Virus record (IMG/VR): IMGVR_UViG_3300029305_010146 | Origin: an uncultured virus (IMG/VR IMGVR_UViG_3300029305_010146) | Lineage: Duplodnaviria > Heunggongvirae > Uroviricota > Caudoviricetes | Reading direction: 5' to 3' (one strand) | DNA length: 64,000 bases | In this document: positions 1 through 64,000 of the stretch, piece by piece | Layout of the letters: each line of letters begins with the position of its first letter | Numbering within the stretch: position 1 is the first letter of the stretch | Program-made: the position numbers and the translations under genes | The notes under the pieces: generated by a model | The model's database searches: none | What the model saw: the letters and a program-made list of their open reading frames with translations, nothing else | What the model was told of the DNA's origin: nothing

Positions 1-757
1 TCATACCTCTTTTAATGGTTTTTGGTAATACAATAGTACCATCGTGATGTCCGTCGTGACAAGTTTTGCAAAGTGTAACTAAATTATTTGGTGCATCGCC
101 ACCAGTTTTTCTGCTTTCAATATGATGTACTTCTAAAACTGGGTCTTTGCTTTTGCCTTTGCAACATTGGCATTTATGCCCATCACGAAATAATACATAT
201 TCCCTGACATTCCAATGGTCGAGCATTTCGCCCCACTGGTATTCAATTCCTTTAATGTCAGGATTCTTAATTTTCTGAATATCAAAAGATGCTATCTCCA
301 CAATAATTTTACTAATCGGTAAAATTTTATGTAGGCCAGAAATTACTTTTAAGTGAGTTTGGATTTTATTCTCAACGGATGGTGCTAACCATCCTTTGCT
401 TTTACTATGCACACGATTATTAAATCGTGGTGCTCTATATCTGGTTTTGCGTTTTCTTCTACTTGTGCGAAGTTCTCTTTTGGTAGAAAGTAATTCCACA
501 ATATCATTTCGTAGTTCAACTTCACCAGAATAAACTTCTTCACTTTCAGTAGAAGCAGATAATCCAATTACTTTGCTACCAGCATCTACCCCAAGTACGA
601 TATCTTGAGTATAGGATGTTGTATCATAAAGCAATTGAATAGTAAACGGACATCTTTTTACTACTTTCGCTTGATTGGAACGAAGTAGATGTTTTACTTT
701 ACCGTGCCTATTTGTAGGCATAAGCGGTTGCCCGTTATTGCTGATTACATATACCAA
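1..757 (-). CDS. iscB: IscB RNA-guided endonuclease (IS200/IS605 OMEGA), 3' part runs off window
   Basis: Manual translation from TTG at 757 after AGGAG: MVYVISNNGQPLMPT (PLMP), RuvC-I LGVDAGSK, Arg-rich helix RTSRRKRKTRYR, HNH region CQCC...HHIESRKTGGDAPNNLVTLCKTCH. Missing from the ORF track because it is open at the window edge. Confidence 0.92.
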   Translation of the reverse strand, partial: MVYVISNNGQPLMPTNRHGKVKHLLRSNQAKVVKRCPFTIQLLYDTTSYTQDIVLGVDAGSKVIGLSASTESEEVYSGEVELRNDIVELLSTKRELRTSRRKRKTRYRAPRFNNRVHSKSKGWLAPSVENKIQTHLKVISGLHKILPISKIIVEIASFDIQKIKNPDIKGIEYQWGEMLDHWNVREYVLFRDGHKCQCCKGKSKDPVLEVHHIESRKTGGDAPNNLVTLCKTCHDGHHDGTIVLPKTIKRGM

Positions 758-789
758 TATAGGCACTCCTTTCAATGTAATAAATACAT

Positions 790-1052
790 AATTCCGCATT
801 ACTACGGTTAGTTGACCATCGTCAATGTTATATACGGTTTGTTATTAGCAACACTGTGCCTACCCATCAGCACTGTTTAATCACTAACCGCAGAGTACGG
901 AACTTGGTCAAACATCCCGTAGTGCCTATATATTCGTATATAACGTAGTCTCTAAATAAATAGAGACAGAGACTATTCAACAAGGGATTATAGATAACTA
1001 CAATCCCCCACTTTAAATTTTAGTTACAAAATTAAGTGGTGGGTTGTTGAAT
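790..1052 (-). ncRNA. omega-RNA (HEARO-like) scaffold of the IscB element
   Basis: Minus strand starts TTCAACAACCCACCACTTAA...TTTAAAGTGGGGGATTG...AATCCCTTGTTGAATAG...GACTACGTT...CTCTGCGG...TTAAACAG...AACATTGACGATG directly upstream of iscB; boundaries approximate. Confidence 0.75.
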
Positions 1053-1276
1053 TTCTACTTTTATCTGAATATTAATAAAACCATTTTTGTCAACCAAAAC
1101 TTCCTTATCATTAACAAATATACTTGTTTTATTGCTTATATTTTTCCTCCTTTTCAGCATAGTGTTCTTACCTACTTATTATAACATATTTTTTTCAAAA
1201 AGTCAACTTTTGTAACAAAAAATAGGTTGACAAATGCAAAAGTTTATGATATGATGGCAACATAGGAGGCGATTAC

Positions 1277-2332
1277 ATGTCAAAAATTACAAACATTATA
1301 ATTATTATGCTTTTGTGTATTGTTTTTGTCTTTGGTCTACTTTCTAATGTAAATATTACAATTAATAATACACAAATTCCGCCAAATTCACAAATTGATA
1401 CATTTGCTCAATCTCAACCACAAACTTCTGTGAGTGTTGGCGAAAGTTATTCGGAAACCACAGGTGCGGATTTTGAGTCTCACACATCTTCCGAAGGAGT
1501 TTCTGTTGGAATCTCAACCATTGTTAGTGGCACGAATAGCATAACTAGTAACAGCATTACAGAGTCTTACTCAAGTGGAGTTTTGGAAAACAAATATCCA
1601 GAAATGGATATTACGAAGTGGTATAAAACTGGTGAAAAAATCAATCCCAAAAACAAAAATTCAATTGAATTCAATTTTAACGGTTTCAATAATAAAATAG
1701 AGAAAATTATCTTAAATATTTTTAAGGATATATCTGTTGCGGATGCAAATGGACAGCGAAAATACGAAGTTTCAGTACCGAAATTGGACAAAGAAGAAGT
1801 TAGGGAAATCAAATCTTTTTTCAAACTTTATTTTGGTACAATAGACAACCTTGACGACCTAATGACTATCGTTAATGATGACAAAAACTCTAAAATCGCA
1901 ATCAGCATCGATGTTTTTAACCTAATGTTAAAACAAAGAGACAAAATTTATAAAGAAATCGATACTGCACTTTCTCAAATGGAAGATGGCGAAGAAGAAT
2001 ATATTCTTTACCAAATTTCTATGTACATTAAAGATAAAATTAAATATACAGAAAACCATTACAATGTCAACGAAGCATTAGAGGATGGTGAAGGTGTATG
2101 CAATTCTTATGCATTATTGTTCAAAATGATGGCAGAAAGAGCAGGCATCATTACAGATGTTTGTCTTGGTTATGTTGAAGAAGGTTATCATGCTTGGAAT
2201 AGAGTACAACTTAAAAATGGTGTTTACAAATATTATGATGTAACTTTTTACGATGGCGGAAAAGATTTGTTATATATCGGTAATGCCGAAGGTCTGCATG
2301 ACTTAAAAGCAATCAATGTTTATTTATATTAA
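1277..2332 (+). CDS. Membrane-anchored transglutaminase-like domain protein
   Basis: N-terminal hydrophobic helix; Cys-His-Asp triad GVCNSYA...HAWN...YYDVT. Confidence 0.8.
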   Translation: MSKITNIIIIMLLCIVFVFGLLSNVNITINNTQIPPNSQIDTFAQSQPQTSVSVGESYSETTGADFESHTSSEGVSVGISTIVSGTNSITSNSITESYSSGVLENKYPEMDITKWYKTGEKINPKNKNSIEFNFNGFNNKIEKIILNIFKDISVADANGQRKYEVSVPKLDKEEVREIKSFFKLYFGTIDNLDDLMTIVNDDKNSKIAISIDVFNLMLKQRDKIYKEIDTALSQMEDGEEEYILYQISMYIKDKIKYTENHYNVNEALEDGEGVCNSYALLFKMMAERAGIITDVCLGYVEEGYHAWNRVQLKNGVYKYYDVTFYDGGKDLLYIGNAEGLHDLKAINVYLY

Positions 2333-2444
2333 TTTCACAAATAGGAAGTCTTTCGAGATTTCCTATTTTTTCATATAGAATATTGACAATGAATTTCTTT
2401 TGTGCTATAATAAAGAAAATATATTTTTGAAAGGAAAATGCAAC

Positions 2445-2570
2445 ATGTTTAAGGGAATTAGAGAAAAACTTAATAAAAAGGGTTCAGTCCCAGTTATTAT
2501 GCCAATGGTTTTCGGTATTATCTTTTTGGTAATTGGCATCGTATATGGTTTAATTGAACTTTTTGCATAA
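2445..2570 (+). CDS. 41-aa small membrane protein with prepilin-like N-terminus
   Basis: Promoter and AAGGA RBS; MFKGIREKLNKKG|SVPVIMPMVFGIIFLVIGIVYGLIELFA; below ORF-track cutoff. Confidence 0.55.
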   Translation: MFKGIREKLNKKGSVPVIMPMVFGIIFLVIGIVYGLIELFA

Positions 2571-2589
2571 TAGAAAGGGGTACAGAATA

Positions 2590-5220
2590 TTGTCTAATTA
2601 TAACGGTCTCACTTCTCGTGAAGCAGAAGAAAAGCTTATACAAAACGGTAAAAACTGTTTGAGAGAAGAAAAACCAAAATCCATTTTTAGAATGTTTTGT
2701 GAACAAATTTTTAATTTTACAAACTTCATTCTCGCCGCCGCTATTATAATTTCAATTGTTTTGGGCGACTACGGCGAAGCAGGAATTATTGGTTTTATTA
2801 TTTTACTCAATGCTATAATCGGTGTTGTACAAGAAGGCAGAGCACAGAAAGCATTGGAAGCATTAAAGAAGATGTCCATCGTAAAAGCAACCGTAATCAG
2901 GGATGGAGAAAAGAAGGAAATTTCTTCAGAAGATTTGGTTGTTGGCGACATTGTTCTTTTAGAAGCGGGTCAGCAAGTACCCGCCGACTTAAAACTTTTA
3001 GAAACATTCAACCTCAAAGTTGATGAAAAGGCACTTACTGGCGAATCTATCCCAATCGAAAAAGATGAAAACTTTATCCCAGCAGATGAAACTGTTGGTA
3101 TTAGTGACAGACTCGACCTTGCTTATATGAGCACCATTGTAACCTATGGTCGTGGTATCGGCGAAGTTCGTGCAACTGGAATGAGTACCGAAATCGGCAA
3201 AATTGCCGATATGGTAGGCAAAGAAAAGGATGAACCATCTCCTCTTCAAAAAGGTATGGCAGAGTTGAGCAAAACACTCGGAATTGTGGCAGTAGTTATT
3301 TGTGCCATTATGTTTGTTGTTGGTTTGCTTCAAGGACGAGATATACTCGACCTTTTGATGACTGCCGTCTCTCTTGCTGTTGCTGCTATTCCAGAGGGCA
3401 TTCCTACGATTGTCACAATTGTTATGGCACTTGGTATGCAAAGAATGGCAAAAGTTAATGCAATTGTTAAGACATTACCTGCCGTTGAAACACTTGGTGC
3501 TGTCGGAATTGTTTGCTCCGATAAAACTGGTACTCTCACTCAAAATAAAATGACTGTCGTACAAACTTATTGCGACGGAAAGTTCACAGACTTAACGGAT
3601 GTCCATCCAGAAGTAAAAGAACATTTTCTTAACGGTTTCGTTCTATGTAATGATGCATCTATTTCTTCCGACGGCAAAGAAATCGGTGACCCCACAGAAA
3701 CCGCACTCGTTGCCTTCGGTCTCAAACATAACATTATCAAGAGCGAACTGGAAAAAGAAATTCCTCGTTTTAATGAGAAAAGTTTCGATTCTGATAGAAA
3801 GTTGATGACCACCGTACATCGTACACACAATGATAATTGCATTTCTTACACGAAGGGTTCCACTGACGAACTTCTCAAAAGATGCGAATATATTTTAGAT
3901 AATAACAAAATTCGAGACATTCGTGATGCAGATATTCAGAATATTGAAAATGCAATGAAACAAATGTCTGACGAAGCACTTCGTGTTCTTTCTCTTGCAA
4001 TTCGCTTCGACAACGAAAATGCAGAAGAAGATGCCCTCATTTATGTTGGTATGCTTGGTATGATTGACCCAGAAAGACAGGAAGTAGTAGAATCCGTAAA
4101 GATATTCAAGCGTGCTGGTGTTAAAACCGTAATGATTACTGGTGACCACAAAGATACTGCTTTTGCTATTGCAAAAAGACTTGGTATCGCTGAAGATAAA
4201 TCCGAGTGCATTATGGGCCACGAAATTGATGAAATGACAGACGACGAACTTCGTGAAAGAGCAAAAACCTTGTCTATTTTTGCTCGTGTTTCACCAGAGC
4301 ATAAGGTTCGTATCGTAAAGGCATATAAAGACAACGGCAATGTTGTTTCTATGACAGGCGATGGTGTAAACGATGCACCTTCTTTAAAAGCGGCAGATGT
4401 AGGTGTTGCAATGGGCATCACTGGAACGGATGTTGCGAAAGGTGCCGCTGACATCATTCTGCAAGACGATTCGTTTACGACTATCGAGAAAGCGATTCGT
4501 GAAGGTAGAAACATTTATGAAAACATTAAAAAATCCATCGTTTTCTCGCTTTCCTCCAACATTGGCGAAATCTTGACAATGTTCACCGCAATTGCAGTTG
4601 GACTTGCCGCACCTTTAAAGGCAGTTCATATCTTGTGGATTAACCTTATTACAGACTCTTTGCCTTGTATTGCACTTGGTGTTGACCCCAACTCTTCTTC
4701 TGATGTAATGAACAAGAGACCAAGGAAAGAAGACGAAAGCATTTTTGCTGGTGGTGCTGTAAGACATATTGCTATCAATGCCGTTCTTATCGCACTCATT
4801 ACACTCAGTGGTTTTTTATTTCCTGCTTTCCAATATCTGTTAAGCAACAATATTCCATTATCATTAAGTGCCATTATTGATGCTTACAAAAATGCTAACA
4901 TTTTAGCATGTGGTCAAACCTATGCATTCTCTATCCTCGCAATTTCAGAACTTTTCCATGCAATTGGAGCAAGAGACGAATACAACACTATCTTTAAATT
5001 TAAGTGGTTTGATAACAAGATGATGATTATTGCTTGTGTTGTTGGCGTTTTAGGTCAAATAGCAGTTACAGAAATTCCATTCCTCACTCAAATTTTTGGA
5101 ACTGTTAGTTTAAGTTTTGTAGAGTGGCTCGCTATTTTTGGTGTTGCTTCTCTCTCACTCGTAATGCACGAGATTATGTATCTCGCACACAAAATCAAAC
5201 ATCGTAAAGGAGATAAATAA
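2590..5220 (+). CDS. Cation-transporting P-type ATPase (Ca2+-type, P2A-like)
   Basis: TGES, IPEG, DKTGTLT, TGD, GDGVND, WINL motifs; probable TTG start at 2590 after AAGGGG. Confidence 0.92.
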   Translation: MSNYNGLTSREAEEKLIQNGKNCLREEKPKSIFRMFCEQIFNFTNFILAAAIIISIVLGDYGEAGIIGFIILLNAIIGVVQEGRAQKALEALKKMSIVKATVIRDGEKKEISSEDLVVGDIVLLEAGQQVPADLKLLETFNLKVDEKALTGESIPIEKDENFIPADETVGISDRLDLAYMSTIVTYGRGIGEVRATGMSTEIGKIADMVGKEKDEPSPLQKGMAELSKTLGIVAVVICAIMFVVGLLQGRDILDLLMTAVSLAVAAIPEGIPTIVTIVMALGMQRMAKVNAIVKTLPAVETLGAVGIVCSDKTGTLTQNKMTVVQTYCDGKFTDLTDVHPEVKEHFLNGFVLCNDASISSDGKEIGDPTETALVAFGLKHNIIKSELEKEIPRFNEKSFDSDRKLMTTVHRTHNDNCISYTKGSTDELLKRCEYILDNNKIRDIRDADIQNIENAMKQMSDEALRVLSLAIRFDNENAEEDALIYVGMLGMIDPERQEVVESVKIFKRAGVKTVMITGDHKDTAFAIAKRLGIAEDKSECIMGHEIDEMTDDELRERAKTLSIFARVSPEHKVRIVKAYKDNGNVVSMTGDGVNDAPSLKAADVGVAMGITGTDVAKGAADIILQDDSFTTIEKAIREGRNIYENIKKSIVFSLSSNIGEILTMFTAIAVGLAAPLKAVHILWINLITDSLPCIALGVDPNSSSDVMNKRPRKEDESIFAGGAVRHIAINAVLIALITLSGFLFPAFQYLLSNNIPLSLSAIIDAYKNANILACGQTYAFSILAISELFHAIGARDEYNTIFKFKWFDNKMMIIACVVGVLGQIAVTEIPFLTQIFGTVSLSFVEWLAIFGVASLSLVMHEIMYLAHKIKHRKGDK

Positions 5221-5221
5221 T

Positions 5222-6127
5222 ATGTCAGTAAAACTTTTAGCACACACAAATGAACCCGAAAAATTGGTAGCATCTGCTGCTAAACTTTGCTATAGTGCTT
5301 CCGATATTGAAACACTTATGGATAATCTTACTGAAGAAAACGTAAATGCTTTCATTGAAAAACTCGCCTCTATGGGTCACGAAAGTCCTTTCGAGCATAT
5401 TACATTTACTTTTGGTATCGAAGGTGTTTCTCGTGCACTTTTGGCGCAAATCACAAGACACCGCATTGCTTCTTATTCTGTTCAAAGTCAACGCTATGTT
5501 GATATGACAGACTTTGAGTATGTCATCCCCCCTGTTATTGCAGAAGATTATCATCTTCTCAAAGAGTATGAGGAGATTATGGACAATCTTGCAGACAGTT
5601 ATGAGAAATTTAAGAATGACATTATCGCAAAGATTATTTTTGTTAAGCACAGAAAAGAAATGGAAGAAATTATCTATGATGTTGCTCACGATATTGAAGA
5701 TGATGAAAATATCGCAAGAGCAACAGCAAAAGAAGTTCTCGACTATTGGAACGATGTAGATAATGCTCCCCAAAATTATGCTGAAAAATTTGATTTTTGG
5801 CGCACACTTTTCCTCGAAAAGTTTGCTGAAAAGCACAAGAAGTTGTACAACCAGATTTCCAAAGATGCACAGGAAGACGCACGCTTTGTTCTTCCCAATG
5901 CTTGTACCACAAAAATGATGGTAACTATGAATGCAAGAAGTTTGTTCAACTTTTTCAAACTCCGTTGTTGCACAAGAGCACAGTGGGAAATTCGTTTCCT
6001 CGCAATCGAAATGCTTGCACTTGTTAAAGAGGTCGCTCCTCAAATTTTCAAGTATGCAGGACCTGGTTGTGTTCGTGGAAGATGTCCAGAAGGTGCTATG
6101 AGTTGTGGTATTCCTTTTAAGGCATAA
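5222..6127 (+). CDS. thyX: FAD-dependent thymidylate synthase
   Basis: GHESPFEH, RHRIASYSVQSQRY, ARFVLPNA, AQWEIR motifs. Confidence 0.95.
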   Translation: MSVKLLAHTNEPEKLVASAAKLCYSASDIETLMDNLTEENVNAFIEKLASMGHESPFEHITFTFGIEGVSRALLAQITRHRIASYSVQSQRYVDMTDFEYVIPPVIAEDYHLLKEYEEIMDNLADSYEKFKNDIIAKIIFVKHRKEMEEIIYDVAHDIEDDENIARATAKEVLDYWNDVDNAPQNYAEKFDFWRTLFLEKFAEKHKKLYNQISKDAQEDARFVLPNACTTKMMVTMNARSLFNFFKLRCCTRAQWEIRFLAIEMLALVKEVAPQIFKYAGPGCVRGRCPEGAMSCGIPFKA

Positions 6128-6387
6128 GTAGAAATTACACAACGAAGTATAATAACTTTTGTTTATATTGCATAAAAACAGGCGAATTTTCGCCTGTTTT
6201 TTGCTCGTAAAGTCATCGATTGTTACTATTTTGTAATTTTTCTCTTGACTTTTAGAATACTTTGTGTTAAAATAAACTATGTGGTTTTTACCACGATGTG
6301 TTTTGTAATAGTCAAAATCCCTATGTAAAAAATATGACATCTTTATATAAAGTATGTCAAAAGATATACAAAAAGGAGCGCGACTGT

Positions 6388-7353
6388 ATGAAAGAAATTT
6401 TAACAAAAATTAAAAAAATCGTAACCAATATAAAAAATAAGACAATGCCAATTGCATCAAAAGTAGCAATCAAGATAAAGTATTTTGCTACCGTCGCATT
6501 TAGTGCAACGAAAAAGTTCGTTCAAAATATCCCAGTATCGGACATCATTGATTTTAGCTATTTTAACGAAAACAAAAAAATGATTGTCACAAGAATGATT
6601 GCAATTGTTTTATTTGGAGTTATGATTATCCCAATGGCATTTCTACAAACAAGAGATAGTGCAGCAGAAGATGAACTTAATCTCAATGCAACCTATACAG
6701 GTGCACACGGCTCTTCATATGTTGTAACACTTTTATCCGAAGTAGAAGATGAATCTATCATCTCTAACGAGGTATTCTCCCTTTCGCAAGAATATATTGA
6801 CGGCAAAGCGGAGAAAGAACGATTAGCCAAAGAGGCAGAAGAAAAGCGTCTTGAGGAAGAAAGAAAAAAGAAGGAAGCAGAAGCCAAGAAGAATGGCACA
6901 TATACTGCTCCTCCTGCAACTCCCGCAAGCGGTTTTGTTCAATACGATGTTCCATTAAGTTACGAATGGCAAGTCTATACATATAACCTATGCAAAGAAT
7001 ACGGAGTTAGTTACGAAGTAATGCTTGGTCTTATGTATGCCGAAAGTACTTTCAGATTTAACGCATCTTCTGGTGTTGCTCACGGAATTTGTCAAATTCA
7101 CCAATGTCACGAATCTTATGCAAAAAGCATTGGTATCAGCAACTATAAAGAACCAGAAGGTAATATCAAACTTGGCGTTATGTTTATGAGTGGAAATCTA
7201 AAAGCACAAAATGGGGATTATCACAAAGCACTTATTTGTTACAACTATGGTTCTGGCGGTGCTCAAAAGCATTGTTTTAGTAAGGGCATCTATCAAACTG
7301 CATATTCGAGAAAAGTTATGGCATATGCTCATAACCTCAAACCAGTGTCTTAA
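6388..7353 (+). CDS. Membrane-anchored lytic transglycosylase (SLT-like)
   Basis: TM helix, charged linker, AESTF...GICQI...YNYG motifs; ATG 6388 follows AGGAG. Confidence 0.78.
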   Translation: MKEILTKIKKIVTNIKNKTMPIASKVAIKIKYFATVAFSATKKFVQNIPVSDIIDFSYFNENKKMIVTRMIAIVLFGVMIIPMAFLQTRDSAAEDELNLNATYTGAHGSSYVVTLLSEVEDESIISNEVFSLSQEYIDGKAEKERLAKEAEEKRLEEERKKKEAEAKKNGTYTAPPATPASGFVQYDVPLSYEWQVYTYNLCKEYGVSYEVMLGLMYAESTFRFNASSGVAHGICQIHQCHESYAKSIGISNYKEPEGNIKLGVMFMSGNLKAQNGDYHKALICYNYGSGGAQKHCFSKGIYQTAYSRKVMAYAHNLKPVS

Positions 7354-7483
7354 TTTTGTGGTTTGAATATCGATAACAAAAACACCTTTTATTCGAAAGG
7401 TGTTTTTATTTTTGATTTTTTGGTTGACTTTGTCGCTATTTTGTGATATAATAAATATACAAAAAAGAAAAGGAGATAATAAT

Positions 7484-8020
7484 ATGGGAACTAGACATTT
7501 AATCGGAGTTATTACAGGTGGAAGATACAAAGTAGCACAATATGGTCAATGGGATGGTTATATTAAAGGCGGACAAGGAGAAGCAGTTTTAGAATTTTTA
7601 AAAACTGTTGATTTAGATATTTTTAAGGAAAAAATCAAGAACTGTTATTTCGTTTTAGATAGTGAAATCAGGGAAATGTATGTTAGTGTTGGTGATTCCC
7701 CAGATAACCATTCTGGATTTGTTTCTCACGAAATTGCGGAAGCACTTAAACAAAAATATCCCAGTATGAGCAGAGATACTGGTGCAAAAATTCTAAATAT
7801 TATTTACGAAAGCAATGACAAAGTTCCACTACACAACAATAAATCTTTTTTGAGCGATTCGACATTCTGTGAATTTGCTTATGTTATTGATTTAGATAAG
7901 AATATTCTCATTTGCTATGCAAGCGGTAAAAAAGAATATGCAAAATATAATCTTGACAATTTGCCAAGTGTCGATGAGTTGGAAAATGCATATAATAAAT
8001 TTTTCGGTTATGACGAGTAA
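7484..8020 (+). CDS. Hypothetical protein (MGTR...QWDGY type)
   Basis: AGGAG RBS before ATG 7484, own promoter. Confidence 0.6.
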   Translation: MGTRHLIGVITGGRYKVAQYGQWDGYIKGGQGEAVLEFLKTVDLDIFKEKIKNCYFVLDSEIREMYVSVGDSPDNHSGFVSHEIAEALKQKYPSMSRDTGAKILNIIYESNDKVPLHNNKSFLSDSTFCEFAYVIDLDKNILICYASGKKEYAKYNLDNLPSVDELENAYNKFFGYDE

Positions 8021-8032
8021 GCAGGTGATATT

Positions 8033-8599
8033 ATGACAGATGTTGAATTGGGAAAGTTTATTTCCTATATTTTAAGACACCATCCAGAAGATGTTGGAAT
8101 TAAATTGGATAAGAATGGATATGCCAATGTTTCTGATTTAATCACTAATATTAATGCAACAAAAAAATATCATAACGAACTATCTGAAGAACGATTGCAA
8201 CGAATAGTAGATACGAATGATAAAAAACGCTATTCTTACGATGAAACAGGAACAAAAATTCGTGCCGTTCAAGGTCATAGCTTTCATGTTGATGTCGCAA
8301 AAAAATCAATTCCTCCAATCACCTTATATCATGGAACTTCAAAAAGTGCTTATGATATTATTAGGAAAAAGGGTATCAACAAAATGAATAGAGATTTCGT
8401 ACATCTCTCTTCTAATAAAGATACGGCAATTGCTGTTGGAATGCGACATGCAAAGAGAAAAGAAAACCTCGTTATTTTAGAAATTGATGTAAAGAAAATG
8501 TTTTCAGACGGATACGATTTTTATGTCGCAGAAAACGGCGTATGGTTGACCGACTTTGTTCCAGCAAAATACATTGACACAATCCACACTATTCGCTAA
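8033..8599 (+). CDS. kptA: RNA 2'-phosphotransferase Tpt1/KptA
   Basis: SYILRHHP, DKKRY, IRAVQGHS, LYHGT, VHLS, NGVWLT motifs. Confidence 0.93.
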   Translation: MTDVELGKFISYILRHHPEDVGIKLDKNGYANVSDLITNINATKKYHNELSEERLQRIVDTNDKKRYSYDETGTKIRAVQGHSFHVDVAKKSIPPITLYHGTSKSAYDIIRKKGINKMNRDFVHLSSNKDTAIAVGMRHAKRKENLVILEIDVKKMFSDGYDFYVAENGVWLTDFVPAKYIDTIHTIR

Positions 8600-8705
8600 A
8601 ATAGTATTTTTTACCCGCTATTCCATTTGAATAGCGGGTTTTCTTGATATATTTTAATACTTTTTTTATTATTTTGTTATATTTTTATTTTAAGGAGATG
8701 ACAGT

Positions 8706-10361
8706 ATGACAGACATTGAAATTGCTCAAAAAGCAAAACTGTTACACATTAACGAAATTATTAAGAAAGTAAATATCCCAGACGATTATGTTGAACATTA
8801 TGGAAAATATAAAGCAAAAATTGACTATGCTTATATGAATCAACTTACAGAAAAGGAAAACGGAGACCTCGTTTTGGTAACCGCCATCAATCCAACTCCT
8901 GCAGGAGAAGGAAAAACCACCACAACAATTGGTTTAGCAGATGCACTCAATCTTTTAGGCGAAGATGTTGTGATTGCCCTTCGTGAACCCTCATTGGGAC
9001 CAGTGTTCGGTGTAAAAGGCGGCGCTACTGGCGGAGGTTATGCACAAGTTGTACCAATGGAAGACATCAACCTTCACTTTACTGGTGACTTTCATGCAAT
9101 TGGCGCGGCAAATAATTTGCTTGCTGCAATGATTGATAATGCAATCTACCAAGGCAAGGACATTGCTACCGTAACTTGGCGTCGCGCTGTTGATATGAAC
9201 GATAGGCAATTACGAAATATTGTAAGTGGTCTTGGAAAGAAAACTGACGGAGTTACTAGACAAGATGGCTTTGATATTACAGTTGCTTCCGAAGTAATGG
9301 CAGCATTTTGTCTCGCATGCGATTTATTAGACCTAAAAAGAAGACTCGGCAACATTCTAATTGGTTATTCCAAAGATGGAAAACCAGTTTTCGCAAGAGA
9401 TATCAAAGCGGAAGGAGCAATGACTGCTCTTCTTAAAGATGCATTCAAACCGAATCTTGTTCAAACACTCGAAGGCACACCAACAATTATCCACGGAGGA
9501 CCATTTGCTAACATTGCTCACGGATGCAATAGTGTTATCGCAACTAAAATGGCACTCAAAATGGGAAAACTCGTTATAACAGAAGCAGGTTTCGGAGCAG
9601 ACCTTGGTGCCGAAAAATTCTTCGATATCAAATGCCGTGTTGCTGGATTCAAACCAAAGGCAGTTGTTTTAGTCGCCACAGTAAGAGCACTTAAATATAA
9701 TGGCGGAGTTCCTAAAAATGAACTCAATAAAGAAAATCTCGAAGCACTAGAAAGAGGATTGCCAAATCTTCTTAAACATATTGAAAATATCACGAATGTA
9801 TATAATATGCCTTGTGTTGTTGCTATAAATAAATTCCCCACCGACACCCAAAATGAGACAACTCTAATTTATAACAAGTGTAAAGAACTCGGAGTAAATG
9901 TTGTACTTTCCGAAGTTTGGGAAAAGGGCGGAAATGGTGGAATAGATTTAGCAAAAGAAGTTCTAAATTTAATTAAAGAAAATAGAGATTTACATTTTTC
10001 TTACGACATCAATGATACTATTGAGAATAAAATCATTGATATTGCACGAAATGTTTACGGTGCAGATGGTGTAGATTTTACACCAGAAGCAAAAAAACAA
10101 ATCAAAATTTTCACTGAAATGGGTTATGATAAAACACCAATCTGTATGGCAAAAACACAGTACTCTTTGAGCGATGACCCAACAAAATTAGGTCGTCCAA
10201 CAAACTTCAGAATTACTGTTCGTAACCTAACATTATCTGCTGGCGCAGAATTCATTGTAGCACTAACTGGCGAAATTCTTAAAATGCCAGGTTTACCAAA
10301 AGTCCCAGCAGCAGAAGGCATCGATGTTGATAAGAACGGTAAAATCACAGGATTGTTTTAG
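8706..10361 (+). CDS. fhs: Formate-tetrahydrofolate ligase
   Basis: [49 protein letters not shown]. Confidence 0.96.
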
Positions 10362-10414
10362 CCAATAGGGACTCCATCAAGGAGTCCTTATTTTGTGTTT
10401 ATAAAAATGAATAG

Positions 10415-10430
10415 ATACTATATATTGTGT
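10415..10430 (+). promoter_or_regulatory. Putative NrdR box
   Basis: ATACTATATATTGTGT resembles the NrdR consensus and lies upstream of the nrdD promoter. Confidence 0.5.
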
Positions 10431-10714
10431 TTTATTTTATAAAATACACAATTTTACACTTTTTTATTCTTGACTTAAGACGAAAATTATGCTACAATAT
10501 AGATGTAGTAAACAAGGAAAACAACATTCACTTTGGAATGATTTTTTGTTTTTCTTGAAAAGATTTTACTATTATTTTATAATAAAAATATCTCACTTAA
10601 AAAATGAGAAACCGTAAAAAAGCGCATAAACTTTTGTACTTCCGATATTTCAATCGTTGCAAAAGCAGTAAATTTTTTACATCAAATTTATTCTATTAAA
10701 GGAGTTGAACGTAT

Positions 10715-12925
10715 ATGACCATTATTAAAAGAAATGGGTCAGAAGTATCATTTGATATCTCGAAGATTCAAAATGCTATCAGAAAAGCCAGTTTAGAAGT
10801 TGAAGAGTCTCACCAATTATCCGAAGACGATATCATCTTTATTTCACAACAAGTAGAAAAGGTATGCGAAAAAAGACATCGTTCTCTCAATGTTGAAGAG
10901 ATTCAGGATATTGTTGAGGAAAAACTCATTCAATACAATTATGCCGAAGTTGCTCGTTGCTACATTAAGTATCGTTTCAAGCACGAACTTATCCGTAAAG
11001 GCAACACAACCGACGAACAAATTCTTTCCCTCATTGAGAATGCTAATGAAGAAATCAAACAAGAAAATGCTAACAAGAATCCCACGGTAAACAGTGTGCA
11101 ACGCGACTACATGGCAGGAGAAGTAAGTAAAGACATCACAAGAAGAATCCTTCTTCCTAACGATATCGTTACTGCTCACGACAAAGGAATTATTCACTTC
11201 CATGATGCAGACTATTTCGCACAACATATGCACAACTGTGACCTTGTTAACCTTGAAGATATGCTTCAAAACGGTACGGTTATTAGCGGTACAATGATTG
11301 AAAAACCACACAGTTTTTCTACCGCATGTAACATAACAACACAAATTGTAGCACAAGTTGCATCGTCACAATATGGCGGTCAAAGTTTTTCATTAACTCA
11401 CCTTGCCCCATTCGTTGATGTATCTCGTAAAAAGATTCGCAAACAAGTGGTCGAAGAAGTTAATAAAGGCATTGAATGTGGCGATTTACCACTCGAAGTT
11501 GACAGCGACAAATATAATAGATATATTACTCGTGTAGTCGAAAGTAGAGTAAGAGACGAAATTAAACGCGGTGTTCAAATGATTCAATATCAAGTAATCA
11601 CTTTGATGACTACAAATGGTCAAGCACCTTTTGTAACCGTATTTATGTATCTTGGCGAAACACAAGACAAGCAAACCAAAGACGACCTTGCTCTCATCAT
11701 TGAAGAAGTTCTTAAACAGAGATATGAGGGTGTGAAGAATGAAAAAGGTGTATGGATTACACCAGCATTCCCAAAACTCATCTATGTTCTTGAAGAAGAC
11801 AATATCCATGAGGACAGTCCATATTGGTATTTGTCCGAACTCGCTGCTAAATGCTCCGCAAAGCGACTTGTGCCAGACTACATTAGCGAAAAGAAAATGC
11901 TCGAACTAAAAATCGACAAGAATGGCGATGGACATTGCTACACCTGCATGGGATGTCGCTCGTTCCTCACACCTTTCGTTGATGAGAACGGTAAACCAAA
12001 ATACTATGGTCGTTTCAACCAAGGTGTCGTAACTATTAACTTACCTTATGTTGCATTAGCAGCAAAAGGTAATATGGATGAATTCTGGAAGATTTTCGAC
12101 GAAAAATTAGAACTTTGCCACAAGGCATTGCAATGCAGACACGAACGTCTTACAGGAACTCTTTCCGATGCTGCTCCAATTTTGTGGCAGTACGGTGCTC
12201 TCACTCGTCTCAAAAAAGGCGAAACCATTGATAAGTATCTCCACGGTGGTTATAGCACAATTTCCCTTGGTTATGCTGGTCTTTGGGAGTGTGTATATGC
12301 TCTTAATGGTCATAAGTTAACTGAACCCGAAGGCGAAGCATTAGGTTTGGAAATTATGCACAAACTCAATGAATATACTGGTAAATGGAAGAAAGCGGAG
12401 AATATCGACTACTCACTCTATGGTACACCAATGGAATCTACGACATATAAATTTGCAAAGGCACTGCAGAGAGATTTCGGTGTAATCAAGGGTGTTAGCG
12501 ATAGAAACTTCATCACCAATAGTTACCATGTTCATGTCGAAGAAGAAATCGATGCATTCTCAAAATTGGAATTCGAAGCAAAATTCCAGCAACTTTCCCC
12601 AGGTGGTGCAATCTCTTATGTTGAAACACCTAATATGCAGGACAATCCCAAAGCAGTTCTCGAAGTTATGAAATTCATCTATGACCACATTATGTATGCA
12701 GAGTTAAATACAAAATCTGACTATTGCCACGAATGCGGTTATGATGGTGAAATCAAAATTATCGAAGATGAAACAGGCAAACTTATTTGGGAATGCCCTA
12801 ACTGCGGTAATAGGAATTTCAGCAAAATGAATATCGCAAGACGTGTGTGCGGTTACATTGGTTCTAATGAAGTTAACCAAGGTCGCTTACAGGAATACGA
12901 TAAGAGAGTTATTCACTTAACCTAA
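10715..12925 (+). CDS. nrdD: Anaerobic (class III) ribonucleoside-triphosphate reductase
   Basis: N-terminal ATP cone, HNC, MGCRS, CxxC...CxxC, RVCGY glycyl-radical motif. Confidence 0.96.
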   Translation: MTIIKRNGSEVSFDISKIQNAIRKASLEVEESHQLSEDDIIFISQQVEKVCEKRHRSLNVEEIQDIVEEKLIQYNYAEVARCYIKYRFKHELIRKGNTTDEQILSLIENANEEIKQENANKNPTVNSVQRDYMAGEVSKDITRRILLPNDIVTAHDKGIIHFHDADYFAQHMHNCDLVNLEDMLQNGTVISGTMIEKPHSFSTACNITTQIVAQVASSQYGGQSFSLTHLAPFVDVSRKKIRKQVVEEVNKGIECGDLPLEVDSDKYNRYITRVVESRVRDEIKRGVQMIQYQVITLMTTNGQAPFVTVFMYLGETQDKQTKDDLALIIEEVLKQRYEGVKNEKGVWITPAFPKLIYVLEEDNIHEDSPYWYLSELAAKCSAKRLVPDYISEKKMLELKIDKNGDGHCYTCMGCRSFLTPFVDENGKPKYYGRFNQGVVTINLPYVALAAKGNMDEFWKIFDEKLELCHKALQCRHERLTGTLSDAAPILWQYGALTRLKKGETIDKYLHGGYSTISLGYAGLWECVYALNGHKLTEPEGEALGLEIMHKLNEYTGKWKKAENIDYSLYGTPMESTTYKFAKALQRDFGVIKGVSDRNFITNSYHVHVEEEIDAFSKLEFEAKFQQLSPGGAISYVETPNMQDNPKAVLEVMKFIYDHIMYAELNTKSDYCHECGYDGEIKIIEDETGKLIWECPNCGNRNFSKMNIARRVCGYIGSNEVNQGRLQEYDKRVIHLT

Positions 12926-12950
12926 TATAAAAACTAAAGGAGTACTGATT

Positions 12951-13271
12951 ATGTATATAGAGACAAGTAAAATGTATCAGAAACTATTAGATAAAGAAAC
13001 TGGTTTATTGATTCGTGATACAATCTCTCTATGCCTTTCAGTACTCCTTATCATATTAATTTTATTACTAAAACTAACACTAATTCCAATTATTCTATTG
13101 ATAATCTCTACTCTATATTTTACAATTTCTGTTTTTAGACTTGTTATGAGATTCAAATCTTACAAGAAATATAATGCTCTTTATAAAGAATCTTGTACAA
13201 AAGAGAAAGAGGTTTTGGACAAATGTCCATATTTTATCGATAGTGACGGAACACACTATTATCATTCATAG
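12951..13271 (+). CDS. Hypothetical membrane protein between nrdD and nrdG
   Basis: AGGAG RBS, two hydrophobic helices. Confidence 0.6.
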   Translation: MYIETSKMYQKLLDKETGLLIRDTISLCLSVLLIILILLLKLTLIPIILLIISTLYFTISVFRLVMRFKSYKKYNALYKESCTKEKEVLDKCPYFIDSDGTHYYHS

Positions 13272-13281
13272 GAGGAAGATT

Positions 13282-13797
13282 ATGTATTATACAGATATTT
13301 ATAAAACAGACACGACAAATGGTGTCGGTGTTAGAGTTGTTCTTTGGACATCTGGTTGTTCACACCATTGCAAGGATTGCCACAATCCGCAAACTTGGTC
13401 TCCGACAAACGGCAAACCTTATACCGAAGAAACAACAAAAGAAATTTTAACAGCACTTAACAAATCTTTTATTGACGGCATTACTCTTTCTGGCGGAGAC
13501 CCACTTTTTAGTGGAAATCTGCAGGAAATCAATAAGCTAATTAAAACCATTAGAGCAGAACTCCCCAATAGAACAATTTGGATTTACAGTGGTTTTACTT
13601 GGGAAGAAATTCACTCTTCCAATGAACCCGATATGATTTTAAGAAAAGAAATCGTAGAAAATTGTGATATTTTTGTTGACGGTCGTTTTGAACTTGCAAA
13701 GAAAAATATCAGATTAAAGTACTGTGGTTCAGAAAATCAAAAAGTCATTGATGTCAAAGAGACATTGAAAAATAACAAAATTATTTTATTTACATGA
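13282..13797 (+). CDS. nrdG: Anaerobic RNR activating radical-SAM protein
   Basis: NGVGVRVVLWTSGCSHHCKDCHN, SGGDP, DGRF, GSENQ; ATG 13282 after AGGAGG. Confidence 0.94.
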   Translation: MYYTDIYKTDTTNGVGVRVVLWTSGCSHHCKDCHNPQTWSPTNGKPYTEETTKEILTALNKSFIDGITLSGGDPLFSGNLQEINKLIKTIRAELPNRTIWIYSGFTWEEIHSSNEPDMILRKEIVENCDIFVDGRFELAKKNIRLKYCGSENQKVIDVKETLKNNKIILFT

Positions 13798-13811
13798 AAG
13801 GAGACATAGTT

Positions 13812-14258
13812 ATGTCCGAAAAAATGATGATTAATGTTAAAAAGGTTAAGAAAGATGCAAAATTGCCATTCCAAGGTTCCACAGGCGCCGCAGGTTGGGA
13901 CTTGTGTGCTTGTATTGCAGAAACAATTCTTATTCCTCCTCATTGCACAGTTAAAATCGGAACTGGTCTTGCTTTTGAGATTCCCGATGGTTACTTCGCA
14001 GCATTGTTTGCAAGAAGTGGTATTGCCACAAAACAAGGTTTAAGACCCGCTAATTGCACTGGTGTTTGCGACTCCGATTATCGTGGAGAATACATTGTTG
14101 CTATTCATAACGATAGCGACGAACAGCAGTTTGTTCATCCCGATGAAAGAATTGCACAGATGATTGTTATGCCTTATCTTCCAGTTACTTTTAACGAAGT
14201 TGAAGAACTCGATGAAACCGAACGTGGTGCTGGTGGATTTGGTTCAACAGGCAAATAA
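13812..14258 (+). CDS. dut: Trimeric dUTPase
   Basis: AGWDL, ARSG, DSDYRGE, ERIAQ, RGAGGFGSTG. Confidence 0.95.
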   Translation: MSEKMMINVKKVKKDAKLPFQGSTGAAGWDLCACIAETILIPPHCTVKIGTGLAFEIPDGYFAALFARSGIATKQGLRPANCTGVCDSDYRGEYIVAIHNDSDEQQFVHPDERIAQMIVMPYLPVTFNEVEELDETERGAGGFGSTGK

Positions 14259-14374
14259 ATACAATAATTAAACATAATCGTCCCGTATTTTCGGGACGAT
14301 TTTTATATTTTGTGGTTGACAATGGACAGAGATTGTGGTATAATAATATAAGAAAATACAAGGGAGAATAGTTT

Positions 14375-15358
14375 ATGAATATTAGAGAAAACATTGAAAA
14401 AAGAGAACATGAAATTTTAAGTCCTTATGCAGCAAAGTCTTCGGAAAGTCTCGGAAGGTATAAAAAAGATACAGTGCTTGACCCTGTAAGAACTTGTTAT
14501 GCAATTGACAGGGATAGAATTATTCATAGTTTCTCATTTAGAAAAGAAAAAGATAAAACACAAGTGTTTATTCTACCCACAAACGACCATTGTATGAATA
14601 GATTAACTCATACACTCGAAGTTGTGCAGGTTGCCAAAAGTATTGCTGTTGCTCTCAATCTTAACGAAACATTGGCAGAGGCAATTGCCCTTGGGCACGA
14701 CACAGCACACACTTGTTTTGGTCATGCAGGAGAAAGAGCACTTGATAAATTATGTAGTACTGGTTATATTCATGCAAATGAAACTTTCAGACGATTGAAT
14801 GTTATCGAAAATCTCAATCTCACAAAAGAGGTTATTGATGGTATGAAAAATCATTCTGGTCTTTCTAATAATCCTGCCGCACTAACACTTGAAGGACAGA
14901 TTGTTCCTTTCGCAGACAAAATTGCATATCTCACATCTGACTTCGAGAATGCGATTGATATGGGCATTATTGCCGATTTGCCAGATAGGGTGAAAATGAA
15001 GTTAGGTTCTACAAAGGGCAAAATTATCAACACCCTAATCACATCCATTATCAATGCTTCTTATGATAAAAAACAAATCAAGATGGAAGATAATATTTTC
15101 GAAGAAATGAAATATTTCAGAGAATTTGCATTCAACGAAATTTATTTCAGTAAAAAACTTGTTGAAGAAAATGAAAAAGCATGTCATATTATTGAACATC
15201 TATTTGAATATTATACCAAGCACCCTTGGGAAATGAGTGAGGTGTCTGACCCTGATAATGTAGAAAGAAGTGTTACTGACTACATTGCTGGAATGACAGA
15301 CACATTTGCTCTTAATGAATACGAAAAGCATTTTTCGATTACCAGACGATTTTATTAA
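14375..15358 (+). CDS. HD-domain dGTP triphosphohydrolase-like protein
   Basis: DRDRIIHS, KTQVF, RLTHTLEV, LGHD, FGHAGE, ADKIAY, DYIAGMTD. Confidence 0.88.
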   Translation: MNIRENIEKREHEILSPYAAKSSESLGRYKKDTVLDPVRTCYAIDRDRIIHSFSFRKEKDKTQVFILPTNDHCMNRLTHTLEVVQVAKSIAVALNLNETLAEAIALGHDTAHTCFGHAGERALDKLCSTGYIHANETFRRLNVIENLNLTKEVIDGMKNHSGLSNNPAALTLEGQIVPFADKIAYLTSDFENAIDMGIIADLPDRVKMKLGSTKGKIINTLITSIINASYDKKQIKMEDNIFEEMKYFREFAFNEIYFSKKLVEENEKACHIIEHLFEYYTKHPWEMSEVSDPDNVERSVTDYIAGMTDTFALNEYEKHFSITRRFY

Positions 15359-15372
15359 GGGAGGTCTCCCAC

Positions 15373-16635
15373 ATGGAGAATAACAAAAACAATATCAATG
15401 CAGAGGAAACGAAGGTTGAAGAAACCGTTGTTTCTCCCGAAAAAAAGAAAATTCCTTGGAAAGAAAAAACAAAGAAACAAAAATTTGATTCGGTTTGTAA
15501 TATTATTGGACCAATTCTTATGATTGTAGCATTTGTCTTGTGTTTTAGAACTGGTGTTCTTTACAAGGAAATGATGCATTATCAAAAAGAAGCAACGGAT
15601 TACGAATATGTTATGATGCTTCTTGAAAGTCAGTACACTGACGATTATGATAAAAATGTCGCAATGAATAATGCAATTAACGGTTATTTAAGTTCTATTG
15701 GAGATAAATATGCGTATTATCTTTCCCCAGAACAGCATGAAAAGCACGAAATGTCAAGCAATGGAGAAAAGATTGCATTAGGTATCACATTTGATGTCAA
15801 GGACGACCAGTTATATGTTTCCAATTTAGAAAAGGAAAGCGCTGCCGAAAACTCTGGCATCAAAATTGGCGACAGACTTATTTCTATTAAAGAAAAAAAT
15901 GTCGAAACTTATGCAGAGTATATTGCTTTCTTCATTAACAATTCTTTTAACGAAAACGAAGAAGTTAAAGTTGTAGTAGAAAGAGATAATGAAAATTTAG
16001 AATTCATTATTAAACCCAAAAAGACAATTGTAAAACTATCAAAGTCCGAAGTAATTGATAACATCCTCTACATTGAATTAAGTACATTTAGTGAAAAATC
16101 TTTCACAGAAATTGATGAAGTTATTAAATCCATCGAAACCAAATATGATGGCATTATCCTTGATTTGCGAGACAATGGTGGTGGTGCATTAGATTCGTTA
16201 GAGAAAATCGCTGGTATGTTTATGAAAGATAAACTTATTGCAGAATTCAGATACAAGAACGAAACCGAGAAATGTTATACAAAGGGCGGAAATGCATTTA
16301 CTGATTTACCCCTTGTTGTATTGGTAAACGGGAACAGTGCAAGTGCATCTGAATGCCTTACTGGTGCATTAAAGTGTCACGAAAGAGCAACAATTGTCGG
16401 AACTCAAACATTTGGCAAGGGAATTGGTCAATCTACATATCAATGTCCAAATGGAGGATATGTTACTTTTACCACTTCTAAATATTATTTACCAAATGGC
16501 GAATGTATCCACGAAGTAGGCATTACACCAGATATTATAGTTGAGTTACCAAAGGAAGTTGTCGATGGCGATGCAGAATTAACAAAAGATAATGATACCC
16601 AGTTACAAAAAGCAATTGAATTATTAAAAAAATAA
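15373..16635 (+). CDS. S41 carboxyl-terminal processing protease with PDZ domain
   Basis: TM anchor, DLRDNGGG, SASASE, TFGKG, GITPD. Confidence 0.9.
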   Translation: MENNKNNINAEETKVEETVVSPEKKKIPWKEKTKKQKFDSVCNIIGPILMIVAFVLCFRTGVLYKEMMHYQKEATDYEYVMMLLESQYTDDYDKNVAMNNAINGYLSSIGDKYAYYLSPEQHEKHEMSSNGEKIALGITFDVKDDQLYVSNLEKESAAENSGIKIGDRLISIKEKNVETYAEYIAFFINNSFNENEEVKVVVERDNENLEFIIKPKKTIVKLSKSEVIDNILYIELSTFSEKSFTEIDEVIKSIETKYDGIILDLRDNGGGALDSLEKIAGMFMKDKLIAEFRYKNETEKCYTKGGNAFTDLPLVVLVNGNSASASECLTGALKCHERATIVGTQTFGKGIGQSTYQCPNGGYVTFTTSKYYLPNGECIHEVGITPDIIVELPKEVVDGDAELTKDNDTQLQKAIELLKK

Positions 16636-16658
16636 TTTAAAACTTTTTAAAAAAACAC

Positions 16659-16687
16659 TTGACAAATGAAAATCAATGTGTTATAAT
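16659..16687 (+). promoter_or_regulatory. Sigma-A promoter of tRNA operon 1
   Basis: TTGACA-17-TATAAT with extended TG. Confidence 0.85.
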
Positions 16688-16728
16688 GAGTGTACAATAA
16701 AGAAATCAAGAGAAAGGGGTTCGCAATT

Positions 16729-16830
16729 ATGATGAATCTTCACAATTATGATTATAGACATCTTAATAACGATAACGAACGTAGTGCCGATTCATATTTG
16801 CGAGTCACTGCTTGTTTTTCTGCGGCCTAA
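16729..16830 (+). CDS. Leader peptide 1 (Asn/Asp-rich, 33 aa)
   Basis: AAGGGG RBS; MMNLHNYDYRHLNNDNERSADSYLRVTACFSAA. Confidence 0.75.
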   Translation: MMNLHNYDYRHLNNDNERSADSYLRVTACFSAA

Positions 16831-16856
16831 AGGCCAAAGAACTGATGCAAGATTAT

Positions 16857-16898
16857 TCCCAGTGACTGTGGCACATGCAGTTACTGGGATTTTTTATT
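16857..16898 (+). terminator. Attenuator terminator 1
   Basis: TCCCAGTGACTG/CAGTTACTGGGA stem plus T tract just before tRNA-Asp; 5' arm complementary to AGTCACTG at 16803-16810. Confidence 0.8.
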
Positions 16899-16905
16899 GA
16901 ATTAT

Positions 16906-16982
16906 GGCTCGGTAGTTCAGATGGTCAGAGCGCCAGCCTGTCACGCTGGAGGTCGTGGGTTCGAACCCCATCCGAGTCGCCA
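16906..16982 (+). tRNA. tRNA-Asp(GTC)
   Basis: Cloverleaf, CCAGC-CTGTCAC-GCTGG, CCA. Confidence 0.95.
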
Positions 16983-17115
16983 CAAATCCAAACTTAAAAA
17001 AGTCAGAACAAAGGGGATAGGAATAACCCTTCCAGAGACCTCGTGCCTGCACAGGACTTGTTTAGTGGTGTTTGGTCAATACATGTTAGTACTTTGCCAC
17101 TTTCCTATTTAATAC

Positions 17116-17192
17116 GGCTCGGTAGTTCAGATGGTTAGAGCACTGGTCTGTCACATCAGAGGTCACGGGTTCGAACCCCGTTCGAGTCGCCA
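17116..17192 (+). tRNA. tRNA-Asp(GTC)
   Basis: Cloverleaf, CTGGT-CTGTCAC-ATCAG, CCA. Confidence 0.94.
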
Positions 17193-17197
17193 TATAT

Positions 17198-17273
17198 GGG
17201 GCCATAGCTCAGTTGGGAGAGCACCAGCCTTGCAAGTTGGGGGTCGTGGGTTCAAGCCCCACTGGTTCCACCA
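17198..17273 (+). tRNA. tRNA-Ala(TGC)
   Basis: Cloverleaf with G3:U70, CCA. Confidence 0.95.
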
Positions 17274-17296
17274 CCCATTTTTATGGGATTATATAT

Positions 17297-17449
17297 TCCT
17301 CGTTAGCTCAGTAGGTAGAGCAAGCGGCTGTGGTAAATTAGCATAAGTAATGCATATTTATCTGGACGGATAAATAGGATATGAGTTCAAATCTTGTATT
17401 TACCTCCATAACCGCTGGGTCGCAGGTTCGAGTCCTGCACGGGGAGCCA
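17297..17449 (+). tRNA. tRNA-Asn(GTT) interrupted by a 77-nt insert (17332-17408) in the anticodon
   Basis: Joining 17297-17331 to 17409-17449 gives a canonical 76-nt tRNA with AGCGG-CTGTTAA-CCGCT, G discriminator and CCA. Confidence 0.85.
17332..17408 (+). ncRNA. tRNA-like cloverleaf nested inside tRNA-Asn
   Basis: GGTAAAT/ATTTACC acceptor, GCAT/ATGC D stem, 8-bp anticodon-position stem, TTCAAAT T loop, TCCA end. Confidence 0.8.
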
Positions 17450-17464
17450 TGAGATTTGGCCAAA

Positions 17465-17707
17465 AACATCTTTAATAAAAGTTAAAATATTTGCAAAAGC
17501 ACAAAAATATTGCATAATAAAATTATAATAGATAAACTTACAACCAATTAGGTAAGTTTTGCCAAGGGTAAGTTAAATAATATCTATTCCAAAATGTATC
17601 CCATTAGGGTAGAGGTAATGTGTCTTGCCTTAATGGTGGGTTATCCCATCATTAGAAGCACCCACTTCAGAAAAATCGTTAGAATTTTTAAGTGGTGTGT
17701 AGTTCAC
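17465..17707 (+). mobile_element. Possible non-autonomous IS200/IS605-type remnant
   Basis: 3' end GAAGCACCCACTT...AAGTGGTGTGTAGTTCAC resembles TnpB-element right ends; no ORF; left boundary uncertain. Confidence 0.4.
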
Positions 17708-17759
17708 AGGCCAAATTCTCAACCTATTAAATATAACTCCATAATAATGGAGTTTATAT

Positions 17760-17838
17760 CTCCCGATAACTCAGTCTGGTAGAGTGCTTAAATATTTTAT
17801 TTAAGAGGTCGTGGGTTCAAATCCCATAAAGGAGACCA
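17760..17838 (+). pseudogene. Degenerate tRNA gene, anticodon unassignable
   Basis: Good D arm, T arm and CCA, but three acceptor mismatches and an aberrant CTTAAAT-ATTTT-ATTTAAG arm. Confidence 0.65.
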
Positions 17839-18141
17839 AGTCCAAACGCCTCTGCCCAAGGTTGCAAGCGGACCACTTGGACTGCTTGAAAAAAAGTTAA
17901 AATCCTGCTTTTGTAGGACCGACTCTTTGGGATTGATTACCCCAAAAAGGGTTGCTCCAGTTTTGGTTGAACCGCATTTCCAACTCAACAGTCCTAATCA
18001 AACTTTTGTTTTGGAATACTTAATTTACAATATTGTAGCGGGAATATCGATTACATCAAAAAATTCTTTGTTATTTGGATTACAAAATTTTTTATTTTTT
18101 CATTAAATCGATTTCAATATTCGCAATATCGTATTTTATAT

Positions 18142-18226
18142 GCAAGATTGGTGGAATTGGCAGACACGCTGGTTTTAGGCACCAGTACCGTAAGGTTTGT
18201 GGGTTCAAGTCCCACATCTTGTACCA
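18142..18226 (+). tRNA. tRNA-Leu(TAG)
   Basis: Type II cloverleaf, CTGGT-TTTAGGC-ACCAG, CCA. Confidence 0.93.
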
Positions 18227-18348
18227 TGTGCTTCGGCACACCGACAACATAGTTGTCAGTCCAGTGTACACAAAGGACACCATCCAACAGACTTAATGAT
18301 GGAGAGGAGAAACCTCGTGAAACTTTTAGTCAGTTATACACTTCCGAC

Positions 18349-18415
18349 GGCACCGACACATTGATAGGTGAGGTTTTTCGGGAAAGTTTAACCGAGTTCG
18401 AGTCTCGGCGGTGCA
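18349..18415 (+). ncRNA. Short tRNA-like RNA without CCA
   Basis: GCACCG/CGGTGC stem stacked on CCGAG-TTCGAGT-CTCGG T arm; no canonical anticodon loop. Confidence 0.5.
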
Positions 18416-18458
18416 TTAGGGTAAAGAGTGTATGACAAAACTGCCCCCACAAAAATAT

Positions 18459-18536
18459 GTCCCGTTAGCTCAGTTGGAATAGAGCACCGCTCTTCTAAAG
18501 CGGGTGTCATTGGTTCGAGTCCAATACGGGATGCCA
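18459..18536 (+). tRNA. tRNA-Arg(TCT)
   Basis: CCGCT-CTTCTAA-AGCGG, CCA. Confidence 0.94.
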
Positions 18537-18572
18537 TGAAGAAAATATTTTTTCAAATTATAAAAAAAGTAG

Positions 18573-18601
18573 TTGACAAACCTCAAATTATGTGATATAA
18601 T
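18573..18601 (+). promoter_or_regulatory. Sigma-A promoter of tRNA operon 2
   Basis: TTGACA-17-TATAAT with extended TG. Confidence 0.85.
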
Positions 18602-18622
18602 CACAATGTAAATAAGACCTAT

Positions 18623-18709
18623 GCAGAATTGGTGGAATAGGCAGACACGCCGTCTTGAGGGGGCGGTGCCAGTAATGGCGTATGAGTTCAAGTCTCATAT
18701 TCTGCACCA
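18623..18709 (+). tRNA. tRNA-Leu(GAG)
   Basis: Type II cloverleaf, CCGTC-TTGAGGG-GGCGG, CCA; lies upstream of leader 2. Confidence 0.93.
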
Positions 18710-18758
18710 TAAACAAATTATTAAACTATCAAATTTTTTAGAAAAGGAGTAAATCAAA

Positions 18759-18872
18759 ATGAAGTTCAATATCACTTTTGTACATGAATATGAATATCGC
18801 TATGAACACAGGATTTCAAACATTGAGTCTGTGTCTATTCGTCGTGCAAAAAATGGCGATATTGACCACTAA
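18759..18872 (+). CDS. Leader peptide 2 (His/Glu/Tyr run, 37 aa)
   Basis: AAGGAG RBS; MKFNITFVHEYEYRYEHRISNIESVSIRRAKNGDIDH. Confidence 0.8.
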   Translation: MKFNITFVHEYEYRYEHRISNIESVSIRRAKNGDIDH

Positions 18873-18900
18873 AAAGGTTTACTTCAAAAAGTAGAAGTTC

Positions 18901-18945
18901 AATGCCTGATGACTCAATGTTAGAGTTGTCAGGCATTTTTATTTT
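18901..18945 (+). terminator. Attenuator terminator 2
   Basis: AATGCCTGATGACTC/GAGTTGTCAGGCATT stem plus T tract; 18911-18921 is the exact complement of 18819-18829. Confidence 0.85.
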
Positions 18946-18953
18946 ATCAATAT

Positions 18954-19065
18954 AGGGGAGTATGCAAGTGGCCAAAGCAAGGAGCGGTGAACTCCTGTTG
19001 TTTTAGACTTGGGTGCACATGTGGTCTTTACAACTTCGTTGGTTCAAATCCAACCTCCCCTACCA
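18954..19065 (+). tRNA. Atypical Tyr-body tRNA with GTG at anticodon position and about 40-nt variable arm
   Basis: AGGGGAG/CTCCCCT acceptor, loop CGGTGAA (G33), A discriminator, CCA. Confidence 0.6.
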
Positions 19066-19071
19066 ACATAT

Positions 19072-19159
19072 GGGGCAGTATGCATAGCGGCGATTGCAGC
19101 GGGCTGTAAACCCGTGACATTAAGAAACACCGTTGGTTCGAGTCCAACCTGCCTCACCA
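19072..19159 (+). tRNA. tRNA-Tyr(GTA)
   Basis: GCGGG-CTGTAAA-CCCGT, long variable arm, CCA. Confidence 0.9.
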
Positions 19160-19166
19160 TCAGCAT

Positions 19167-19242
19167 GGTGCTATCGACAAGTGGTTTAAGTCGTCGCCCT
19201 TTCAAGGCGGAGTCACGGGTTCGAATCCCGTTAGCATCACCA
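19167..19242 (+). tRNA. tRNA-Glu(TTC)
   Basis: TCGCC-CTTTCAA-GGCGG, CCA. Confidence 0.93.
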
Positions 19243-19246
19243 ATAT

Positions 19247-19330
19247 GGGAGAGTAGCAAATCGGCAACTGCGGCGGTCTGTAAAACCGTTCCTTATAGGG
19301 TAGTGGGGTCGGCACCCACCTCTCCCACCA
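19247..19330 (+). tRNA. tRNA-Tyr(GTA) with variant T loop GTCGGCA
   Basis: GCGGT-CTGTAAA-ACCGT, CCA. Confidence 0.85.
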
Positions 19331-19334
19331 ATAT

Positions 19335-19409
19335 GGCACTTTGGTCAAGCGGTTAAGACACTGCCCTTTCACGGCAGTAACACGGGTTCGAATCCCGTAA
19401 GTGTCACCA
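19335..19409 (+). tRNA. tRNA-Glu(TTC)
   Basis: CTGCC-CTTTCAC-GGCAG, CCA. Confidence 0.94.
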
Positions 19410-19487
19410 GGTAGACGTAGTTCAGTTGGTTAGAACGCCAGATTGTGGCTCTGGAGGTCGTGGGTTCGAATCCCATCGTCTACCCCA
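19410..19487 (+). tRNA. tRNA-His(GTG)
   Basis: G-1:C73, CCAGA-TTGTGGC-TCTGG, CCA. Confidence 0.94.
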
Positions 19488-19490
19488 TAT

Positions 19491-19566
19491 GGCACTTTCG
19501 TCTAAAGGTCAGGACACGGGACTTTCACTCCCGAAATGTTGGGTTCGAGACCCACAAGTGTCACCA
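19491..19566 (+). tRNA. tRNA-Glu(TTC)
   Basis: CGGGA-CTTTCAC-TCCCG, CCA; slightly irregular T stem. Confidence 0.88.
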
Positions 19567-19571
19567 TATAT

Positions 19572-19647
19572 GGTGTAGATGATGTAAAGGTTAGCATAAG
19601 GTGTTGTGACCACCTTTGCATGAGTTCAAGTCTCATTCTTCACCCCA
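19572..19647 (+). tRNA. tRNA-His(GTG)
   Basis: G-1:C73, AGGTG-TTGTGAC-CACCT, CCA; one acceptor mismatch. Confidence 0.85.
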
Positions 19648-19653
19648 TCATAT

Positions 19654-19738
19654 AGGCAGATATGCAAGCGGTCAAAGCGGGCGCACTGTAAATGCGTTAC
19701 TTTTTGTTTCGTGAGTTCGAATCTCACTCTGCCTACCA
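19654..19738 (+). tRNA. tRNA-Tyr(GTA)
   Basis: GCGCA-CTGTAAA-TGCGT, CCA. Confidence 0.9.
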
Positions 19739-19743
19739 AATAT

Positions 19744-19818
19744 GGCGCTATGGTCAAGTGGTTAAGACACCGCCCTTTCACGGCGGTATCACGGGTTCGA
19801 ATCCCGTTAGCGTCACCA
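19744..19818 (+). tRNA. tRNA-Glu(TTC)
   Basis: CCGCC-CTTTCAC-GGCGG, CCA. Confidence 0.94.
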
Positions 19819-19959
19819 TAACAAGTTCGCTTGTGATTTAAAAAGTGTATCCCATAACTTTTCAACTGGAGAAACGAAGCAAATGGGAATATGTCTTTGT
19901 TTCTGGTTTTAGTCGGCAGCGATTGGTTCCTTAACCAAAAACTGATTACTGCCATGCAT

Positions 19960-20036
19960 GGTGCTTTCGTCTAACTGGTCAAGGATGTAAGACTCTCAAT
20001 CTTACGATACGGGTTCAAGTCCCGTAAGCATCACCA
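19960..20036 (+). tRNA. tRNA-Glu(CTC)
   Basis: TAAGA-CTCTCAA-TCTTA, CCA. Confidence 0.9.
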
Positions 20037-20037
20037 A

Positions 20038-20150
20038 GTTGTCGTAGCGGCAATTATGATTTCATCGTATAACGGTTAATACAACAAACTTGAAATTTGT
20101 CCATATAGGTTCGAATCCTATTTATAATCATAATATTTATTCACGACAAC
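20038..20150 (+). ncRNA. tRNA-like RNA (TGA loop) with extended closing stem, no CCA
   Basis: D arm GTAT/ATAC, ACAAA-CTTGAAA-TTTGT, ATAGG-TTCGAAT-CCTAT, closed by ATTATGATT/AATCATAAT and GTTGTCGT/ACGACAAC. Confidence 0.6.
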
Positions 20151-20158
20151 TTTTATAT

Positions 20159-20235
20159 GTGCCAATAGCTCAATGGACGAGAGTGGACGGCTACGAACCG
20201 TCAGGTTGCAGGTTCGAGTCCTGCTTGGCATGCCA
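20159..20235 (+). tRNA. tRNA-Arg(ACG)
   Basis: GACGG-CTACGAA-CCGTC, CCA. Confidence 0.93.
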
Positions 20236-20333
20236 AAACAATGGAGACCAAAAATTAGTCTCCATTTTTTCATTGACAATAAAAGAAAAATCATCTATGC
20301 TATGTTTAACATAAATGAAAGGAATGATTTCTT

Positions 20334-21545
20334 ATGAAATTTAATTGCAAATCTCGCAAAGGTTTCACACTTATCGAACTTCTCGTGGTTATAGGCATCC
20401 TTGCTGTGTTGGCAGCAATTGCTATTCCAAGTGTTGCTGGACTTATTGATAGAGCGAATGTTTCTGCTGACAATACTAATGCCAATGAATATACAAACGC
20501 AATTGAAAGATTTACATCGGAGTATGAACTCTATTGCCAAGATGTAGCATCTGGCAAAATAAAGGATGCGGATAATGATGGTAAACCCGACAATATGGAT
20601 GCAGCACAAGGTCGAGTTTTTAATGTTACTAAAGTAGTTACTCGTGCAGATATTACCGCACTCGAAAGTACTGGACTTGGTGATGCAATGATTAGTAGAG
20701 ATACAAAATATCCTCTTAATGGCATTACTCTCAAATCCATTATTGAGAACTATACAAAAACTAGTTCTGTCACATTCGAACCCAAACAAAGCGATAAAGT
20801 TTATTGGTATTCTCCAGATTGTGGTTTAGTAGTCGTTGCTAATCCTAATTCATCTAAAGATGCTCTTAATAATCTTGTAATTTCGGGTAAAGATGCAAAA
20901 GGCAATACATTAGGTTCTGGAACCAATTGGGTTGATGTTACGAACTACAGTCTTATCAAGATTATATGTGGTAATGGTGCTGACGGTTTGCATTACCACA
21001 ATGACGAATTGTTCACAGGTATTTGCGATAGTGATGGCGAATGGTATGACAATGGCGTACAAGGACCAATTTGCTTCTTATCGGGCACAAAAATCACCAT
21101 GGCAAATGGAACACAAAAAAATATTGAAGATATTATTGTAGGCGATAAGGTAGTATCTTATAATGTAGAAACTAAAATTTTCTATATTACAACTGTCTGT
21201 AACACCTTTGTTAGAGAAACAGAAGTTTATTACACAATAAGATTCGATGATGGAACAGAACTCAATTTAACTGGATGCCATCCGCTATTAACACCAAAAG
21301 GATTCGAAAACATTACTGGTGTCCATGAAAGATTAAATATGGTTGATGCACTTGATGTTGGTGATGAAGTTATTTCTGTCAATGATACCAAAAAAATAGT
21401 TTCTATTGAAAAAATAATAGAAAAAACAACTGTATATAATTTCAATGTTATAGACGACGAAGAAATTATCATTGGTAAAGATAATGATTCTAATGACACA
21501 TATATTGCAAACGGAATTGTATCACACAATGCAGATTATTCTTGA
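20334..21545 (+). CDS. Type IV pilin-like protein with C-terminal Hint (BIL-type) domain
   Basis: KG|FTLIELLVV prepilin motif; Hint CFLSGTKITMANG...TGCHPLLT...VYNFNV...IVSHN at 21072-21530. Confidence 0.88.
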   Translation: MKFNCKSRKGFTLIELLVVIGILAVLAAIAIPSVAGLIDRANVSADNTNANEYTNAIERFTSEYELYCQDVASGKIKDADNDGKPDNMDAAQGRVFNVTKVVTRADITALESTGLGDAMISRDTKYPLNGITLKSIIENYTKTSSVTFEPKQSDKVYWYSPDCGLVVVANPNSSKDALNNLVISGKDAKGNTLGSGTNWVDVTNYSLIKIICGNGADGLHYHNDELFTGICDSDGEWYDNGVQGPICFLSGTKITMANGTQKNIEDIIVGDKVVSYNVETKIFYITTVCNTFVRETEVYYTIRFDDGTELNLTGCHPLLTPKGFENITGVHERLNMVDALDVGDEVISVNDTKKIVSIEKIIEKTTVYNFNVIDDEEIIIGKDNDSNDTYIANGIVSHNADYS

Positions 21546-21794
21546 TAAATACTATGTTTCTGACTTTTCGTTATTATAAACAAAACTATATCACATAATT
21601 ATAATACAATAGGTACTTATATACCAAAAACAACTCTTTATTTCTATAAAGAGTTGTTTTTTATTCTCGCTATATTTTTTGATTTATACTTTTCGTTTAT
21701 AATATTATTCAAAACCCCATTGACAAAATCCAACCTTGCAAAACCCCGCAAAATACCATATAATATATCTATCATACAAAAGAGGTGAAACATA

Positions 21795-22277
21795 ATGCTT
21801 TTTGGTAAAAAATCTAAAAATAAACTAATCAAAAAAGTAAAATATAACAAAGAATACGATTGGTACGAAGGCAAAGCACATCTTGATTTATTCGATACAG
21901 ACATTGATGTTATTATCCATAATGGTGTCGATGAGCAATATGCCGAAAATTGTATAGAGCATATAAATAATCTTTCTCCATCTCTTAAAAACTATCTTGC
22001 CGAAAGACTATATAAATATTATGACTTTATAAGAAGAGAGTGCGACGATGTGGAAGATATATCATTCGATGATATTCTAAAACATGTATATCCCCTTAAT
22101 GTATCCATAGAAAAACCAGAAGAATCACTTATCGCATATTCTATCGAATGCGGTTGTGACTGGGAAGAAGAACACGGAGCAGAAATAATCATCAAAGACA
22201 ATGAAATATTGTTTGTCGGAGAATTTGTGGGACTTGGTCCTTGGGCAGATAAAGAATGCTATGAAACTGTTTTCTAA
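21795..22277 (+). CDS. Hypothetical acidic protein (CDWEEEHG motif)
   Basis: GAGGTG RBS; 160 aa. Confidence 0.65.
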   Translation: MLFGKKSKNKLIKKVKYNKEYDWYEGKAHLDLFDTDIDVIIHNGVDEQYAENCIEHINNLSPSLKNYLAERLYKYYDFIRRECDDVEDISFDDILKHVYPLNVSIEKPEESLIAYSIECGCDWEEEHGAEIIIKDNEILFVGEFVGLGPWADKECYETVF

Positions 22278-22401
22278 TCAGCAAAGTCTCAATCAACCAA
22301 TAATCGGTAAAAATTAACTTCCCAAAATAACCATATCAACCATCGGTATGTTTACATTTTTTATTTTGTCTATTATATTGTAGGTAAAGGAGGCATCTTA
22401 T

Positions 22402-23013
22402 ATGAACCAAATAAAAATCGGAAAATTTATAGCAATCTGCAGAAAAGAACAAAAACTTACTCAAATGCAGTTAGCGGAAAAATTAGGAATTACTGACAGA
22501 GCAGTTTCTAAATGGGAAACAGGTAAATCATTGCCAGATGCCTCTATTATGCTTGAACTGTGTAGCATCCTAAAAATCACAGTTAACGATTTATTAAGTG
22601 GGGAGATGGTTAATATGAAAGATAGCAATAAAGAAATGGAAAATAAACTTATTGAATTTGTAAAGCAAAAGCAAGAAGCAGATAAAAGGTTGTTATCCAT
22701 GGAGATTTTTATCGGTGTAATGGTGTCTGTAATTCTCTTTACATTGGTTTTTCTCGCTTCCTTTGTGCAGATGGCAAACTGGTTGAGGATATTCCTGATT
22801 GCAGTGGGTTTTGTTCTGTTTGTCGTTGGATGTGCCTATGCATTGAAGATAGAACAAGTAGCGGGTTACTATGAATGTGCCAAGTGCGGACATAGATATA
22901 TTCCCACATACAACAGTGTTTTGTGGTCTGCACATACGGGCAGAACGAGATATATGAAATGTCCAAAATGCGAGAAGAAATCTTGGCAAAAGAAGGTTAT
23001 CTCAAATGAATAA
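22402..23013 (+). CDS. XRE-family HTH regulator with two TM helices and a C-terminal zinc ribbon
   Basis: LTQMQLAEKLGITDRAVSKWETG; CAKC...CPKC. Confidence 0.88.
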   Translation: MNQIKIGKFIAICRKEQKLTQMQLAEKLGITDRAVSKWETGKSLPDASIMLELCSILKITVNDLLSGEMVNMKDSNKEMENKLIEFVKQKQEADKRLLSMEIFIGVMVSVILFTLVFLASFVQMANWLRIFLIAVGFVLFVVGCAYALKIEQVAGYYECAKCGHRYIPTYNSVLWSAHTGRTRYMKCPKCEKKSWQKKVISNE

Positions 23014-23158
23014 CAAAAATAGGAGTTCTTTTTGAACTCCTATTTTTTATAATGCACTTTGTGTTCAAAAAGAAACAAACAAAACAATACAAATTTCATT
23101 GACAATAAAAGAAATATCGCCTATGCTATGTTTAACATAAATGAAAGGATGATTTTTT

Positions 23159-24145
23159 ATGAAATTTAATTACAAATCTCGCAAAGGTTTCACTCTTATT
23201 GAACTTCTTGTAGTCATTGGTATTTTAGCAGTTCTCGCTGCTATTGCTATTCCATCAGTTGCTGGTCTCATTGACAGAGCAAACGTTTCTGCTGACAATA
23301 CCAATGCGAGCGAGATGACGAATGCTATGGAGAGATTTGTATCTGAATATGAATTATTCAGACAAGATATTGCATCGGGCACATTTGATAAAGACAATAT
23401 GGATGCCACACAAAGCAGAGTGTACAATGTTACAAAAGCAGAAACTCGTACCGACATTGAGAAACTCGAAAGTAAAGAAGGTCTAAATGGTATTCGCATC
23501 GATATCGATAACAAATATGCACAAAACCACGAAACTGCAAAAGCAGTAATGCGGAATTATATGAAGACCAGTTCTTCCACTTTCGAACCAAAACAGAGCG
23601 ATATGACTTATTGGTATAATACAGTCACTGGTTATACTGTTGTTGCAGAAAAAGATACAGATACTTCAACCCTATATACTAAACTACCAACACAAGTAGA
23701 ATATGTGAACAACACTCCTGCATCAATTAATGAATGGATTGACTTATCTTCTACTGTTGTCATCCCAGATATTGCTTTAATTCATGTGCATAAATGGCCA
23801 ACTCTGGATGCAGAAGGCAAACATCAAATATGCATGCATTATTCTGGTGAAATTCCAGACGATTCGATTGGTGAATTATTCTTAATTTGGGATTTAGGCG
23901 AATATGAACAAGGTGAACTACCAACACTAAACTATACGAATTCTTATAGAGAACCATGGAAGATGACTGGCAGCAATCCGCCGTGCAATGGAGAATATAA
24001 TGTGAGGTTGCATGGATACAAACCAGAACAATTAGATAAAGTAGAATACTTTAGATGGTGTTACAAATACAACGAAAATGGTCAAACAAAGTTTGTGTAC
24101 TCACCAATTTATGCTTTTGCATTCAATGATTTACCAAACGAATAA
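23159..24145 (+). CDS. Type IV pilin-like protein
   Basis: Same KG|FTLIELLVVIGILAVLAAIAIPSV N-terminus; unrelated C-terminal domain. Confidence 0.88.
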   Translation: MKFNYKSRKGFTLIELLVVIGILAVLAAIAIPSVAGLIDRANVSADNTNASEMTNAMERFVSEYELFRQDIASGTFDKDNMDATQSRVYNVTKAETRTDIEKLESKEGLNGIRIDIDNKYAQNHETAKAVMRNYMKTSSSTFEPKQSDMTYWYNTVTGYTVVAEKDTDTSTLYTKLPTQVEYVNNTPASINEWIDLSSTVVIPDIALIHVHKWPTLDAEGKHQICMHYSGEIPDDSIGELFLIWDLGEYEQGELPTLNYTNSYREPWKMTGSNPPCNGEYNVRLHGYKPEQLDKVEYFRWCYKYNENGQTKFVYSPIYAFAFNDLPNE

Positions 24146-24252
24146 TTATGATGCACAAAAAGTCGTTTTTAGTTAAACGACTTTTTATTTTTCCCGCCCA
24201 CCCTCCTTTCTCAATCCTTAAAACAGCAAAATACACTTTCCAATAATCACCA

Positions 24253-24267
24253 CCCACCCACCCACCC
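24253..24267 (-). other. G-quadruplex motif GGGTGGGTGGGTGGG
   Basis: Plus strand reads CCCACCCACCCACCC. Confidence 0.7.
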
Positions 24268-24438
24268 ACCAATTCCTTTTTGTTCACGATTCCATAAAAT
24301 AGCAAAAGTATATATAATATAATAAAACCATAATAACGCCGAAACAATCTATACAACAATATACTATCATTAAAACAACTATAATCAAATATATAAACAA
24401 AAAACACCTACTGCCGAAACGACAATAGGTGTCATCTA

Positions 24439-25029
24439 TTATATAACCGTTATTTTACAATAAGAGTTAACACAATTCTTTAAGAAAACAAATATATCCG
24501 TATCATAACTATTAAGAAAATCAAATGCACTACAAGTATTATCTATTTTACTTCCATTATGATAGAACTCCTGTTTTACCTCTCCCCTAATAGTAATCAA
24601 TTTAAGTTTCTGATTATATTCTATTTCATTTATTTCTTCAATAGGTATCATCAATATATCTTTTATATAACCGTGATGGTCGTCTTCGTAAGTGTATAAC
24701 AAATGGTCTTGCACGATACTTAATGTATGATTTTTATGAAACTTATAAGGGTCTCCTATAGAACACACTACTACCATTCTTGGTAGGAATGATAATAAAA
24801 ATGGGAATAAAACAGTTATGATTAGTAATATCCAATCGTATGGACTATCGCTTATATTAAGATTATAATAAACAGATACTATTGCAGATAGTATAGTTCC
24901 GCATATCATAAACCAATATAGGAAGTTACAGAACTTAACAAATTTTCCTTTGGTTTTTAGTTCTGCTTTCATTCTGTTTTTCAATAGTTGTTTATAGGTA
25001 TTTTCTTGGAATAAGAACACTTGGTTCAT
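24439..25029 (-). CDS. Hypothetical membrane protein
   Basis: AGGAG RBS, two TM helices. Confidence 0.7.
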   Translation of the reverse strand: MNQVFLFQENTYKQLLKNRMKAELKTKGKFVKFCNFLYWFMICGTILSAIVSVYYNLNISDSPYDWILLIITVLFPFLLSFLPRMVVVCSIGDPYKFHKNHTLSIVQDHLLYTYEDDHHGYIKDILMIPIEEINEIEYNQKLKLITIRGEVKQEFYHNGSKIDNTCSAFDFLNSYDTDIFVFLKNCVNSYCKITVI

Positions 25030-25353
25030 TGTATCAACTCCTTTTATAGTATTATGATATATAATGGTATAAAAAGCAAATAAAGGGTCGTAGACAGGAG
25101 ATATTGTGGGGAGAGGGTTAGGGGGAAGTTGACTTTTTAGTGGGTTAGGAGAGGAGGGAGGGCGGGTGGAATTAACTTTTAAGAAGTTAATTTAGATAAG
25201 AACAAAAGAAAGTTAACTTTTTTGTGGGATTGGGTGTGGAGAAAGGACAGACAATAGTTTTGCAAATCTTTTCAAAAGATTTGCAAATATCTTTGACAAG
25301 AAAAGAAAAAACATTTATAATGATTTTATCTCAAAAGAAAGGAATGATTTCTT

Positions 25354-26838
25354 ATGAAATTTAATGCAAAATCTCGTAAAGGTTTCACCTTGATTGAACT
25401 CCTCGTGGTTATTGGCATTCTTGCCGTTCTCGCTGCAATCGCTATCCCTTCCGTTGCTGGTTTAATCGACAGAGCAAACCAGTCTTCCGATAACACAAAT
25501 GCAAAAGAGATGACAAATGCCATCGAGCGCTTCACTTCTGAATACGAACTATACTGTCAAGATGTAGCATCTGGCACATTAAATGTAACAGACCTCGATT
25601 CTGCACAAGGAAGGGTATTCAACGTAACGGAGATTGAAACTCGAAAAGGTGTAGAGATGACCGAAAACCTCGGTTATACACACGACATAGTAGCAGTTGA
25701 CAGAGATACAAAATATCCAGTTAACGAAGTTACTGCAAAAAAGGTTATCGAAAACTTTATGAAGACCAGTTCTTCCACCTTTGAACCAAAGCAGAGTGAC
25801 TGCAGTTATTACTATTCTCCACAGGTTGGTAAAGTAGTTGTTGCTAAAACTGGTAGTACCATTGCAGAATTAAATAAAATTGCTATGGAAGATGAAGCAG
25901 AGTATGCAACAATTAACAATGGCGAAATCATTGAATGGATTAACCTTTCCGTTAATGCAGGAAAAGAAGTAAATGACTGGACCTATGTTAATGCAGCAAC
26001 CCCAACGAACAATCAATATAAAGAATTAGGTACAAAAGCACCTACTTTTAATATTGAGTGGAGTGCAAAGAATGAAGCAACTGGTCAACCAGTTACGGTT
26101 GGTGTTTCTATTTCTAATTCAAATTATTCTGGTAATGGCACAACTCCTTGTACGATGACGAATGTCCCAATGGGCAAATATGCATTGGTAGCAACTTATG
26201 CTGGTAATGAGTACAAATTCAACTTGCTTGTTTACCAAGAAGGAATTCAAACATTCAAGTTAACAATTCCAGGAACTAATATTTCTGTTGGTTCTGATAA
26301 CGATACATATGTACCAAGTGGCGGTTCTACACCAAGCACCCCAAGTACTCCCGAACCACCAATTCAAAGTTGTCAACATACAAATACCAAAGTAATCAAT
26401 GCAAAAGAGGCAACCACTGATGAAAAAGGTTATACTGGCGATACTTGGTGCAACGACTGTAACACTAAAATTGCAAGTGGTACAGAAATTAATTTCTTAC
26501 ATACAGTAACGATTGATTTTACAAATGGTTATTCTGTTAATCAAGTTTCGCGTAGTGATTTGGTTTATTTTTCAATGGATGGCGGTAATACATGGGTTGA
26601 CCTTGCAACACTTCTACCACAAGAAATATCCCCTTATCAAAGAACAACTATAACAATCGAGTGTTCTCAAATTAAAGCAGATATACGATATATGAATGGC
26701 CCAGGATATCAATTTTTGTCTAATGATTTAGGTGTTAACTTTGTGTGTTTGGCAATGAATACCGTAACAGATAATTTGATATTAACAGAAGATATTGTAA
26801 TTACAATTTCATTTGACCACTCTGGTGGTGCCAATTAA
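25354..26838 (+). CDS. Type IV pilin-like protein
   Basis: Prepilin motif; Pro-rich linker and CQH...GYTGDTWCNDC module shared with 61381; ends HSGGAN. Confidence 0.88.
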   Translation: MKFNAKSRKGFTLIELLVVIGILAVLAAIAIPSVAGLIDRANQSSDNTNAKEMTNAIERFTSEYELYCQDVASGTLNVTDLDSAQGRVFNVTEIETRKGVEMTENLGYTHDIVAVDRDTKYPVNEVTAKKVIENFMKTSSSTFEPKQSDCSYYYSPQVGKVVVAKTGSTIAELNKIAMEDEAEYATINNGEIIEWINLSVNAGKEVNDWTYVNAATPTNNQYKELGTKAPTFNIEWSAKNEATGQPVTVGVSISNSNYSGNGTTPCTMTNVPMGKYALVATYAGNEYKFNLLVYQEGIQTFKLTIPGTNISVGSDNDTYVPSGGSTPSTPSTPEPPIQSCQHTNTKVINAKEATTDEKGYTGDTWCNDCNTKIASGTEINFLHTVTIDFTNGYSVNQVSRSDLVYFSMDGGNTWVDLATLLPQEISPYQRTTITIECSQIKADIRYMNGPGYQFLSNDLGVNFVCLAMNTVTDNLILTEDIVITISFDHSGGAN

Positions 26839-26948
26839 ATATCTTTATAAATAAATGCACCCATTGGGTGCATTTATTTTTTAGAATAATTTGACTTTGT
26901 AAAAAAAATAAATTATACTTTTTAAATAACGCAAATTGAGGTGATACG

Positions 26949-27896
26949 GTGAAAGCAGAAAGAAATAAAACTATTGACTTTTCCCTTGAAGAAGGTAAAA
27001 AATACATAGATAAATGTGTTACACTAACAACCCCTAAAGCCCTTTCTGATGTTTTAGATAAAACAATTTTAGGAGATACACTCGAAAGCATAAAATATAT
27101 TCCGCATAATTCAATCGATTTAATCATTGCAGACCCGCCTTATAATTTGGATAAAGATTTTGGTGGAAATAAATTTAAGAAAATGAGTTATGAAGAATAT
27201 GAAGAATATACAGAAAAATGGTTATTGGCAATTTTGCCGTTAATGAAAGAAAATGCATCTATTTATATTTGCTGTGATTGGCAATCAAGTGGACCAATTG
27301 AAAAAGTTTTAAGAAAATATCTCATTGTTAGAAATCGAATTACTTGGCAAAGAGAAAAGGGTCGTGGTGCTCAAACTAATTGGAAAAATGGTATGGAAGA
27401 TATTTGGTTTGCAACAAAATCCAACTACTACACATTTAACGTTGAAGATGTAAAAATCCGAAGAAAAGTTATTGCACCATATAAAACAGATGGAAAACCA
27501 AAAGATTGGGAAGAAACCGAAAATGGAAAGTTTAGAGATACATACCCATCTAACTTTTGGGACGATATTTCTATCCCATATTGGTCTATGCCAGAAAACA
27601 CTGCTCACCCAACTCAAAAACCAGAGAAACTATTAGCAAAACTCATCCTTGCCAGTTCTAACGAAGGCGATGTTGTATTTGACCCATTTTTAGGTTCAGG
27701 TTCAACATCTGTAACTGCTAAAAAATTAGGAAGAAGATATATCGGCATCGAGCAAAATCCACAATATTGTGCTTGGTGTGAAAAAAGATTAGAAATGGCA
27801 GAGGACAATAAAACTGTCCAAGGTTATGCTGACGGTATTTTCTGGGAAAGAAATACAAGTAATCTACAAAAATCATCTCGTAAGGAGGATAAATAA
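26949..27896 (+). CDS. DNA N6-adenine/N4-cytosine methyltransferase (beta class)
   Basis: DPPY precedes HPTQKP and DPFLGSGST. Confidence 0.92.
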   Translation: MKAERNKTIDFSLEEGKKYIDKCVTLTTPKALSDVLDKTILGDTLESIKYIPHNSIDLIIADPPYNLDKDFGGNKFKKMSYEEYEEYTEKWLLAILPLMKENASIYICCDWQSSGPIEKVLRKYLIVRNRITWQREKGRGAQTNWKNGMEDIWFATKSNYYTFNVEDVKIRRKVIAPYKTDGKPKDWEETENGKFRDTYPSNFWDDISIPYWSMPENTAHPTQKPEKLLAKLILASSNEGDVVFDPFLGSGSTSVTAKKLGRRYIGIEQNPQYCAWCEKRLEMAEDNKTVQGYADGIFWERNTSNLQKSSRKEDK

Positions 27897-28949
27897 ATGC
27901 TAAAAGCAATGTCTCTTTTCGCTGGCGGTGGTATTGGAGAAACATATTTGCACGACATTGATGTAGCAACCGTTATTGCCAATGAATTATTGCCAGAACG
28001 AGCCAAAATATATTCTTATCGCTTCCCATCAACTGATATGGTTGTTGGCGATATTAAAATCAAAAAGCCAGAACTCATTAAAAAAGCAAAAGAGAATGGA
28101 GTAAAACTTTTGATTGCTACTCCACCTTGTCAAGGAATGAGTCAGTTGGGACAAAGACGATACAACGAAGACGAAAGAAATTACTTAATTTTCGATGTCA
28201 TGGACATTATCGATGCAATCAATGTTGATTATGTATTTATCGAAAATGTTCCTCAATTCTTCTCCATGTATTATCCATACAAGGGCGAAGTTCATACTCT
28301 TGAAGAAATTTTAGACGATAAATATTCCGAAAAATACAACATCGTTGCTGGTGTATACAATGCAGCAGACTACGGTGTTCCCCAAAGGAGAAAGAGAGCA
28401 ATTATTCGCTTATTTAAGAAGCATCTCAACTGGGAAGACCCAGAAAAAACTTCAAAACATATTACTTTAAGAGAAGCAATCGGACATCTACCAAGCATCG
28501 AAGCAGGAGAAGATAGTGGTATTAGATACCATGTTGGCCCACCTTGCTCCGATAGACATATCGCTTTTCTCAAACATACACCATCTGGTAAAAGTGCTCA
28601 CGACAACCCAGTGCATTATCCAAAGAAACCAAATGGTGAAAAAATTAAAGGTTATCACAATACATATAAAAGATTAGATTGGGATTTAATTTGCCCAACA
28701 AGGACAATGTACTCCCATTCAGTAAGTGGTTCAAACAATTGCCACCCAGGTAGATTATTGCCAGATGGGACATACAGTGATGCAAGAACCCTTTCCTTAT
28801 TGGAATTACTTATTGTTTCGTCTCTTCCACAAGATATTGATTTACCAGAATGGGCAACAGAAAAAAGCATTAGAGAGATTATAGGTGAAGGAGTTCCCCC
28901 GTTGATGTCAAAAGCATTTTTGTCAAAAATTTCAGAAAATAAGAAATAA
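27897..28949 (+). CDS. DNA cytosine-5 methyltransferase
   Basis: SLFAGGG, PPCQ, ENV, PQRRKR, IGEGVPP. Confidence 0.92.
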   Translation: MLKAMSLFAGGGIGETYLHDIDVATVIANELLPERAKIYSYRFPSTDMVVGDIKIKKPELIKKAKENGVKLLIATPPCQGMSQLGQRRYNEDERNYLIFDVMDIIDAINVDYVFIENVPQFFSMYYPYKGEVHTLEEILDDKYSEKYNIVAGVYNAADYGVPQRRKRAIIRLFKKHLNWEDPEKTSKHITLREAIGHLPSIEAGEDSGIRYHVGPPCSDRHIAFLKHTPSGKSAHDNPVHYPKKPNGEKIKGYHNTYKRLDWDLICPTRTMYSHSVSGSNNCHPGRLLPDGTYSDARTLSLLELLIVSSLPQDIDLPEWATEKSIREIIGEGVPPLMSKAFLSKISENKK

Positions 28950-28989
28950 ACAAAATGCCCTTGTTTTTAAACAAGGGCATTTGCTTTTG

Positions 28990-29244
28990 TTAACCTTCTA
29001 CAGTTTTTTCTGTCTTCGGTTTTCTATTATAGGGCCTCTTCGGTTTCTGAACACTTGCAAACAATTGTTCAATGGTTACATTATTTTCCTTCATTGTCTT
29101 ATAGATATTTGCAATTTCGTTCATTTCTCTTTCTTTTTGAGTTTCTTCTCGCTCATCATAAAGAGAGCGAAGTTTTTGCTCGGTTGCTAAAATTTCTTTC
29201 TCAATGCTTTCCAGTTTTTCATTATAGTTTTTAGGTCTTGCCAT
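28990..29244 (-). CDS. Small coiled-coil protein with basic tail
   Basis: AAGGAG RBS; KPKRPYNRKPK tail. Confidence 0.65.
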   Translation of the reverse strand: MARPKNYNEKLESIEKEILATEQKLRSLYDEREETQKEREMNEIANIYKTMKENNVTIEQLFASVQKPKRPYNRKPKTEKTVEG

Positions 29245-29359
29245 AATCAATATCTCCTTTTTTAATTGGTGTACTTCTATTTTTAACGGAAATTGTATTT
29301 TTTATTCAATATAATTTGATTTTTTTAAAAAAATATTTTATAATATAGGAAATCATTTA

Positions 29360-29929
29360 TTGGAGGTTAATATTGTGAAAAATATTGTTTATGCAAAAGC
29401 AAAACTTCATAAGAATTGTAATTTGATTCATATTTTTTCTAAAAATGAGGAATTAAATATTGATATTCAAATGACAATGCCAGTTAATCTTGCGGACGAA
29501 AATAAAATTGTTTTTCTCTCGGCGCTTACTGTTTTAGAACCACTCTGCAGATGCAACAGAAAATTTAATTTAGTTTTTGAGTTTGATGTTGCAAAAATAC
29601 AAAACGATAACGAAAAAATTGACGAAAGCATAAAACTTTATACAAATTTGAAATGGGTTAAAGAAAATATTGAATTCTCACAAGAGCAAATCAATGTCGA
29701 AGAAAACATTTTTTACTTTGCCAACAAAAACACAATCGAAATTTACTCCGAAGAACTGGGTAAAAAATATGCTCTCGAAGTCAGTAAAACATTGCCATTT
29801 GCTATTTACGAAAGAATGAGAAGCGAATGCGATTATGCTTGGTTATGTAGCGAATGTCCAATGGGTCAATCTGGCGAATGTGAAGCAGTAATTTATGAAG
29901 AATATGCTTTGCTTCAAAATAAAAACTGA
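29360..29929 (+). CDS. Hypothetical protein
   Basis: ORF with Cys cluster at the C-terminus; start uncertain. Confidence 0.6.
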   Translation: MEVNIVKNIVYAKAKLHKNCNLIHIFSKNEELNIDIQMTMPVNLADENKIVFLSALTVLEPLCRCNRKFNLVFEFDVAKIQNDNEKIDESIKLYTNLKWVKENIEFSQEQINVEENIFYFANKNTIEIYSEELGKKYALEVSKTLPFAIYERMRSECDYAWLCSECPMGQSGECEAVIYEEYALLQNKN

Positions 29930-29944
29930 AAAGGAGATTTTTAA

Positions 29945-30508
29945 ATGCTAAATTTTTATACTGTATGTGTATTCGGTGCAGCATCTGACAAAATTGCACC
30001 TATTTACAAAGAAGAAGTTGAAAACCTTGGCAGAATGATTGCCAAGAATGATTGCTGTTTGGTATACGGTGCTGGTGCAACTGGTTGTATGGGTGCCGCA
30101 GCAAGAGGTGTTACTGCTGAAAACGGTTTTGTTTTCGGTGTTACTCCACATTTTATCGGTAAATTTGAAGAAGTTTATGATTGCAATAAACTCATTAAAA
30201 CAAGAACGATGAACGAACGTAAGACCATTATGGAAGAACATGCAGATTTCTTTGTAGTTGTTCCTGGTGGCATTGGCACTATGGATGAACTATTTGAAAT
30301 CATCACTTTGAAATATTTAGAGCAAGCAGAGAAACCAATCATTCTATTTAACATCAATGGTTTCTTTGATGATATTATCGCACTCTTAAATAGATTAGTT
30401 AAGGAAGGATTTGCTGGCGAAAGAGTCTTGACCAATTTTGAGGTTTGCAATACGGTTGAAGAAATTGAGAAAAGACTTTTAGAAGAGAAAGAGCATCATA
30501 ATGGATAA
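29945..30508 (+). CDS. LOG-family nucleotide phosphoribohydrolase
   Basis: LVYGAG..GCMG, MNERK, PGGIGTMDE. Confidence 0.9.
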   Translation: MLNFYTVCVFGAASDKIAPIYKEEVENLGRMIAKNDCCLVYGAGATGCMGAAARGVTAENGFVFGVTPHFIGKFEEVYDCNKLIKTRTMNERKTIMEEHADFFVVVPGGIGTMDELFEIITLKYLEQAEKPIILFNINGFFDDIIALLNRLVKEGFAGERVLTNFEVCNTVEEIEKRLLEEKEHHNG

Positions 30509-30770
30509 TAAATTTGATTTTGAACTTTTGGCAAGCGATTCTTTAAAAGTTCTAAAAATCCTTTATGATAAGGCAGAAGTACAACCAGATACACTGCTTT
30601 GTTGTAAAATGTCACAAGTTGATATTGTAAAAGCATCTCAATTCTGCAAAAGTAAAATAAACCAAATCATTATTAACCTTAAAAAAGAAGGTTATCTCGT
30701 TCAAAACAATTATTGCAAATACATTATTACCGAAAAAACCAAACAATTATTCGATTTACTTCAAAATTAA
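30501..30770 (+). CDS. Small winged-helix-like protein
   Basis: SQVDIVKAS...LKKEGYL...YIITEK pattern. Confidence 0.55.
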   Translation: MDNKFDFELLASDSLKVLKILYDKAEVQPDTLLCCKMSQVDIVKASQFCKSKINQIIINLKKEGYLVQNNYCKYIITEKTKQLFDLLQN

Positions 30771-30809
30771 TATAACAAAGACCCAATCTTTCGATTGGGC
30801 CTTTTTGTT

Positions 30810-31343
30810 TCACTTATTGAGGATGAGTTTTCCGTAAGATGTATCGTTTTCGTTTCTCTTGTAAATAATGGATGTGTATCCATCTTCATCAAGATAAGCG
30901 AAGAATGTATGTCCGAGCATTTCCATCTGCAAACCTGCTTCTTCATCAGTCATAGAACGAAGTTCTACCACTTTATTTCTCGCAAGGTCAAACTTTCCTT
31001 CTGTCTCATCAACATCTTCATCAAAATTCTCTACCATCGCATTATAATTCGCAAAATCATATCTGTCATGGAGTTTGGTTTTTAGTTTTCTCAACTTTCT
31101 CTTGAGGTCATCTACCGCAAAATCTACTGCAGGCAAAACCTCATCTGCAATTGCCTCGCCTCTTACGAAGGTACCGATGTGTCTCACCGTAATATCACAC
31201 TTAAATTGTTCATGCTTAAATGTGATGGTAACATCAAACTCTGCATTTTGAGGCAACATTTTTGTTACTCGTTTAAGTTCAGAATTTACCTTTTCCTTAA
31301 TTTCTTCTCGAAGTTTAAAACCTCTTGCGGTTATGTTCAACAT
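30810..31343 (-). CDS. hpf: Ribosome hibernation promoting factor (long HPF)
   Basis: NITARG, AVDFAVDDLKRKLRKLKTK, MTDEEAGLQMEMLGHTFF...IYKR...YG. Confidence 0.9.
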   Translation of the reverse strand: MLNITARGFKLREEIKEKVNSELKRVTKMLPQNAEFDVTITFKHEQFKCDITVRHIGTFVRGEAIADEVLPAVDFAVDDLKRKLRKLKTKLHDRYDFANYNAMVENFDEDVDETEGKFDLARNKVVELRSMTDEEAGLQMEMLGHTFFAYLDEDGYTSIIYKRNENDTSYGKLILNK

Positions 31344-31618
31344 AACTACACCTCCGTGTTTATTTTATTTCACAACCCTTTAGGTTGTGTTTATATTATA
31401 CACTATTTTTGCTCGTTTGTCAACCAAAGTTTTTCTTTTATAAAGTCTTTTTTCTTGATTATTTTTTTCGAAATGCTTAATATATACATGTTGTTTTTAT
31501 CATTTATGAAGGAGTTCTCGGCTTCTTCTTTGAATGATACACACATGCATGAGACTGTAAATTTTTTCTTAATGCAGTCTAATTCAAAACATGCACATAC
31601 ATAGAGGAGGATAAATCT

Positions 31619-32056
31619 ATGGAAAAAAACAAAAAATCTTTCAAACTTAACCGTCACATCATTCTTCCGATGATTGCTTTGGTTCTGTTTGGAGCTATCT
31701 TCTGCATGGGTACTTTCGGTCCTGAAGACGCTGTGACTTCTGACTTTGTTGGGTATTCTGAAGAAGATATCAATCGTTTCGCAGAGGAAGCAAAAGAGAG
31801 AGTTGAGCAGAAAGGTAATGAAAATGCCTCTCGTCTCGTTCCCGATGATGCTCCCGACCACATTTACGATATTGCTGGTTATAACGAGTACATGCGCAAC
31901 AAGATTGCTAATCGCACTCCTGAAGAGCGTGCTGCTATGGCCGATGCAAATCTAAATGCTATGCTTGATGCTTCCGAAAATAAAGAGACTGAAGTTTCTG
32001 ACGATGTGTCCGAGACTGATGTTTCTGAAGATTCCGAGGCTTCTGAAGCAAACTAA
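31619..32056 (+). CDS. Hypothetical membrane-anchored acidic protein
   Basis: GAGGAGG RBS, one TM helix. Confidence 0.7.
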   Translation: MEKNKKSFKLNRHIILPMIALVLFGAIFCMGTFGPEDAVTSDFVGYSEEDINRFAEEAKERVEQKGNENASRLVPDDAPDHIYDIAGYNEYMRNKIANRTPEERAAMADANLNAMLDASENKETEVSDDVSETDVSEDSEASEAN

Positions 32057-32168
32057 AAGGAAAGACCTACCTACCGAGAGGGTAGGTCTTTTTCTTTTTT
32101 AAAATACTTGAAAATAATAAAAAAATTAGTAATATTTAAAATATAATACCCGAAAGGAGCGATACTAT

Positions 32169-33449
32169 ATGAAAAAACTTTTATCAATCATGTTAGTTTC
32201 TGCTATAACTATTGCATCTTTGGTTTCTTTAAGTGCTTGCTCACAATTAGATGTTGCAGAACAACCAGACCCAGTTGTAGTATATGCTGAAAAAATTTAT
32301 CCAAGTGCAATCGGAAACTGTTTAACAGACCCTTCTGTTGATGTACCAGCAATCGATGCATATATGGAAGAATATAACAAAAATGCAGATGAGACTGCAG
32401 TAATTAACTATGATACAATTAAGTACAACAAAGATGCCGACTATTATTATGTAAATGATAATTCCACAAATGTCGGTATTAAATTTCGCCTTGACCAATC
32501 GAGAGCGATTGTTAGCGCATCAATTTACACTGGAACATTAGAGCAAACCACAAAGAATGTTTACAATATAGTTATTAATGCTATACAAACTTCTGGTTAT
32601 AAATCTTTAATGACTGCTGAAGATAAGGCCATTATTCAGCACACCGTAAATGGCTTTAACGGTGTATCTTCAAGCAAAAATGATGTACAACAAATTTTCA
32701 ACGGACAGGAAAATTTTGCAGCAAAGTGGCAAAATAATGTTGCTGAATTTGAAATTCCAGTAAAACCATCTGAATTGCCAAAACCAGATACATCACATAC
32801 TCTTGCAGACATTACAATGCCAACCGTTGATGTTCCTGGTATTACAATTGACACAACTATCACCGAAGGCACGCACCTTGACGGTGGAGAACCTGTTTCA
32901 CAAAAAGATATTGTTTCTGTTGTTGGAAAACTTGACACTGCAAATACACAAGTTGCTTCACTTAAGCAATATACTGAAAAAGAAAGCACAGAAGATAATG
33001 TGTTGTCCGATTTAATTGTTAATGCAACAGTGAGAGAAACTGGAAAATCTCTCACAACGGCAAATACAACAATTAGTAAGCTCGCATCTTCCGAAGCAAC
33101 CAAGGGTTTACCTTCGACAGAAACACTATCTCGTGAGATGGCAAACACTTATTCTGCATACAATGCAATGGTTAAAGTTAGTTCTGAAAGCACAATCGGT
33201 ACATCGCATTCAACCTCTGAATTAGTTAGCGGTTTGAATAAGTCTCAAAAAGCATCCGTATCAACTAGTTCTGCTTCCAGCATTTTTAACCAAATCGTTG
33301 CTGCTCAATCTCAAGTTCAAAAAACAGTCAATGGTCAATCTTCTTTGGATTATATTGAAACTCCAAATGGAACTGCAAATACAGGTTTGTCCTATAAAGA
33401 CGGAAGTTATACACAAGGTTTGAGAGCATCTGATTATGCAATTGGTTAA
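32169..33449 (+). CDS. Putative lipoprotein
   Basis: Signal peptide with LSAC lipobox; Ser/Thr-rich. Confidence 0.72.
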   Translation: MKKLLSIMLVSAITIASLVSLSACSQLDVAEQPDPVVVYAEKIYPSAIGNCLTDPSVDVPAIDAYMEEYNKNADETAVINYDTIKYNKDADYYYVNDNSTNVGIKFRLDQSRAIVSASIYTGTLEQTTKNVYNIVINAIQTSGYKSLMTAEDKAIIQHTVNGFNGVSSSKNDVQQIFNGQENFAAKWQNNVAEFEIPVKPSELPKPDTSHTLADITMPTVDVPGITIDTTITEGTHLDGGEPVSQKDIVSVVGKLDTANTQVASLKQYTEKESTEDNVLSDLIVNATVRETGKSLTTANTTISKLASSEATKGLPSTETLSREMANTYSAYNAMVKVSSESTIGTSHSTSELVSGLNKSQKASVSTSSASSIFNQIVAAQSQVQKTVNGQSSLDYIETPNGTANTGLSYKDGSYTQGLRASDYAIG

Positions 33450-33554
33450 TCTATAATAATATCTTAATGAAAACATCCAACATCTGTTGGATGTTTTTCT
33501 TTATCTATTGATTTTTTACTGTTTTTATGTTATAATGTTAAAAATAGTGAAAGG

Positions 33555-34049
33555 GTGGTTTTAGTGTATTTATCTGAAAAAGAATTTAAAAATCTATGCA
33601 AAAAAATGAATATTAAACCATCTGATTTAGATAGTAAAAAAAAGAAAAAGTCATCAAAAGCGAAAGATGAAGAATTTGATAGTTTAGCAGAAAAAAATTT
33701 TTACTATTATTATGTTCAAAAGTTTTTGCAAAATGGCTTTATTACTAAATGTGAACTACATAACGAATTTTGCATAATTGATGCAATCCCAGAATACAAA
33801 TTAAGAAAAAAAGTTTTTAAACCAGACTTTTTAATAACGACACAAAAAGAAGAAACTTTTATTATCGAAATGAAGGGAAAAGTTGTTAAAAAACTTCAAA
33901 GAGACTACGGTTTAAGAAAACATATTTTTATAGAGAAGTATTGCATTCCAAATAATTGGAAATTTATCGAATTAAAGAGTGAAGAGTGGACACAAGACCC
34001 TTTCACTGCTTCACAACAGAACATAATCAATGTTCCAAATATTAAATAA
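33555..34049 (+). CDS. PD-(D/E)XK nuclease-like protein (DUF1064-like)
   Basis: FDSLAE...KPDF...IIEMKG. Confidence 0.7.
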   Translation: MVLVYLSEKEFKNLCKKMNIKPSDLDSKKKKKSSKAKDEEFDSLAEKNFYYYYVQKFLQNGFITKCELHNEFCIIDAIPEYKLRKKVFKPDFLITTQKEETFIIEMKGKVVKKLQRDYGLRKHIFIEKYCIPNNWKFIELKSEEWTQDPFTASQQNIINVPNIK

Positions 34050-34064
34050 GGAGTGTTTGATTTA

Positions 34065-34607
34065 ATGAATAAAAAACTTTTATTTATCCTAATACCCATC
34101 GCTATTGTTCTTCTTATAGGAATAATTGTGTTAGTAATAGCATTAAATGACCAAACAGAAAAACCACAAGACACAACCAATCCTTCGGAAACAGTTATTG
34201 AGGAAATTCCAGATGATAATTTACCGCATATAGGAACAGAGGACATTACAATAAGTGGGAAAGAAATTGTAAAAATTAAAATTTCTCCAATTGGTCAAGA
34301 TGCATACAAAGAAAATTCTATTACTCTATATTCCAATGGACAGGTTTTGAGTACAATATTGTATGAAGATGGAACTAAAATTTATCAGAAAAACACAATA
34401 AAACAGGACGATATTGATGCGGTACTAAAATTATGTGACAACGCAGAATCCTTTAGTGCACCCGACGAACGCTGTTCGGAAGGTAATGAGTATATTGTTT
34501 CTTGCCCTGATTACAACTTATCAATTGAAAGCTGTGGTCTTTGCTCCCCCGAAGCAATTAACTTATTCTACAGCATTAAGAAAATACTTTTGTCAGAAGG
34601 AGTTTAA
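34065..34607 (+). CDS. Hypothetical membrane-anchored protein
   Basis: N-terminal TM helix. Confidence 0.65.
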   Translation: MNKKLLFILIPIAIVLLIGIIVLVIALNDQTEKPQDTTNPSETVIEEIPDDNLPHIGTEDITISGKEIVKIKISPIGQDAYKENSITLYSNGQVLSTILYEDGTKIYQKNTIKQDDIDAVLKLCDNAESFSAPDERCSEGNEYIVSCPDYNLSIESCGLCSPEAINLFYSIKKILLSEGV

Positions 34608-34612
34608 TAATT

Positions 34613-35746
34613 ATGATTTCAAAACTCACTAGAACTTCTTATTCAGTTGCAAAACTCACTGGTTCAACATGCAAAGGTGTAGTTACCAGTTTAAATGACG
34701 AAAGTGCTGGCATACGAATGATTACAGAAAGCACAGTTGGTGCAAACAAACTGGCGATTGTTTTAGATACTGCACAAAATAAACGAAACGGATTAGGTTT
34801 TTTTGCTTCTCTTGCTCTTTCTCTAATTTATTTAAATGGAGAATGCATTGGTAAAGTATTTTACCAAAAAGTATCCGATAGACCACAACCCAAAATGTGT
34901 ATAGAAATCGCCAATGCCCCATTGATTGATATTTATGATATTGGTATCGGAGATAGGTTTTTATTCTTTTACACAAATGGTGTCCCTATCGGTTGTGCAC
35001 ATCACGACAACTCACGAGAATTCAGCATTTTTTCTGACGATGAATGGTATACTCAAATAATTGCGACATATATTTGTACCGAATTACTCTATGGTGATAG
35101 CAAATATGCTATAAATTATGTTACACCGCAAGATGAAACATTGGAAATGTATGACGGTAATTACATTTCTGAATTATTGAAGACAGAACCGATTGAAATT
35201 CGTGAACACTACAAACATTTGATACACGAAAAGAAATCACAAGAGAAAGTTGTCGAGACTGCCAAAAAGCAATCACGCAAATCTCTTGTTGGAATTATGT
35301 TTTTTATCTTTTGCTTCTTTGCATTTGCTATCGGCATGTGTTTTGCGGTAGACTATGGAAATTATGCAGAAATTCGTGATGCAGAAGTATATCATGCCAT
35401 AAATATGGATTTGGACGGTTCTCATTTTGCGATGCAGAATAATAAACGCGGTCTTGATGTTAAATACGAAAAAGACGGTATAACAAAAGAAGAAACTATC
35501 TATGTTTCAAAGCGGACATACAACAAATATAAGAATGTTGAAGAATTTGACTTTAGAATTGTAAGAAAACTTGATGAAGACAGTCATGCTTACTATGAAT
35601 ATTATATTGGTGATATCACTTTTATGAATACCTTCAATTTTGGAACACCAATTTTCCTTTTTATTCTATTCTTATTGTTTGAAGGATTATTATTTATTCC
35701 AGTAGTCCAAAATGCCAAAAAAAAGAAAAAACTTGACAAAGCATAA
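34613..35746 (+). CDS. Hypothetical membrane protein
   Basis: AGGAG RBS, two TM helices in the C-terminal half. Confidence 0.68.
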   Translation: MISKLTRTSYSVAKLTGSTCKGVVTSLNDESAGIRMITESTVGANKLAIVLDTAQNKRNGLGFFASLALSLIYLNGECIGKVFYQKVSDRPQPKMCIEIANAPLIDIYDIGIGDRFLFFYTNGVPIGCAHHDNSREFSIFSDDEWYTQIIATYICTELLYGDSKYAINYVTPQDETLEMYDGNYISELLKTEPIEIREHYKHLIHEKKSQEKVVETAKKQSRKSLVGIMFFIFCFFAFAIGMCFAVDYGNYAEIRDAEVYHAINMDLDGSHFAMQNNKRGLDVKYEKDGITKEETIYVSKRTYNKYKNVEEFDFRIVRKLDEDSHAYYEYYIGDITFMNTFNFGTPIFLFILFLLFEGLLFIPVVQNAKKKKKLDKA

Positions 35747-35820
35747 AAATTGTGTTATTTTTTTAGTATTAACACACTTTAAGTGTTATAAAATATATTC
35801 TTTCGAAAGGATGCTAAAAT

Positions 35821-36531
35821 ATGAAATGTAATTCTTGTGGCACAGAAGTGTCAAACGGTCAGGCTTTCTGCCCTGCTTGCGGTGCACAGCAAGTTCAGCA
35901 AGCACAGCCTGTACAACAGCAGTATCAACCTGCTCAACAGCAAAATTATTATCAACCTGCTCAACAGCAGCAATATGGTGCACAGCAACCTTACGGCCAA
36001 CAGAGCCAGTACGGTGCACAGCAGCCCCAATACAATGCTCCACAAGGTCAACCATATGCTCCTCAAGGTCAGCAGTACGGTGCGCCGCAAGGTCAACCCT
36101 ACAACCCACAAGCACAGTACGGTGCGCCACAGGGACAATATGGTGCTCCACAGGACCAGTACGGCGGACAGTATCAGCAAAACAACTATGCACAACCAGT
36201 TAAACAGGAAACCCCTGCATTGATTGCTTTCTCCCATGTTCCTGTACTTTTCTGGCTCGGTCTTATTGATGGAACTCCTCGTGGTAAGAAAGCAGCAACA
36301 CAGGGTCTCTGGTTGCTCATTGCGAACATTGCAGTAAGCATTGGCATCGCTATTCTATCTGCAATTTTCACTGCTCTTGACCTTGGCATTATTTCGCTTC
36401 TTTTCTCCTTTGTTTCTTGGGGTTGGAGCATTGCAGTTCTTGTATTTTCCATCATGGGTATCGTTAAAGGATTTAACGGACAAGACTTTGAAGTGCCCCT
36501 TGTTGGTAAAATGAAGATTTTTGATAAGTAA
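35821..36531 (+). CDS. Zinc-ribbon, Q/P/Y/G-repeat, DUF4870-like membrane protein
   Basis: CNSC...FCPACG; QYGAPQG repeats; three TM helices ending VPLVG. Confidence 0.78.
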   Translation: MKCNSCGTEVSNGQAFCPACGAQQVQQAQPVQQQYQPAQQQNYYQPAQQQQYGAQQPYGQQSQYGAQQPQYNAPQGQPYAPQGQQYGAPQGQPYNPQAQYGAPQGQYGAPQDQYGGQYQQNNYAQPVKQETPALIAFSHVPVLFWLGLIDGTPRGKKAATQGLWLLIANIAVSIGIAILSAIFTALDLGIISLLFSFVSWGWSIAVLVFSIMGIVKGFNGQDFEVPLVGKMKIFDK

Positions 36532-36647
36532 GAAAAACTACTTATATAAAGCACATTGGATTTCCACTCCAATGTGCTTTTTTCTGTTGACATTCCTTTT
36601 GCTTTGTGGTATAATATATAATAGTGAAATAGAAAGGAGATGAATTT

Positions 36648-37487
36648 ATGTCTGTTTATATTACTGGCGATACTCACGGAGATTTAACCCGTATTGAAGA
36701 ATTTATCTTAAAATTTGGTTGTACCAAAGACGACATTATCGCAATTATGGGCGATGTTGGCATTAATTATTATGGTAAAGAAAATGAAAAATCCGCAAAG
36801 AAAAAATATAACGAATTTGGACCAACATTATTTTGTGTCCAAGGCAATCACGAGGAACGCCCCTACAATTTTGCATCTTATAAAATGAAAAAGTGGAATG
36901 GCGGAATCGTATATTACGAAGAAGAGTTCCCGAATTTAATTTTTGCGAAAGATGGAGAAGTTTATAATCTTAATGGTCAACAAGTTCTTGTATTAGGCGG
37001 CGCTTATTCTGTTGATAAGTGGTATCGCATTATTCGCACCTATATAAACTTCCGCTTTATCTTGTCTGAACAGTTAACTGAAACAGAATACGAAAATGCA
37101 CTTTTGTTTATTCGTGGACAAAAAACTGATACTAACGGTAAAATAAGAAAATCTCTGGAAAGGGTGTATGCTTCTTTTCCACAAGGTATTTGTAGTTGGT
37201 TTAAAGATGAGCAACCATCGGACGAAATAAAAGATTTCGTAGCAAAGCAACTCGACAAAATTAAGAGTGTAGATGCTGTATTTTCTCACACTTGCCCAAT
37301 AAAATATACTCCAACGGAAATGTTTTTAAGTTCTATTGACCAAGATAGTGTTGACCATTCAACAGAAAACTGGTTGGATGAAATTGAAAACAAACTCGAT
37401 TATAAAAAATGGTATTGCGGTCATTGGCATACGAATAAAAAAATCGACAAAATGGTATTTTTATTTGAAGATTTCGTAGAATTGTAA
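36648..37487 (+). CDS. Calcineurin-like metallophosphoesterase
   Basis: GDTHG, GD, GNHE, SHTCP, GHWH. Confidence 0.9.
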   Translation: MSVYITGDTHGDLTRIEEFILKFGCTKDDIIAIMGDVGINYYGKENEKSAKKKYNEFGPTLFCVQGNHEERPYNFASYKMKKWNGGIVYYEEEFPNLIFAKDGEVYNLNGQQVLVLGGAYSVDKWYRIIRTYINFRFILSEQLTETEYENALLFIRGQKTDTNGKIRKSLERVYASFPQGICSWFKDEQPSDEIKDFVAKQLDKIKSVDAVFSHTCPIKYTPTEMFLSSIDQDSVDHSTENWLDEIENKLDYKKWYCGHWHTNKKIDKMVFLFEDFVEL

Positions 37488-37600
37488 GGTTTTTTGCTTG
37501 ATTAATTTTCCCAAACAAGATATAATAAAAATGCAACAATAACATAGCAATTTTATTATGGTTTTTGTGCAACTCCAACAAAAAAAGGAGCGGATTTATC

Positions 37601-37873
37601 GTGCAGTGTAAAATTAAGAAAGTTAAATCTTTCAAACCAAACGAACAATGGTTTTTACCTCCTGACAACATACAGGTAATTAAACAAACTGTTGAAGCAG
37701 CACTTAAAAATGCCAAATATTCAGTTGACCCAGTAGAATATTTTCAAGCAATGAAGTCAAAATATGATGCAATTCTTGAATTAGAACGGGTCGAAAACGA
37801 TTGTACTTGCGGTGTTAAACTTAATGGGAAAGTCGTTTATATTCCTAACTTACCTAATGAAAGCGAACAGTAA
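37601..37873 (+). CDS. Hypothetical protein
   Basis: GTG start after AGGAG. Confidence 0.55.
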   Translation: MQCKIKKVKSFKPNEQWFLPPDNIQVIKQTVEAALKNAKYSVDPVEYFQAMKSKYDAILELERVENDCTCGVKLNGKVVYIPNLPNESEQ

Positions 37874-37954
37874 TTGTTCGCTTTCTTTTTTCTTCTATTG
37901 ACAAGTGCGCAAGTTTGTGATATAATATAGAAAAACATTTAAGGAGTTTTTGAT

Positions 37955-38164
37955 ATGAAATATGTGATTTTGTGCGATGAATTACCAGAAAAATGCGAAA
38001 AATGTATGTTTTTCGGAGACGGTTTCAACAAAACAGATATCCCCAATCATTTTGAACTTGTTCAGAAATGTATACTTGGTGCAACTGATAAGACCGCCTG
38101 TCCCCTCACTCCTATCAAAACAATGTTTGTAGATGATGAAGAAATGGATGTGATGAAAAAATGA
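37955..38164 (+). CDS. Small Cys-containing hypothetical protein
   Basis: Promoter, AGGAG RBS, PEKCEKCMF...CPL. Confidence 0.6.
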   Translation: MKYVILCDELPEKCEKCMFFGDGFNKTDIPNHFELVQKCILGATDKTACPLTPIKTMFVDDEEMDVMKK

Positions 38165-39060
38165 AGTTAAGCGATTTGCAATTCAAACTAAAACAAATTG
38201 CTGATTTTGTTATTGAAGAAACTTATTCTAATCTTGGCGAAAGAAAACTAAACAATTATAAAAATTTCAATCTTGTTTTATCTGAAAAGGAATACAAATC
38301 GAGATTAGGTATTTATAGAATTCAATCAAAAACAGTAGAAGTATCTTCTGTAAACAAAGTCTATTTCTATGACATAATCATCACACTGTTGCACGAATTA
38401 GCACATCATATCGAATATTGCGACAACAAAACCACTGGTCACAGTGCAAACTTTTACAAAATTCATACACAACTTTTATTCCGTGCATTGGATGCGGGTG
38501 TTATTTCTTACGAAGATGTAATGAAAACAACAGAGACTTCTCTGGCGAGGAACAAAGACAAATTCGCCAATATGGTATCTAAATATATTAAAAGAGATGC
38601 CAGAAATATTTCGTCTGTTTGCGATTTATCTTTTGTCAAAGAATATAACAAACTTTCTCCAATCAACGAAGTAATTAAAGTAAAGTGCCAATCCAAGGAT
38701 TCTAAACTCTTAAAAGATAGAGGATACTTGTGGTCTCCCGAAGAAAAAATTTGGCACAAAACATTTTATAAACAACCAGAGTATAACGCAGAAGTTAACT
38801 TTCTTATTGAAAACAAATTCTGCAACTTCAAATTAAACGGTTTTTCTTACTTTGTGAATGAAATAGTTTTTGTAGTTTACGGCAACACCTATCGTCATCG
38901 TGATAAGCTAAAAGAACTTAATTATAGTTTTATTGATAAGGAATGGAGAAAGATTGTTCCAGTTGCGAATCATCGTAGTGAATTGACAAAACTTTATAAA
39001 ATTAACGGAATTAGACTCAAATATGAGTTTGTTCAAAAAATGAAGCAGAAGACTAATTAA
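38161..39060 (+). CDS. HExxH zincin (SprT/WLM-like) domain protein
   Basis: LLHELAH...GHSANF. Confidence 0.7.
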   Translation: MKLSDLQFKLKQIADFVIEETYSNLGERKLNNYKNFNLVLSEKEYKSRLGIYRIQSKTVEVSSVNKVYFYDIIITLLHELAHHIEYCDNKTTGHSANFYKIHTQLLFRALDAGVISYEDVMKTTETSLARNKDKFANMVSKYIKRDARNISSVCDLSFVKEYNKLSPINEVIKVKCQSKDSKLLKDRGYLWSPEEKIWHKTFYKQPEYNAEVNFLIENKFCNFKLNGFSYFVNEIVFVVYGNTYRHRDKLKELNYSFIDKEWRKIVPVANHRSELTKLYKINGIRLKYEFVQKMKQKTN

Positions 39061-39074
39061 AGTCTTCTGCTTTT

Positions 39075-39611
39075 TCATTTTGTTTTAATGCAGATTTTTT
39101 TAGGTAACAATCTAAATTTCTTTTTTATAAATGGCAAGAACAGCGGAACACCCATAGGGTTTAGCATATCCATAAACAGATGACTAAAAATTCCGATACT
39201 TAATCCGACCATTCCCAAATCCAACCAAGGATTATTAAATACAAACAACATTAATAGAATTGGAATGGATAAAAACAGCAAAGAGTGTGTAATTCCTCTG
39301 TGTCCAACAAAATCCTTTGTATATTTGAATTTTCCAAAAATAAACTGCAAAATTCTATATGGTATTGATGCAAGGAAAAACTTTTTAGACATTGTAGATG
39401 TTGGGTGGTCAATATCGGGTAACAAAGAACCTAACCAAGAAGAACCAACAACTACGCCTGCATTTATCATATCTCCTTGTGTAATATCTCCATATATAAC
39501 ATTGCTGAAAGAATTTTCTACAAGCAAATTCGCTTCTGGGATTTTGTGTAAAACATACAATCCTGCCAAACCAAAAACAACACCTGCCATAGCATGTACT
39601 TTTCCGTTCAT
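39075..39611 (-). CDS. Inner-membrane metal-dependent hydrolase (YdjM-like)
   Basis: MNGKVH, GSLLPDIDHP, HRGITHS, SHLFMD...GVPLF. Confidence 0.88.
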   Translation of the reverse strand: MNGKVHAMAGVVFGLAGLYVLHKIPEANLLVENSFSNVIYGDITQGDMINAGVVVGSSWLGSLLPDIDHPTSTMSKKFFLASIPYRILQFIFGKFKYTKDFVGHRGITHSLLFLSIPILLMLFVFNNPWLDLGMVGLSIGIFSHLFMDMLNPMGVPLFLPFIKKKFRLLPKKICIKTK

Positions 39612-39710
39612 ATTTCGTTCTCCTTTTATTATTCTTTCCCTTATTATACCACATAATTTTCATAATGTCAACAGAAAAATCCCATTGTTTTTCAACAATG
39701 GGATTGTTCT

Positions 39711-40403
39711 TTACTTTTTACCGAAAAGTCTTTTCCACAAGGATGCCTTTTGAGGGGAACTCTCTTCGTTTTTCACTTCAATAGACTGTTTCTCCTCATT
39801 TTCTTCGACTTTCGAAGTCTCTTCCGATTCACGAACCTGTACCTCGCTTACTTGCGGTTCGCAGTTCTGCGAAACCTCTTGCTTTTGCTCTTGCTCTTGA
39901 CAAACTTCAGCGAAAAGTTTCAGTTGGTGTTCGAAATTTTCATCGGACATACAAAATTCGATAACATTCTCCGCATTACTGTCGCCAAACTGTCGCAAAG
40001 AATTCAGCATCTCTTTCATATTTTTAATCATAAGAGACTTCTTCACAGAATTCTGTACATTGCGCAACTGCGGACTGTTTTCTGGAACTCGATAACCATA
40101 CAAATCTTTCGTTGCCTGCTTCACAATAGCATTTTCTTTCTGAATAGCATTTTCATAAGAATAAATAAGCGGGTTCTTCGAAATCTTCACGATGGTTTTC
40201 TTTGCGATGTCAAAGCGCTTTACTTCTTCATCGTTTTCCTGTTTGTTTACCCGAAGTTCAAGGGACGCCAAAAGATAGATTACCTTTGTGTAAGTACTTG
40301 CAATAATATCGTACTTTTTGACAGATATGTTGTAGGAAGGTAAATCAACCTTCGTCATGTCTACCAAAGACAATACATTCTGCAAGTTTTCCCGACCATT
40401 CAT
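39711..40403 (-). CDS. Hypothetical protein with C-terminal amphipathic tail (SLWKRLFGKK)
   Basis: AGGAGG RBS before ATG 40403. Confidence 0.68.
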   Translation of the reverse strand: MNGRENLQNVLSLVDMTKVDLPSYNISVKKYDIIASTYTKVIYLLASLELRVNKQENDEEVKRFDIAKKTIVKISKNPLIYSYENAIQKENAIVKQATKDLYGYRVPENSPQLRNVQNSVKKSLMIKNMKEMLNSLRQFGDSNAENVIEFCMSDENFEHQLKLFAEVCQEQEQKQEVSQNCEPQVSEVQVRESEETSKVEENEEKQSIEVKNEESSPQKASLWKRLFGKK

Positions 40404-40493
40404 TTTTATATCCTCCTTTATATTTTTTAAAATGGTACTAATATAATAATATTCTTTCACCAAAATATTTTCAAAAAATATTTTAAAAACTAC

Positions 40494-40522
40494 TTGACAA
40501 AACAAATCCAATGTGCTATAAT
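40494..40522 (+). promoter_or_regulatory. Sigma-A promoter of tRNA operon 3
   Basis: TTGACA-17-TATAAT; shares AATGTG.TATAATGAGT with promoter 1. Confidence 0.85.
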
Positions 40523-40577
40523 GAGTACAACGAAAGTCGAAAACGACTAAAAATCTTACGAAAGGTAGTGCACAGTT

Positions 40578-40661
40578 ATGAAAAACTTCACCACATCAAC
40601 AAGTCCATACGGTACATCGTCCAGTGCTACAACAATTCATAATGTGTCACTGTCTTTTTGA
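40578..40661 (+). CDS. Leader peptide 3 (Thr/Ser-rich, 27 aa)
   Basis: AAAGGT RBS; MKNFTTSTSPYGTSSSATTIHNVSLSF. Confidence 0.8.
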   Translation: MKNFTTSTSPYGTSSSATTIHNVSLSF

Positions 40662-40693
40662 CATGCATTAAATGCATATGTGCAGATTAGATT

Positions 40694-40732
40694 GCCAGTG
40701 ACCACACTATGTGATTACTGGTTTATTTTTTT
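40694..40732 (+). terminator. Attenuator terminator 3
   Basis: GCCAGTGACCACA/TGTGATTACTGGT stem plus T tract abutting tRNA-Thr; 5' arm pairs with TGTGTCACTG in the leader. Confidence 0.8.
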
Positions 40733-40806
40733 GCAGATATAGTTTAATGGTAGAATAGTTGTTTCGTAATCATCAGATGTCAGTTCGATTCTGACTATCT
40801 GCTCCA
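40733..40806 (+). tRNA. tRNA-Thr(CGT), weak anticodon stem
   Basis: GCAGATA/TATCTGC, loop TTCGTAA, CCA; two T-T mismatches in the anticodon stem. Confidence 0.72.
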
Positions 40807-40810
40807 ATAT

Positions 40811-40886
40811 GCTGGTGTAGCTCAATAGGCAGAGCAATTGATTTGTAATCAATAGGTTGCAGGTTCAATTCCTGTCACCAGCTCCA
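40811..40886 (+). tRNA. tRNA-Thr(TGT)
   Basis: ATTGA-TTTGTAA-TCAAT, CCA. Confidence 0.94.
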
Positions 40887-41340
40887 GAGTGGTTCGACTA
40901 GTTAGATAGCACTTCCGCCCTTAAAGAAAGCCATCTAACAGGATGACAACCTTGCAGTTATCAATAAGCGAATGAGTAGTGGTATATTGAAAGTTCAAAC
41001 TGTTGGTAACAAAATAGTCAATATGCCTTAATGTGTTGTAGAAACTTGCGAAGACTACAACCACCTGCAAACTTCAGTGAGCAGGCGGATACATACATAA
41101 AAGACTTCCGACGGTGAACCCTTTTGAAGCACTGTGTTTTAGGCGGTCATTTATTATAGGGTATATGAGAGTGTTTGTTATAAGAGCATAGTGCTCTTGC
41201 ATGCAAGCAGATATTCCCATATATCACTAAATAAATGATGAACAGCCGAGTTAAGCAGGTAAGCATATTGGTTGCAAACGATATGGTTTTTGGTGGGCAG
41301 GATGAGAAAAGGGCTGGAAGAACGACATCTAACCGTTTTC
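40887..41340 (+). ncRNA. Candidate large structured ncRNA
   Basis: No ORF of 60 aa or more, several helices, 5' and 3' ends partly complementary. Confidence 0.45.
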
Positions 41341-41343
41341 TAT

Positions 41344-41419
41344 GCTGGTGTAGCTCAATAGGCAGAGCAATTGATTTGTAATCAATAGGTTGCAGGTTCG
41401 ATTCCTGTCACCAGCTCCA
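41344..41419 (+). tRNA. tRNA-Thr(TGT)
   Basis: One-nt variant of 40811-40886. Confidence 0.94.
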
Positions 41420-41812
41420 AGGGTTTGTAACAAATGTGGTTCCCTAACAAAAATAAACTTCATTTGTAGTCGCACGGACTTAACGTGCAATACCGATTAT
41501 AAACACTAATGTGTTTCTAATATCTGGTGAACTCTACCAACCTTTCTAAATGGGAGATAGTCCAAAAGCACACCCGTGTGAGGATGAGACAAGTGAGATA
41601 GTTTGTAACCCAGAAGACGAACAGAGAGTTACAAATGACACCTTGAGACAGTGGGGTTTGAAGAAACTGTCGGTTTCGTGAGTTTTCGAAGGCTTTCACA
41701 ATTCAAGTATCGAATACAATAATGTTGGCGAGAATAGGACGATATGGGTAGTTACTATGACATCGCAAAATTGTTTTTAATAACACTTCACTGGCATTTT
41801 CGAAGTGTATAT

Positions 41813-41930
41813 GACCGTAAGTGGAAGTAAGTAACGGAGTAATTAACCGTGAAAGCGAGAACACCGCCCTATGCTAGTTAAGGGGTAGAGAGTTGTACGA
41901 GAACGGGTTTGAGTCCTGACACGGTTGCCA
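41813..41930 (+). ncRNA. Expanded tRNA-like RNA ending in CCA
   Basis: GACCGT/ACGGTT+GCCA, CGGG-TTTGAGT-CCTG T arm, enlarged D and anticodon loops. Confidence 0.55.
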
Positions 41931-41939
41931 TATTTTTTC

Positions 41940-42070
41940 AGATGTGTGGTGTAAAAGTACGATACATAAAATAGCACACCCTGTAGTTGATAACCATAAT
42001 AACCTTTCTATGATACGGCAGAAAGGGGCAGGGAAATCCTACTTGGAGAATCGGGAGTGTAGGCACATCT
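41940..42070 (+). ncRNA. tRNA-geometry RNA with all three loops enlarged
   Basis: AGATGTG/CACATCT, GTGT/GCAC, CCCTG/CAGGG, CCTAC/GTAGG with canonical 2/1/4-nt junctions. Confidence 0.55.
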
Positions 42071-42077
42071 TTTTAAT

Positions 42078-42153
42078 GCAGGTATAGTATAGTTGGTTAG
42101 TATGCGACATTGCCAATGTTGCGGCGCGGGTTCGAGTCCCGCTACTTGCTCCA
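42078..42153 (+). tRNA. tRNA-Gly(GCC)
   Basis: CGACA-TTGCCAA-TGTTG, T discriminator, CCA. Confidence 0.9.
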
Positions 42154-42159
42154 TTATTT

Positions 42160-42247
42160 GGAGAGTTGTCCGAGCGGTTTATGGAGCACGACTTGAAATC
42201 GTGTGATACCTTTGCGGGTACCCAGGGTTCGAATCCCTGACTCTCCG
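42160..42247 (+). tRNA. tRNA-Ser(TGA), CCA not encoded
   Basis: Type II cloverleaf, CACGA-CTTGAAA-TCGTG. Confidence 0.93.
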
Positions 42248-42319
42248 ACCACACAAGATAAGAACCTTCACGTTGGTGTGTGGTGTTAAACCCGTCCTCG
42301 AACGGTAACTAATCTTATC
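42248..42319 (+). ncRNA. HDV-like (theta-type) ribozyme
   Basis: P1 ACCACAC/GTGTGGT, P2 GATAAGA/TCTTATC, P3 ACC/GGT, P4 CCGT/ACGG, J4/2 CTAA. Confidence 0.8.
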
Positions 42320-42332
42320 AAACTCCCAGCAT

Positions 42333-42421
42333 GGAGAAATGTCAGAGTTCGGTTGAATGAGCCCGCCTCGAAAGCGGGTAACCCTGAAAGGGGTTCGGGG
42401 GTTCAAATCCCTCTTTCTCCG
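42333..42421 (+). tRNA. tRNA-Ser(CGA), CCA not encoded
   Basis: CCCGC-CTCGAAA-GCGGG, long variable arm. Confidence 0.92.
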
Positions 42422-42459
42422 AAGATACTCCTCTTTTCCCAGAAGAGGTTTATATATAT

Positions 42460-42548
42460 GGAGTGGTCGCATAGTAGGTCTAGTGCAGCGGTTTGCTAAA
42501 CCGCCGACCGTTTATAGCGGTCCGAGAGTTCGAATCTCTCCCACTCCG
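42460..42548 (+). tRNA. tRNA-Ser(GCT), CCA not encoded
   Basis: GCGGT-TTGCTAA-ACCGC, long variable arm. Confidence 0.92.
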
Positions 42549-42620
42549 AGTGTACAAGATAAGAACCTTCACGTCGGTGTACACTGTTAAATCCGTCTTT
42601 GAACGGTAACTAATCTTATC
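42549..42620 (+). ncRNA. HDV-like (theta-type) ribozyme, second copy
   Basis: Same fold; P1 AGTGTAC/GTACACT shows compensatory changes relative to copy 1. Confidence 0.8.
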
Positions 42621-42633
42621 AACAACCGAACAT

Positions 42634-42726
42634 GGTAGCGTGTCCGAGTGGTTTATGGTGCTCGCCTGGAAAGCGGGTAGTCGTTGTTGAGACGGCTCGC
42701 AGATTCGAATTCTGCCGCTACCGCCA
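42634..42726 (+). tRNA. tRNA-Ser(GGA)
   Basis: CTCGC-CTGGAAA-GCGGG, CCA. Confidence 0.93.
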
Positions 42727-42732
42727 AAAAAC

Positions 42733-42765
42733 AAATCCCAAGCAATTAACTTGCTTGGGATTTTT
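42733..42765. terminator. Bidirectional terminator closing tRNA operon 3
   Basis: AAATCCCAAGCAA/TTGCTTGGGATTT. Confidence 0.8.
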
Positions 42766-43501
42766 CTATTTCTTCAATCTTTTCTAAAATGAACGAATAC
42801 CATTCTTGATATAAATATCCTTTTAAGTGCACTCCGTCACCAGTTTGTTCAAACAATAGCATATCACCAAAAAACTCACTGTTATCAATATAATACAAAC
42901 CCTGTTCGAAAGAAATCTCTTTCAACCATTTATTCATTTCTTTGACATTGTTGTTATTGATTCTGTCGCCAATACTGTCTCTGTATGCAGACACAGGTGG
43001 CGCACTCAATATAATAATTATAGCATCTTCATTTGCTTTGTAGATTTCTTTACAAAGAATAGATATTTCATTGAACATAGTCTGTTTGGTTACAGCACCA
43101 AGTTCGTTTGTTCCAAATCCAATAGCAACCACATCAAAATTTTTATTTTTAATCTCATTGTATTTGCCACTTTCTCTCATCGATTGTAAAGTAGCACCGC
43201 CAACTGCTATAAATTCAGAACCCTCTGTTGTCAACTGAATCCCGTTAATTAAGGAGTTTCCCACAAACAAAATATCATCTAATTTTTTGATTTGCTCTTT
43301 TTCAATAAGTGTAACACTTTCTGTCTTTTGTTCTTCCGTTGGTTTCTCAAACTTGTGCTCTTCTGACGGAAAAGTAGATGCTTGTGAATTATATGTAACA
43401 GGTTTGTTGTTAACCTTGTTTTCAGAAACACTTGTTGCATTCATTCCGTATATAACAAAAAATGATACAATTATTAAAAATACTATTACTAAACGTTTCA
43501 T
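42746..43501 (-). CDS. Secreted SGNH/GDSL hydrolase
   Basis: FVGNSL, GTNE, DGVH. Confidence 0.8.
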   Translation of the reverse strand: MKRLVIVFLIIVSFFVIYGMNATSVSENKVNNKPVTYNSQASTFPSEEHKFEKPTEEQKTESVTLIEKEQIKKLDDILFVGNSLINGIQLTTEGSEFIAVGGATLQSMRESGKYNEIKNKNFDVVAIGFGTNELGAVTKQTMFNEISILCKEIYKANEDAIIIILSAPPVSAYRDSIGDRINNNNVKEMNKWLKEISFEQGLYYIDNSEFFGDMLLFEQTGDGVHLKGYLYQEWYSFILEKIEEIEKSQAS

Positions 43502-43546
43502 ACGGCACCTCCATTATAGCAATTATACAACATTTCGTATTTTTTG

Positions 43547-44437
43547 TCAACTTTCACCAATTAACCACATAAATATATCAGATTTATTATCGTTATTTTC
43601 GTCTAAATTAAACACATCATACGGCAAACTGCCATGTGAACTATTCATAACAATTGTTTGTGCCTCGCCAAATTCTTTCTTAAAACGGTTCGTCATATAA
43701 CTATAACTTCCACTATCTTCTCCGTAATTAGGATGTCCGACAAAACCTATAATTGGAACTGTGATATCTTTAATATCGGCATTACACGGATATCCGCTCA
43801 ATACAACTGCTCTGGAAAACACATCTGGCATTTTAGCAACCATATATTGTGTCCCAAGTCCGCCAAGACTTGCACCTGTTATAGAAATATTGTTTTCATC
43901 AATACTATAATTTTCTTTCATATAGTTGATAATTGCCATAATTCTATTAGCATCTCGTTCACAATTCCAACTACCGCCCGAAGTCAAAATAGGACAAACT
44001 ACATAAGCATTAAATCCATCAAATTCCCAATTGTCAAGCATTTTGGGAATAAATTTCGAACGATAAGTTTTTTCCGATGCACCGCATTCTCCCGAACCAT
44101 GTAACCAAAATATAACTGGTATATCTTTTTCATATTCTGCACTTGAAGGAGTGAATAATAAAAATGTCAATAAACCATCTTCGTGAATAAATTCTCCACT
44201 AAAAGTGATTTCGCTCAATGCCTCATTTTCTTCAACAAAAATAACTTCCTCGATTTCAATTGGTTCTGTAATCTGAATAAATTCCTCATACATTTCCTCT
44301 CCAACTACCGTTGGTCTGTTTTCAACCGAATCCATACCTCTGCCATAAACAGTCACCGTTAGCATTGCTATTAAGGAAATAAATGTAATCATAAGAACCA
44401 CAAGACTTCCTTTTAAAAATTTGTACATATTATACAC
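43547..44437 (-). CDS. Secreted alpha/beta hydrolase
   Basis: WLHGSGE, GASLGG. Confidence 0.8.
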   Translation of the reverse strand: MYNMYKFLKGSLVVLMITFISLIAMLTVTVYGRGMDSVENRPTVVGEEMYEEFIQITEPIEIEEVIFVEENEALSEITFSGEFIHEDGLLTFLLFTPSSAEYEKDIPVIFWLHGSGECGASEKTYRSKFIPKMLDNWEFDGFNAYVVCPILTSGGSWNCERDANRIMAIINYMKENYSIDENNISITGASLGGLGTQYMVAKMPDVFSRAVVLSGYPCNADIKDITVPIIGFVGHPNYGEDSGSYSYMTNRFKKEFGEAQTIVMNSSHGSLPYDVFNLDENNDNKSDIFMWLIGES

Positions 44438-44533
44438 CTACCTAAATATAATGGTATAAGTAATTATAATCATTTTGTGTACTCTGTCAATAGAAAAAAC
44501 GGATGAATTTTACACATCCGTTTTGTCTTTTTT

Positions 44534-46732
44534 CTATGCTATTTTGTGCTTCTTGACGATAATAGAATCATCTTCCATAAAATACCCTGCATAAGGATTA
44601 GTGCAAGGACTTAATTTGTTTTTGTTCCACACAACATCTCTTGTTTTAACATTGAGTTTTTTATCTTCAATCCATCTCGTCAAGAACTCCAAAGTACTTT
44701 TTGAAGATACCATATAATTGTTTTTACACTTGACTTGATAGAGTGAACCATCTCTATTCATTTCGATAGTAACATATTCTTTATCTGGATTACTCTTCTT
44801 TCGAAGGAACATAATAATGGTAGAACCTTGCATAAAACTATCTACATAGGTACCAACACAGTGATTCATTCGACTACCTTCCATAATAATTTCATCTGTG
44901 CCACTCGGTAATCTAATGTCAAAGTTGTCATCAGAGTATTCCCACTTCTTATGCTTTTTGCAGATTTTATCAAATCTTTCTGCAGGATACTGCTTAAATT
45001 TTGCTAAACACATTAACTTATCGTGTGCTTCTTTGATACCGTCTGGTGTGCGAATATTAGATAGTAAACAAAGTTGACGATAATATTCATCATCTTCAAC
45101 ATATGAATTGTCACACATGGAATAAGAATCTCGCAAGTTATACCAAGCATAATACTCGTTTCGATAATTCTTTTCAATATCTAAATATTGCTTCCAAATT
45201 TTATCCGCAAGAATATTCATCTTTTTTGAATCTTCAATTCTCACAGCAATTCTGCTCAATATAGTAACATACTGATTAAGATGATTATTCATCAAATTAG
45301 CATTGATTGTGTTTGCGATTTTCTGTAAAATATCGATGCCCGAAAGTCCACATTGTGTAAACAGTCTCTTCATAACAGAAACATCTTCGCAATCTTTAAT
45401 ATAAGATTTAAATAAAGATAATCTTTTTAACTCTGGTTTTGTAAAGAAAGCATTTACTCCGTTTTTCTTGGTATCTTTTTTAAAAGATAAACCACATTCT
45501 GCAAACATTGCATGTAATTCTCGCTTGCCCGTAGTTCCTTGTAAACAGGTTTTAACAAATTTCCCATAACCCATTTTTTCCAATTGTTCCAAAACCAAAT
45601 ATTTTCTCGACATAAGAATACCATACACAACTTTTTCGCTTTTTTGTTTCTTAACGTGTGACATTCTTTGATTTAGAACCGTTCCTTTTATATCCAATTT
45701 AATTTTATTATCAGAAGTCCAAAAATCAGAATCAAGGTTATCACAGCGAGACACCGCGCCGTTACAATAATAGCAGGGATACACATCATTTTCGTCAGCA
45801 AAAAATCTTCCATACTCCAAAATGTTTTCTTTTGTTTTTGCAAACATTCTTACAACAAAACTGCTTTCAGACAATCTTTCATAATAAAAGTGCTTATATA
45901 CAACATCAGAAGAAACATTCTCAAACGGCAAATCTTCACTAACTGTATTCGGACTTGGAATATCAAAGATTTCGTTCGGAATATTCTTATCAACAAGCGA
46001 ATTCAATTCATTCACTTTCTTTTGAAAACGATTGTTTTGCTCATGCGTAGGGAAAAACTTAAACCAAGCACAATGATGTTCTGGAATAAAATACTGTGGA
46101 AAGTGTTTGCGGAGTAGCGACACAATATTATTTGCTTGGGATGCTATGTTAGCACGATTCATATACATCAATTGAGTTAATGCACTTTTGTAATGTTTCT
46201 CTTCCCAATAATATCTGTGTTCATTCGCTGGATATTCCGTCCAAACCTTGCCATTTTCTATATAAATTCTCTTAAATTCGCTATAACCGCCTGTTTCCCC
46301 AACATCGGGCATATGACATCTAAACTTGAAAAAACGAAACAAAATCGCTCCCTGATACTCTTCAATGCATATTCTCTCCAAATATTGAGAAAACTGAACT
46401 TTTCGTAAATAATTGAACTCTTTATCTGTCTGATAAAAGCAATTCACTTCACGAGAAACAGTATCTCCAATATACCGTTCTTTACCGTGTTTGTGATAAT
46501 ATTCAAGAGTTTCAGTTTGCTCTTTTGTATAATTTGCATGTGCTCCACTTCTAAAATCTCTTCTTTTCCACTTTGGACCAGTAATCGCCCATTCTCCTGT
46601 TACCCAAGAATGTGCAACAGTGAAGTATGCACTTTTTCCCTCTGCATATTCAATTTTCTTTGAATAAATAGTCTGAAAACCATTCATTAAATGTTCCGAA
46701 ACTGGAACATTCCAACTCATACTTTCTACCAT
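44534..46732 (-). CDS. PcfJ-like domain protein
   Basis: C-terminal AHDKL...EGSRMNHCVGTY...FLRK...TIE...QVK. Confidence 0.8.
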   Translation of the reverse strand: MVESMSWNVPVSEHLMNGFQTIYSKKIEYAEGKSAYFTVAHSWVTGEWAITGPKWKRRDFRSGAHANYTKEQTETLEYYHKHGKERYIGDTVSREVNCFYQTDKEFNYLRKVQFSQYLERICIEEYQGAILFRFFKFRCHMPDVGETGGYSEFKRIYIENGKVWTEYPANEHRYYWEEKHYKSALTQLMYMNRANIASQANNIVSLLRKHFPQYFIPEHHCAWFKFFPTHEQNNRFQKKVNELNSLVDKNIPNEIFDIPSPNTVSEDLPFENVSSDVVYKHFYYERLSESSFVVRMFAKTKENILEYGRFFADENDVYPCYYCNGAVSRCDNLDSDFWTSDNKIKLDIKGTVLNQRMSHVKKQKSEKVVYGILMSRKYLVLEQLEKMGYGKFVKTCLQGTTGKRELHAMFAECGLSFKKDTKKNGVNAFFTKPELKRLSLFKSYIKDCEDVSVMKRLFTQCGLSGIDILQKIANTINANLMNNHLNQYVTILSRIAVRIEDSKKMNILADKIWKQYLDIEKNYRNEYYAWYNLRDSYSMCDNSYVEDDEYYRQLCLLSNIRTPDGIKEAHDKLMCLAKFKQYPAERFDKICKKHKKWEYSDDNFDIRLPSGTDEIIMEGSRMNHCVGTYVDSFMQGSTIIMFLRKKSNPDKEYVTIEMNRDGSLYQVKCKNNYMVSSKSTLEFLTRWIEDKKLNVKTRDVVWNKNKLSPCTNPYAGYFMEDDSIIVKKHKIA

Positions 46733-46881
46733 TTTTTATTCCTCTTTTCCTTGTTTTACTATACTTATTATACCACAAAATGCTTGATTTGTAAAGTGTT
46801 TTTTATTTTTATTTTATGGTTGACATTCTAATTGATTTATTGTATAATATAGTAAAGACAAAAGGTTAAGGAGATGTTTTT

Positions 46882-48021
46882 ATGAATAAACTTTTATTTG
46901 TTGGTGGCAATTTTGACAGAGACGGTGGACGTCCATCTCGCCTAATTGAGAAAATCTATTTTGAGTTACTCAAATATCCTGATATTCAGACGACCTTTTA
47001 TAATGGCGGTAATGTAACCGACTTGCATGAAAAGATTCTTCCGTCTGTTATTGATTATAATATCGTTATTTGGTTTGCTAATGTTCCAAACGATGAAGTA
47101 AAGATTCGTGATGTGAAGGCAATTAATCCCAAGACTATTCTCATCACATCAAAAAGAAATGATGACAATAAATACACTTTTGCCGAACTTATCACAAAGG
47201 CACTTTCTATTAAGGCAAATCTCACAGTTGAATTTTCCAAAGGCGACAGAGCATTTAATATGATGGTGTTTGACCCTCTCGGAAATGTATTTTACGATGG
47301 TGTAGAGTTTGAGAAAATGGTATATGCACTTGTTACAAGAACAAAGAAACTCGTTGCACTTACTCGTGTTCCGTCCATTCAGGATACCGTTTCTGATGCC
47401 CCTGTTGTCCCCGTGGAAGCAGATTTCTTTAAGTTTGCACACGAATGCGCCGACATTTTTCATAATCTCATTCGTCCCGCAAAGGGTACAGAGAGATTTC
47501 TCGGCAACATGAGTTTTCGTTGCCAAAATGGTTTCCCGTCTTTCAGGGGCGAAAACGGAATTGTATTCGTAAGTAGAAGAAATGTTGATAAAAGCGATAT
47601 CAACGAAAAAAGTTTCGTTCCAACATACCTCGATGAAAACGAAACTGTTAAATATTTCGGTGATGCAAAACCCTCTGTTGACACACCTGTTCAGTTGAGA
47701 CTATATAATATCTTCCCTTGGGCAAATTACATGCTCCATGCACATTGCTTTACTGCAATCGATTGTAATACAGAAGGTTTCGCTATGTACAAGACGAAAC
47801 ACCCCGTTCCTTGCGGTGCAATTGAAGAAGTCGCAGAGATTTGCGATGCTATTGGTGATGTTGAAGAACTTAACTGCAGTAATCCAAGATTGGTTGCTAT
47901 CAATCTTGTCGGTCATGGTTGCATTCTTATGGCGAGTGATGTTTCTTCCCTTGAAGAACTCTCTTATGAAAAGGACAAATCTTTTGTGGCACGTAAAATG
48001 CCCGAAGTCTGTGAGGCATAA
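46882..48021 (+). CDS. Class II aldolase/adducin-like domain protein
   Basis: GNMSFR, KPSVD, LHAH, LVGHG. Confidence 0.65.
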   Translation: MNKLLFVGGNFDRDGGRPSRLIEKIYFELLKYPDIQTTFYNGGNVTDLHEKILPSVIDYNIVIWFANVPNDEVKIRDVKAINPKTILITSKRNDDNKYTFAELITKALSIKANLTVEFSKGDRAFNMMVFDPLGNVFYDGVEFEKMVYALVTRTKKLVALTRVPSIQDTVSDAPVVPVEADFFKFAHECADIFHNLIRPAKGTERFLGNMSFRCQNGFPSFRGENGIVFVSRRNVDKSDINEKSFVPTYLDENETVKYFGDAKPSVDTPVQLRLYNIFPWANYMLHAHCFTAIDCNTEGFAMYKTKHPVPCGAIEEVAEICDAIGDVEELNCSNPRLVAINLVGHGCILMASDVSSLEELSYEKDKSFVARKMPEVCEA

Positions 48022-48022
48022 T

Positions 48023-48337
48023 ATGAGAAAAGAAACAAAACTTGTGAAAGGAATCTTAAGGGAACTCTTCCCTAACAAGCGTTTCAGTATTCGTTTTATT
48101 CAAGCAAGACAATATTACGATACTTCCGATAAAATCAGAATTACTGTTGATGCAGAAGATTTTAATCAAATATGCTCAATTTTAAGTTCTCATACAAAAG
48201 GAATTCGCATTAGTGAAGTTGGCAAAACAACTTCGATTTCTGGTATTTGTGAACCCAAAATCTATAACTTCGAAACTCAAAAGTTTGAAGATGCGGATAT
48301 GGTAGAATTCATTGAATTAGAAAAGAAAAAGGAGTGA
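48023..48337 (+). CDS. Hypothetical protein
   Basis: ATG 48023 directly after the upstream stop; terminator follows. Confidence 0.6.
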   Translation: MRKETKLVKGILRELFPNKRFSIRFIQARQYYDTSDKIRITVDAEDFNQICSILSSHTKGIRISEVGKTTSISGICEPKIYNFETQKFEDADMVEFIELEKKKE

Positions 48338-48360
48338 ACCGTAGTTCACTCCTTTTTTTG

Positions 48361-48993
48361 TTATTCCAAAATAGGAACACAAATTTGCTCTCCATCTCTC
48401 AACACATGATTGCCACCATTGTATTCGTATAAAAGTTGAAGATAGTTACCGTCTTCAACAGAACCAAAGTTGGAAACATGCATATAGGAAGGGCAATATG
48501 TTTTTGCAATGCTCCACCAAGTATAGTACTCGCCTTCGTCAGAGCCAGCGGTAACATACTCAAATGTAACATTTGCAAGTCCCTGTTCCAAAGTTTCTCT
48601 TTCGATATTATTGCGAATGGCGATTCCTGCAATCAAAAAAGAAATACAAAGGACAGAAGCGATAGCGACAAGCACGCCACGGCGAAGTTTTGCCATATTG
48701 TACTCGCTCAAACTAAAGATGTAACCGTTTCTTGCCAACTTCTTGACACATCTGTCAAACCAAGCAGCAATACGCACCTTCAGTTTTTTCAATCCGTCCC
48801 ATGCCCACAGTGCACAGTAAACAACAGCGAGAATAGCAATCTCAACTGCAAACCATGCATACATAAAGATGGAAAGGATAATTCTCTCGAAGAGAGAGAG
48901 TCTTGCGATGAACCGTTTGTTCATCTTTTTTTCAGTGACGCCAAGGATTCTTTCAATAGTTTTTCTCATAAGTACCTCCAATTTTTCGTGCAT
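48361..48993 (-). CDS. Membrane protein with LysM-like C-terminus
   Basis: TWWSIAKTY...YN...LRDGEQICVP. Confidence 0.6.
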   Translation of the reverse strand: MHEKLEVLMRKTIERILGVTEKKMNKRFIARLSLFERIILSIFMYAWFAVEIAILAVVYCALWAWDGLKKLKVRIAAWFDRCVKKLARNGYIFSLSEYNMAKLRRGVLVAIASVLCISFLIAGIAIRNNIERETLEQGLANVTFEYVTAGSDEGEYYTWWSIAKTYCPSYMHVSNFGSVEDGNYLQLLYEYNGGNHVLRDGEQICVPILE

Positions 48994-49142
48994 AGCACAT
49001 ATTTTTCACACCTATAATTGCGCCAAATAATATGTAATATAGGATATAATAACTATAATTTTATATTGTTTTTTTATCAAGAAAATAAAAAAATGATTTT
49101 CTTGAGAAAAATGCCAAATTTATATAATATAAAATCAAAGGG

Positions 49143-49532
49143 GTGATTCGTATGACATTAGGCAGACTAATACGCAATTTAATATCTGTTTTTCTCGTAG
49201 TTGGTATATTTATGGGTCTATGCTTTATGGGTTTAGAATTTCTACTTAACGGTGAAGGTTATGCAACTTTTTATGGTTATCAAATAACGAGTTCTCACAA
49301 TGATGATGACGATAATTTCTGTCATGTCGGTAATGCAGTCATAATCAAAACTGCTAAAAAAGACGAAATTCACCACGATACACCAATTGCTATTTATGAT
49401 GAAAATAGTAAACTATATTATATTTACAGAGTAATCAGTAAAAGTGGCGACAAAATCACTGCTGTTGGAAAATGCGGTGAAATAATTTCAACAACTTATA
49501 AAGAGGTCGTCGGCAGAGTTCTCGAAACATAA
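49143..49532 (+). CDS. Hypothetical membrane-anchored protein (possible degenerate S26-like fold)
   Basis: TM helix; VGNAVII...YRVI...EVVGRV. Confidence 0.5.
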   Translation: MIRMTLGRLIRNLISVFLVVGIFMGLCFMGLEFLLNGEGYATFYGYQITSSHNDDDDNFCHVGNAVIIKTAKKDEIHHDTPIAIYDENSKLYYIYRVISKSGDKITAVGKCGEIISTTYKEVVGRVLET

Positions 49533-49774
49533 TATTTCTTTCATATATTTCTGCAAGAAGAAAGGACACTGTTATCAAACAATGTTCTTTCTTTTTTTAC
49601 CTCCCACCCCTCTCCCCCGACCCATAAAAAAATCAAACAAGACCCACTCCGCCAGTAAACACACTTTTACCCACCCAAGATTCTTTTCTGTATAAGAAAC
49701 TAATATATATCTAATATAACACTTCAATATACACAAAAAGACCATAAGAGAGTAAAATCTCCTATGGTCTATTT

Positions 49775-49999
49775 TTATATACCGAAAATATCTGACAAAT
49801 CTCCGATAAAGAATGTATACAGGAAATACAATATAAGTGGAAAGATAAGAAGACAGATAAAGATTCCGACTGGTCTTATTTTATCCATCATATGTGTTCC
49901 CTTTATAGCATCTCTTACGGTATGATACATACAAATACCGAGAAAACCCCATAATGCAAGGTTAAGTAATAATAGTGCAAAATCAAGCACTGCAACCAC
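49775..49999 (-). CDS. Small membrane protein
   Basis: Two hydrophobic helices; follows the 50003-50368 gene. Confidence 0.55.
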   Translation of the reverse strand: MVAVLDFALLLLNLALWGFLGICMYHTVRDAIKGTHMMDKIRPVGIFICLLIFPLILYFLYTFFIGDLSDIFGI

Positions 50000-50002
50000 T
50001 CC

Positions 50003-50368
50003 TTAATGAAAGAAAGTGAACCCCTGAAACCATTTATCGAGCATACAGTGATGATGCGAAACAAACCTTTTCTGTTCGTAATCCCACTTATATAACTTAC
50101 AGGACAAAAGGTGTGGATATAGTCCATAAGCATACTCTTCCACGAGAGCATACTCATAACAATCTTCACGAATGTCTGTAATATTTTTTTCAACTGTTTC
50201 GATGGCATCTTCTGCATTGGGATAAATAGCACAAGGCCAAATATCTCCAAAGTGGGTTCGGTAAAAACCGTCAATGTCTTTTAGATGTCTTTCTTCGATT
50301 TCTTCTTTGGTTATATTGTCAGGAAGGTCTAATTTATCAAAGACCACAACGGAATAATAATTTTCCAT
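50003..50368 (-). CDS. Hypothetical protein
   Basis: AGGAG RBS and promoter. Confidence 0.65.
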   Translation of the reverse strand: MENYYSVVVFDKLDLPDNITKEEIEERHLKDIDGFYRTHFGDIWPCAIYPNAEDAIETVEKNITDIREDCYEYALVEEYAYGLYPHLLSCKLYKWDYEQKRFVSHHHCMLDKWFQGFTFFH

Positions 50369-50605
50369 ATATATTATCAGTCTCCTTTATAGATATTTTT
50401 TAGTGTTGTTATTATATCATATTATATAGGAAAAGTCAACGGAAATTTTGAGATAGTGCGATTACTTTTTTAAGGGGTTGTGATAAGTAGGGTGGGTGGG
50501 AAACAAAATTTTTTTACACAAAATGAGAACTGTGCATTTTAATAGAATTACTTTTTCATATTTTTCATTAAAAAATAAGGTGTCTGAAATTCAGACACCT
50601 TATCT

Positions 50606-52192
50606 TTAGTCGCTTTCGCAACTTAACTCCACAAGAACGGGATTTGCTCCATTGTAAGAGTAAGTAAGTACAAAATGTTCAGAAATCATATCCAGTTCAT
50701 AGATATTGACTTCTACGGAAATCTGTGTACCAATAGGCATTTTCAAATCCGTACAAGTTTTCTCAATATCTCTTTGGACATCAAACTCCAAATCATCCAT
50801 ATCTTTACCGACTCTCTCAATGTGTCGCTTACCATACTCCTTTGCATCAACATCAGCAACTACCTTGAAGATATAATGAGTACGAACATAACCCAAAAGG
50901 TCATCCTTGTCGTTAGACAACTCGTCGCTCATTACCTTATCTAAAAGGTCTTTGAAAATGTCAGAAAACAAAGGAGAAGGCTGGAGACCCAAGTCCTTTA
51001 AGTCATTGCCCGTAATAGCAAGATGTTTTTTGTCCGTGCAGTCATTGCCCGCCAATACATCGTCCATCAAAAGACGAACATTGTAAATCTGGTCAAGAAC
51101 TCCGTGGTCGCAAACAACCTGTCTGTTCTGCGCGAGACAGTCTGCGCATCTTACCTTCAATAGATTGAAGGAAGCATCTGCACCAATCTGCGAGAACAAC
51201 TTACGAACCGCCTTTTTGGAAACGGGAACATTTCTGTCGTGGTGTTTAACGAGAGTAGATACCCTATCTATCGTGTCATTGTCAAACTTGAGTCTTCGCA
51301 TAATGTCAATACACATGCTGTAACTCTTGTCGCCATGACCGTAGAAATGACCAACACCGTCGTCATCCACCGTAAAGACAGAAGGTTTGCCGATGTCATG
51401 GAACAGCATTGCAAGTCTCAAGTCCTTATCAGCATCAATATTCTGAACGGAGTGAATGATGTGCTCATACACATCATATACATGCCAATTGTTCTTCTGG
51501 TCGAAGTCAAAGCACGCCTCAATTTCAGGAATAAAGACTGCGATAATATCTCTAAACTCGTGCAATACATCATAAACACCCTTTCCTACGAGCATCTTCT
51601 GTAACTCAACAGAGATTCTCTCACAAGAAACCTTGCGGATTAAGTCCTTATGTGCATGCATTGCCTGCTTCGTTGCATCGTCAATAACAAAACCAAGTTG
51701 GGAAGCGAAACGCATTGCTCGTAAAATTCGAAGAGCATCCTCCTGAAAACGAGCATTCGCATCGCCAACACAACGAATCGTCTTGTTATGTATATCCTCT
51801 GCACCGCCAAACAAATCGACATACTTGTCGCCGTCGAATGCAATAGCATTCATCGTAAAGTCTCTGCGAAGCAAATCATCACGGAGATTTCTTACGAAAC
51901 TCACACTGTCAGGATGACGACCATCGGAATAGTCACCATCTGCTCTGAAAGTCGTAATCTCGTAACTGTCGTTCGGAAATACCACTGTTACCGTACCGTG
52001 CTTTAAGCCCGTCTCGATAATACGATAATCCTTAAAGACATCCTCAACCTCCTGCGGTAAAGCGGATGTGCAGATATCGTAGTCGTGAACATCTCTGCTC
52101 ATCAACTTATCTCTTACACAACCACCTACGAGATATGCCTCATAACCCGCTTGATGAAGTCTCTGCAAAATCAATCTAACCTCACTATTCAT
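50606..52192 (-). CDS. cca: tRNA nucleotidyltransferase (CCA-adding) with HD domain
   Basis: VGGCVRD, DYDICT, RRDFTMNA, EDALRILRA, H...HDIGKP...GH; CCA vs CC/A specificity not determinable by eye. Confidence 0.9.
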   Translation of the reverse strand: MNSEVRLILQRLHQAGYEAYLVGGCVRDKLMSRDVHDYDICTSALPQEVEDVFKDYRIIETGLKHGTVTVVFPNDSYEITTFRADGDYSDGRHPDSVSFVRNLRDDLLRRDFTMNAIAFDGDKYVDLFGGAEDIHNKTIRCVGDANARFQEDALRILRAMRFASQLGFVIDDATKQAMHAHKDLIRKVSCERISVELQKMLVGKGVYDVLHEFRDIIAVFIPEIEACFDFDQKNNWHVYDVYEHIIHSVQNIDADKDLRLAMLFHDIGKPSVFTVDDDGVGHFYGHGDKSYSMCIDIMRRLKFDNDTIDRVSTLVKHHDRNVPVSKKAVRKLFSQIGADASFNLLKVRCADCLAQNRQVVCDHGVLDQIYNVRLLMDDVLAGNDCTDKKHLAITGNDLKDLGLQPSPLFSDIFKDLLDKVMSDELSNDKDDLLGYVRTHYIFKVVADVDAKEYGKRHIERVGKDMDDLEFDVQRDIEKTCTDLKMPIGTQISVEVNIYELDMISEHFVLTYSYNGANPVLVELSCESD

Positions 52193-52354
52193 ATCTCTAC
52201 CTCCTTTATGTGGTTAAATTATTATACCATTTCTATTTCACAATGTCAACCCCTCCAAGTAAAATAAAAAAGATAACTATTATATTATAAATTTTATATT
52301 AAAATCTCTCAAGAAATTGCTTGACAAATGACAATTATTGTGATACAATACAGA

Positions 52355-52712
52355 TACAATCGTTAGTTGTTAGTTATGCGCAAACACAATTAAACGATTA
52401 GGAGATTTGAAGATGCTTCACCTTCTGCTCTCATGCGATGCCCTGTGTGCCTTATACCGTTGTAAGGGAATTGAAGCAGAGAAAAAGAAAGTCGTTTCTC
52501 GAAGTAATTTGCCACCGCAAATCAGCTACTTAAAAGACTTTCACCACCGATTGCCATAGAGAGGAACTACCAAGAGCGGGTAGTCAATCGGATAATTGTA
52601 AACTATGGGCATATAGTTTGTTAAAACAATTATGAAACCTCGCCAGTAAACGGTCAATGCTGGTTTTTGTAATTAAAACGACAGATTTCTCGGAGGGAAT
52701 CTGTCGTTTTTC
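52355..52712 (+). ncRNA. Candidate stand-alone structured RNA (or 48-aa ORF)
   Basis: TTGACA-17-TACAAT at 52321-52349, consecutive hairpins, terminator at about 52675-52712. Confidence 0.45.
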
Positions 52713-52767
52713 TATTGACAGGGGCATTCTTTTATGTTATAATAAAAAGAAAAAAGGAGGGTGTGAA

Positions 52768-53484
52768 ATGCATACTTTTACTGATTATTTAGACTTAATC
52801 AAAGGAAACAAAAACATTACTTTTTTAACAGGAGCGGGTGTGTCCACACTCTCTGGGATTAAAGACTTTCGTTCGGCAAATGGTTTATATAATGAAGAAA
52901 ATGCCATTTCACCAGAAGAGATTTTAAGTTCTGACTATTTTTATGAACACACAAAAGAATTTTATGACTATTATCGAAGAGCATTTGATTTAAGAAAATA
53001 TGAACCTAATATTGTCCATAAACACATCGCAAAATTAGAGAATAAAGGAAAGAATATTTCAATCATCACGCAAAATGTGGATGGTTTGCATACAAAAGCA
53101 GGTTCTACCGATGTTATTGAGTTTCATGGCACAATTTTTAAGAATAAATGCCTTGCTTGTGGGAAGGAACACAGTGCTGATTTTGTTTTTGATTCAAATG
53201 GTATTCCAAAATGCGAATGTGGTGGGATTATCAAACCTGAAATCGTATTGTATGGCGAAATACCATCCGACACAAACAAAGCACTTCGTAAAGTACACAG
53301 AGCGGATGTTTTAGTTGCTATTGGAAGTTCTCTATTAGTTTCCCCAGCAAACTCATTTATTTATGATGCATTATATGACGGAACACCAGTAGTGATTATC
53401 AATAGAGAAGAAACTCCATTTGATAGGTATGCAACCGCACTTATTCACGATGATTTTAAGAATATTTTCAAAGAAGGTGAATAA
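52768..53484 (+). CDS. cobB: Sir2-family NAD-dependent deacylase
   Basis: GAGVS..SGI.DFRS, TQNVDGLH, HG, CxxC, KP.IVLYGE, GSSL.V.P. Confidence 0.92.
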   Translation: MHTFTDYLDLIKGNKNITFLTGAGVSTLSGIKDFRSANGLYNEENAISPEEILSSDYFYEHTKEFYDYYRRAFDLRKYEPNIVHKHIAKLENKGKNISIITQNVDGLHTKAGSTDVIEFHGTIFKNKCLACGKEHSADFVFDSNGIPKCECGGIIKPEIVLYGEIPSDTNKALRKVHRADVLVAIGSSLLVSPANSFIYDALYDGTPVVIINREETPFDRYATALIHDDFKNIFKEGE

Positions 53485-53835
53485 ATGCAAAATTTAGTTA
53501 TGTATATCGTCATTAACAAAGATTTAGGTATGTCTGCTGGAAAAACAGCAGCACAAGCAAGTCATGCTTGCACAGAATATTTAATAAATACTCTCTGCGG
53601 AGACAATGACTTGGAAAAGGAAAAATTGCACCAATGGCATAACGATTGCCAAAAGAAGATTGTTTTAGGTGCACATGAAAATATTATGCAAAAACTCTCT
53701 GAAAGAGAAAATGTTTATGTCGTTCACGACCTCGGTTTTACCGAAATTGCTCCTAATAGTTTAACTGCTATTTGTTTGGGTATTTTTGATAAAGCAGATG
53801 TGCCGAAAGAATATTCAAAATTAAGACTATTATAA
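53485..53835 (+). CDS. pth2: Peptidyl-tRNA hydrolase, Pth2 type
   Basis: DLGMSAGKTAAQASHA, KKIVL, DLGFTEI..NSLT, LRLL. Confidence 0.9.
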   Translation: MQNLVMYIVINKDLGMSAGKTAAQASHACTEYLINTLCGDNDLEKEKLHQWHNDCQKKIVLGAHENIMQKLSERENVYVVHDLGFTEIAPNSLTAICLGIFDKADVPKEYSKLRLL

Positions 53836-53847
53836 AGGAGATTTCAC

Positions 53848-54648
53848 ATGAAAAGAATTTTAAGTATCATTTTGTCTTTTGTACTTATTTTTTCGTTAGT
53901 TGCTTGTTCCGAACAAAATCAACCAACAGACAATTCACCAACAGAAATACATTTTGGTACAAAAGTAAGCGAGTTAAAGAAACTCGATGGCAAAGAAGTG
54001 GTTCTTATTGGATATATGTCCGCTTTAGAACCAATCGACGGTCGAATTGCTTATATCATGAATGCACCATTGCAAACATGCCCATTCTGCGTTTCACATG
54101 AAGAAACCCTTGTAGATACAATGGCAATATCTGGTACAGATGTTGGTTATACATCTGCACCTGTTAAAATCACAGGAACTCTTGTTTTTGGTTTTTTTGA
54201 AGATGCATATGGTTCGCAATATACCTACAGAATTCAAAATGCAAAAATCACGAAATTGACAACTGATGACGATATTCCAGAAAACATGAAAAAATTTATT
54301 CCCTTATCAATTGAAAACCTTTGTTTACAATCTTTTATTTTTATTGAAAACATAATGACCGTTGCATTTTATGATGAAGCAGGTATTGCACCAGAAGATA
54401 TTAATAAAGTATATGGAGAACTTCCAGAACTTGATATTGTAAATATCAAAAAGGTACTCAATGAGAATGGAGAAGAAAATGCATATGCTGACTTTTTAGA
54501 ACTTATTGATAAAGCAGAGGTTATTCGTGTTAAGTTAAACGAAGATATCAAAAACAACAACATCGAAGCATATAAAACTTATCAAGATGAACTCAATAAA
54601 ATTGCTGATGCCATGTCGCAATACTTTATGGAATTCACAATCAGATAA
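53848..54648 (+). CDS. Lipoprotein with CPFC motif
   Basis: LVAC lipobox. Confidence 0.7.
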   Translation: MKRILSIILSFVLIFSLVACSEQNQPTDNSPTEIHFGTKVSELKKLDGKEVVLIGYMSALEPIDGRIAYIMNAPLQTCPFCVSHEETLVDTMAISGTDVGYTSAPVKITGTLVFGFFEDAYGSQYTYRIQNAKITKLTTDDDIPENMKKFIPLSIENLCLQSFIFIENIMTVAFYDEAGIAPEDINKVYGELPELDIVNIKKVLNENGEENAYADFLELIDKAEVIRVKLNEDIKNNNIEAYKTYQDELNKIADAMSQYFMEFTIR

Positions 54649-54682
54649 AAAAAGAACCTTTCTTTTGAAAGGTTCTTTTTGT

Positions 54683-57600
54683 TTAACTATTTAATAGTGC
54701 CATCGCTCTTTTTTCTTCCATAATACCCATAAGTTCTATATTAGATGGTGGGTCAACGCCAAGTGGGTCGATATGGACAAGTGAAGGTTCTGTTTCTTTG
54801 AAATCGAAGTTTCTGGAAGAACGACATACGAACCAACCAATTGGAGAACGAGGGAACCATTTTAAGATGTCACGGTCATCATATCTTTCTTCACGAGCAA
54901 TCTTACGGATAACCAAGGTAACGTCGTCTGCTCTTGAAATCTTACCAGCGAAGATAAGACCAGAGTTAGCAACACAGGAACTTGGCATATCGGCAATCTT
55001 CTGCGTGATAGCAATGATAAATAGACCGAGACCAGCAGACTGGTCGAGAATCTTTTCGAACTCGGACTGTCCACCGATAGATGGCATACTACTACCCTTT
55101 GAACCAGCAGTATCAGAACCAGTAAGAACTTCGTTTGCTTCCTCAATAATCAATACAGTTTCGTATTGGTCAGGAGCAAGGAAACCGCCTTCGTGACCTT
55201 GTGCGTATTTGAAGAAACCACTTGTTACACAACCGAAGATAAAATTCTTGAAGGTTGTTTCAAGACCATAGGACTCAAGAACAACTACATCGTCTTTTCC
55301 AATAAGTTCATCAACAGCAATACCATCTTCATTTGCAAACAATCTTGCTTCAATTGAGAACTTACGACCAAATACTTGTAGTCTATCAAGTAGGCACATA
55401 TAACAGTCCATTGCTTCCGTACCCATTCTACCTTTCTTTGAAAGTTTAGGGTCATCAAGAGCAAGTTTAATTTTCTGCATTCTTTCATAGACCTTGGTCA
55501 TTGTAATTTTGCTCGAACGCTCTGGAACGAAGTCTCTCCAGTTTGGTGAGTCTTCAAAAACACCAGCATCTTCGTAAAGAGAATAGAATGTTTCTGCAAG
55601 AATTGCTTTACCACGTTCGAGAAGACCGTAAGAACGACAGAAAATTTCGATTACACCATCAACCCATACTTGTGGGTTAACATTGTGAGGAACCTTACAA
55701 ATATTAAGGTTAATAGGCAAGAACTCTGGGTTACCAAGAGAATAGAAGTGGAATCTCTCTGGTTCGACGAATTTGCCAAGAACACGCCAGTCTTGTTTTG
55801 GGTCAAGAGCAACGATTCTCAATCTCTTACCAGTTTTCTTTCTTCTAACCTTTGTAAGTTCTGCTACGAAACGAGTTGCAGCAACGGTCTTACCAGAGCG
55901 GGACTCACCAGTGAAGATACCGTGCATCAATTCGCTTTCGTCAAGTCTATATTCAAAAATAGACTCGTATTTATCGCCCATTGTCCATCTTTCGCCAGAA
56001 AGAATTTTACCCATATAGATATCGCCCTTCTTCATAGATGGAACTGCGAATTTAGGAACGTCGCCAACATCTGCATAAACACCACCGTCGGAGATACGAG
56101 GTAAGTGAGTATATGCCGTATATTCTAATGGCAACAAAATTGTCGAATATTTATAAGACTGCATTTGTCTTTTATCATTTACTTTTGTATTATCCGCACT
56201 AAATGCAGAGAAGTGATAGAGCAAATGCTTCTGTTCTTCATCTTTTAAGTTTAATACCTGTAGAGGACAAATCAAAGCACTTGCATCAGACCAAGCAGAT
56301 TTTGCAAGGATGGATGCCGCCTGTTGTGTTTGGAAGTCTGGGGTTGCAATGTAAACATCCGTAAAGAATGCACCATTGTTACCCTTCAAGGCATTCATCA
56401 ATCTTGTGTTTTGGAAGTCGAGCAAAGTTAAAATATTTTTAACTTCTTGGTCCATCCACTGATAATTGATACCAAACCCCACAGATGGTCCAACGCCGAT
56501 ACTGGAATTTGTACCTCTTGAAATATTGCCTGTTGAACCAAGCGATTCACCAGTTGAATGAGATTTACTTCTGCTCCAACTTTGAGATTGTCCGCCTCCA
56601 AGGTTTTCATTATAAGTTCTTCCGTGACTAGATGTAGCACTCTGGGTGTAGGAATCTGTTGCGGTTTGTCCATAAGAGGTGCTTCTGGATAATCCCCAAC
56701 TATTGTTTGTGCTTACACCAGAACTTCCTCCAATATTAGAACCCATATTAGCACTTTGATTCATGCCAATTGAAGAACCTTGACTATTGGACGATGTTTG
56801 TCCCCAGCTTTGAGCACTACCTCTTGTTGATGCATCTGTTGAACCAACGGAATTAGAGGTCGTAGTTGATGTTCCATAACCTTGTGTAACAACATCCGAT
56901 GTATTGTGACTCACACTGTGTGTCTGCGATGTTCCAGTTGTTGAATTTGTTCCATGTCCAACACTGGTTGAACCGTTTACTCCACTACTCCAACTTTGTG
57001 TGTTGGTTGTACCGTTACTTACACCAGTACTATGACTTTGAGATGTACCAGTTGTGGTGGTATTACTTGTTGTATGACTGTTGCTTGTTGCATCAGAAGT
57101 GCCTCTCGAAGTTGAAGTAGAAGTACCAGAATTAGTAGCTTCCGTTGTCGTTGTCGAATTAGATTCACTTTCAGACCATGTTGTAGTACGTGTATTATTG
57201 TATATACCAATATTAATACCAGTTGTTCTACTTCCGCCTCGTGTTTCTGTTGTTGCTTCCATCTCACTTGTGCTACTTTCCGTACTATTAGAACGCGTAT
57301 TTGCAGTATTTGATGTAACAGTATGGGTTGTGCCTCTGGTATCGCTTGTGCCATGACTTGTAGAGGAATTGCTACCAGTCGTATCGGTTTCGGTTATTGT
57401 TTGCGACCGTGATACAGAACCACCAGTTGTTGAACTCCAACCCTGTGTTTCGCTTGTGCTGTCGCCAACGGTTGTACTTTGCATGTGAGTTACACTATCA
57501 GAAGTTCCAGAGTTAACTCCGTGAGATGTGCTGTTACTTGTACTTGTTCCCTCTGAAAAACTTGATGTTATAGAGTCCGAATGACCAGTAGAATTATTAG

Positions 57601-58711
57601 CAGATTCATTATAAGAATTTCCAGTTGAAGCATTTTCTGAAAAGTTTACAGATGTTCCTTGACTCAAAGAATTGCCTTCTCCCCAACTTGTACCTTGGGA
57701 AGTACCAAACCCAGTACTATAATTTTGACCAGTGCTTTCACTAAAAGATTGACCGTAACTGTGGCCAACACTTTCGCCAAAAGACTGATTGATGGATTCC
57801 CCAACTGATGTAGAAAAGTTTGATTGTAAAGATTCTGATATTGTCACAGAATCCACATTGCTTTCTGTGTAAGAGTGACTCCAGCCTTCGGATGCACCTA
57901 GGTTAGCCATATACATCATAGGAACACTTAAGTTAAATCCTATATTACTTGACCCATTCAACTGACTATTGAAGTGTGTCATTTCTTCTGCTGTTTGAGC
58001 AAGCCATCTTTCAAGGTGTTCTGCTTTAACTGGGGTCGAAAGAATTTGAACAACATATTCCTTATCGCTCATACCAGCGATAAATTCTTCTGTTGTTTGG
58101 TCTTCATCGGGAGTTACTTTCATTCCTTTACCTGCGCCAGGGTCATTAGGGTTAGTACCCTTTCGGCCACTTTCTTTTGCTTTCGGAATACCTCTCACAA
58201 CAGCAAGATTTTTCATTGAAAACATTTTATCTCTCAACCATTCCAATTCTTGATATGATAATGGTTTATATTCGAGAACACGATAAGTACCTTGCAATAA
58301 CGAAATCATTGCATGATAATCCATTGCGGCAACTTCTTTTGCTTCTTCTTCTGAAGTACCAACACCTTGTATTCCGTATAAATACATTAAACCAAAAGGC
58401 ACTGGTGTTAATATATTCGCAATAACAGTAACAAATTTGATGTTTTGACTCCACAAACCCTGTAACATACGAGCATGAATTCTCATCATCGTTGTAGATT
58501 CCTTCGCGCCTTTTGGCAATCTTACGATTCTAACGAGCTTCACACACTTGAAAAAGTGCATAACATTACCAGATTCGTCTTCCATTTCAAGTTCATACAT
58601 TAAACTTTCAGCAATTTGTCTATCACTAGAATATTCTACCCAAGTGCGCAAGATTTTCAAATCATCTTCCACACCACCATTTTTTGTTACTGACTTTGAT
58701 AACTCGAACAT
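54683..58711 (-). CDS. VirB4/HerA-like P-loop ATPase with long Ser/Thr/Gly-rich insert
   Basis: GESRSGKT Walker A, LDPK, IIEEANE Walker B, ITQ; probable start 58711 after AGGGGG. Confidence 0.8.
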   Translation of the reverse strand: MFELSKSVTKNGGVEDDLKILRTWVEYSSDRQIAESLMYELEMEDESGNVMHFFKCVKLVRIVRLPKGAKESTTMMRIHARMLQGLWSQNIKFVTVIANILTPVPFGLMYLYGIQGVGTSEEEAKEVAAMDYHAMISLLQGTYRVLEYKPLSYQELEWLRDKMFSMKNLAVVRGIPKAKESGRKGTNPNDPGAGKGMKVTPDEDQTTEEFIAGMSDKEYVVQILSTPVKAEHLERWLAQTAEEMTHFNSQLNGSSNIGFNLSVPMMYMANLGASEGWSHSYTESNVDSVTISESLQSNFSTSVGESINQSFGESVGHSYGQSFSESTGQNYSTGFGTSQGTSWGEGNSLSQGTSVNFSENASTGNSYNESANNSTGHSDSITSSFSEGTSTSNSTSHGVNSGTSDSVTHMQSTTVGDSTSETQGWSSTTGGSVSRSQTITETDTTGSNSSTSHGTSDTRGTTHTVTSNTANTRSNSTESSTSEMEATTETRGGSRTTGINIGIYNNTRTTTWSESESNSTTTTEATNSGTSTSTSRGTSDATSNSHTTSNTTTTGTSQSHSTGVSNGTTNTQSWSSGVNGSTSVGHGTNSTTGTSQTHSVSHNTSDVVTQGYGTSTTTSNSVGSTDASTRGSAQSWGQTSSNSQGSSIGMNQSANMGSNIGGSSGVSTNNSWGLSRSTSYGQTATDSYTQSATSSHGRTYNENLGGGQSQSWSRSKSHSTGESLGSTGNISRGTNSSIGVGPSVGFGINYQWMDQEVKNILTLLDFQNTRLMNALKGNNGAFFTDVYIATPDFQTQQAASILAKSAWSDASALICPLQVLNLKDEEQKHLLYHFSAFSADNTKVNDKRQMQSYKYSTILLPLEYTAYTHLPRISDGGVYADVGDVPKFAVPSMKKGDIYMGKILSGERWTMGDKYESIFEYRLDESELMHGIFTGESRSGKTVAATRFVAELTKVRRKKTGKRLRIVALDPKQDWRVLGKFVEPERFHFYSLGNPEFLPINLNICKVPHNVNPQVWVDGVIEIFCRSYGLLERGKAILAETFYSLYEDAGVFEDSPNWRDFVPERSSKITMTKVYERMQKIKLALDDPKLSKKGRMGTEAMDCYMCLLDRLQVFGRKFSIEARLFANEDGIAVDELIGKDDVVVLESYGLETTFKNFIFGCVTSGFFKYAQGHEGGFLAPDQYETVLIIEEANEVLTGSDTAGSKGSSMPSIGGQSEFEKILDQSAGLGLFIIAITQKIADMPSSCVANSGLIFAGKISRADDVTLVIRKIAREERYDDRDILKWFPRSPIGWFVCRSSRNFDFKETEPSLVHIDPLGVDPPSNIELMGIMEEKRAMALLNS

Positions 58712-58925
58712 ATAACTTCCCCCTTTCGACATATTTTTTTAATAAGATATTTGTTATAGTTTATTGTACTTTTCTAACTTTATCAAGAAAATATACTATG
58801 TGTTTTTAGCAAGATATATATTTAATGTTAAACAATAATTTTGTTTTTTTCAAATTTTTCTTTATTGACTTTCATTGTTTTTTCTTTTATAATTACATCA
58901 ATATCATTTTAAGGAGTTAAAAATT

Positions 58926-59642
58926 ATGAGCAATAAGAATATTCTATCAATTGATATGGACTATATTTTGGGTCCTTGTATAAATATCTATAATGACCTT
59001 GTTTGCGCCAGCAATCCACCAGAAAACATTTGGGATACTGTAAACAAAGTTAGAAATGCTGATAAACATATTACATATGACAAAGAAAGCCTTGCTTATA
59101 TTTTTAATGTTTTTTCAAGTGCTTTATCTAAACTTAAAGACAAGAACAATGTAAGTTTTGCTCTAAATCATGATGCAATACTTTTTGATTTAGCATCAGA
59201 AAAATATAAAAGCGACACCTTTACGATTTACAATATTGACCACCATCATGATATTTTTTACTCTGAAAAAGGTCGCATCGAAGTTGACCAATATGATGTT
59301 GCAAATGTATCAAATTGGATATGGTATTTAGACAAAAACAACAAAATTTCTCAATACAATTGGATTTGTAACAAAAATTCTGTTTTCCCGCAGGACAACC
59401 TTCAAACAAATGGTCAAATGAATGCTTTTGTTGCCGAAGACAAGAAAGATATTTTTGATGTCAATGAATGGGATTACATCTTCGTCTGCAATTCTCCACA
59501 TTGGTTTCCAAGAGATTACGATGTATTTTTTGAAATGCTGAAAAATATTTATGAAAATATTACAGGAAATAAAAAAGAAATTAATGTGAACACATTTTCT
59601 CCAAACGGTTTAGCAAGACCTTATCCAATTAAAAATCAATAA
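58926..59642 (+). CDS. Hypothetical arginase/UPF0489-like metalloprotein
   Basis: ILSIDMDY, NHD, NIDHHHD, SPHW. Confidence 0.55.
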   Translation: MSNKNILSIDMDYILGPCINIYNDLVCASNPPENIWDTVNKVRNADKHITYDKESLAYIFNVFSSALSKLKDKNNVSFALNHDAILFDLASEKYKSDTFTIYNIDHHHDIFYSEKGRIEVDQYDVANVSNWIWYLDKNNKISQYNWICNKNSVFPQDNLQTNGQMNAFVAEDKKDIFDVNEWDYIFVCNSPHWFPRDYDVFFEMLKNIYENITGNKKEINVNTFSPNGLARPYPIKNQ

Positions 59643-59815
59643 CAACAAAGACTTGCTCTTGCAAGTCTTTTTCTTTTTTAAAATGAATAGGAGGGGTGGT
59701 TTTACCACCCCTCCAGCGGAAAAGTATAACATTCGTAAGACAGAATAAGTAGTTGTAGTGCGACCTACACAAAAACCTATTTTTTAATGCCCATTTGTTG
59801 AAGATATGCATCTCT

Positions 59816-59971
59816 TCAAACACGAATAATTGCTGTTGTTGGCTGTTGCTGTTTTGTTTTTTTATTTTCAGAAAAAGTTGCGCTTTCGCATGTTTCACAA
59901 CAATCTAACTGAGCAATCACCTCCGTGTGTTTTTTGTCTTTGTTGAATGTTGAAAACTTTTCCATTTTCAT
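59816..59971 (-). CDS. 51-aa hypothetical peptide
   Basis: GGAGG RBS; MKMEKFSTFNKDKKHTEVIAQLDCCETCES...IIRV. Confidence 0.45.
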   Translation of the reverse strand: MKMEKFSTFNKDKKHTEVIAQLDCCETCESATFSENKKTKQQQPTTAIIRV

Positions 59972-60092
59972 ATCCTCCGTTTGAAAATGTTTATCTTTAT
60001 CAGATGCAATTATAATATAAAATATTTCGAAAAAATTTTCAAGAAATAAAAATAAATGGTGAGAAAGTTCTCACCATTTATAAAAATATTTT

Positions 60093-60647
60093 TTAATACC
60101 ATTCGTGGTAGAACAAACTACCAACGTCTTCATCGGAAAGTTGTCTATCATACGGGTCATTCCGCTTAATCATAGCAAGCTGTGCCTTTGTTAAACGGTA
60201 ATAACCACAGTTCTCAATAGGCTTTCTTTTAAAGGCATTATGAATCTTGCTTTGTAGATTGTATGCCTTTCTCCAATAAGCAACTTCATCAACAAATGTT
60301 GTCCAAAATTCAGTTTCTTTTTCAAAAATAAACTGCTTACTTTCTTCATCGGAAATGGCAATGTGGTCAATGCCATAATAACCAAAATAGTTACCATCAG
60401 GTCCACAACCACACCAATGAGGTCGCTCTTTAAGATTGTAATGTTTTTGAATTTTTTCAGTGTCCCAATACGGTGTTTGTGCCTTTATAAGCACACAGAA
60501 CTTTTTCAAGTCTGACAACATTGGAGTATCGATATCGTCCTTATCAAAAAGACTATATCCATCTTCTCTCAACTTATCATAATTATGAACAATACTGGTG
60601 TCCAAATTTGGTTTTTCTGCCTTAAAAATATACATATCAAGTCCCAT
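60093..60647 (-). CDS. Hypothetical protein (MGLDMY...YWRK type)
   Basis: AGGAG RBS, own promoter and terminator. Confidence 0.7.
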   Translation of the reverse strand: MGLDMYIFKAEKPNLDTSIVHNYDKLREDGYSLFDKDDIDTPMLSDLKKFCVLIKAQTPYWDTEKIQKHYNLKERPHWCGCGPDGNYFGYYGIDHIAISDEESKQFIFEKETEFWTTFVDEVAYWRKAYNLQSKIHNAFKRKPIENCGYYRLTKAQLAMIKRNDPYDRQLSDEDVGSLFYHEWY

Positions 60648-60759
60648 ATTTATTCTCCTTTATTATGTGTTTTCTATAACAATTATATCATACCGAACCC
60701 CAAATGTCAACTGTTTTTTGTAAAATAAACTCCACGAAATTTCTTTCGTGGAGTTTTAA

Positions 60760-61224
60760 TTAGTAATACATTTTTATATACTTTTTCATATATTCAGTAT
60801 ACAGTGTATCATCGTTAAAGAATTTTTCTTGTGCCTCACCATAAGCATCTTCATCATCTTCTGATACACCAATTTCTTCGCAATATAATTTGAATATTTC
60901 CCAGTTATCCGTACAACCGTCTGTAGCAAATAATGTTTCAACCTCGAAGTCATCTTCGTCAAAAATAGGCATAAGAAATTCTTTAATTTCTTCATCAGAA
61001 CCGTGTTCATCCAAATAAAGTAATTCTTCATACTCTTTCGCAGTAAGAATAACTTTTTGCAATTGGAAAGAATGACAGTCATCAGGACCATAATCCAAGA
61101 AATCTGGCAAATATTCTTCTAAAAACTTTTTAATTGCTCGTCTCTTATTAGTCTCTACACCATAAAGAGAATACCACTCGTCCCTTTCATATCTGTCGTA
61201 AGTAATATAAACATTCATGTACAA
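60760..61224 (-). CDS. Hypothetical acidic protein
   Basis: AGGAG RBS, own promoter and terminator. Confidence 0.7.
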   Translation of the reverse strand: MYMNVYITYDRYERDEWYSLYGVETNKRRAIKKFLEEYLPDFLDYGPDDCHSFQLQKVILTAKEYEELLYLDEHGSDEEIKEFLMPIFDEDDFEVETLFATDGCTDNWEIFKLYCEEIGVSEDDEDAYGEAQEKFFNDDTLYTEYMKKYIKMYY

Positions 61225-61380
61225 AAACTCCTTTATTTTATTTGGTTACGATTATTATACAACATTTATAATACTTTTGTCAATAGTTATTGGAGATATT
61301 GCATTTTTAATAACATTAATTTACAAAAATAATATTTCTGTTTTATAATGATGAAAAACGAAAGAAAGGACTGATTTCAT

Positions 61381-63321
61381 ATGAAATTCAATATCAAATC
61401 CCGTAAAGGTTTTACTTTGATTGAATTACTCGTAGTCATTGGCATTTTAGCAGTGCTTGCAGCGATTGCTATTCCATCAGTTGCTGGTCTTATTGACCGT
61501 GCTAATGTTTCTGCTGACAAGACAAATGCTAATGAAATGACAAATGCTATCGAGCGTTTTACATCAGAGTACGAACTCTATTGCCAAGATGTAGCATCTG
61601 GCAACATCAATACTGCAGAATTTGATAGTATGCAAGGTAGAGTGTACAATGTTACTGGCATTCGTAACCGTACAGGTGTCGAGGCAATCGAAAGCATTGG
61701 TTACACCAACTATGTTACTGGTTTAGATAGAGACACTAAATACCCAGTTAATGAAGCAACTGTTAAAAAGGTTATCGAAAACTATATGAAGACTTCGTCT
61801 TCCACCTTCGAACCAAAGCAGTCTGACTGCTCTTATTACTACTCTCCACAGATTGGTAAAGTAGTAGTTGCTCCAACTGGTAGTACAGCATCCGAAATTG
61901 ATGCAATTGCCAAAGCAAACGGTGCAGATTATGCTTCTGTAAACAATGGTGAACTCATTGAATGGATTAATCTCTCCATCAATGCAGGCGAAGAACAAAA
62001 AGATTGGAACTATAACACTTTTGCAAGTGATACAAAGAATGTATACACTGGTTATACTACAAACGCTAAATACTTTAATGTAAATTGGACTACCGAAGAC
62101 CAGAACGGCAATCCATTACCAGGTGTTAGTCACCACATTAAAATCAGTAATAGTTATCATGAAGCAGAATGCGATACTCCTGGTACTATGAGCATGGTAC
62201 CTGCTGGTAACTATGCATTAAGAATTGAAGATGGTACTTGGTATTACGATTATAATATTCTTATTTACCGTGAAGGTGTGCAAAAGTTCACATTAGACAC
62301 ACCAAGCGGTAAAATTACAATTGGTACTGATTCTGACGAAAAACCTGCTGGTAGCACACCAACCCCAGAACCTCCAGTGGAAGAACCGCCAATTCAACAG
62401 TGTACACACCAAAATACAGAGATTAGAGACCGTGTAGAAGCAACAACTTCTGCCAACGGTTATACTGGTGATACTTGGTGTAAAGATTGCAATACAAAAA
62501 TTGCAACTGGTACAACAATAGATAAAATTGCAACACAGCAATACCCTATTGCTGGCGAGTGGATACTCAATTATGATTTAAGTTATCCAACAAAAGTTTT
62601 GCACCAAGACATTGATTTTACAATGAACGGAACACGATACGATGGTTTTAGACTCACAGGAAATGCCGTCATGGGTACAAAAAATGGCGATATTGCTGGA
62701 ATGTTTGTGCAATGCCAATCCGAATTTTTGGGCAATGAATGGAGCTGTCCTCAATATGTATATTTTGGTCCTGAACCACAAATGGTTTCCGAAGATTTTT
62801 ACAATTGGTTTATTGCCAATGCAGAAGTTTATTACACTTGCTTTGTTGGTGGTTCGCAAGTCTCTATGGCAGACGGAACGACAAAGAACATCGAAGATGT
62901 TATTGTTGGCGACAGAGTTCTTTCTTACAATAGAAACACGAATAGTTTCTATGTCACAAATGTAATTGCTACCAATACAAAGGACGCACTTTGTTATTTT
63001 ACAATCACATTAGATGATGGAACAGAAATCAATACAACTGGCAGTCACCCATTTTTAACTGATAAAGGCTTTGAAAATGTTGCTGGCCACAGCAAAGAAA
63101 CCACTATTGTCGATATACTTACGGTTGGCGATAAGTTAATAACAACAGAAGGTTACAAAACTATTGTTTCTATTGATGTTATTAATAAAAAGACAAAAGT
63201 TTACAACCTTAATGTTGCAGACGACGATGAAGTTAATAAAGGCGAGGATGACGACGAGGAAGATACTTTTGTAGTAGAAGGTGTGGTTAACCACAACCAC
63301 TCTGGCGGTGCTAATGATTAA
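61381..63321 (+). CDS. Type IV pilin-like protein with C-terminal Hint (BIL-type) domain
   Basis: Prepilin motif; Hint CFVGGSQVSMADG...TGSHPFLT...VYNLNV...VNHN at 62839-63297, then HSGGAND. Confidence 0.88.
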   Translation: MKFNIKSRKGFTLIELLVVIGILAVLAAIAIPSVAGLIDRANVSADKTNANEMTNAIERFTSEYELYCQDVASGNINTAEFDSMQGRVYNVTGIRNRTGVEAIESIGYTNYVTGLDRDTKYPVNEATVKKVIENYMKTSSSTFEPKQSDCSYYYSPQIGKVVVAPTGSTASEIDAIAKANGADYASVNNGELIEWINLSINAGEEQKDWNYNTFASDTKNVYTGYTTNAKYFNVNWTTEDQNGNPLPGVSHHIKISNSYHEAECDTPGTMSMVPAGNYALRIEDGTWYYDYNILIYREGVQKFTLDTPSGKITIGTDSDEKPAGSTPTPEPPVEEPPIQQCTHQNTEIRDRVEATTSANGYTGDTWCKDCNTKIATGTTIDKIATQQYPIAGEWILNYDLSYPTKVLHQDIDFTMNGTRYDGFRLTGNAVMGTKNGDIAGMFVQCQSEFLGNEWSCPQYVYFGPEPQMVSEDFYNWFIANAEVYYTCFVGGSQVSMADGTTKNIEDVIVGDRVLSYNRNTNSFYVTNVIATNTKDALCYFTITLDDGTEINTTGSHPFLTDKGFENVAGHSKETTIVDILTVGDKLITTEGYKTIVSIDVINKKTKVYNLNVADDDEVNKGEDDDEEDTFVVEGVVNHNHSGGAND

Positions 63322-63418
63322 ACATTTATAATATTGAAAATAAAAAAATGAGAGAAGATATTGCATTTTCTCTCATTTTTTGTTATACTATACCCAATAT
63401 TGTTATTGGAGGTATCGC

Positions 63419-64000
63419 ATGCTATCGCTTTTTAGGAAACCCAAAATATCTTTTGTAGTTATTGCTTATAATCGAGAACCCTATATTAAAGAGTGTCTTG
63501 ATTCTATTTTATCACAAAACATTGACAAAGAAATTATCTGCATTGATGATTGCTCGACAGATAATACATATAATATTCTACAACAATATAAAAAAGAGCA
63601 TAAAGAAATAAGATTATTTCAAAATGAACAAAATTCAGGAACAGTAATTACAAGGTGTAACGGTTTAATGCACTGCAAGGGCGAATATATGCTTTTTGTA
63701 GATGCTGATGATAAATTATTACCCAATTCTATGGAAAAAATTTATTTGGAAGCAAAAACACAAGATTTAGATATGTTAGAGTTTAGTAGCAATACTGATT
63801 CCGATTATGAACATTTTGCAAAAGCATTACAAAGAAGCAAGCAATTCATAACAGACAATATTATAGATGCTTACCAAGAAAAAAGAATTTCCAATCAATT
63901 ATGGAACAAACTTGTTTCTGAAAGTGTCTATAAAAAAGTTGTGAAAAAATTAAACACAGAAATTAAACAGGCAAATTTTTCCGATGTTGTTTATTTTATA
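63419..64000 (+). CDS. Glycosyltransferase family 2 (partial)
   Basis: ISFVVIAYN, IDDCSTD, FVDADD; open at the window end. Confidence 0.88.
   Translation, partial: MLSLFRKPKISFVVIAYNREPYIKECLDSILSQNIDKEIICIDDCSTDNTYNILQQYKKEHKEIRLFQNEQNSGTVITRCNGLMHCKGEYMLFVDADDKLLPNSMEKIYLEAKTQDLDMLEFSSNTDSDYEHFAKALQRSKQFITDNIIDAYQEKRISNQLWNKLVSESVYKKVVKKLNTEIKQANFSDVVYFI

Follow-up and report, generated by a model that had tools for sequence, protein, structure and literature searches.

Candidate leader-peptide attenuators with codons matched to downstream tRNA genes precede three tRNA gene groups of a phage-like gut element

Three groups of tRNA genes lie behind leaders that probably act as ribosome-mediated, class I (trp/thr-type) transcription attenuators. 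They were found in a window of 64,000 nucleotides, the whole stretch of DNA analysed, whose source is a very large phage-like gut element with Firmicutes as the likely host phylum. Attenuators of this kind are known; what would be new is the control of tRNA genes themselves, and no report of leader-peptide attenuation of tRNA genes was found in the literature searched. The reading is built on the layout of the three loci, their alternative RNA helices, the match between leader codons and downstream anticodons, and the conservation of that match.

All three loci, on the plus strand throughout, begin with a sigma-A-type promoter followed in order by a Shine-Dalgarno site, a short ORF, an intrinsic terminator and tRNA genes. 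The promoters P1 (16659–16687), P2 (18573–18601) and P3 (40494–40522) share the form TTGACA-17-TATAAT with a 12/12 match and a TG preceding the −10 element. GAAAGG-type Shine-Dalgarno sites lie 8–9 nt before the ATG of ORFs of 33, 37 and 27 codons (L1, L2 and L3, respectively), and each leader holds only this one Shine-Dalgarno-bearing ORF of at least 8 codons. Neither sequence reading nor a promoter scan revealed a promoter between terminator and tRNA at any of the three loci, and only tRNA genes are found downstream of the leaders up to the array-end terminators. The window contains 17 perfect promoters, of which 3 head tRNA genes and the other 14 served as the comparison set; one of these 14 has a weak hairpin site of −9.7 kcal/mol. 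A strong hairpin with a T tract occurs within 390 nt after 3/3 of the tRNA-heading promoters and 0/14 of the others. This confirms the shared layout of promoter, ribosome-binding site, 27–37 codon ORF and terminator given in a preliminary description of this DNA, every element of which is present. The gap of 0–9 nt that it gave between T tract and first tRNA is seen at L3 (0 nt), whereas the gap is 10 nt at L1 and about 5–12 nt at L2.

The L1 ORF (33 codons plus stop, 16729–16830; MMNLHNYDYRHLNNDNERSADSYLRVTACFSAA) has its Shine-Dalgarno site GAAAGGGG at 16712–16719, within a segment 1 (about 16713–16744) that pairs with segment 2 in a duplex of −22.9 kcal/mol, equally stable in 4/500 shuffles. 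The core of segment 2, AGTCACTG (16803–16810, codons 25–28), is an 8-nt perfect complement of the 5′ arm and loop of terminator T1 (pairing with 16860–16867), a length reached in 5/1000 shuffles. T1 (16857–16895) consists of a 14-pair stem at 16857–16889 (−21.1 kcal/mol) and a T6 run at 16890–16895, and the first tRNA-Asp starts at 16906, 10 nt past this run. The first part of array A (16906–18536) comprises, with long spacers, Asp, Asp, Ala, a split Asn, a tRNA-like sequence, Leu(TAG) and Arg(TCT); in this strain a 77-nt insert interrupts the tRNA-Asn gene.

At the second locus an ungated tRNA-Leu(GAG) gene (18623–18709) sits directly behind P2, ahead of the L2 ORF (37 codons plus stop, 18759–18872; MKFNITFVHEYEYRYEHRISNIESVSIRRAKNGDIDH) and its Shine-Dalgarno site AAAGGAG (18743–18749). 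Segments 1 and 2 span 18806–18819 and 18819–18834, and codons 21–24 form an 11-nt perfect complement to the 5′ arm and loop of terminator T2 (18819–18829 with 18911–18921; 1/1000 shuffles). T2 (18901–18949) has a 15-pair stem at 18901–18937 and a T-rich tail. The gate of ORF and terminator is as claimed; what departs from the claim is the tRNA-Leu(GAG) before it and the first gene behind it, a non-canonical tRNA-like sequence (18955–19066) about 5–12 nt past the T run that neither ARAGORN nor Rfam called. The gated part of array A (18955–20235) continues from this tRNA-like sequence with Tyr, Glu, Tyr, Glu, His and Glu, then His, Tyr, Glu, Glu(CTC), a 73-nt Ser(TGA) and Arg(ACG), and ends at a hairpin with T6 at about 20241–20271. 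The array A copies of Asp (two), Asn, Tyr (three) and His (two) are diverged isodecoders. Genes concerned with tRNA repair or rescue also lie in the window, namely those for Tpt1/KptA, a CCA-adding enzyme and PTH2.

The L3 ORF (27 codons plus stop, 40578–40661; MKNFTTSTSPYGTSSSATTIHNVSLSF) has a Shine-Dalgarno site, GAAAGGTAG (40560–40568), inside segment 1 (40560–40583), which pairs with segment 2 (40637–40653) in a duplex of −19.6 kcal/mol matched by 0/500 shuffles. Codons 23–25 are complementary to the 5′ arm and loop of terminator T3 over 7 nt, which is reached in 111/1000 shuffles and alone is not significant. T3 (40694–40732) was missed by a simple terminator scan and was located by sequence reading and folding; its stem (40694–40722, −13.5 kcal/mol) is followed by TTTATTTTTTT, and the T tract runs to 40732, so that tRNA-Thr, starting at 40733, is 0 nt away. 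Array B (40733–42763) carries Thr(CGT), Thr(TGT), Thr(TGT), Gly(GCC), Ser(TGA), Ser(CGA), Ser(GCT) and Ser(GGA), with its final terminator at 42733–42763. In an alignment of L1 and L3, the promoter, the Shine-Dalgarno site, GTCACTG, CCAGTGAC and ACTGG all correspond, so the two leaders are paralogous at the RNA level. The leader peptides are unrelated in sequence, as had been stated, even for this pair: the conserved GTCACTG block is read in different frames in L1 and L3, and the C-terminal peptides differ.

Folding, duplex energies and the consensus fold all display the trp-type 1:2, 2:3 and 3:4 geometry that had been proposed. The 3′ segment of the ORF can pair either with the terminator 5′ arm or, in L1 and L3, with the Shine-Dalgarno and start region. 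The consensus of L1, L3 and L002, a 59%-identity orthologue of L1, contains the terminator and a long 1:2 helix in which Shine-Dalgarno site and AUG are sequestered, and compensatory changes occur in 9/37 pairs. The 1:2 duplex is significant against shuffles for L1 and L3. For the 2:3 duplex, energies of −19.6 (L1), −19.1 (L2), −15.9 (L3) and −21.6 kcal/mol (L002) are equalled by 21, 5, 104 and 12 of 1000 shuffles, respectively, so that L1, L2 and L002 beat the shuffles and L3 is within chance. The complementarity placed near codons 21–27 is significant at codons 25–28 of L1 and 21–24 of L2, whereas that at codons 23–25 of L3 is within chance.

The match between leader codons and tRNAs was scored under strict wobble as the number of codons decoded by clusters C1/C2/C3, which gave 10/9/3 of 32 for L1, 7/14/4 of 36 for L2 and 3/5/13 of 26 for L3. 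Comparison sets were the in-frame windows of 47 long ORFs and 347 short ATG ORFs from six frames. In L2, the run HEYEYRYEH (codons 9–17, 18783–18809) has 9/9 consecutive codons decoded by the downstream Tyr, Glu, His and Arg tRNAs, a score equalled by 0/15,411 coding windows and, among the 347 short ORFs, by the leader itself only. The T/S run of L3 (codons 5–19, 40590–40634) has 11/15 codons decoded by its own Thr, Gly and Ser tRNAs, with 2/15,129 windows equal and again only the leader itself (1/347) among the short ORFs. L1 is weak against its own Asp/Asn sub-cluster (10/32 codons, p about 0.06–0.08). Against the whole of array A (16.9–20.2 kb), its codons 3–18 (16735–16782) are all decoded, 16 in a row, which is found in 0/15,082 windows and in 1/347 short ORFs, the leader itself; this tRNA set was chosen after the data were seen and takes in the Tyr and His tRNA genes downstream of leader 2. 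Agreement extends to the codon level, with AGA in L1 and Arg(TCT), and CGC in L2 and Arg(ACG). The codon match to downstream tRNAs exceeds chance and is specific to each array. Enrichment of each leader for its own cluster, as the preliminary description had it, holds for L2 and L3 and is weak for L1 with Asp and Asn tRNAs.

The runs are also conserved in relatives. Compared with the relative L001, neighbouring genes have diverged by 8.8–10% and spacers by about 2%; leader 1 differs at 1 position in 203 nt, and the leader 2 ORF with its terminator at 1 in 192 nt. L1 homologues keep 32–33 codons with in-frame indels, DYRHLNNDNE is retained in 3/4 distinct homologue forms, and the segment 2 core of L1 is invariant in L002 and L3. 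HEYEYRYEH is retained in 8/9 distinct L2 variants, and the ninth, HEHEYRYEH, carries a Y-to-H change that remains inside the matched set, while codons 2–8 vary freely. In L002 the ORF and helices are retained, but the composition is ordinary: Asn and Asp have just 2 codons each, 9/32 codons are in the array-A set, and 3 are decoded by its three visible tRNAs. Relatives thus conserve ORFs and codon runs, with the N/D enrichment missing from L002.

The effect of ribosome position was modelled by equilibrium folding of transcripts cut at the terminator loop, with the ribosome footprint masked. For L2, the predicted probability of the 2:3 helix is 0.01 without a ribosome, 0.95–0.98 with the A site on codons 1–16, 0.25–0.81 on codon 17, and 0 on codons 18–27 and at the stop. 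For L3 it is 0.50–0.99 on codons 1–19, then 0 at every later position up to and including the stop. In both leaders the enriched run ends exactly at the modelled switch boundary. The model supports a placement of the enriched codons where a stalled ribosome would free the antiterminator, most clearly in L2 and, for stall against stop, in L3. In these equilibrium terms L2 is predicted to switch cleanly: a stall favours the antiterminator, and the terminator is favoured when the ribosome has reached the stop or is absent. For L3 the prediction holds for stall versus stop. The antiterminator is predicted even without a ribosome in L1 (0.96) and L3 (0.84), which leaves their default-off state unexplained by the model, and with a ribosome at the stop codon in L1 and L002 (0.22–0.96). 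In full-length leaders at equilibrium, the terminator prevails at every ribosome position (probability 0.96–0.97 for L1 and L2), so that any switch must be kinetic.

From these features we infer leader translation, ribosome stalling and conditional read-through. Contigs from RNA libraries did not extend over the leaders and speak neither for nor against expression. Host RNA polymerase would initiate at the consensus promoter and a ribosome would load on the leader ORF. When it crosses the test codons quickly, segment 2 would be covered, or re-paired with segment 1 behind the ribosome, so that the terminator forms and the tRNA array stays silent. When matching charged tRNAs are scarce, a ribosome stalled on the test codons would let segment 2 pair with the terminator 5′ arm, and polymerase would read into the array. 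Since the test codons are those that the array's own tRNAs read, the product of the array would relieve the stall, a negative feedback loop that would hold the supply of these tRNAs at demand. The proposal of leader attenuation is partly supported, by geometry, codon match, codon placement and conservation, with the weak own-cluster match of L1 and the unenriched L002 on the other side. Amino-acid starvation is a poor fit as the trigger because extra tRNA does not remedy a missing amino acid, and tRNA shortage or damage fits better. We tentatively regard it as possible that the leaders are decoy frames sampling tRNAs that the host or a competitor may destroy, with replacement tRNAs made only under attack. 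Among codons 3–16 of L1, 11/14 have the form NAY and specify Asn, Asp, His or Tyr (binomial p = 2.5e-6). The corresponding four queuosine-family tRNAs are exactly those targeted by anticodon nucleases of the colicin E5 type (PMC1669751, PMC1635277), and leader 1 fits a damage sensor on this account.

It is unlikely that the terminators are fixed, partly leaky devices that throttle very strong promoters, with incidental or untranslated ORFs and a constitutive tRNA output set by terminator efficiency. Such damping would be useful, given that the promoters in the window are all of consensus strength, and it agrees with the dominance of the terminator in every modelled full-length state; leader translation itself is a prediction. 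It leaves unexplained, however, why array-matched runs occur in none of about 15,000 coding windows and, among 347 short ORFs, in the leaders alone. Nor does it account for the conservation of Shine-Dalgarno site and ATG, the in-frame indels, the within-set Y-to-H change, and the ending of the runs on the modelled switch boundary.

The codon match and ORF conservation would be equally unaccounted for if the 2:3 helix were stabilised by an element-encoded or host protein, or by uncharged tRNA bound to the leader in T-box fashion, with the ORF a by-product. The conserved 1:2, 2:3 and 3:4 helices would suit any antitermination mechanism, and T-box and protein-mediated attenuation are common in Firmicutes. 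We nevertheless judge this improbable, as searches of 16600–20300 and 40400–42800 at E up to 5 gave no match to T-box or any curated Rfam leader (His, Thr, Trp, Leu, Phe and others), and sequence reading of the antiterminators showed no UGGN bulge. Least probable in our estimate are functional micro-peptides, such as ribosome-arrest peptides or small regulators, conserved for their function and resembling the tRNA set only as a secondary effect. DYRHLNNDNE and HEYEYRYEH are indeed conserved as amino acids in relatives, but the three peptides are unrelated, L1 and L3 share an RNA switch with GTCACTG in different frames and unlike C-termini, and a composition drawn from the amino acids of the peptides' own downstream tRNAs is not predicted. 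Ribosome-mediated attenuation, the reading we prefer, faces a difficulty of its own in a Firmicute-like host: transcription and translation in Bacillus subtilis are reportedly largely uncoupled, which would make leader-peptide attenuation harder unless polymerase pauses.

Multivalent leader-peptide attenuators control amino-acid operons such as E. coli thr and ilvGMEDA, and others precede trp, his, leu and pheA. The leaders described here resemble them in the promoter-proximal ORF, the run of regulatory codons, the 1:2, 2:3 and 3:4 helices, the terminator before the first gene, and the proposed sensing of several amino acids per leader. They differ in that the regulated genes are tRNAs, whose product would act directly on the sensor, in having no sequence relation to them (no Rfam leader family match), and in that segment 1 of L1 and L3 is the Shine-Dalgarno/AUG region, with segment 2 inside the ORF. 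Of the features that define class I, an ORF with ribosome-binding site, regulatory codons, a terminator and mutually exclusive helices are all present, if weaker for the codons of L1 and the 2:3 helix of L3, but the genes regulated are tRNA genes only, rather than genes for biosynthesis, transport or aminoacyl-tRNA synthetases. T-box riboswitches, common in the likely host phylum, likewise let the state of a specific tRNA switch terminator and antiterminator, but they bind uncharged tRNA directly and have no ORF. Attenuators also precede aminoacyl-tRNA synthetase genes, as in E. coli pheM-pheST. Others are alaL-alaS, thrL-thrS and trpL-trpS of Streptomyces lividans (PMC8079986). In these, leader translation again controls a translation component serving the sensed codons, but the targets are charging enzymes, unlike the tRNA genes here, which come in arrays of 8–13 on a mobile element. 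Leader-ORF ribosome stalling is reported to control an intrinsic terminator, helped by polymerase pausing, at Bacillus subtilis vmlR (PMC9226507) and yxjB (PMC6851288). There antibiotics rather than hungry codons cause the stall, and it is resistance genes that are controlled, but these two cases show that ribosome-stalling control of an intrinsic terminator is feasible in a Firmicute.

The three leaders, with ORFs at 16729–16830 (leader 1), 18759–18872 (leader 2) and 40578–40661 (leader 3), are headed by promoters at 16659 (P1), 18573 (P2) and 40494 (P3), each of the form TTGACA-17-TATAAT with agreement at 12/12 positions and TG before the -10 element. Downstream of P1 and P3 come a GAAAGG-type Shine-Dalgarno sequence, an ATG 8–9 nt further on, an ORF (33 codons behind P1, 27 behind P3) and an intrinsic terminator, and P2 is followed by tRNA-Leu(GAG) and then by a module of the same type with a 37-codon ORF. 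Apart from this preceding tRNA gene, the layout of promoter, ribosome-binding site, leader ORF and intrinsic terminator ahead of tRNAs that was proposed in the preliminary description is thereby confirmed in all three cases. The leader ORF is the sole ORF of at least 8 codons with a ribosome-binding site in each leader. The terminators of leader 1 (14 pairs, −21.1 kcal/mol) and leader 2 (15 pairs, −21.5 kcal/mol) are strong and that of leader 3 (−13.5 kcal/mol) is moderate, and in none of the three is there a promoter between the terminator and the first tRNA. The close spacing claimed between T tract and first tRNA holds, but its exact range does not, since the first tRNA or tRNA-like gene follows the T run by 0–12 nt rather than 0–9 nt. 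The window contains 17 perfect TTGACA-N16-18-TATAAT promoters in total, an unusually uniform consensus set, most with TG before the -10 and heading nearly every operon. A hairpin of −11 kcal/mol or lower with a T tract within 390 nt lies behind 3 of the 17, exactly those that head tRNA genes. Rfam families, including T-box and the curated leader families, gave no match on the leaders at E values up to 5.

Twenty-six tRNA genes were called by ARAGORN, with 2 further tRNA-like Rfam matches, in two arrays at 16.9–20.2 kb (array A, behind leaders 1 and 2) and 40.7–42.7 kb (array B, behind leader 3). Codon matches were scored from the anticodons of the canonical tRNAs under strict wobble rules, for cluster 1 (Asp, Asp, Ala, Asn, Leu-TAG, Arg-TCT), cluster 2 (Tyr ×3, Glu ×5, His ×2, Ser-TGA, Arg-ACG) and cluster 3 (Thr ×3, Gly, Ser ×4), against a null of every in-frame window of the 47 long ORFs of the sequence (15,787 codons). 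Clusters 1, 2 and 3 read 10, 9 and 3 of the 32 codons of leader 1, 7, 14 and 4 of the 36 codons of leader 2, and 3, 5 and 13 of the 26 codons of leader 3. The nine-codon matched run of leader 2, CAT GAA TAT GAA TAT CGC TAT GAA CAC, was equalled by 0/15,411 windows, and the 11/15 matched codons of leader 3 were reached by 2/15,129. For leader 1 the match to its own cluster is weak, with 8/15 reached by 62/15,129 windows and 10/32 over the whole ORF (binomial p = 0.06, empirical 0.08). The unmatched codons of its run are those for His and Tyr, whose tRNAs lie further along array A, and when the set is widened to the whole of array A (cluster 1, Leu-GAG and cluster 2; background 0.385) codons 3–18 give 16 consecutive matches, found in 0/15,082 windows; this match weighs less because the codon set was defined after seeing the data. 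Within this run, 11/14 codons at positions 3–16 are NAY (p = 2.5e-6). The claimed enrichment of each leader for the amino acids of its own cluster thus goes beyond chance for leaders 2 and 3, whereas for leader 1 it is strong only against the whole array. Among 347 short ATG ORFs (20–45 codons, six frames) the score of each leader was attained by that leader alone, and cross terms are low, cluster 3 codons being few in leaders 1 and 2 and array A codons numbering 8/26 in leader 3, under the background expectation. That leader 3 covers all four classes of Ser isoacceptor is not significant (P = 0.21 with 7 codons, 0.09 with 5). Each of the three leaders in the window has a different codon set that is specific to its own array, which provides built-in specificity controls within one genome.

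Metagenomes were scanned with a profile of the neighbouring S41 peptidase, and two useful loci, L001 and L002, were found among the 80 matches listed. In L001 (91% S41 identity) leaders 1 and 2 are both present, ahead of a rearranged array A. Its neighbouring genes differ by 8.8–10% from those of the window and the spacers of the tRNA region by about 2%; over the 203 nt of leader 1 the sole difference is one additional T in the T tract, and the ORF and terminator of leader 2 have 1 difference in 192 nt, with 12/49 nt different in the leader 2 5′ UTR. Behind the identical leader 2, the Tyr, Glu and His genes of L001 stand in other order and number. Contigs of three public DNA runs span both leaders, and contigs from RNA libraries, which could not reveal transcript ends, did not reach them. 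In L002 (59% S41 identity) an orthologue of leader 1 occupies the same place ahead of Asp, Gly and Asp tRNAs, after which the contig ends. Its 33-codon ORF contains a 3-nt deletion and a 3-nt insertion, which leave the frame intact, and its helices are the same as in leader 1, but the peptide, MMFPTNTYRHLDNIAIVGSDTSFMRVTACFSVA, is not N/D-rich and has in common with leader 1 only the block TAT AGA CAT CTT GAT AAT. This composition is the chief finding that speaks against a strict codon match in leader 1.

Across 1.84 billion proteins, a profile search yielded two further small leader 1 homologues, P0121 (32 aa) and P0122 (homologous part within 33 aa), and both keep the leader 1 block DYRHLNNDNE. 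In the 90% cluster of the leader 2 peptide there are 9 distinct forms, of which 8 have HEYEYRYEH at codons 9–17 and one has HEHEYRYEH, a substitution that remains within the matched amino-acid set, and codons 2–8 are variable, with an in-frame indel. No relatives of leader 3 were found, its 27-aa peptide being absent from the protein collection. IMG/VR gave no relatives by the S41 peptidase, the 229-aa neighbour of leader 3, a tRNA-Leu 30-mer, the S41 alignment or the leader-peptide alignment, and four matches there to a segment 2 17-mer, which lack tRNAs, were set aside as chance. Genome contigs scanned with the S41 alignment gave bacterial homologues only (at most 43% identity over the best segment, about 33% or less if near-full-length) and no leaders. 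The tRNA region of Enterococcus phage VRE9_1, considered as a possible cultured example, yielded small ORF calls of low score only.

Several tRNA genes of the arrays are unusual in themselves. A 77-nt insert interrupts the anticodon loop of tRNA-Asn(GTT) (17290–17450) and is itself scored as a tRNA by Rfam (39.9 bits, with a 12-nt anticodon-loop region). The insert is strain-specific, since the gene is intact in L001 and, in contigs of runs X8 and X13, position 17331 is followed directly by 17409, the insert being absent. A second variable insertion inside an array tRNA gene is found in tRNA-Arg(TCT), where at 18486–18506 contigs of runs X7 and X13 have 154 other letters in place of 19 nt of the anticodon arm. 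A non-canonical tRNA-like gene directly behind the terminator of leader 2 (18955–19066; 2/112 positions different in L001) resembles tRNA-Tyr in its acceptor and T arms, with CGGTGAA as anticodon loop and about 40 nt of variable region, and is called by neither ARAGORN nor Rfam; in another at 17760–17835 the loop is 9 nt long and three of the acceptor pairs are non-standard. The ARAGORN call of tRNA-Ser(TGA) at 20058–20130 (73 nt, AT-rich) is without the long variable arm that a bacterial tRNA-Ser should have, and its Ser identity is doubtful. The five Glu tRNAs (19167–20036) are diverged isodecoders, 79% alike by the mean column identity of the aligner, and are by this measure not recent duplicates; all four UUC copies retain CTTTCA at the core of the anticodon loop. 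Between the Ser tRNAs there is a repeat of about 80 nt (42252–42331 and 42550–42633), 89% alike by the same measure, in which a AAGATAAG...CTTATC stem is visible by eye. The 141-nt spacer ahead of tRNA-Glu(CTC) (19819–19959), nearly the same in L001, contains a GGAGAAA site, a 9-codon ORF (MGICLCFWF) and behind it a GGCAG...CTGCC hairpin without a T tract. Spacers 17855–18115 and 18242–18445 are matched by contigs of metatranscriptome X19 with 1 mismatch each, and may be present as RNA or reflect DNA carry-over; folds of this region are unremarkable (17836–18141, z = −1.75; 18227–18458, z = −1.56).

The window (G+C 35.5% over 64 kb) encodes proteins of the kind found in very large phages or comparable mobile elements, among them ThyX, NrdD/NrdG, dUTPase, an HD dGTPase-like protein, two DNA methylases and PcfJ. 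Functions in tRNA care and translation rescue are represented by Tpt1/KptA RNA 2′-phosphotransferase (8033–8599), CCA-adding enzyme (50606–52192, minus strand) and peptidyl-tRNA hydrolase PTH2 (53485–53835); a Sir2 gene lies at 52657–53484. An IscB-like protein with RRXRR and HNH domains (2–1051, minus strand) runs past the window end and adjoins a HEARO RNA (130 bits), and proteins with the type IV pilin N-terminal methylation motif are encoded at 20334–21545 and 61381–63321 and also at 23159–24145 and 25354–26838, two of them with a C-terminal HINT/intein-like domain. The 64-kb window contains no structural phage gene, and for this reason the label "phage" is inferred. Records of the exact leader 2 peptide come from 35 contigs, of which the longest has 678,911 bp, so the element must be very large. 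Public runs that contain this sequence are, by their records, from animal faeces and gut metagenomes, and the phage and plasmid collections yielded no close relatives, only tRNA-sized matches.

At the RNA level the full leaders are more stable than shuffled sequences (z = −5.1, −5.7 and −2.4 for leaders 1, 2 and 3), and leaders 1 and 3 are paralogous. Together with the L002 orthologue they have in common the promoter, the Shine-Dalgarno sequence, GTCACTG in segment 2, CCAGTGAC in segment 3 and ACTGG in segment 4, segments 2 and 3 forming the antiterminator and segments 3 and 4 the terminator. The ORF middle is wholly different among the three, and the frame of the conserved block differs between leaders 1 and 3, so that the peptides are unrelated as had been claimed, yet two of the RNAs are not. 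The consensus fold of these three sequences consists of the terminator and a long helix in which the Shine-Dalgarno/AUG region pairs with the 3′ part of the ORF, with two-sided changes in 9/37 pairs. A 1:2 duplex as stable as the observed one occurred in 4/500 shuffles for leader 1 and 0/500 for leader 3, and in 71/500 for leader 2, which is not beyond chance; leader 2 has as an alternative a local 1:2 hairpin at 18806–18834. With the terminator loop included and 1000 shuffles, the 2:3 duplex is −19.6 kcal/mol in leader 1 (21/1000; longest perfect complement 8 nt), −19.1 in leader 2 (5/1000; 11 nt, itself 1/1000), −15.9 in leader 3 (104/1000; 7 nt) and −21.6 in L002 (12/1000; 7 nt). A narrower test without the loop was significant in no leader. 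The proposed 1:2, 2:3, 3:4 geometry therefore finds support in the consensus fold and its two-sided pairs, but the 2:3 duplex of leader 3 and the long 1:2 duplex of leader 2 fall within the range of shuffles.

In the full-length leaders the terminator is dominant at equilibrium in every case, and any switch must therefore be kinetic, as is likewise required in classical attenuators. Transcription and translation are reported to be largely uncoupled in B. subtilis. The moment of decision was modelled with transcripts cut at the terminator loop and the nucleotides covered by a ribosome masked, again at equilibrium, and the probability of the 2:3 helix depended sharply on the A-site codon. For leader 2 it is 0.01 with no ribosome, 0.95–0.98 at codons 1–16, 0.25–0.81 at codon 17 and 0 at codons 18–27, with a brief rise near codons 28–32 and 0 at the stop codon. 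For leader 3 it is 0.84 with no ribosome, 0.50–0.99 at codons 1–19 and 0 from codon 20, including the stop, and for leader 1 0.96, 0.87–0.99 at codons 1–21, 0 at codons 23–31 and 0.22–0.96 at the stop; L002 resembles leader 1. The end of the enriched run coincides exactly with the boundary of the "on" zone in leader 2 (codons 9–17) and leader 3 (codons 5–19). Because of this coincidence and its pattern of 2:3 pairing, leader 2 behaves in the model as a textbook attenuator. The default-off state of leaders 1 and 3 is not reproduced, and would need either an earlier-made 1:2 helix that persists or a closely trailing ribosome.

Part of this anatomy could be produced by a fixed leaky terminator to which the leader ORFs are incidental, by an antiterminator that depends on the binding of a factor or a tRNA, or by leader ORFs that encode functional micro-peptides. 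Each of these covers some of the features, but none accounts for three unrelated peptides built from the codons of their own downstream tRNAs, nor for runs that end at the modelled switch boundary. On balance we favour, with moderate confidence, leaders that would act as ribosome-mediated attenuators gauging how fast the codons read by the tRNAs of the array are decoded. Slow decoding at these codons would admit polymerase into the tRNA genes, and the resulting tRNAs would speed decoding of the same codons, giving negative feedback on tRNA supply. The attenuation proposed in the preliminary description is accordingly supported in part, by the helices, the codon match and the leader 2 model, with the weak own-cluster match of leader 1 and the failure of the model to reproduce the default-off state of leaders 1 and 3 standing against it.

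Amino-acid starvation fits this feedback logic badly as a trigger, whereas a putative shortage of tRNA, from an unsuited host pool or from tRNA-cleaving defences, fits it well. Earlier reports describe cleavage of the Asn/Asp/His/Tyr tRNA set by colicin E5 (PMC1669751, PMC1635277), the same set as that of the NAY codons in the leader 1 run, and describe tRNA depletion as an immune strategy (PMC12851939). Only by analogy with these would the leaders be sensors of tRNA damage that induce replacement tRNAs. Control of this kind would be a direct and self-correcting control of decoding capacity, the sensor codons being those read by the controlled tRNAs, and would bear on the open question of the reason for the many tRNAs of large phages and the timing of their expression; with cleavage by defence nucleases as the trigger, it would be an inducible counter-defence.

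Published studies describe leader peptides ahead of aminoacyl-tRNA synthetase genes (PMC8079986) and ribosome-stalling attenuators in B. subtilis (PMC6851288, PMC9226507). Full-text literature searches turned up no description of leader-peptide control of tRNA genes. Leader-peptide attenuation is a textbook mechanism at genes whose products synthesize or charge amino acids, the pheM-pheST leader and the thr and ilv leaders being known systems of this type. The leaders described here differ in that the genes behind them, apparently under control of the same logic, are tRNA genes, and the feature appears to be a variant of the known attenuation mechanism with tRNA genes as its target.

What the first reader, a model, noticed from the sequence alone, without database searches (positions are those of the whole stretch)
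16729..18536. Attenuator 1: Asn/Asp leader dominated by NAY (queuosine-family) codons
Eleven of codons 3-16 are NAY (Asn, Asp, His, Tyr); the others are CTT, AGA and CTT. The array holds Asp x2, Ala, the interrupted Asn, Leu(TAG) and Arg(TCT). AGTCACTG (16803-16810) complements terminator CAGTGACT. Operons 1 and 2 together cover all four GUN-anticodon tRNAs, which are the substrate class of colicin E5-type tRNases (established). A counter-defence role is inference.
Basis: partly seen in the sequence, partly recalled or inferred. Interest (0 to 1): 0.78.

Follow-up and report, generated by a model that had tools for sequence, protein, structure and literature searches.

The report
Leader-peptide attenuator gating phage tRNAs
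A tiny translated "test" gene and a switchable transcription stop sit between a strong promoter and a block of tRNA genes in a probable large gut phage, so the phage probably makes these tRNAs only when ribosomes read the matching codons slowly.

Summary
A consensus promoter (16659-16687) is followed by a Shine-Dalgarno site and a 33-codon ORF (16729-16830). Then come a 14-bp terminator with a T-run (16857-16895) and the tRNA array (16906-18536). Eleven of codons 3-16 are NAY (scanning P 4.5e-5).

AGTCACTG (16803-16810) is the core of an antiterminator. It pairs with the terminator's 5' arm better than 996 of 1000 shuffles. A ribosome-mask model gives a sharp switch: the antiterminator is allowed with the A site at codons 1-21 and abolished at codons 22-32.

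Two more tRNA operons in the window have the same layout, with leaders rich in His/Glu/Tyr and in Thr/Ser/Gly that match their own arrays. Three distinct homologous ORFs from other metagenomes keep the frame, length and core DYRHLNNDNE. Their substitutions are mostly to Ala and Arg, whose tRNAs lie in this array.

Best reading: trp-style leader-peptide attenuation applied to tRNA genes. The NAY bias is explained by cognate tRNAs, with Asn and Asp in this array and His and Tyr in the next. A queuosine or colicin E5 link has no direct support.

Eight literature searches found no published account. Earlier unchecked AI notes of this scan describe the same layout in at least 7 other genomes, 6 of them described as phages. 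Regulation itself is untested.

The parts
16659..16687 (+). Promoter P1: TTGACA, 17-nt spacer, TATAAT, with TG upstream of the -10 element (12 of 12 consensus positions). The predicted start of transcription is near 16694.
   Evidence: About 80% identical over 52-65 nt to the operon-3 promoter region.
16710..16719 (+). Shine-Dalgarno-like GAGAAAGGGG, 9 nt before the ATG. It overlaps region 1 (GGTTCGCAA, 16718-16726), which can pair with TTGCGAGTC (16798-16806).
   Evidence: Direct reading. The pairing appears in the minimum-free-energy folds.
16729..16830 (+). Leader ORF of 33 codons plus TAA: MMNLHNYDYRHLNNDNERSADSYLRVTACFSAA.
   Evidence: Homologous ORFs P0121, P0122 and P0123 from other metagenomes.
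16735..16776 (+). Regulatory codons 3-16: Asn x5, Asp x2, His x2, Tyr x2, Leu(CTT) x2 and Arg(AGA) x1.
   Evidence: The core DYRHLNNDNE is invariant in 4 of 4 sequences.
16783..16811 (+). 5' strand of the antiterminator (region 2), core AGTCACTG at 16803-16810. It pairs with 16859-16875.
   Evidence: Duplex energy -19.6 kcal/mol, reached by 4 of 1000 dinucleotide shuffles. It forms in the transcript cut before the terminator's 3' arm.
16811..16851 (+). Middle hairpin (-12.4 kcal/mol) that brings regions 2 and 3 together. The stop codon TAA lies in its apical loop (GGCC-TAAA-GGCC).
16857..16895 (+). Intrinsic terminator: 14-bp stem with a 5-nt loop (-21.1 kcal/mol), followed by TTTTTT.
   Evidence: Variant contigs in 2 of 4 laid runs carry one extra T in the run.
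16906..16982 (+). tRNA-Asp(GTC), copy 1.
17116..17192 (+). tRNA-Asp(GTC), copy 2.
17198..17273 (+). tRNA-Ala(TGC).
17297..17450 (+). tRNA-Asn(GTT), interrupted between U35 and U36 by a 77-nt insert (17332-17408).
   Evidence: ARAGORN calls tRNA-Asn once the insert is removed, and the whole gene folds as a cloverleaf with the insert protruding. Contigs of other DNA join 17331 to 17409.
17332..17408 (+). tRNA-like cloverleaf with an encoded CCA end, nested in the Asn anticodon loop. Its 'anticodon' arm is an 8-bp stem with a 6-nt loop, so it is unlikely to decode.
   Evidence: Rfam tRNA, 39.9 bits.
17760..17838 (+). Odd tRNA-like gene with three mismatched acceptor pairs and an oversized anticodon loop. 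ARAGORN does not call it.
   Evidence: Rfam tRNA, 35.3 bits.
18142..18226 (+). tRNA-Leu(TAG).
18459..18536 (+). tRNA-Arg(TCT), the last gene of array 1. No terminator-like site follows before promoter P2.
18573..18945 (+). Parallel case 2. It comprises promoter P2 (18573-18601), tRNA-Leu(GAG) (18623-18709), leader ORF 18759-18872 (MKFNITFVHEYEYRYEHR...), an 11-bp perfect antiterminator (AACATTGAGTC at 18819 against GACTCAATGTT at 18911) and a terminator (18901-18937). The Tyr/Glu/His array follows and runs to 20235.
40494..40732 (+). Parallel case 3. It comprises promoter P3 (40494-40522), leader ORF 40578-40661 (MKNFTTSTSPYGTSSSATTIHNVSLSF), an antiterminator (40637-40653 against 40695-40711) and a terminator (40693-40721 plus a T-run). 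The Thr x3, Gly and Ser x4 array follows and runs to 42726.

Best explanation
This is a leader-peptide (ribosome-mediated) transcription attenuator that controls a tRNA operon of a probable large phage of a Clostridia-like gut host.

Proposed sequence of events:
1. Host RNA polymerase starts at the consensus promoter P1.
2. A ribosome loads at the Shine-Dalgarno site and translates the 33-codon leader.
3. If the aminoacyl-tRNAs for the codons in positions 3-16 are scarce, the ribosome stalls there. These codons are Asn, Asp, Arg-AGA and Leu (tRNAs in this array) and His and Tyr (tRNAs in the adjoining array, reached by read-through).
4. Region 2 (16783-16811) then stays free. Held close by the middle hairpin, it pairs with the terminator's 5' arm as that arm emerges. 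The terminator cannot form and the array is transcribed.
5. If decoding is fast, the ribosome runs over region 2 and the middle hairpin (codons 22-34) while the polymerase makes the terminator. The 14-bp hairpin with its T-run forms and transcription stops before the first tRNA.

The net effect is negative feedback, an on-demand supply of exactly those tRNAs whose codons are read slowly.

Shown here by computation on the sequence: the parts, their order, the complementarities, the codon bias, the ORF's conservation and the position-dependent switch in a folding model.

Inferred: translation of the ORF, coupling with transcription, termination efficiency and the physiological signal.
For: 1. 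Parts in the canonical order. The promoter matches 12 of 12 positions with a TG extension, and the terminator has 14 pairs followed by TTTTTT. A Shine-Dalgarno site lies 9 nt before the ATG.

2. A promoter followed by a terminator before any gene is specific to the tRNA operons. Of 32 promoter-like sites in the window (at most 1 mismatch), 4 have a terminator-like site within 320 nt. Two are P1 and P3, and the other two lie inside or at the end of coding genes. P2's terminator lies about 337 nt downstream.

3. Antiterminator. The duplex energy is -19.6 kcal/mol, reached by 4 of 1000 shuffles. The parallel leaders score 12 of 1000 and 32 of 1000.

4. Switch. The transcript was cut before the terminator's 3' arm and 30 nt around the A site were masked. 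The core antiterminator pairs then have probability >=0.87 for A-site codons 1-21 and <=0.01 for codons 22-32. Operon 2 gives >=0.96 for codons 1-16 and <=0.16 for codons 17-29. Operon 3 gives >=0.74 for codons 1-19 and 0.00 for codons 20-28. In each case the regulatory codons end just before the switch point.

5. Codon matching, as the best 14-residue window against the amino acids of the leader's own array. Leader 1 scores 10 of 14 (P 0.01), or 14 of 14 against arrays 1 and 2 together (P 6.5e-4). Leader 2 scores 10 of 10 in a 10-residue window (P 1.6e-4). Leader 3 scores 11 of 14 (P 2.5e-5). No mismatched single-array pairing falls below P 0.12 at residue level.

6. Conservation. Three further distinct ORFs, P0121, P0122 and P0123, come from other assemblies. 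All keep the MM start, the DYRHLNNDNE core, RV.ACF and a length of 32-33 codons, with one in-frame one-codon indel. The spacer between core and antiterminator is free to vary. In the regulatory window 5 of 6 substituted residues are Ala, Arg or Asn, which are amino acids of array 1.

7. The leader folds far better than shuffles (z = -5.1; 0 of 200 shuffles fold as well).

8. No Rfam family covers the leader: no T-box, no known leader and no riboswitch.
Against: - At equilibrium on the full leader the terminator forms with probability 0.98 wherever the ribosome is placed. The switch therefore exists only if folding is kinetic and co-transcriptional, which is assumed, not shown.
- In the cut-transcript model for operon 1, the antiterminator also forms with no ribosome (0.96) and with the ribosome at the stop codon (0.77). 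The basal state of this particular leader is thus less clear than for operons 2 and 3.
- With strict wobble rules only 10 of 32 leader-1 codons are read by array-1 tRNAs (P 0.069). Its 2 His and 3 Tyr codons are served only by array 2, and CTT is served only if Leu(TAG) reads it or by Leu(GAG) of operon 2.
- The main cognate tRNA, Asn, is interrupted by a 77-nt insert, and whether it matures is unknown.
- No DNA of the relatives could be fetched, so there is no covariation test of the helices.
- The homologous ORFs come from a protein database, so relatives with a broken frame could not have been seen.
- The nearest bacterial S41 peptidase homologues are from Clostridia. From recall, in Bacillus subtilis transcription outruns translation and leader-peptide attenuation is rare in Firmicutes.
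- Regulation has not been observed.
Confidence: 0.64

Rival explanations
1. A sensor specific to the queuosine family or to colicin E5-type nucleases. On this reading the leader is built of NAY codons in order to report the state of the four GUN-anticodon tRNAs, meaning their Q modification or their cleavage by an E5-like anticodon nuclease. The arrays then act as a counter-defence.
For: NAY is the single best-fitting set for this leader, at 11 of 14 (P 4.5e-5). Operons 1 and 2 hold all four GUN tRNAs in 2-3 copies each, apart from the single interrupted Asn. tRNA-handling genes lie nearby: Tpt1, a CCA-adding enzyme and PTH2. A published hypothesis links phage tRNAs to colicin E5 and other tRNases (PMC10264068, passages read).
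Against: In the homologues the NAY count falls to 9 of 14 and 9 of 13, and the replacements are Ala and Arg. Leaders 2 and 3 follow the rule 'amino acids of the own array', with Glu, Arg, Thr, Ser and Gly, none of which is a Q-family amino acid. No tgt or que gene was found among 44 ORFs. The leader mixes NAT (7) and NAC (4) codons with no pattern. No nuclease or host is known.
Confidence: 0.08
2. The terminator is a fixed, leaky dosage valve or insulator. It may also end transcripts coming from the upstream nrdD-to-S41 peptidase genes. On this reading the short ORF is fortuitous or not translated.
For: There is no terminator between the S41 peptidase stop (16635) and P1. The terminator wins at equilibrium in every state modelled. 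There is no experimental evidence of translation.
Against: Operon 3 has the same layout but no same-strand gene upstream. Three of three tRNA-operon promoters are followed by an ORF whose composition matches the array behind it. The antiterminators are better than 97-99.6% of shuffles. The ORF, its length and its core are kept in relatives, with an in-frame indel.
Confidence: 0.1
3. An RNA-only switch. The same alternative helices would be set by a trans-acting factor, with no ribosome involved. Candidates are an uncharged tRNA (as in T-box leaders), a phage protein or a small RNA.
For: The leader is highly structured (z = -5.1). The host is probably a Firmicute-like organism, where T-box and protein-mediated attenuation dominate (recalled).
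Against: Rfam finds no T-box or other family, at gathering threshold or at E-value <= 1. The codon bias is in frame with an ATG preceded by a Shine-Dalgarno site in all three leaders. The relatives' substitutions in the regulatory window are mostly to the array's own amino acids, 5 of 6.
Confidence: 0.06
4. The device is the same, but it reports amino-acid starvation of the host, that is the charging of tRNAs and not their amount. The phage would use it to time or throttle tRNA synthesis according to host physiology.
For: A stalled ribosome cannot tell 'too little tRNA' from 'tRNA not charged'. Classical attenuators report charging (recalled).
Against: Making more tRNA does not relieve amino-acid starvation, so the output would not feed back on the signal. 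Each leader's match to the tRNAs of its own array suggests product feedback.
Confidence: 0.12

Closest known systems
Leader-peptide transcription attenuators of enterobacterial amino-acid operons (trpL, hisL, leuL, thrL, pheL; multivalent ilvGMEDA leader). Recalled, apart from pheL (PMC3082878, search listing and start of abstract only).
   Same: A promoter-proximal short ORF with a run of regulatory codons. Mutually exclusive 1:2, 2:3 and 3:4 helices. An intrinsic terminator before the first structural gene. Several amino acids listed in one leader, as in ilv and thr.
   Different: The regulated genes are tRNAs, not biosynthetic enzymes, so the product itself is the sensed molecule. The element is on a phage. 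No sequence similarity was found, with no Rfam leader family hit. The stop codon lies in the loop of a middle hairpin between regions 2 and 3.
pheST (pheM leader) attenuation of phenylalanyl-tRNA synthetase in E. coli (recalled).
   Same: Leader-peptide attenuation that controls a component of the decoding apparatus, not a biosynthetic pathway.
   Different: It controls a synthetase gene, uses a single amino acid and is chromosomal.
T-box riboswitches of Firmicutes (Rfam RF00230).
   Same: They sense the state of a specific tRNA and set a terminator/antiterminator choice upstream of translation-related genes.
   Different: They bind uncharged tRNA directly and have no ORF. No T-box match was found here.
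Phage tRNA arrays as compensation for codon usage or for host tRNA depletion and cleavage (PMC10264068, passages read; PMC12409363, search listing and start of abstract only).
   Same: A large phage-borne set of tRNAs that includes the Asp, Asn, His and Tyr types named as colicin E5 targets.
   Different: In PMC10264068, the only one of the two searched for these words, 'attenuat', 'leader' and 'terminator' each occur 0 times; PMC12409363 was not searched for them.
Lak megaphage tRNA introns, one of which may encode a tRNA (Devoto et al. 2019, PMC6784885, passages read).
   Same: A tRNA-shaped insert inside the anticodon region of a phage tRNA gene, as seen here in tRNA-Asn.
   Different: A different phage, host and tRNA (Thr there). 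It is also unexplained there.

Membership tests
Leader-peptide (ribosome-mediated) transcription attenuator | A short ORF with a ribosome-binding site lies between the promoter and the first structural gene. | tested here: met
   GAGAAAGGGG lies 9 nt before ATG ATG, and the 33-codon ORF lies 42 nt downstream of the -10 element.
Leader-peptide (ribosome-mediated) transcription attenuator | A cluster of codons cognate to the regulated product. | tested here: met
   10 of 14 residues belong to amino acids of the own array (P 0.01), and 14 of 14 when the adjoining array is included (P 6.5e-4). NAY accounts for 11 of 14 (P 4.5e-5). With strict wobble over the whole ORF the match is only 10 of 32 (P 0.069).
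Leader-peptide (ribosome-mediated) transcription attenuator | An intrinsic terminator lies upstream of the first structural gene. | tested here: met
   A 14-bp stem (-21.1 kcal/mol) is followed by TTTTTT, and the T-run ends 10 nt before tRNA-Asp.
Leader-peptide (ribosome-mediated) transcription attenuator | An antiterminator excludes the terminator, and its formation depends on ribosome position. | tested here: met
   Computational only. The duplex energy is -19.6 kcal/mol, reached by 4 of 1000 shuffles. The probability is >=0.87 for codons 1-21 and <=0.01 for codons 22-32, but 0.77 at the stop codon.
Leader-peptide (ribosome-mediated) transcription attenuator | An anti-antiterminator (1:2 pairing) gives termination when the leader is not translated. 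| tested here: inconclusive
   GGTTCGCAA (16718) pairs with TTGCGAGTC (16798) in the full-length minimum-free-energy fold. In the cut transcript without a ribosome, however, the antiterminator wins (0.96).
Leader-peptide (ribosome-mediated) transcription attenuator | Read-through rises in vivo when the cognate aminoacyl-tRNA is limiting. | not testable with these tools
   One RNA library holds near-identical contigs of two array spacers (17855-18115 and 18242-18445) and none of the upstream peptidase gene. This is a weak hint that the array is transcribed somewhere.
Rfam leader families (Trp, His, Leu, Thr leaders) and T-box | A match to the curated covariance model. | tested here: not met
   No such hit at gathering threshold over the window, nor at E <= 1 over 16600-20400.
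Counter-defence against colicin E5-type anticodon nucleases | Supplies the tRNAs that the nuclease cleaves (Tyr, His, Asn, Asp). | tested here: met
   All four are present in operons 1 and 2. This is necessary but far from sufficient.
Counter-defence against colicin E5-type anticodon nucleases | The host carries such a nuclease, and the phage tRNAs resist it or are induced by it. | not testable with these tools
   The host is unknown and no whole genome is held for this window.

The most novel reading that the evidence does not exclude
The three leaders would form a codon-resolved surveillance circuit for the host's decoding capacity, with each phage tRNA block switched on only when its own codons stall. 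Leader 1 lists all four GUN-anticodon amino acids (Asn, Asp, His, Tyr) and heads a transcript that can run on into the His/Tyr array. It would be the arm that detects attack by anticodon nucleases of the colicin E5 type, or loss of queuosine. The phage would then answer tRNA-cleaving immunity with induced replacement tRNAs, possibly helped by the neighbouring Tpt1, CCA-adding and PTH2 enzymes.
Probability: 0.15. Interest if true: 0.9.

Novelty: new variant of a known kind. Interest (0 to 1): 0.76.

Why it matters
Why phages carry tRNA genes has been debated for decades, with codon compensation set against replacement of tRNAs destroyed during infection or by host defence. A leader that reads out the decoding speed of exactly the codons served by the array behind it would show that the phage measures demand and supplies tRNAs by feedback.

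That makes the question directly testable with reporters, tRNA depletion or tRNases in laboratory strains. It would also extend trp-style attenuation, a textbook mechanism for amino-acid operons, to genes whose product is the sensed molecule itself. It would add a compact, programmable sensor of tRNA availability as well.

Eight full-text searches found no description of it. Earlier notes of this scan report the same layout in at least 7 other genomes, 6 of them described as phages, so it may be widespread. Those notes are unchecked AI notes and are not independent evidence.

Tried and rejected
- Relatives' DNA could not be obtained.
  - No whole genome is held for the window.
  - IMG/VR scans found no relative of the S41 peptidase, whether queried as a single protein or as an alignment of 12 sequences. 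They found none of the promoter motif either: the 2 hits were unrelated and had no tRNA array. They found none of the leader alignment.
  - The P-type ATPase gave 14 loci at 42% identity. The 4 whole records searched hold only 3-4 tRNA matches each, so they are too distant to help.
  - GTDB genomes gave no leader relative and 16 bacterial peptidases at <=38% identity.
  - INPHARED gave only tRNA-sized DNA matches, peptidase matches at <=32% identity and CCA-enzyme matches at <=46% identity.
  - Two of those records, MT835498.1 and CP069348.1, hold no tRNA at all.
- Variant contigs. Runs X8, X9 and X10 cover the leader. Of the 40 listed differences, none lies in 16594-17256, but 207 more are not shown. 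No claim of conservation is made from this.
- Named phages checked for the same layout: Enterococcus phage H1 and Stenotrophomonas phage Mendera. No convincing case was found. In Mendera a 27-codon frame containing Cys, Lys and Trp, followed by an annotated terminator, precedes tRNA-Trp and tRNA-Cys. That is too weak to count.
- Leaders 2 and 3 are too short (37 and 27 residues) for the homology search, which needs at least 40, so only leader 1 has homologues.
- Equilibrium folding of the full leader shows no switch.
- The array spacers 17839-18141 and 18227-18458 fold no better than shuffles (z = -1.6 each).
- This scan's notes hold nothing for this genome or this sequence.
Full report
**What is there**

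The stretch 16640-18536 reads, in order:
- a consensus sigma-70-type promoter, TTGACA-17-TATAAT with a TG extension (16659-16687; 12 of 12 positions);
- a Shine-Dalgarno-like GAGAAAGGGG;
- a 33-codon ORF (16729-16830: MMNLHNYDYRHLNNDNERSADSYLRVTACFSAA);
- a hairpin holding the stop codon in its loop (16811-16851, -12.4 kcal/mol);
- a 14-bp hairpin followed by TTTTTT (16857-16895, -21.1 kcal/mol);
- the first tRNA, 10 nt after the T-run ends.

The leader as a whole folds much better than shuffles (z = -5.1; 0 of 200 fold as well).

ARAGORN finds 5 tRNAs in the array: Asp, Asp, Ala, Leu(TAG) and Arg(TCT). Rfam adds two tRNA-like hits. Removing 17332-17408 restores a canonical tRNA-Asn(GTT).

No Rfam family covers the leader, whether T-box, amino-acid leader or riboswitch. 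This holds at gathering threshold and at E <= 1.

Every stated fact checks out.
- Eleven of codons 3-16 are NAY, and the rest are CTT, AGA and CTT.
- AGTCACTG is at 16803-16810 and CAGTGACT at 16860-16867.
- The array content is as listed. Operons 1 and 2 together hold Asp, Asn, His and Tyr tRNAs.
- NAY codons make up 19.1% of 12,459 codons of 30 long ORFs in the window. Eleven of 14 has P 2.5e-6 for one window and 4.5e-5 when all windows of such a peptide are scanned.

**It is one of three**

The window holds two more tRNA operons built the same way.
- Operon 2 comprises promoter 18573-18601, tRNA-Leu(GAG), leader 18759-18872 (MKFNITFVHEYEYRYEHR...) and terminator 18901-18937. Its array holds Tyr x3, Glu x5, His x2, Ser and Arg(ACG).
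- Operon 3 comprises promoter 40494-40522, leader 40578-40661 (MKNFTTSTSPYGTSSSATTIHNVSLSF) and terminator 40693-40721. Its array holds Thr x3, Gly and Ser x4.

Residue-level match of each leader to the amino acids of its own array:

| Leader | Best window | Scanning P |
|---|---|---|
| 2 | 10 of 10 | 1.6e-4 |
| 3 | 11 of 14 | 2.5e-5 |
| 1 | 10 of 14 | 0.01 |
| 1, against arrays 1 and 2 together | 14 of 14 | 6.5e-4 |

No mismatched single-array pairing falls below P 0.12 at residue level.

At codon level with strict wobble, the whole-ORF matches to the own array are 10 of 32 (P 0.069), 14 of 36 (P 0.0065) and 13 of 26 (P 3.4e-5). Leader 1 against array 2 gives 11 of 32 (P 0.039).

No terminator-like site lies between the last tRNA of array 1 (18536) and promoter P2. 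Transcripts from P1 can therefore run into operon 2. That would explain why leader 1 also lists His and Tyr.

As a control, I looked at the 32 promoter-like sites in the window with at most one mismatch. Only 4 have a terminator-like site within 320 nt. Two are P1 and P3, and two lie inside or at the end of coding genes. P2's terminator lies about 337 nt downstream.

**Alternative structures**

On the full leader at equilibrium the terminator always forms (probability 0.98-0.99), wherever a 30-nt ribosome mask is placed. Any switch must therefore be kinetic, as in classical attenuators.

On the transcript cut just before the terminator's 3' arm, the 5' arm pairs upstream.
- In operon 1, 16783-16811 pairs with 16859-16875 (-19.6 kcal/mol; 4 of 1000 dinucleotide shuffles reach this).
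- In operon 2 there is an 11-bp perfect duplex plus extension (-19.1 kcal/mol; 12 of 1000).
- In operon 3 the energy is -15.3 kcal/mol (32 of 1000).

Probability of the core antiterminator pairs, by A-site codon:

| Operon | Antiterminator allowed | Antiterminator lost | Other states |
|---|---|---|---|
| 1 | >=0.87 at codons 1-21 | <=0.01 at codons 22-32 | 0.77 at the stop codon; 0.96 with no ribosome |
| 2 | >=0.96 at codons 1-16 | <=0.16 at codons 17-29; 0.00 at the stop | 0.01 with no ribosome; brief rise at codons 30-31 |
| 3 | >=0.74 at codons 1-19 | 0.00 at codons 20-28, stop included | 0.82 with no ribosome |

In each leader the block of matched codons (3-16, 9-18 and 5-19) ends just before, or for leader 2 at, the switch point. 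This placement is what a stalling sensor requires.

Operon 1 is the least clean case, because of its values at the stop codon and with no ribosome. I infer that the middle hairpin acts as a clamp holding regions 2 and 3 together. A ribosome that reaches codons 22-34 melts it and sits between the two regions while the polymerase makes the terminator. A 1:2 pairing (GGTTCGCAA at 16718 with TTGCGAGTC at 16798) appears in the full-length fold. It could give termination without translation, but this is not settled.

**Relatives**

No DNA of close relatives could be fetched (see Tried and rejected).

The protein databases hold three further distinct ORFs homologous to the leader:
- P0121, 45 aa, called from an upstream ATG, seen on 3 contigs;
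- P0122 and P0123, 32 aa each, called from the same MM start.

In the alignment, 17 of the 33 positions of this window's leader are invariant: MM, DYRHLNNDNE, RV, ACF. The length is 32-33 codons with one in-frame codon indel. The stretch between the core and the antiterminator strand varies freely (RSADSYL, CGTNRNM, RSGPRIM).

Composition of the regulatory window in each sequence:

| Sequence | Residues | Arrays 1+2 | Own array | NAY |
|---|---|---|---|---|
| This window | NLHNYDYRHLNNDN | 14 of 14 | 10 of 14 | 11 of 14 |
| P0121 | YLAANDYRHLNNDN | 14 of 14 | 11 of 14 | 9 of 14 |
| P0122, P0123 | NRAYDYRHLNNDN | 13 of 13 | 10 of 13 | 9 of 13 |

Of the 6 substituted residues, 5 are Ala, Arg or Asn, which are array-1 amino acids.

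This pattern fits selection on which tRNAs are queried, and fits less well selection on NAY as such. It has two caveats. The relatives' arrays are unknown, and only intact ORFs can appear in a protein database.

**Context**

The window looks like part of a large phage or other mobile element of an animal-gut Clostridia-like host.
- It carries an HNH endonuclease with a HEARO RNA, ThyX, NrdD and NrdG, dUTPase, two DNA methyltransferases and pilin-like proteins with Hint domains.
- It also carries a set of translation-related genes: RNA 2'-phosphotransferase Tpt1 (8033-8599), a CCA-adding enzyme (50606-52192, minus strand), peptidyl-tRNA hydrolase PTH2 (53485-53835) and a ribosome hibernation factor (30810-31343, minus strand).
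- The S41 peptidase just upstream has a small clade of close homologues (90-44% identity). Below that come Clostridia and Oscillospiraceae proteins at about 36%.
- Runs that hold the stretch are animal feces and gut metagenomes, many of them bovine.

**Expression hint**

One metatranscriptome (X24) has contigs with one mismatch each over two array spacers, 17855-18115 and 18242-18445. It has none over the peptidase gene or the leader. These are contigs, not reads, at depth 5-6, so this is a weak hint that the array is transcribed in nature.

**Comparison with what is known**

The device works like the leader-peptide attenuators of amino-acid operons and of pheST (recalled). It meets the anatomical criteria, and I file it as that kind of mechanism. 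It differs in the class of gene controlled (tRNAs) and in its carrier (a phage), and it shares no sequence family with the known leaders.

Eight full-text searches with different wordings found no report of leader-peptide attenuation of tRNA genes. The eLife paper proposing that phage tRNAs counter tRNases, colicin E5 among them, does not contain 'attenuat', 'leader' or 'terminator' (PMC10264068, passages read). Subscription journals are not covered by the search tool.

This scan's own earlier notes describe the same layout in at least 7 other genomes, 6 of them described as phages. They are unchecked AI notes. I did not test them, and I count them as leads only.

**Verdict**

The attenuator reading is supported with confidence about 0.64. 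The queuosine and colicin E5 reading is not supported beyond the co-occurrence of the four tRNA types. It is a new variant of a known kind of mechanism, and it has not been tested experimentally.

Noticed in passing
window 17297-17450 (insert 17332-17408): tRNA-Asn(GTT) is split exactly between U35 and U36 by a 77-nt tRNA-shaped insert with its own encoded CCA end. The insert's 'anticodon' arm is an 8-bp stem with a 6-nt loop. Variant contigs in three runs keep it, while other DNA in two runs joins 17331 to 17409. An RNA 2'-phosphotransferase (Tpt1, a tRNA-splicing enzyme in eukaryotes) is encoded at 8033-8599. Lak megaphages have a tRNA intron that may encode a tRNA (PMC6784885). Whether this insert is spliced is unknown.
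   Followed up: partly
window 17760-17838: An odd tRNA-like gene (Rfam 35.3 bits) with three mismatched acceptor pairs. Its anticodon arm reads either as a 5-bp stem with a 9-nt loop or as a 6-bp stem with the loop TATTTTA. Variants carry changes that restore a canonical D-arm start (A17769G) and turn a G-T pair of the T-stem into G-C (T17827C).
   Followed up: partly
window 18954-19068: A further tRNA-shaped sequence lies right after terminator 2. It has a 7-bp acceptor stem, a T arm, an arm with the loop CGGTGAA and a variable region of about 42 nt. Neither ARAGORN nor Rfam calls it.
   Followed up: no
window 17451-17759: This 309-nt spacer is highly structured (z = -7.8; 0 of 100 shuffles fold as well) and is closed by an 11-bp helix (GAGATTTGGCC / GGCCAAATTCTC). 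Run X8 has no depth over part of it (17472-17605). In run X9, 17519-17708 matches three different long contigs, so it may be a repeated or mobile element.
   Followed up: partly
window 17855-18115 and 18242-18445: Two array spacers appear as near-identical contigs (one mismatch each) in a metatranscriptome, while the neighbouring protein gene has no cover. They may be stable processed RNAs. Their folds are no better than shuffles (z = -1.6).
   Followed up: partly
window 18623-18872: In operon 2 a tRNA-Leu(GAG) sits between the promoter and the leader ORF. The leader mRNA would therefore be released by tRNA processing. This tRNA reads the CTT codons that leader 1 uses.
   Followed up: no
window 42253-42321 and 42554-42622: A 69-nt direct repeat (88% identity) lies between the Ser tRNAs of operon 3.
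   Followed up: no
window 807-1051 (minus strand) and 2-799 (minus strand): A HEARO RNA (130 bits) lies next to an HNH endonuclease ORF, which is an IscB/OMEGA-type pair.
   Followed up: no
window 20334-21545, 23159-24145, 25354-26838, 61381-63321: Four paralogous proteins have a type IV pilin-like N-terminal methylation motif. Two of them carry C-terminal Hint/intein-like domains.
   Followed up: no
L127 (Stenotrophomonas phage Mendera, MN098328.1) about 4830-4970: A 27-codon frame (MNNMYSQNQFCKWSVEDAGHRSVFESC) and an annotated terminator precede tRNA-Trp and tRNA-Cys. It is too weak to call an attenuator.
   Followed up: partly

What the first reader, a model, noticed from the sequence alone, without database searches (positions are those of the whole stretch)
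17297..17449. A tRNA inside a tRNA: 77-nt cloverleaf inserted in the tRNA-Asn anticodon
The insert (17332-17408) sits between anticodon positions 35 and 36 (GT|T). It starts exactly at its own acceptor G1 and ends exactly at its own CCA, with an 8-bp stem and a non-canonical loop at the anticodon position. Precise removal restores a flawless tRNA-Asn(GTT). It is far too short for a group I or II intron and shows no obvious bulge-helix-bulge. It is the only Asn tRNA behind the Asn-rich leader, which hints at function. Inference: RNase P plus a 3' cut could excise the insert as an intron, and an RNA ligase could join the halves. No ligase is visible in this window, although Tpt1 is. Alternatively it shields the anticodon or is a dead fusion.
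Basis: partly seen in the sequence, partly recalled or inferred. Interest (0 to 1): 0.88.

Follow-up and report, generated by a model that had tools for sequence, protein, structure and literature searches.

The report
tRNA-shaped intron inside a tRNA-Asn gene
A tRNA-Asn gene is split inside its anticodon by a 77-base tRNA-shaped insert that belongs to a widespread, conserved family of such inserts in phage-type tRNA genes, and its ends sit where the normal tRNA-trimming enzymes cut, which suggests an undescribed way of splicing tRNA.

Summary
Window 17297-17449 is a tRNA-Asn(GTT) body split between anticodon bases 35 and 36 by a 77-nt insert (17332-17408). The insert passes Rfam's tRNA model at 39.9 bits and ends in CCA. 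It is not a one-off or an assembly error. A diverged relative in another run carries it unchanged, and a further relative lacks exactly these 77 bases.

I found 20 distinct relatives of the insert. All share its D-arm and T-loop, and the acceptor and T stems covary strongly. Nineteen sit in anticodon loops of Asn, Gln, Thr, Lys, Leu and Gly tRNA genes, at sites 34/35, 35/36 or 36/37.

Every insert starts at its own position +1. It ends after its discriminator base when it has no CCA, or after CCA. Cutting by that rule restores a normal tRNA in 19 of 19 cases.

My best reading (about 0.45) is an intron cut out by RNase P and an RNase Z-type enzyme and sealed by an Rnl1-type RNA ligase. No RNA data exist, and no ligase lies in these 64 kb. 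Tpt1 looks unrelated.

Devoto et al. 2019 noted a tRNA-like intron in Lak phages, and this scan noted tRNA-shaped inserts on other DNA. I found the junction rule in no paper.

The parts
17297..17331 (+). Exon 1 of tRNA-Asn(GTT): acceptor 5' strand, D arm, anticodon stem 5' strand, and loop bases C32 U33 G34 U35
   Evidence: Sequence. After the insert is removed, ARAGORN calls a 76-nt tRNA-Asn(gtt).
17332..17408 (+). 77-nt tRNA-shaped insert (proposed intron), a member of the conserved family modelled as R1
   Evidence: Rfam tRNA 39.9 bits over 17332-17405. R1 gives 63.7 bits, but this sequence was used to build R1. Family covariation.
17332..17338 (+). Insert acceptor stem, 5' strand (GGTAAAT). 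It pairs with 17398-17404 (ATTTACC).
   Evidence: parse. In the family all 7 acceptor pairs show changes on both sides.
17341..17353 (+). Insert D arm GCAT-AAGTA-ATGC, the family signature
   Evidence: Its invariance is partly due to the search pattern.
17355..17376 (+). Central hairpin: 8-bp stem TATTTATC/GATAAATA with the 6-nt loop TGGACG. It is not an anticodon loop.
   Evidence: Pair table. This arm varies freely in length and sequence across the family.
17381..17397 (+). Insert T arm ATGAG-TTCAAAT-CTTGT
17405..17408 (+). Insert discriminator T73 plus CCA. The 3' junction lies directly after A76.
17409..17449 (+). Exon 2 of tRNA-Asn: U36 A37 A38, anticodon stem 3' strand, variable loop, T arm, acceptor 3' strand, G73, CCA

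Best explanation
The 77-nt insert is a tRNA-shaped intron. It belongs to a mobile family that lives in the anticodon loops of tRNA genes of large phages and similar elements. The signals for its removal lie in the insert itself, which imitates the acceptor/T-arm half (and here also the D arm) of a tRNA.

Inferred steps:
1. RNase P cuts at the insert's position +1. This leaves exon 1 with a 3'-OH.
2. An RNase Z-type activity (or another enzyme that makes tRNA 3' ends) cuts after the insert's CCA. In relatives without CCA it cuts after the discriminator base. This leaves exon 2 with a 5'-phosphate.
3. The two halves of tRNA-Asn stay paired through the acceptor and anticodon stems.
4. An ATP-dependent RNA ligase of the Rnl1 type seals the nick between U35 and U36. 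No end-healing enzyme and no Tpt1 is needed.

Shown: the anatomy, the family, the covariation, the junction rule, the intact exons, and the presence/absence polymorphism at the DNA level. Inferred: transcription, both cuts, and the ligation.
For: 1. The fold is under selection. Across 20 distinct family members, 96.6% of cells pair in the acceptor, D and T stems, against 67.9% in shuffles (0 of 500 reach it) and 35-53% when partners are slid. All 7 acceptor pairs change on both sides.

2. The junctions follow the insert, not the host. Hosts are Asn, Gln, Thr, Lys, Leu and Gly tRNA genes, and sites are 34/35, 35/36 and 36/37. Yet every insert starts at +1 of its 7-position acceptor helix and ends 1 nt (no CCA) or 4 nt (NCCA) after position 72. 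Cutting by that rule gives a standard tRNA in 19 of 19 host-embedded members.

3. These two end points are the ones reported for some RNase Z enzymes. The abstract of PMC7479834 says archaeal enzymes cleave just after the discriminator in CCA-less precursors and just after CCA in CCA-containing ones. The abstract of PMC1540738 says T. maritima tRNase Z cuts after A76. The abstract of PMC5291269 says RNase E makes mature CCA ends in one step.

4. The insert's end type follows the host gene's style. 9 of 13 CCA-type inserts lie in tRNA genes that encode CCA, against 0 of 6 CCA-less inserts (one-sided Fisher p 0.008; the rows are not phylogenetically independent).

5. The base before the insert is U in 15 of 20 members. 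From memory, bacterial RNase P prefers U at -1.

6. The same phage carries several interrupted tRNA genes. In complete record G003, 3 of 6 tRNA genes are interrupted. G002 has at least three CCA-type inserts.

7. The Rnl1-type ligase family PF09511 scores over its cut-off in 5 of 10 carrier records, and in 3 of the 4 that are at least 99% complete. It is found in 0 of 5 records without short inserts.

8. A contig of run X10 joins 17331 directly to 17409, so a relative lacks exactly the insert.

9. Group I introns occupy the same GT|T site of tRNA-Asn in other phages. Of the 7 long inserts I submitted, 4 score over Rfam's Intron_gpI gathering score.

10. The operon's leader peptide has 5 Asn codons among 33, and this is the only Asn gene behind it. 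A second leader (VHEYEYRYEH) precedes the Tyr/Glu/His array.
Against: No RNA evidence exists: no RNA run holds this DNA.

No RNA ligase was found among the 54 window ORFs scanned with Pfam or the 28 scanned with PHROGs. The rest of the replicon, at least 679 kb, could not be searched.

The ligase association is not significant (p 0.08), and four of the five controls are fragments (14-25% complete). One complete carrier, G006, has no Rnl1 hit.

RNase Z of B. subtilis is strongly inhibited by CCA (abstract of PMC7479834), and the host is unknown.

Three other short insert types have 4-nt tails that are not CCA: AAAG in L031, AGGA in L047 and AGAT in L023. Two of them lie in genes that do not encode CCA. 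The RNase Z rule does not explain these.

The Lak phage introns carry an extra 5' hairpin ahead of their tRNA-like part (Table S6). RNase P alone cannot set their 5' junction.

The predicted minimum-energy fold of the whole 153 nt (-49.2 kcal/mol) replaces the inner acceptor stem with another helix. The nested double cloverleaf evaluates to -42.2 kcal/mol.

Whether RNase P can reach a site tethered 4 nt from the outer anticodon stem is untested.

One member (L079/L083) has only 4 of 7 acceptor pairs.
Confidence: 0.45

Rival explanations
1. Dead gene. A tRNA-like mobile DNA unit landed in the anticodon of tRNA-Asn and destroyed it. RNase P cuts the transcript, the halves are degraded, and nothing is rejoined.
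For: No ligase is seen in the window. A close relative does without the insert. One family member has a decayed acceptor stem (L079/L083, 4 of 7 pairs). The intact exons could simply mean that the insertions are recent.
Against: 19 of 19 hosts from very different tRNA genes give a flawless tRNA after removal. In complete phage G003, half of the tRNA genes (3 of 6) carry such inserts. CCA-less inserts end exactly after N73, which a copy of a mature RNA would not do. This is the sole Asn gene behind an Asn-rich leader. In X8 there are 0 differences over 166 nt where about 4 were expected (P 0.018).
Confidence: 0.2
2. The insert is the product. The gene exists to make a stable, CCA-ended, anticodon-less tRNA-shaped RNA, for example a decoy or regulator for tRNA-binding enzymes or defence nucleases. 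The outer tRNA-Asn is only a folding and processing scaffold that is sacrificed.
For: The D arm and T loop are kept more strictly than RNase P recognition should require, although the search pattern enforced most of that. A free-standing relative with the same D arm exists and is called tRNA-Ile(tat) by ARAGORN (L094). From memory, phages are known to make tRNA-like stable RNAs (T4 species 1 and 2). Earlier notes of this scan list several.
Against: A scaffold need not give back a canonical 7-nt anticodon loop with U33 and a purine at 37, yet all 19 hosts do. The central arm is unconstrained. Smaller insert types keep only the acceptor/T-arm minihelix. This reading can be true together with splicing.
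Confidence: 0.15
3. It is an intron, but other enzymes remove it. A dedicated or host endonuclease measures from the minihelix and leaves 2',3'-cyclic phosphate and 5'-OH ends. RtcB, or a healing-and-sealing ligase with Tpt1, then joins them.
For: Tpt1 is encoded at 8033-8599 (Pfam E 3e-49). The non-CCA 4-nt tails of other insert types fit a ruler-type nuclease better than RNase Z.
Against: Tpt1 is found in 0 of 5 carrier records and RtcB in 0 of 5. No bulge-helix-bulge forms. No ribozyme or intron family matches 17297-17449 at E up to 1.
Confidence: 0.12
4. Assembly artefact or chimera.
For: None found.
Against: An independent run (X8) holds the identical nested gene in a diverged backbone. 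Twenty distinct homologous inserts lie in other contigs.
Confidence: 0.01

Closest known systems
'Enigmatic' tRNA introns of Lak megaphages (Devoto et al. 2019, PMC6784885; I read passages of the main text and part 4 of Table S6)
   Same: Short inserts lie in anticodon loops of tRNA genes of a very large replicon. The Thr(TGT) intron holds an Rfam tRNA match. tRNA-finding software places the intron one base off. Alleles with and without the intron exist. The tRNA-like part lies at the intron's 3' end.
   Different: Lak introns have a 5' hairpin and an A-rich linker ahead of the tRNA-like part, so their 5' junction is not at +1 of that part. They do not contain the D-arm word ATAAGTAAT (0 occurrences in the supplements). 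No mechanism or junction rule was proposed. The window uses the standard genetic code.
Group I introns in bacterial and phage tRNA anticodon loops
   Same: They occupy the same site. Other phage tRNA-Asn genes carry group I introns at exactly GT|T. A U precedes the 5' junction. Alleles with and without the intron occur.
   Different: The insert is 77 nt and has no catalytic core. It gives no Intron_gpI match and cannot splice itself.
tRNA-like processing signals cut by RNase P and RNase Z: mascRNA of MALAT1, plant mitochondrial t-elements, mitochondrial tRNA punctuation (recalled, not read here)
   Same: A cloverleaf without a decoding role marks both cut sites for the tRNA end-maturation enzymes. 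Rfam's mascRNA model gives weak hits on tRNAs of this array.
   Different: In those systems the flanks are not rejoined. Here the flanks are the two halves of a tRNA and would need ligation.
Protein-dependent tRNA splicing of archaea and eukaryotes (bulge-helix-bulge, EndA/Sen, RtcB or Trl1 with Tpt1)
   Same: The intron lies in the anticodon loop. The exon halves are held together by the tRNA body. A protein ligase is needed.
   Different: There is no bulge-helix-bulge. The sites are 34/35 to 36/37, not 37/38. The predicted ends are 3'-OH and 5'-phosphate.
T4 Pnkp/Rnl1 repair of anticodon-loop breaks (recalled)
   Same: A phage Rnl1 ligase seals a 3'-OH/5'-phosphate nick in an anticodon loop. 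Rnl1 genes occur in carrier phages.
   Different: In T4 that pathway repairs damage made by a host nuclease. It is not known to act in intron removal.

Membership tests
Canonical decoding tRNA (tested on the insert) | Cloverleaf that passes the Rfam tRNA model | tested here: met
   39.9 bits against a gathering score of 29.
Canonical decoding tRNA (tested on the insert) | 5-bp anticodon stem with a 7-nt loop, U33 and a purine at 37 | tested here: not met
   The stem is 8 bp and the loop is the 6-nt UGGACG. Default ARAGORN does not call the insert as a tRNA.
tRNA-Asn (tested on the outer gene) | GUU anticodon and a complete cloverleaf once the insert is removed | tested here: met
   ARAGORN calls tRNA-Asn(gtt), 76 nt. 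The role of G73 as an Asn identity element is recalled, not tested.
Group I intron | Catalytic core P3-P9 (Rfam RF00028) and a length of about 200 nt or more | tested here: not met
   The insert is 77 nt. No RF00028 match at E up to 1 in 16600-20400.
Archaeal/eukaryal bulge-helix-bulge intron | Two 3-nt bulges that hold the splice sites, separated by a 4-bp helix | tested here: not met
   Neither the minimum-energy fold nor the nested cloverleaf has this motif. No such pairing is kept across the family by my inspection.
Small self-cleaving ribozymes | Match to a known ribozyme family | tested here: not met
   No ribozyme family matches at E up to 1. An unknown ribozyme is not excluded.
Lak-type 'enigmatic' tRNA introns (Devoto 2019) | Short non-group-I insert in the anticodon loop of a tRNA gene of a giant replicon, with a tRNA-like 3' module | tested here: met
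Lak-type 'enigmatic' tRNA introns (Devoto 2019) | 5' hairpin plus A-rich linker ahead of the tRNA-like module, and sequence kinship | tested here: not met
   The insert starts directly at +1. The signature word is absent from Table S6.
tRNA-shaped insert family defined here (model R1) | 7-position acceptor helix starting at the first insert base; D arm G[CT]AT-AAGTA-AT[GA]C; T loop TTCAANT; end after N73 or after NCCA | tested here: met
   The 63.7 bits come from a training member. Members not used in training, L035 (53.1 bits) and G002 189621-189685 (40.5 bits), are also found.
Substrate of RNase P and RNase Z | Cleavage at -1/+1 and after N73 or after CCA | not testable with these tools
   Only the structural prerequisites are present: a stack of 7 + 5 bp, a T loop and NCCA.

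The most novel reading that the evidence does not exclude
A third route of tRNA splicing. A mobile family of tRNA-shaped introns lets the universal tRNA end-trimming enzymes, RNase P and RNase Z, cut them out of anticodon loops. The exon ends left behind (3'-OH and 5'-phosphate) can be sealed directly by an Rnl1-type ligase. Because the signals sit in the intron, the family can colonise any tRNA gene at 34/35, 35/36 or 36/37. The excised CCA-ended RNA may have a job of its own.
Probability: 0.4. Interest if true: 0.92.

Novelty: new variant of a known kind. Interest (0 to 1): 0.8.

Why it matters
Bacterial and phage tRNA introns are generally taken to be self-splicing group I introns. Enzyme-dependent tRNA splicing is regarded as a trait of archaea and eukaryotes.

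This family of ORF-less inserts of about 60-125 nt has boundaries that coincide with tRNA 5' and 3' maturation sites, and it often occurs beside phage RNA ligase genes. That would give a testable explanation for the 'enigmatic' megaphage tRNA introns. It would also suggest a housekeeping role for phage Rnl1 beyond repair, and a simple route by which protein-dependent tRNA splicing could arise.

There is a practical side. tRNA finders miss such genes or mislabel them: here Asn was called His, and in relatives Gln was called Glu and Leu was called Phe. tRNA inventories of large phages are therefore skewed.

Tried and rejected
No whole genome is held for the window.

No RNA holder was listed for 13000-22000, so expression and splicing could not be examined.

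The exact 22-mer of the insert's 5' end has no match in viral contigs. Looking for relatives of the replicon with the S41 peptidase gave only 29-38% identical Clostridia-type and other genomes and nothing in viral contigs. The 1349-aa ATPase gave nothing in viral contigs either. blastn of the array against phage records gave only generic tRNA matches. G001, which carries the closest insert relative, shares no protein with the window at E 1e-5.

Readings rejected:
- Group I intron, bulge-helix-bulge intron and known ribozymes.
- tRNA-His identity. This is an ARAGORN placement artefact.
- A link to Tpt1 or RtcB.

The mini-ORF inside the 190-nt CCA-ended insert of L018/L053 matches HNH only weakly (E 0.015, 15.9 bits, below the cut-off of 21.4). 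I do not count it as a homing endonuclease.

An alternative helix, UGUGG/CCAUA, across the junctions is not kept in relatives by my inspection.

Of the pattern scans, 3 of 7 viral hits and 12 of 34 metagenome hits lay in coding-like sequence with no tRNA around them, and I dropped them.

Five literature searches found no paper that describes tRNA-shaped introns bounded by tRNA ends, apart from Devoto et al. 2019 and its preprint. Papers outside the held library may exist.

Full report
WHAT IS THERE

Window 17297-17449 reads as follows. Exon 1 is TCCTCGT-TA-GCTC-AGTAGGTA-GAGC-A-AGCGG-CTGT. A 77-nt insert follows (17332-17408). Exon 2 is TAA-CCGCT-GGGTC-GCAGG-TTCGAGT-CCTGC-ACGGGGA-G-CCA.

ARAGORN in its default mode lists 26 tRNA genes in the window and none here. 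With its intron option it finds a 153-nt gene with a 77-nt intron, but places the intron after position 36 and so calls it tRNA-His(gtg). That is an artefact of the program's fixed intron position. Devoto et al. 2019 report the same one-base offset for a Lak phage tRNA-Thr intron. The body has G73 and T at -1, so it lacks the bacterial tRNA-His features as I recall them. Removing exactly 17332-17408 gives a 76-nt tRNA-Asn(gtt) by ARAGORN. No shifted pair of boundaries gives the same product, because the base after each junction differs (G and T).

The insert is tRNA-shaped:
- acceptor stem GGTAAAT/ATTTACC;
- D arm GCAT-AAGTA-ATGC;
- central arm, an 8-bp stem with the 6-nt loop TGGACG;
- GGAT;
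- T arm ATGAG-TTCAAAT-CTTGT;
- T73 and CCA.

Rfam's tRNA model scores it at 39.9 bits against a gathering score of 29. No intron or ribozyme family matches the region at E up to 1.

Thermodynamic folding of the 153 nt keeps all outer arms plus the inner D, central and T arms. It replaces the inner acceptor stem with a UGUGG/CCAUA helix across the junctions (-49.2 kcal/mol, z -2.75). The full double cloverleaf evaluates to -42.2 kcal/mol. That alternative helix is not kept in relatives by my inspection.

CONTEXT

The gene lies in a tRNA array: 27 tRNA genes in two clusters, and this is the only Asn gene. The window is AT-rich (35.5% G+C). Its genes include:
- ThyX, Tpt1 (8033-8599), formate-tetrahydrofolate ligase, NrdD/NrdG, dUTPase, an S41 peptidase;
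- pilin-like proteins with Hint domains and two DNA methylases;
- a CCA-adding enzyme, Sir2, PTH2, and a PcfJ-like protein;
- an IscB gene with its HEARO RNA;
- a 1349-aa protein that the protein atlas places near DUF87/TraG-type ATPases.

The same proteins occur on a contig of 678,911 bp. No whole genome is held, and I found no close relative in GTDB genomes or IMG/VR. The replicon is therefore a very large element of animal, mostly ruminant, gut samples. Whether it is a huge phage or another kind of giant element stays open.

No RNA ligase turned up among the 54 ORFs scanned with Pfam or the 28 scanned with PHROGs.

NOT AN ARTEFACT, AND POLYMORPHIC

I laid the contigs of four runs on 16300-18800.

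Run X8 has a 1371-nt contig that covers 17291-17456 with no difference. In the same contig tRNA-Ala is replaced by 675 other letters, and the flanking pieces differ at 48 of 1985 positions. About 4 differences were expected in 166 nt, so P(0) is 0.018. For the 77 nt alone P(0) is 0.16.

Run X10 has a 343-nt contig of depth 15. Its positions 265-313 lie on 17457-17409 and its last 30 letters lie on the far side of a joint from 17331 to 17409. The record positions are contiguous, so it joins the exons directly and lacks exactly the 77 nt. The table itself marks the stretch between as 'not known'; direct joining is my inference from the coordinates. Its depth and its 3' flank match the X10 relative of this locus.

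A FAMILY

A degenerate pattern for the tRNA-Asn 5' half followed by a non-T base found 42 viral loci. Parsed, they fall into these groups:
- 12 are other, uninterrupted tRNAs.
- 14 carry inserts of 183-211 nt at the same GT|T site. Of the 7 I submitted, 4 score over Rfam's group I gathering score.
- 14 carry short inserts of 48-85 nt.
- 1 carries a 190-nt CCA-ended insert with a 51-codon ORF. The ORF matches HNH only weakly, E 0.015 and below the cut-off.
- 1 (L055) I could not parse.

One short insert (L036) shares the window insert's D arm, T arm, T73 and CCA, with compensatory changes at acceptor pairs 2:71 and 4:69.

I then scanned with a pattern made of that D arm and T loop. It found 7 viral loci, of which 4 are real and 3 are one coding sequence. 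It found 34 metagenome loci, of which 22 are real and 12 were dropped as coding-like with no tRNA around them.

Together with the window this gives 20 distinct sequences. On their alignment the acceptor, D and T stems pair in 96.6% of cells, against 67.9% in shuffles (0 of 500 reach it) and 35-53% with slid partners. The covariation score is 0.764 against 0.189, and all seven acceptor pairs change on both sides. The last two T-stem pairs and most of the D arm were fixed by the search pattern. The acceptor stem was not.

The central arm varies from a few bases to more than 40, with loops of about 3-9 nt. As a rule it is not an anticodon arm.

One member (L094) stands alone between ORFs, has a 7-nt loop, and is called tRNA-Ile(tat) by ARAGORN. 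With model R1 the best-scoring ordinary tRNAs are phage tRNA-Thr genes with the same GCAT/ATGC D stem, AGAT variable loop and T73. The inserts therefore probably descend from a real tRNA lineage.

THE JUNCTION RULE

The 19 host-embedded members sit in:
- Asn(GTT) at 35/36;
- Gln(TTG) at 34/35 or 35/36;
- Thr(TGT) at 35/36 or 36/37;
- Lys(TTT) at 34/35;
- Leu(CAA) at 34/35;
- Gly(TCC) at 36/37.

In every case the insert begins at position +1 of its own 7-position acceptor helix. It ends either 1 nt after position 72 (6 members, no CCA; 5 of these have G1 opposite A72 and U73) or 4 nt after it (13 members, NCCA, all with 7 of 7 acceptor pairs).

Applying 'cut before +1; cut after CCA if present, otherwise after N73' gives a standard tRNA by ARAGORN in 19 of 19.

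The base before the insert is U in 15, C in 4 and G in 1 of the 20.

CCA-type inserts lie in tRNA genes that themselves encode CCA in 9 of 13 cases. CCA-less inserts do so in 0 of 6. The one-sided Fisher p is 0.008, but the rows are not independent, since some are close relatives.

MECHANISM

By established knowledge, which I recall rather than tested, RNase P cuts at -1/+1 of an acceptor/T-arm stack and leaves a 3'-OH on the leader. RNase Z leaves a 5'-phosphate on the trailer.

The two 3' end points seen here are those reported for RNase Z enzymes:
- Archaeal enzymes cut just after the discriminator in CCA-less precursors and just after CCA in CCA-containing ones (abstract of PMC7479834).
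- T. maritima tRNase Z cuts after A76 (abstract of PMC1540738, search listing).
- RNase E can also make a mature CCA end in one cut (abstract of PMC5291269, search listing).

The resulting nick between U35 and U36 would need only a ligase that joins 3'-OH to 5'-phosphate.

The Rnl1 family PF09511 scores over its cut-off in 5 of 10 records that carry short inserts, and in 3 of the 4 that are at least 99% complete. It is found in 0 of 5 records with group I introns or no insert, of which only one is complete. The p value is 0.08, so this is suggestive only. Tpt1 and RtcB are each found in 0 of 5 carriers.

Complete phage records carry several such genes. G003 has 6 tRNA genes, 3 of them interrupted (47, 65 and 122 nt). 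G002 has CCA-ended inserts in Leu(TAA), Gln and a third gene. The identities of those hosts are my parse by the junction rule, not ARAGORN's labels.

WHAT DOES NOT FIT

- Three other short insert types (L023, L031, L047) have 4-nt tails that are not CCA.
- Lak introns carry a 5' hairpin and linker ahead of their tRNA-like part (Table S6).
- B. subtilis RNase Z is strongly inhibited by CCA, and the host is unknown.
- One complete carrier, G006, has no Rnl1 hit.
- One member, L079/L083, has a poor acceptor stem.
- No RNA data could be had.

SIDE EVIDENCE FOR FUNCTION

The array is an operon behind a perfect promoter (16659-16687). A 33-codon leader ORF follows (16729-16830, MMNLHNYDYRHLNNDNERSADSYLRVTACFSAA, 5 Asn codons), and then a strong terminator (16857-16889). 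A segment of the leader can pair with the terminator's 5' arm.

A second unit has a promoter at 18573-18601, the ORF MKFNITFVHEYEYRYEHRISNIESVSIRRAKNGDIDH at 18759-18872, and a terminator at 18901-18937. It precedes the Tyr-Glu-His repeats.

In both units the leader codons mirror the tRNAs that follow. This makes sense only if the Asn gene yields working tRNA-Asn.

COMPARISON AND NOVELTY

The closest published case is the Lak megaphage 'enigmatic introns', one of which 'may encode a tRNA' (Devoto et al. 2019; I read main-text passages and part 4 of Table S6). No mechanism was offered there, and its architecture differs.

Five searches of the held literature found no description of tRNA-shaped introns whose ends coincide with tRNA ends.

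Earlier agents of this scan noted tRNA-shaped or hairpin inserts in phage tRNA genes on other DNA. None overlaps this sequence.

I class the finding as a new variant of a known, unexplained kind. The proposed route would be new if shown.

VERDICT

Confidence in the full RNase P / RNase Z / ligase mechanism is about 0.45. Confidence that the insert is removed at the RNA level by some route is about 0.6.

Noticed in passing
window 16659-16900: A perfect sigma-70-type promoter (TTGACA-17-TATAAT with TG) is followed by a 33-codon leader ORF rich in Asn, Asp, Tyr and His codons. A strong terminator follows (-21.9 kcal/mol, z -5.6), and a leader segment can pair with its 5' arm. It looks like a trp-style attenuator in front of a tRNA operon whose tRNAs read the leader's codons.
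   Followed up: partly
window 18573-18937: A second unit of the same design: a perfect promoter, tRNA-Leu(GAG), a ribosome-binding site, the ORF MKFNITFVHEYEYRYEHRISNIESVSIRRAKNGDIDH, and a 15-bp terminator. It lies directly ahead of the Tyr-Glu-Tyr-Glu-His-Glu-His-Tyr-Glu array at 19072-19818. I do not recall any description of tRNA operons attenuated by leader peptides made of their own codons, and I did not search the literature for it.
   Followed up: partly
window 17760-17835: A tRNA-like gene (Rfam 35.3 bits) that ARAGORN misses. Its acceptor stem has two mismatches at the base, and a 6-bp anticodon stem carries the loop TATTTTA, with A instead of U at position 33. Relatives in runs X8 and X10 differ here at 3-4 positions.
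   Followed up: no
window 2-1051: An IscB-type gene (RRXRR plus HNH domains, minus strand, runs off the window's start) with its HEARO RNA at 807-1051 (130 bits).
   Followed up: no
window 19072-19818: A tandemly amplified block of tRNA genes (3 Tyr, 4 Glu(TTC), 2 His), all with encoded CCA and spacers of 1-7 nt.
   Followed up: no
window 20334-21545, 23159-24145, 25354-26838, 61381-63321: Four proteins with type IV pilin N-terminal methylation motifs. Two of them (20334-21545 and 61381-63321) end in Hint/intein-like domains.
   Followed up: no
L018 1533-1688 (minus strand), same place as L053: A 190-nt insert at the same GT|T site of a phage tRNA-Asn. It has a 7-bp closing helix, a T arm and a GCCA end, and holds a 51-codon ORF with CxxC...CxxCH that matches HNH only weakly (E 0.015). 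It may be a family member carrying a remnant of a homing endonuclease.
   Followed up: partly
L023, L031, L047 and their copies (viral loci): 48-49-nt minihelix inserts (acceptor helix plus T arm, with little or no D arm) at GT|T of phage tRNA-Asn. G1 is mismatched with position 72 (A72 in L031 and L047, G72 in L023), and the 4-nt tails AAAG, AGGA and AGAT are not CCA. Their 3' junction is not explained by the RNase Z rule.
   Followed up: partly
L024 1337-1408: A skipping-rope RNA (Rfam 51 bits) lies directly after an interrupted tRNA-Asn in a complete 167-kb phage record.
   Followed up: no
G002 189586-191645 and G003 105615-110975: tRNA finders mislabel interrupted genes. ARAGORN calls Gln 'Glu' and Leu(CAA) 'Phe'. 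It calls one gene 'Gln' and another 'Pro', and by the junction rule both may be Lys(TTT). G002 and G003 each also carry a homologous CCA-ended insert of about 122 nt.
   Followed up: partly
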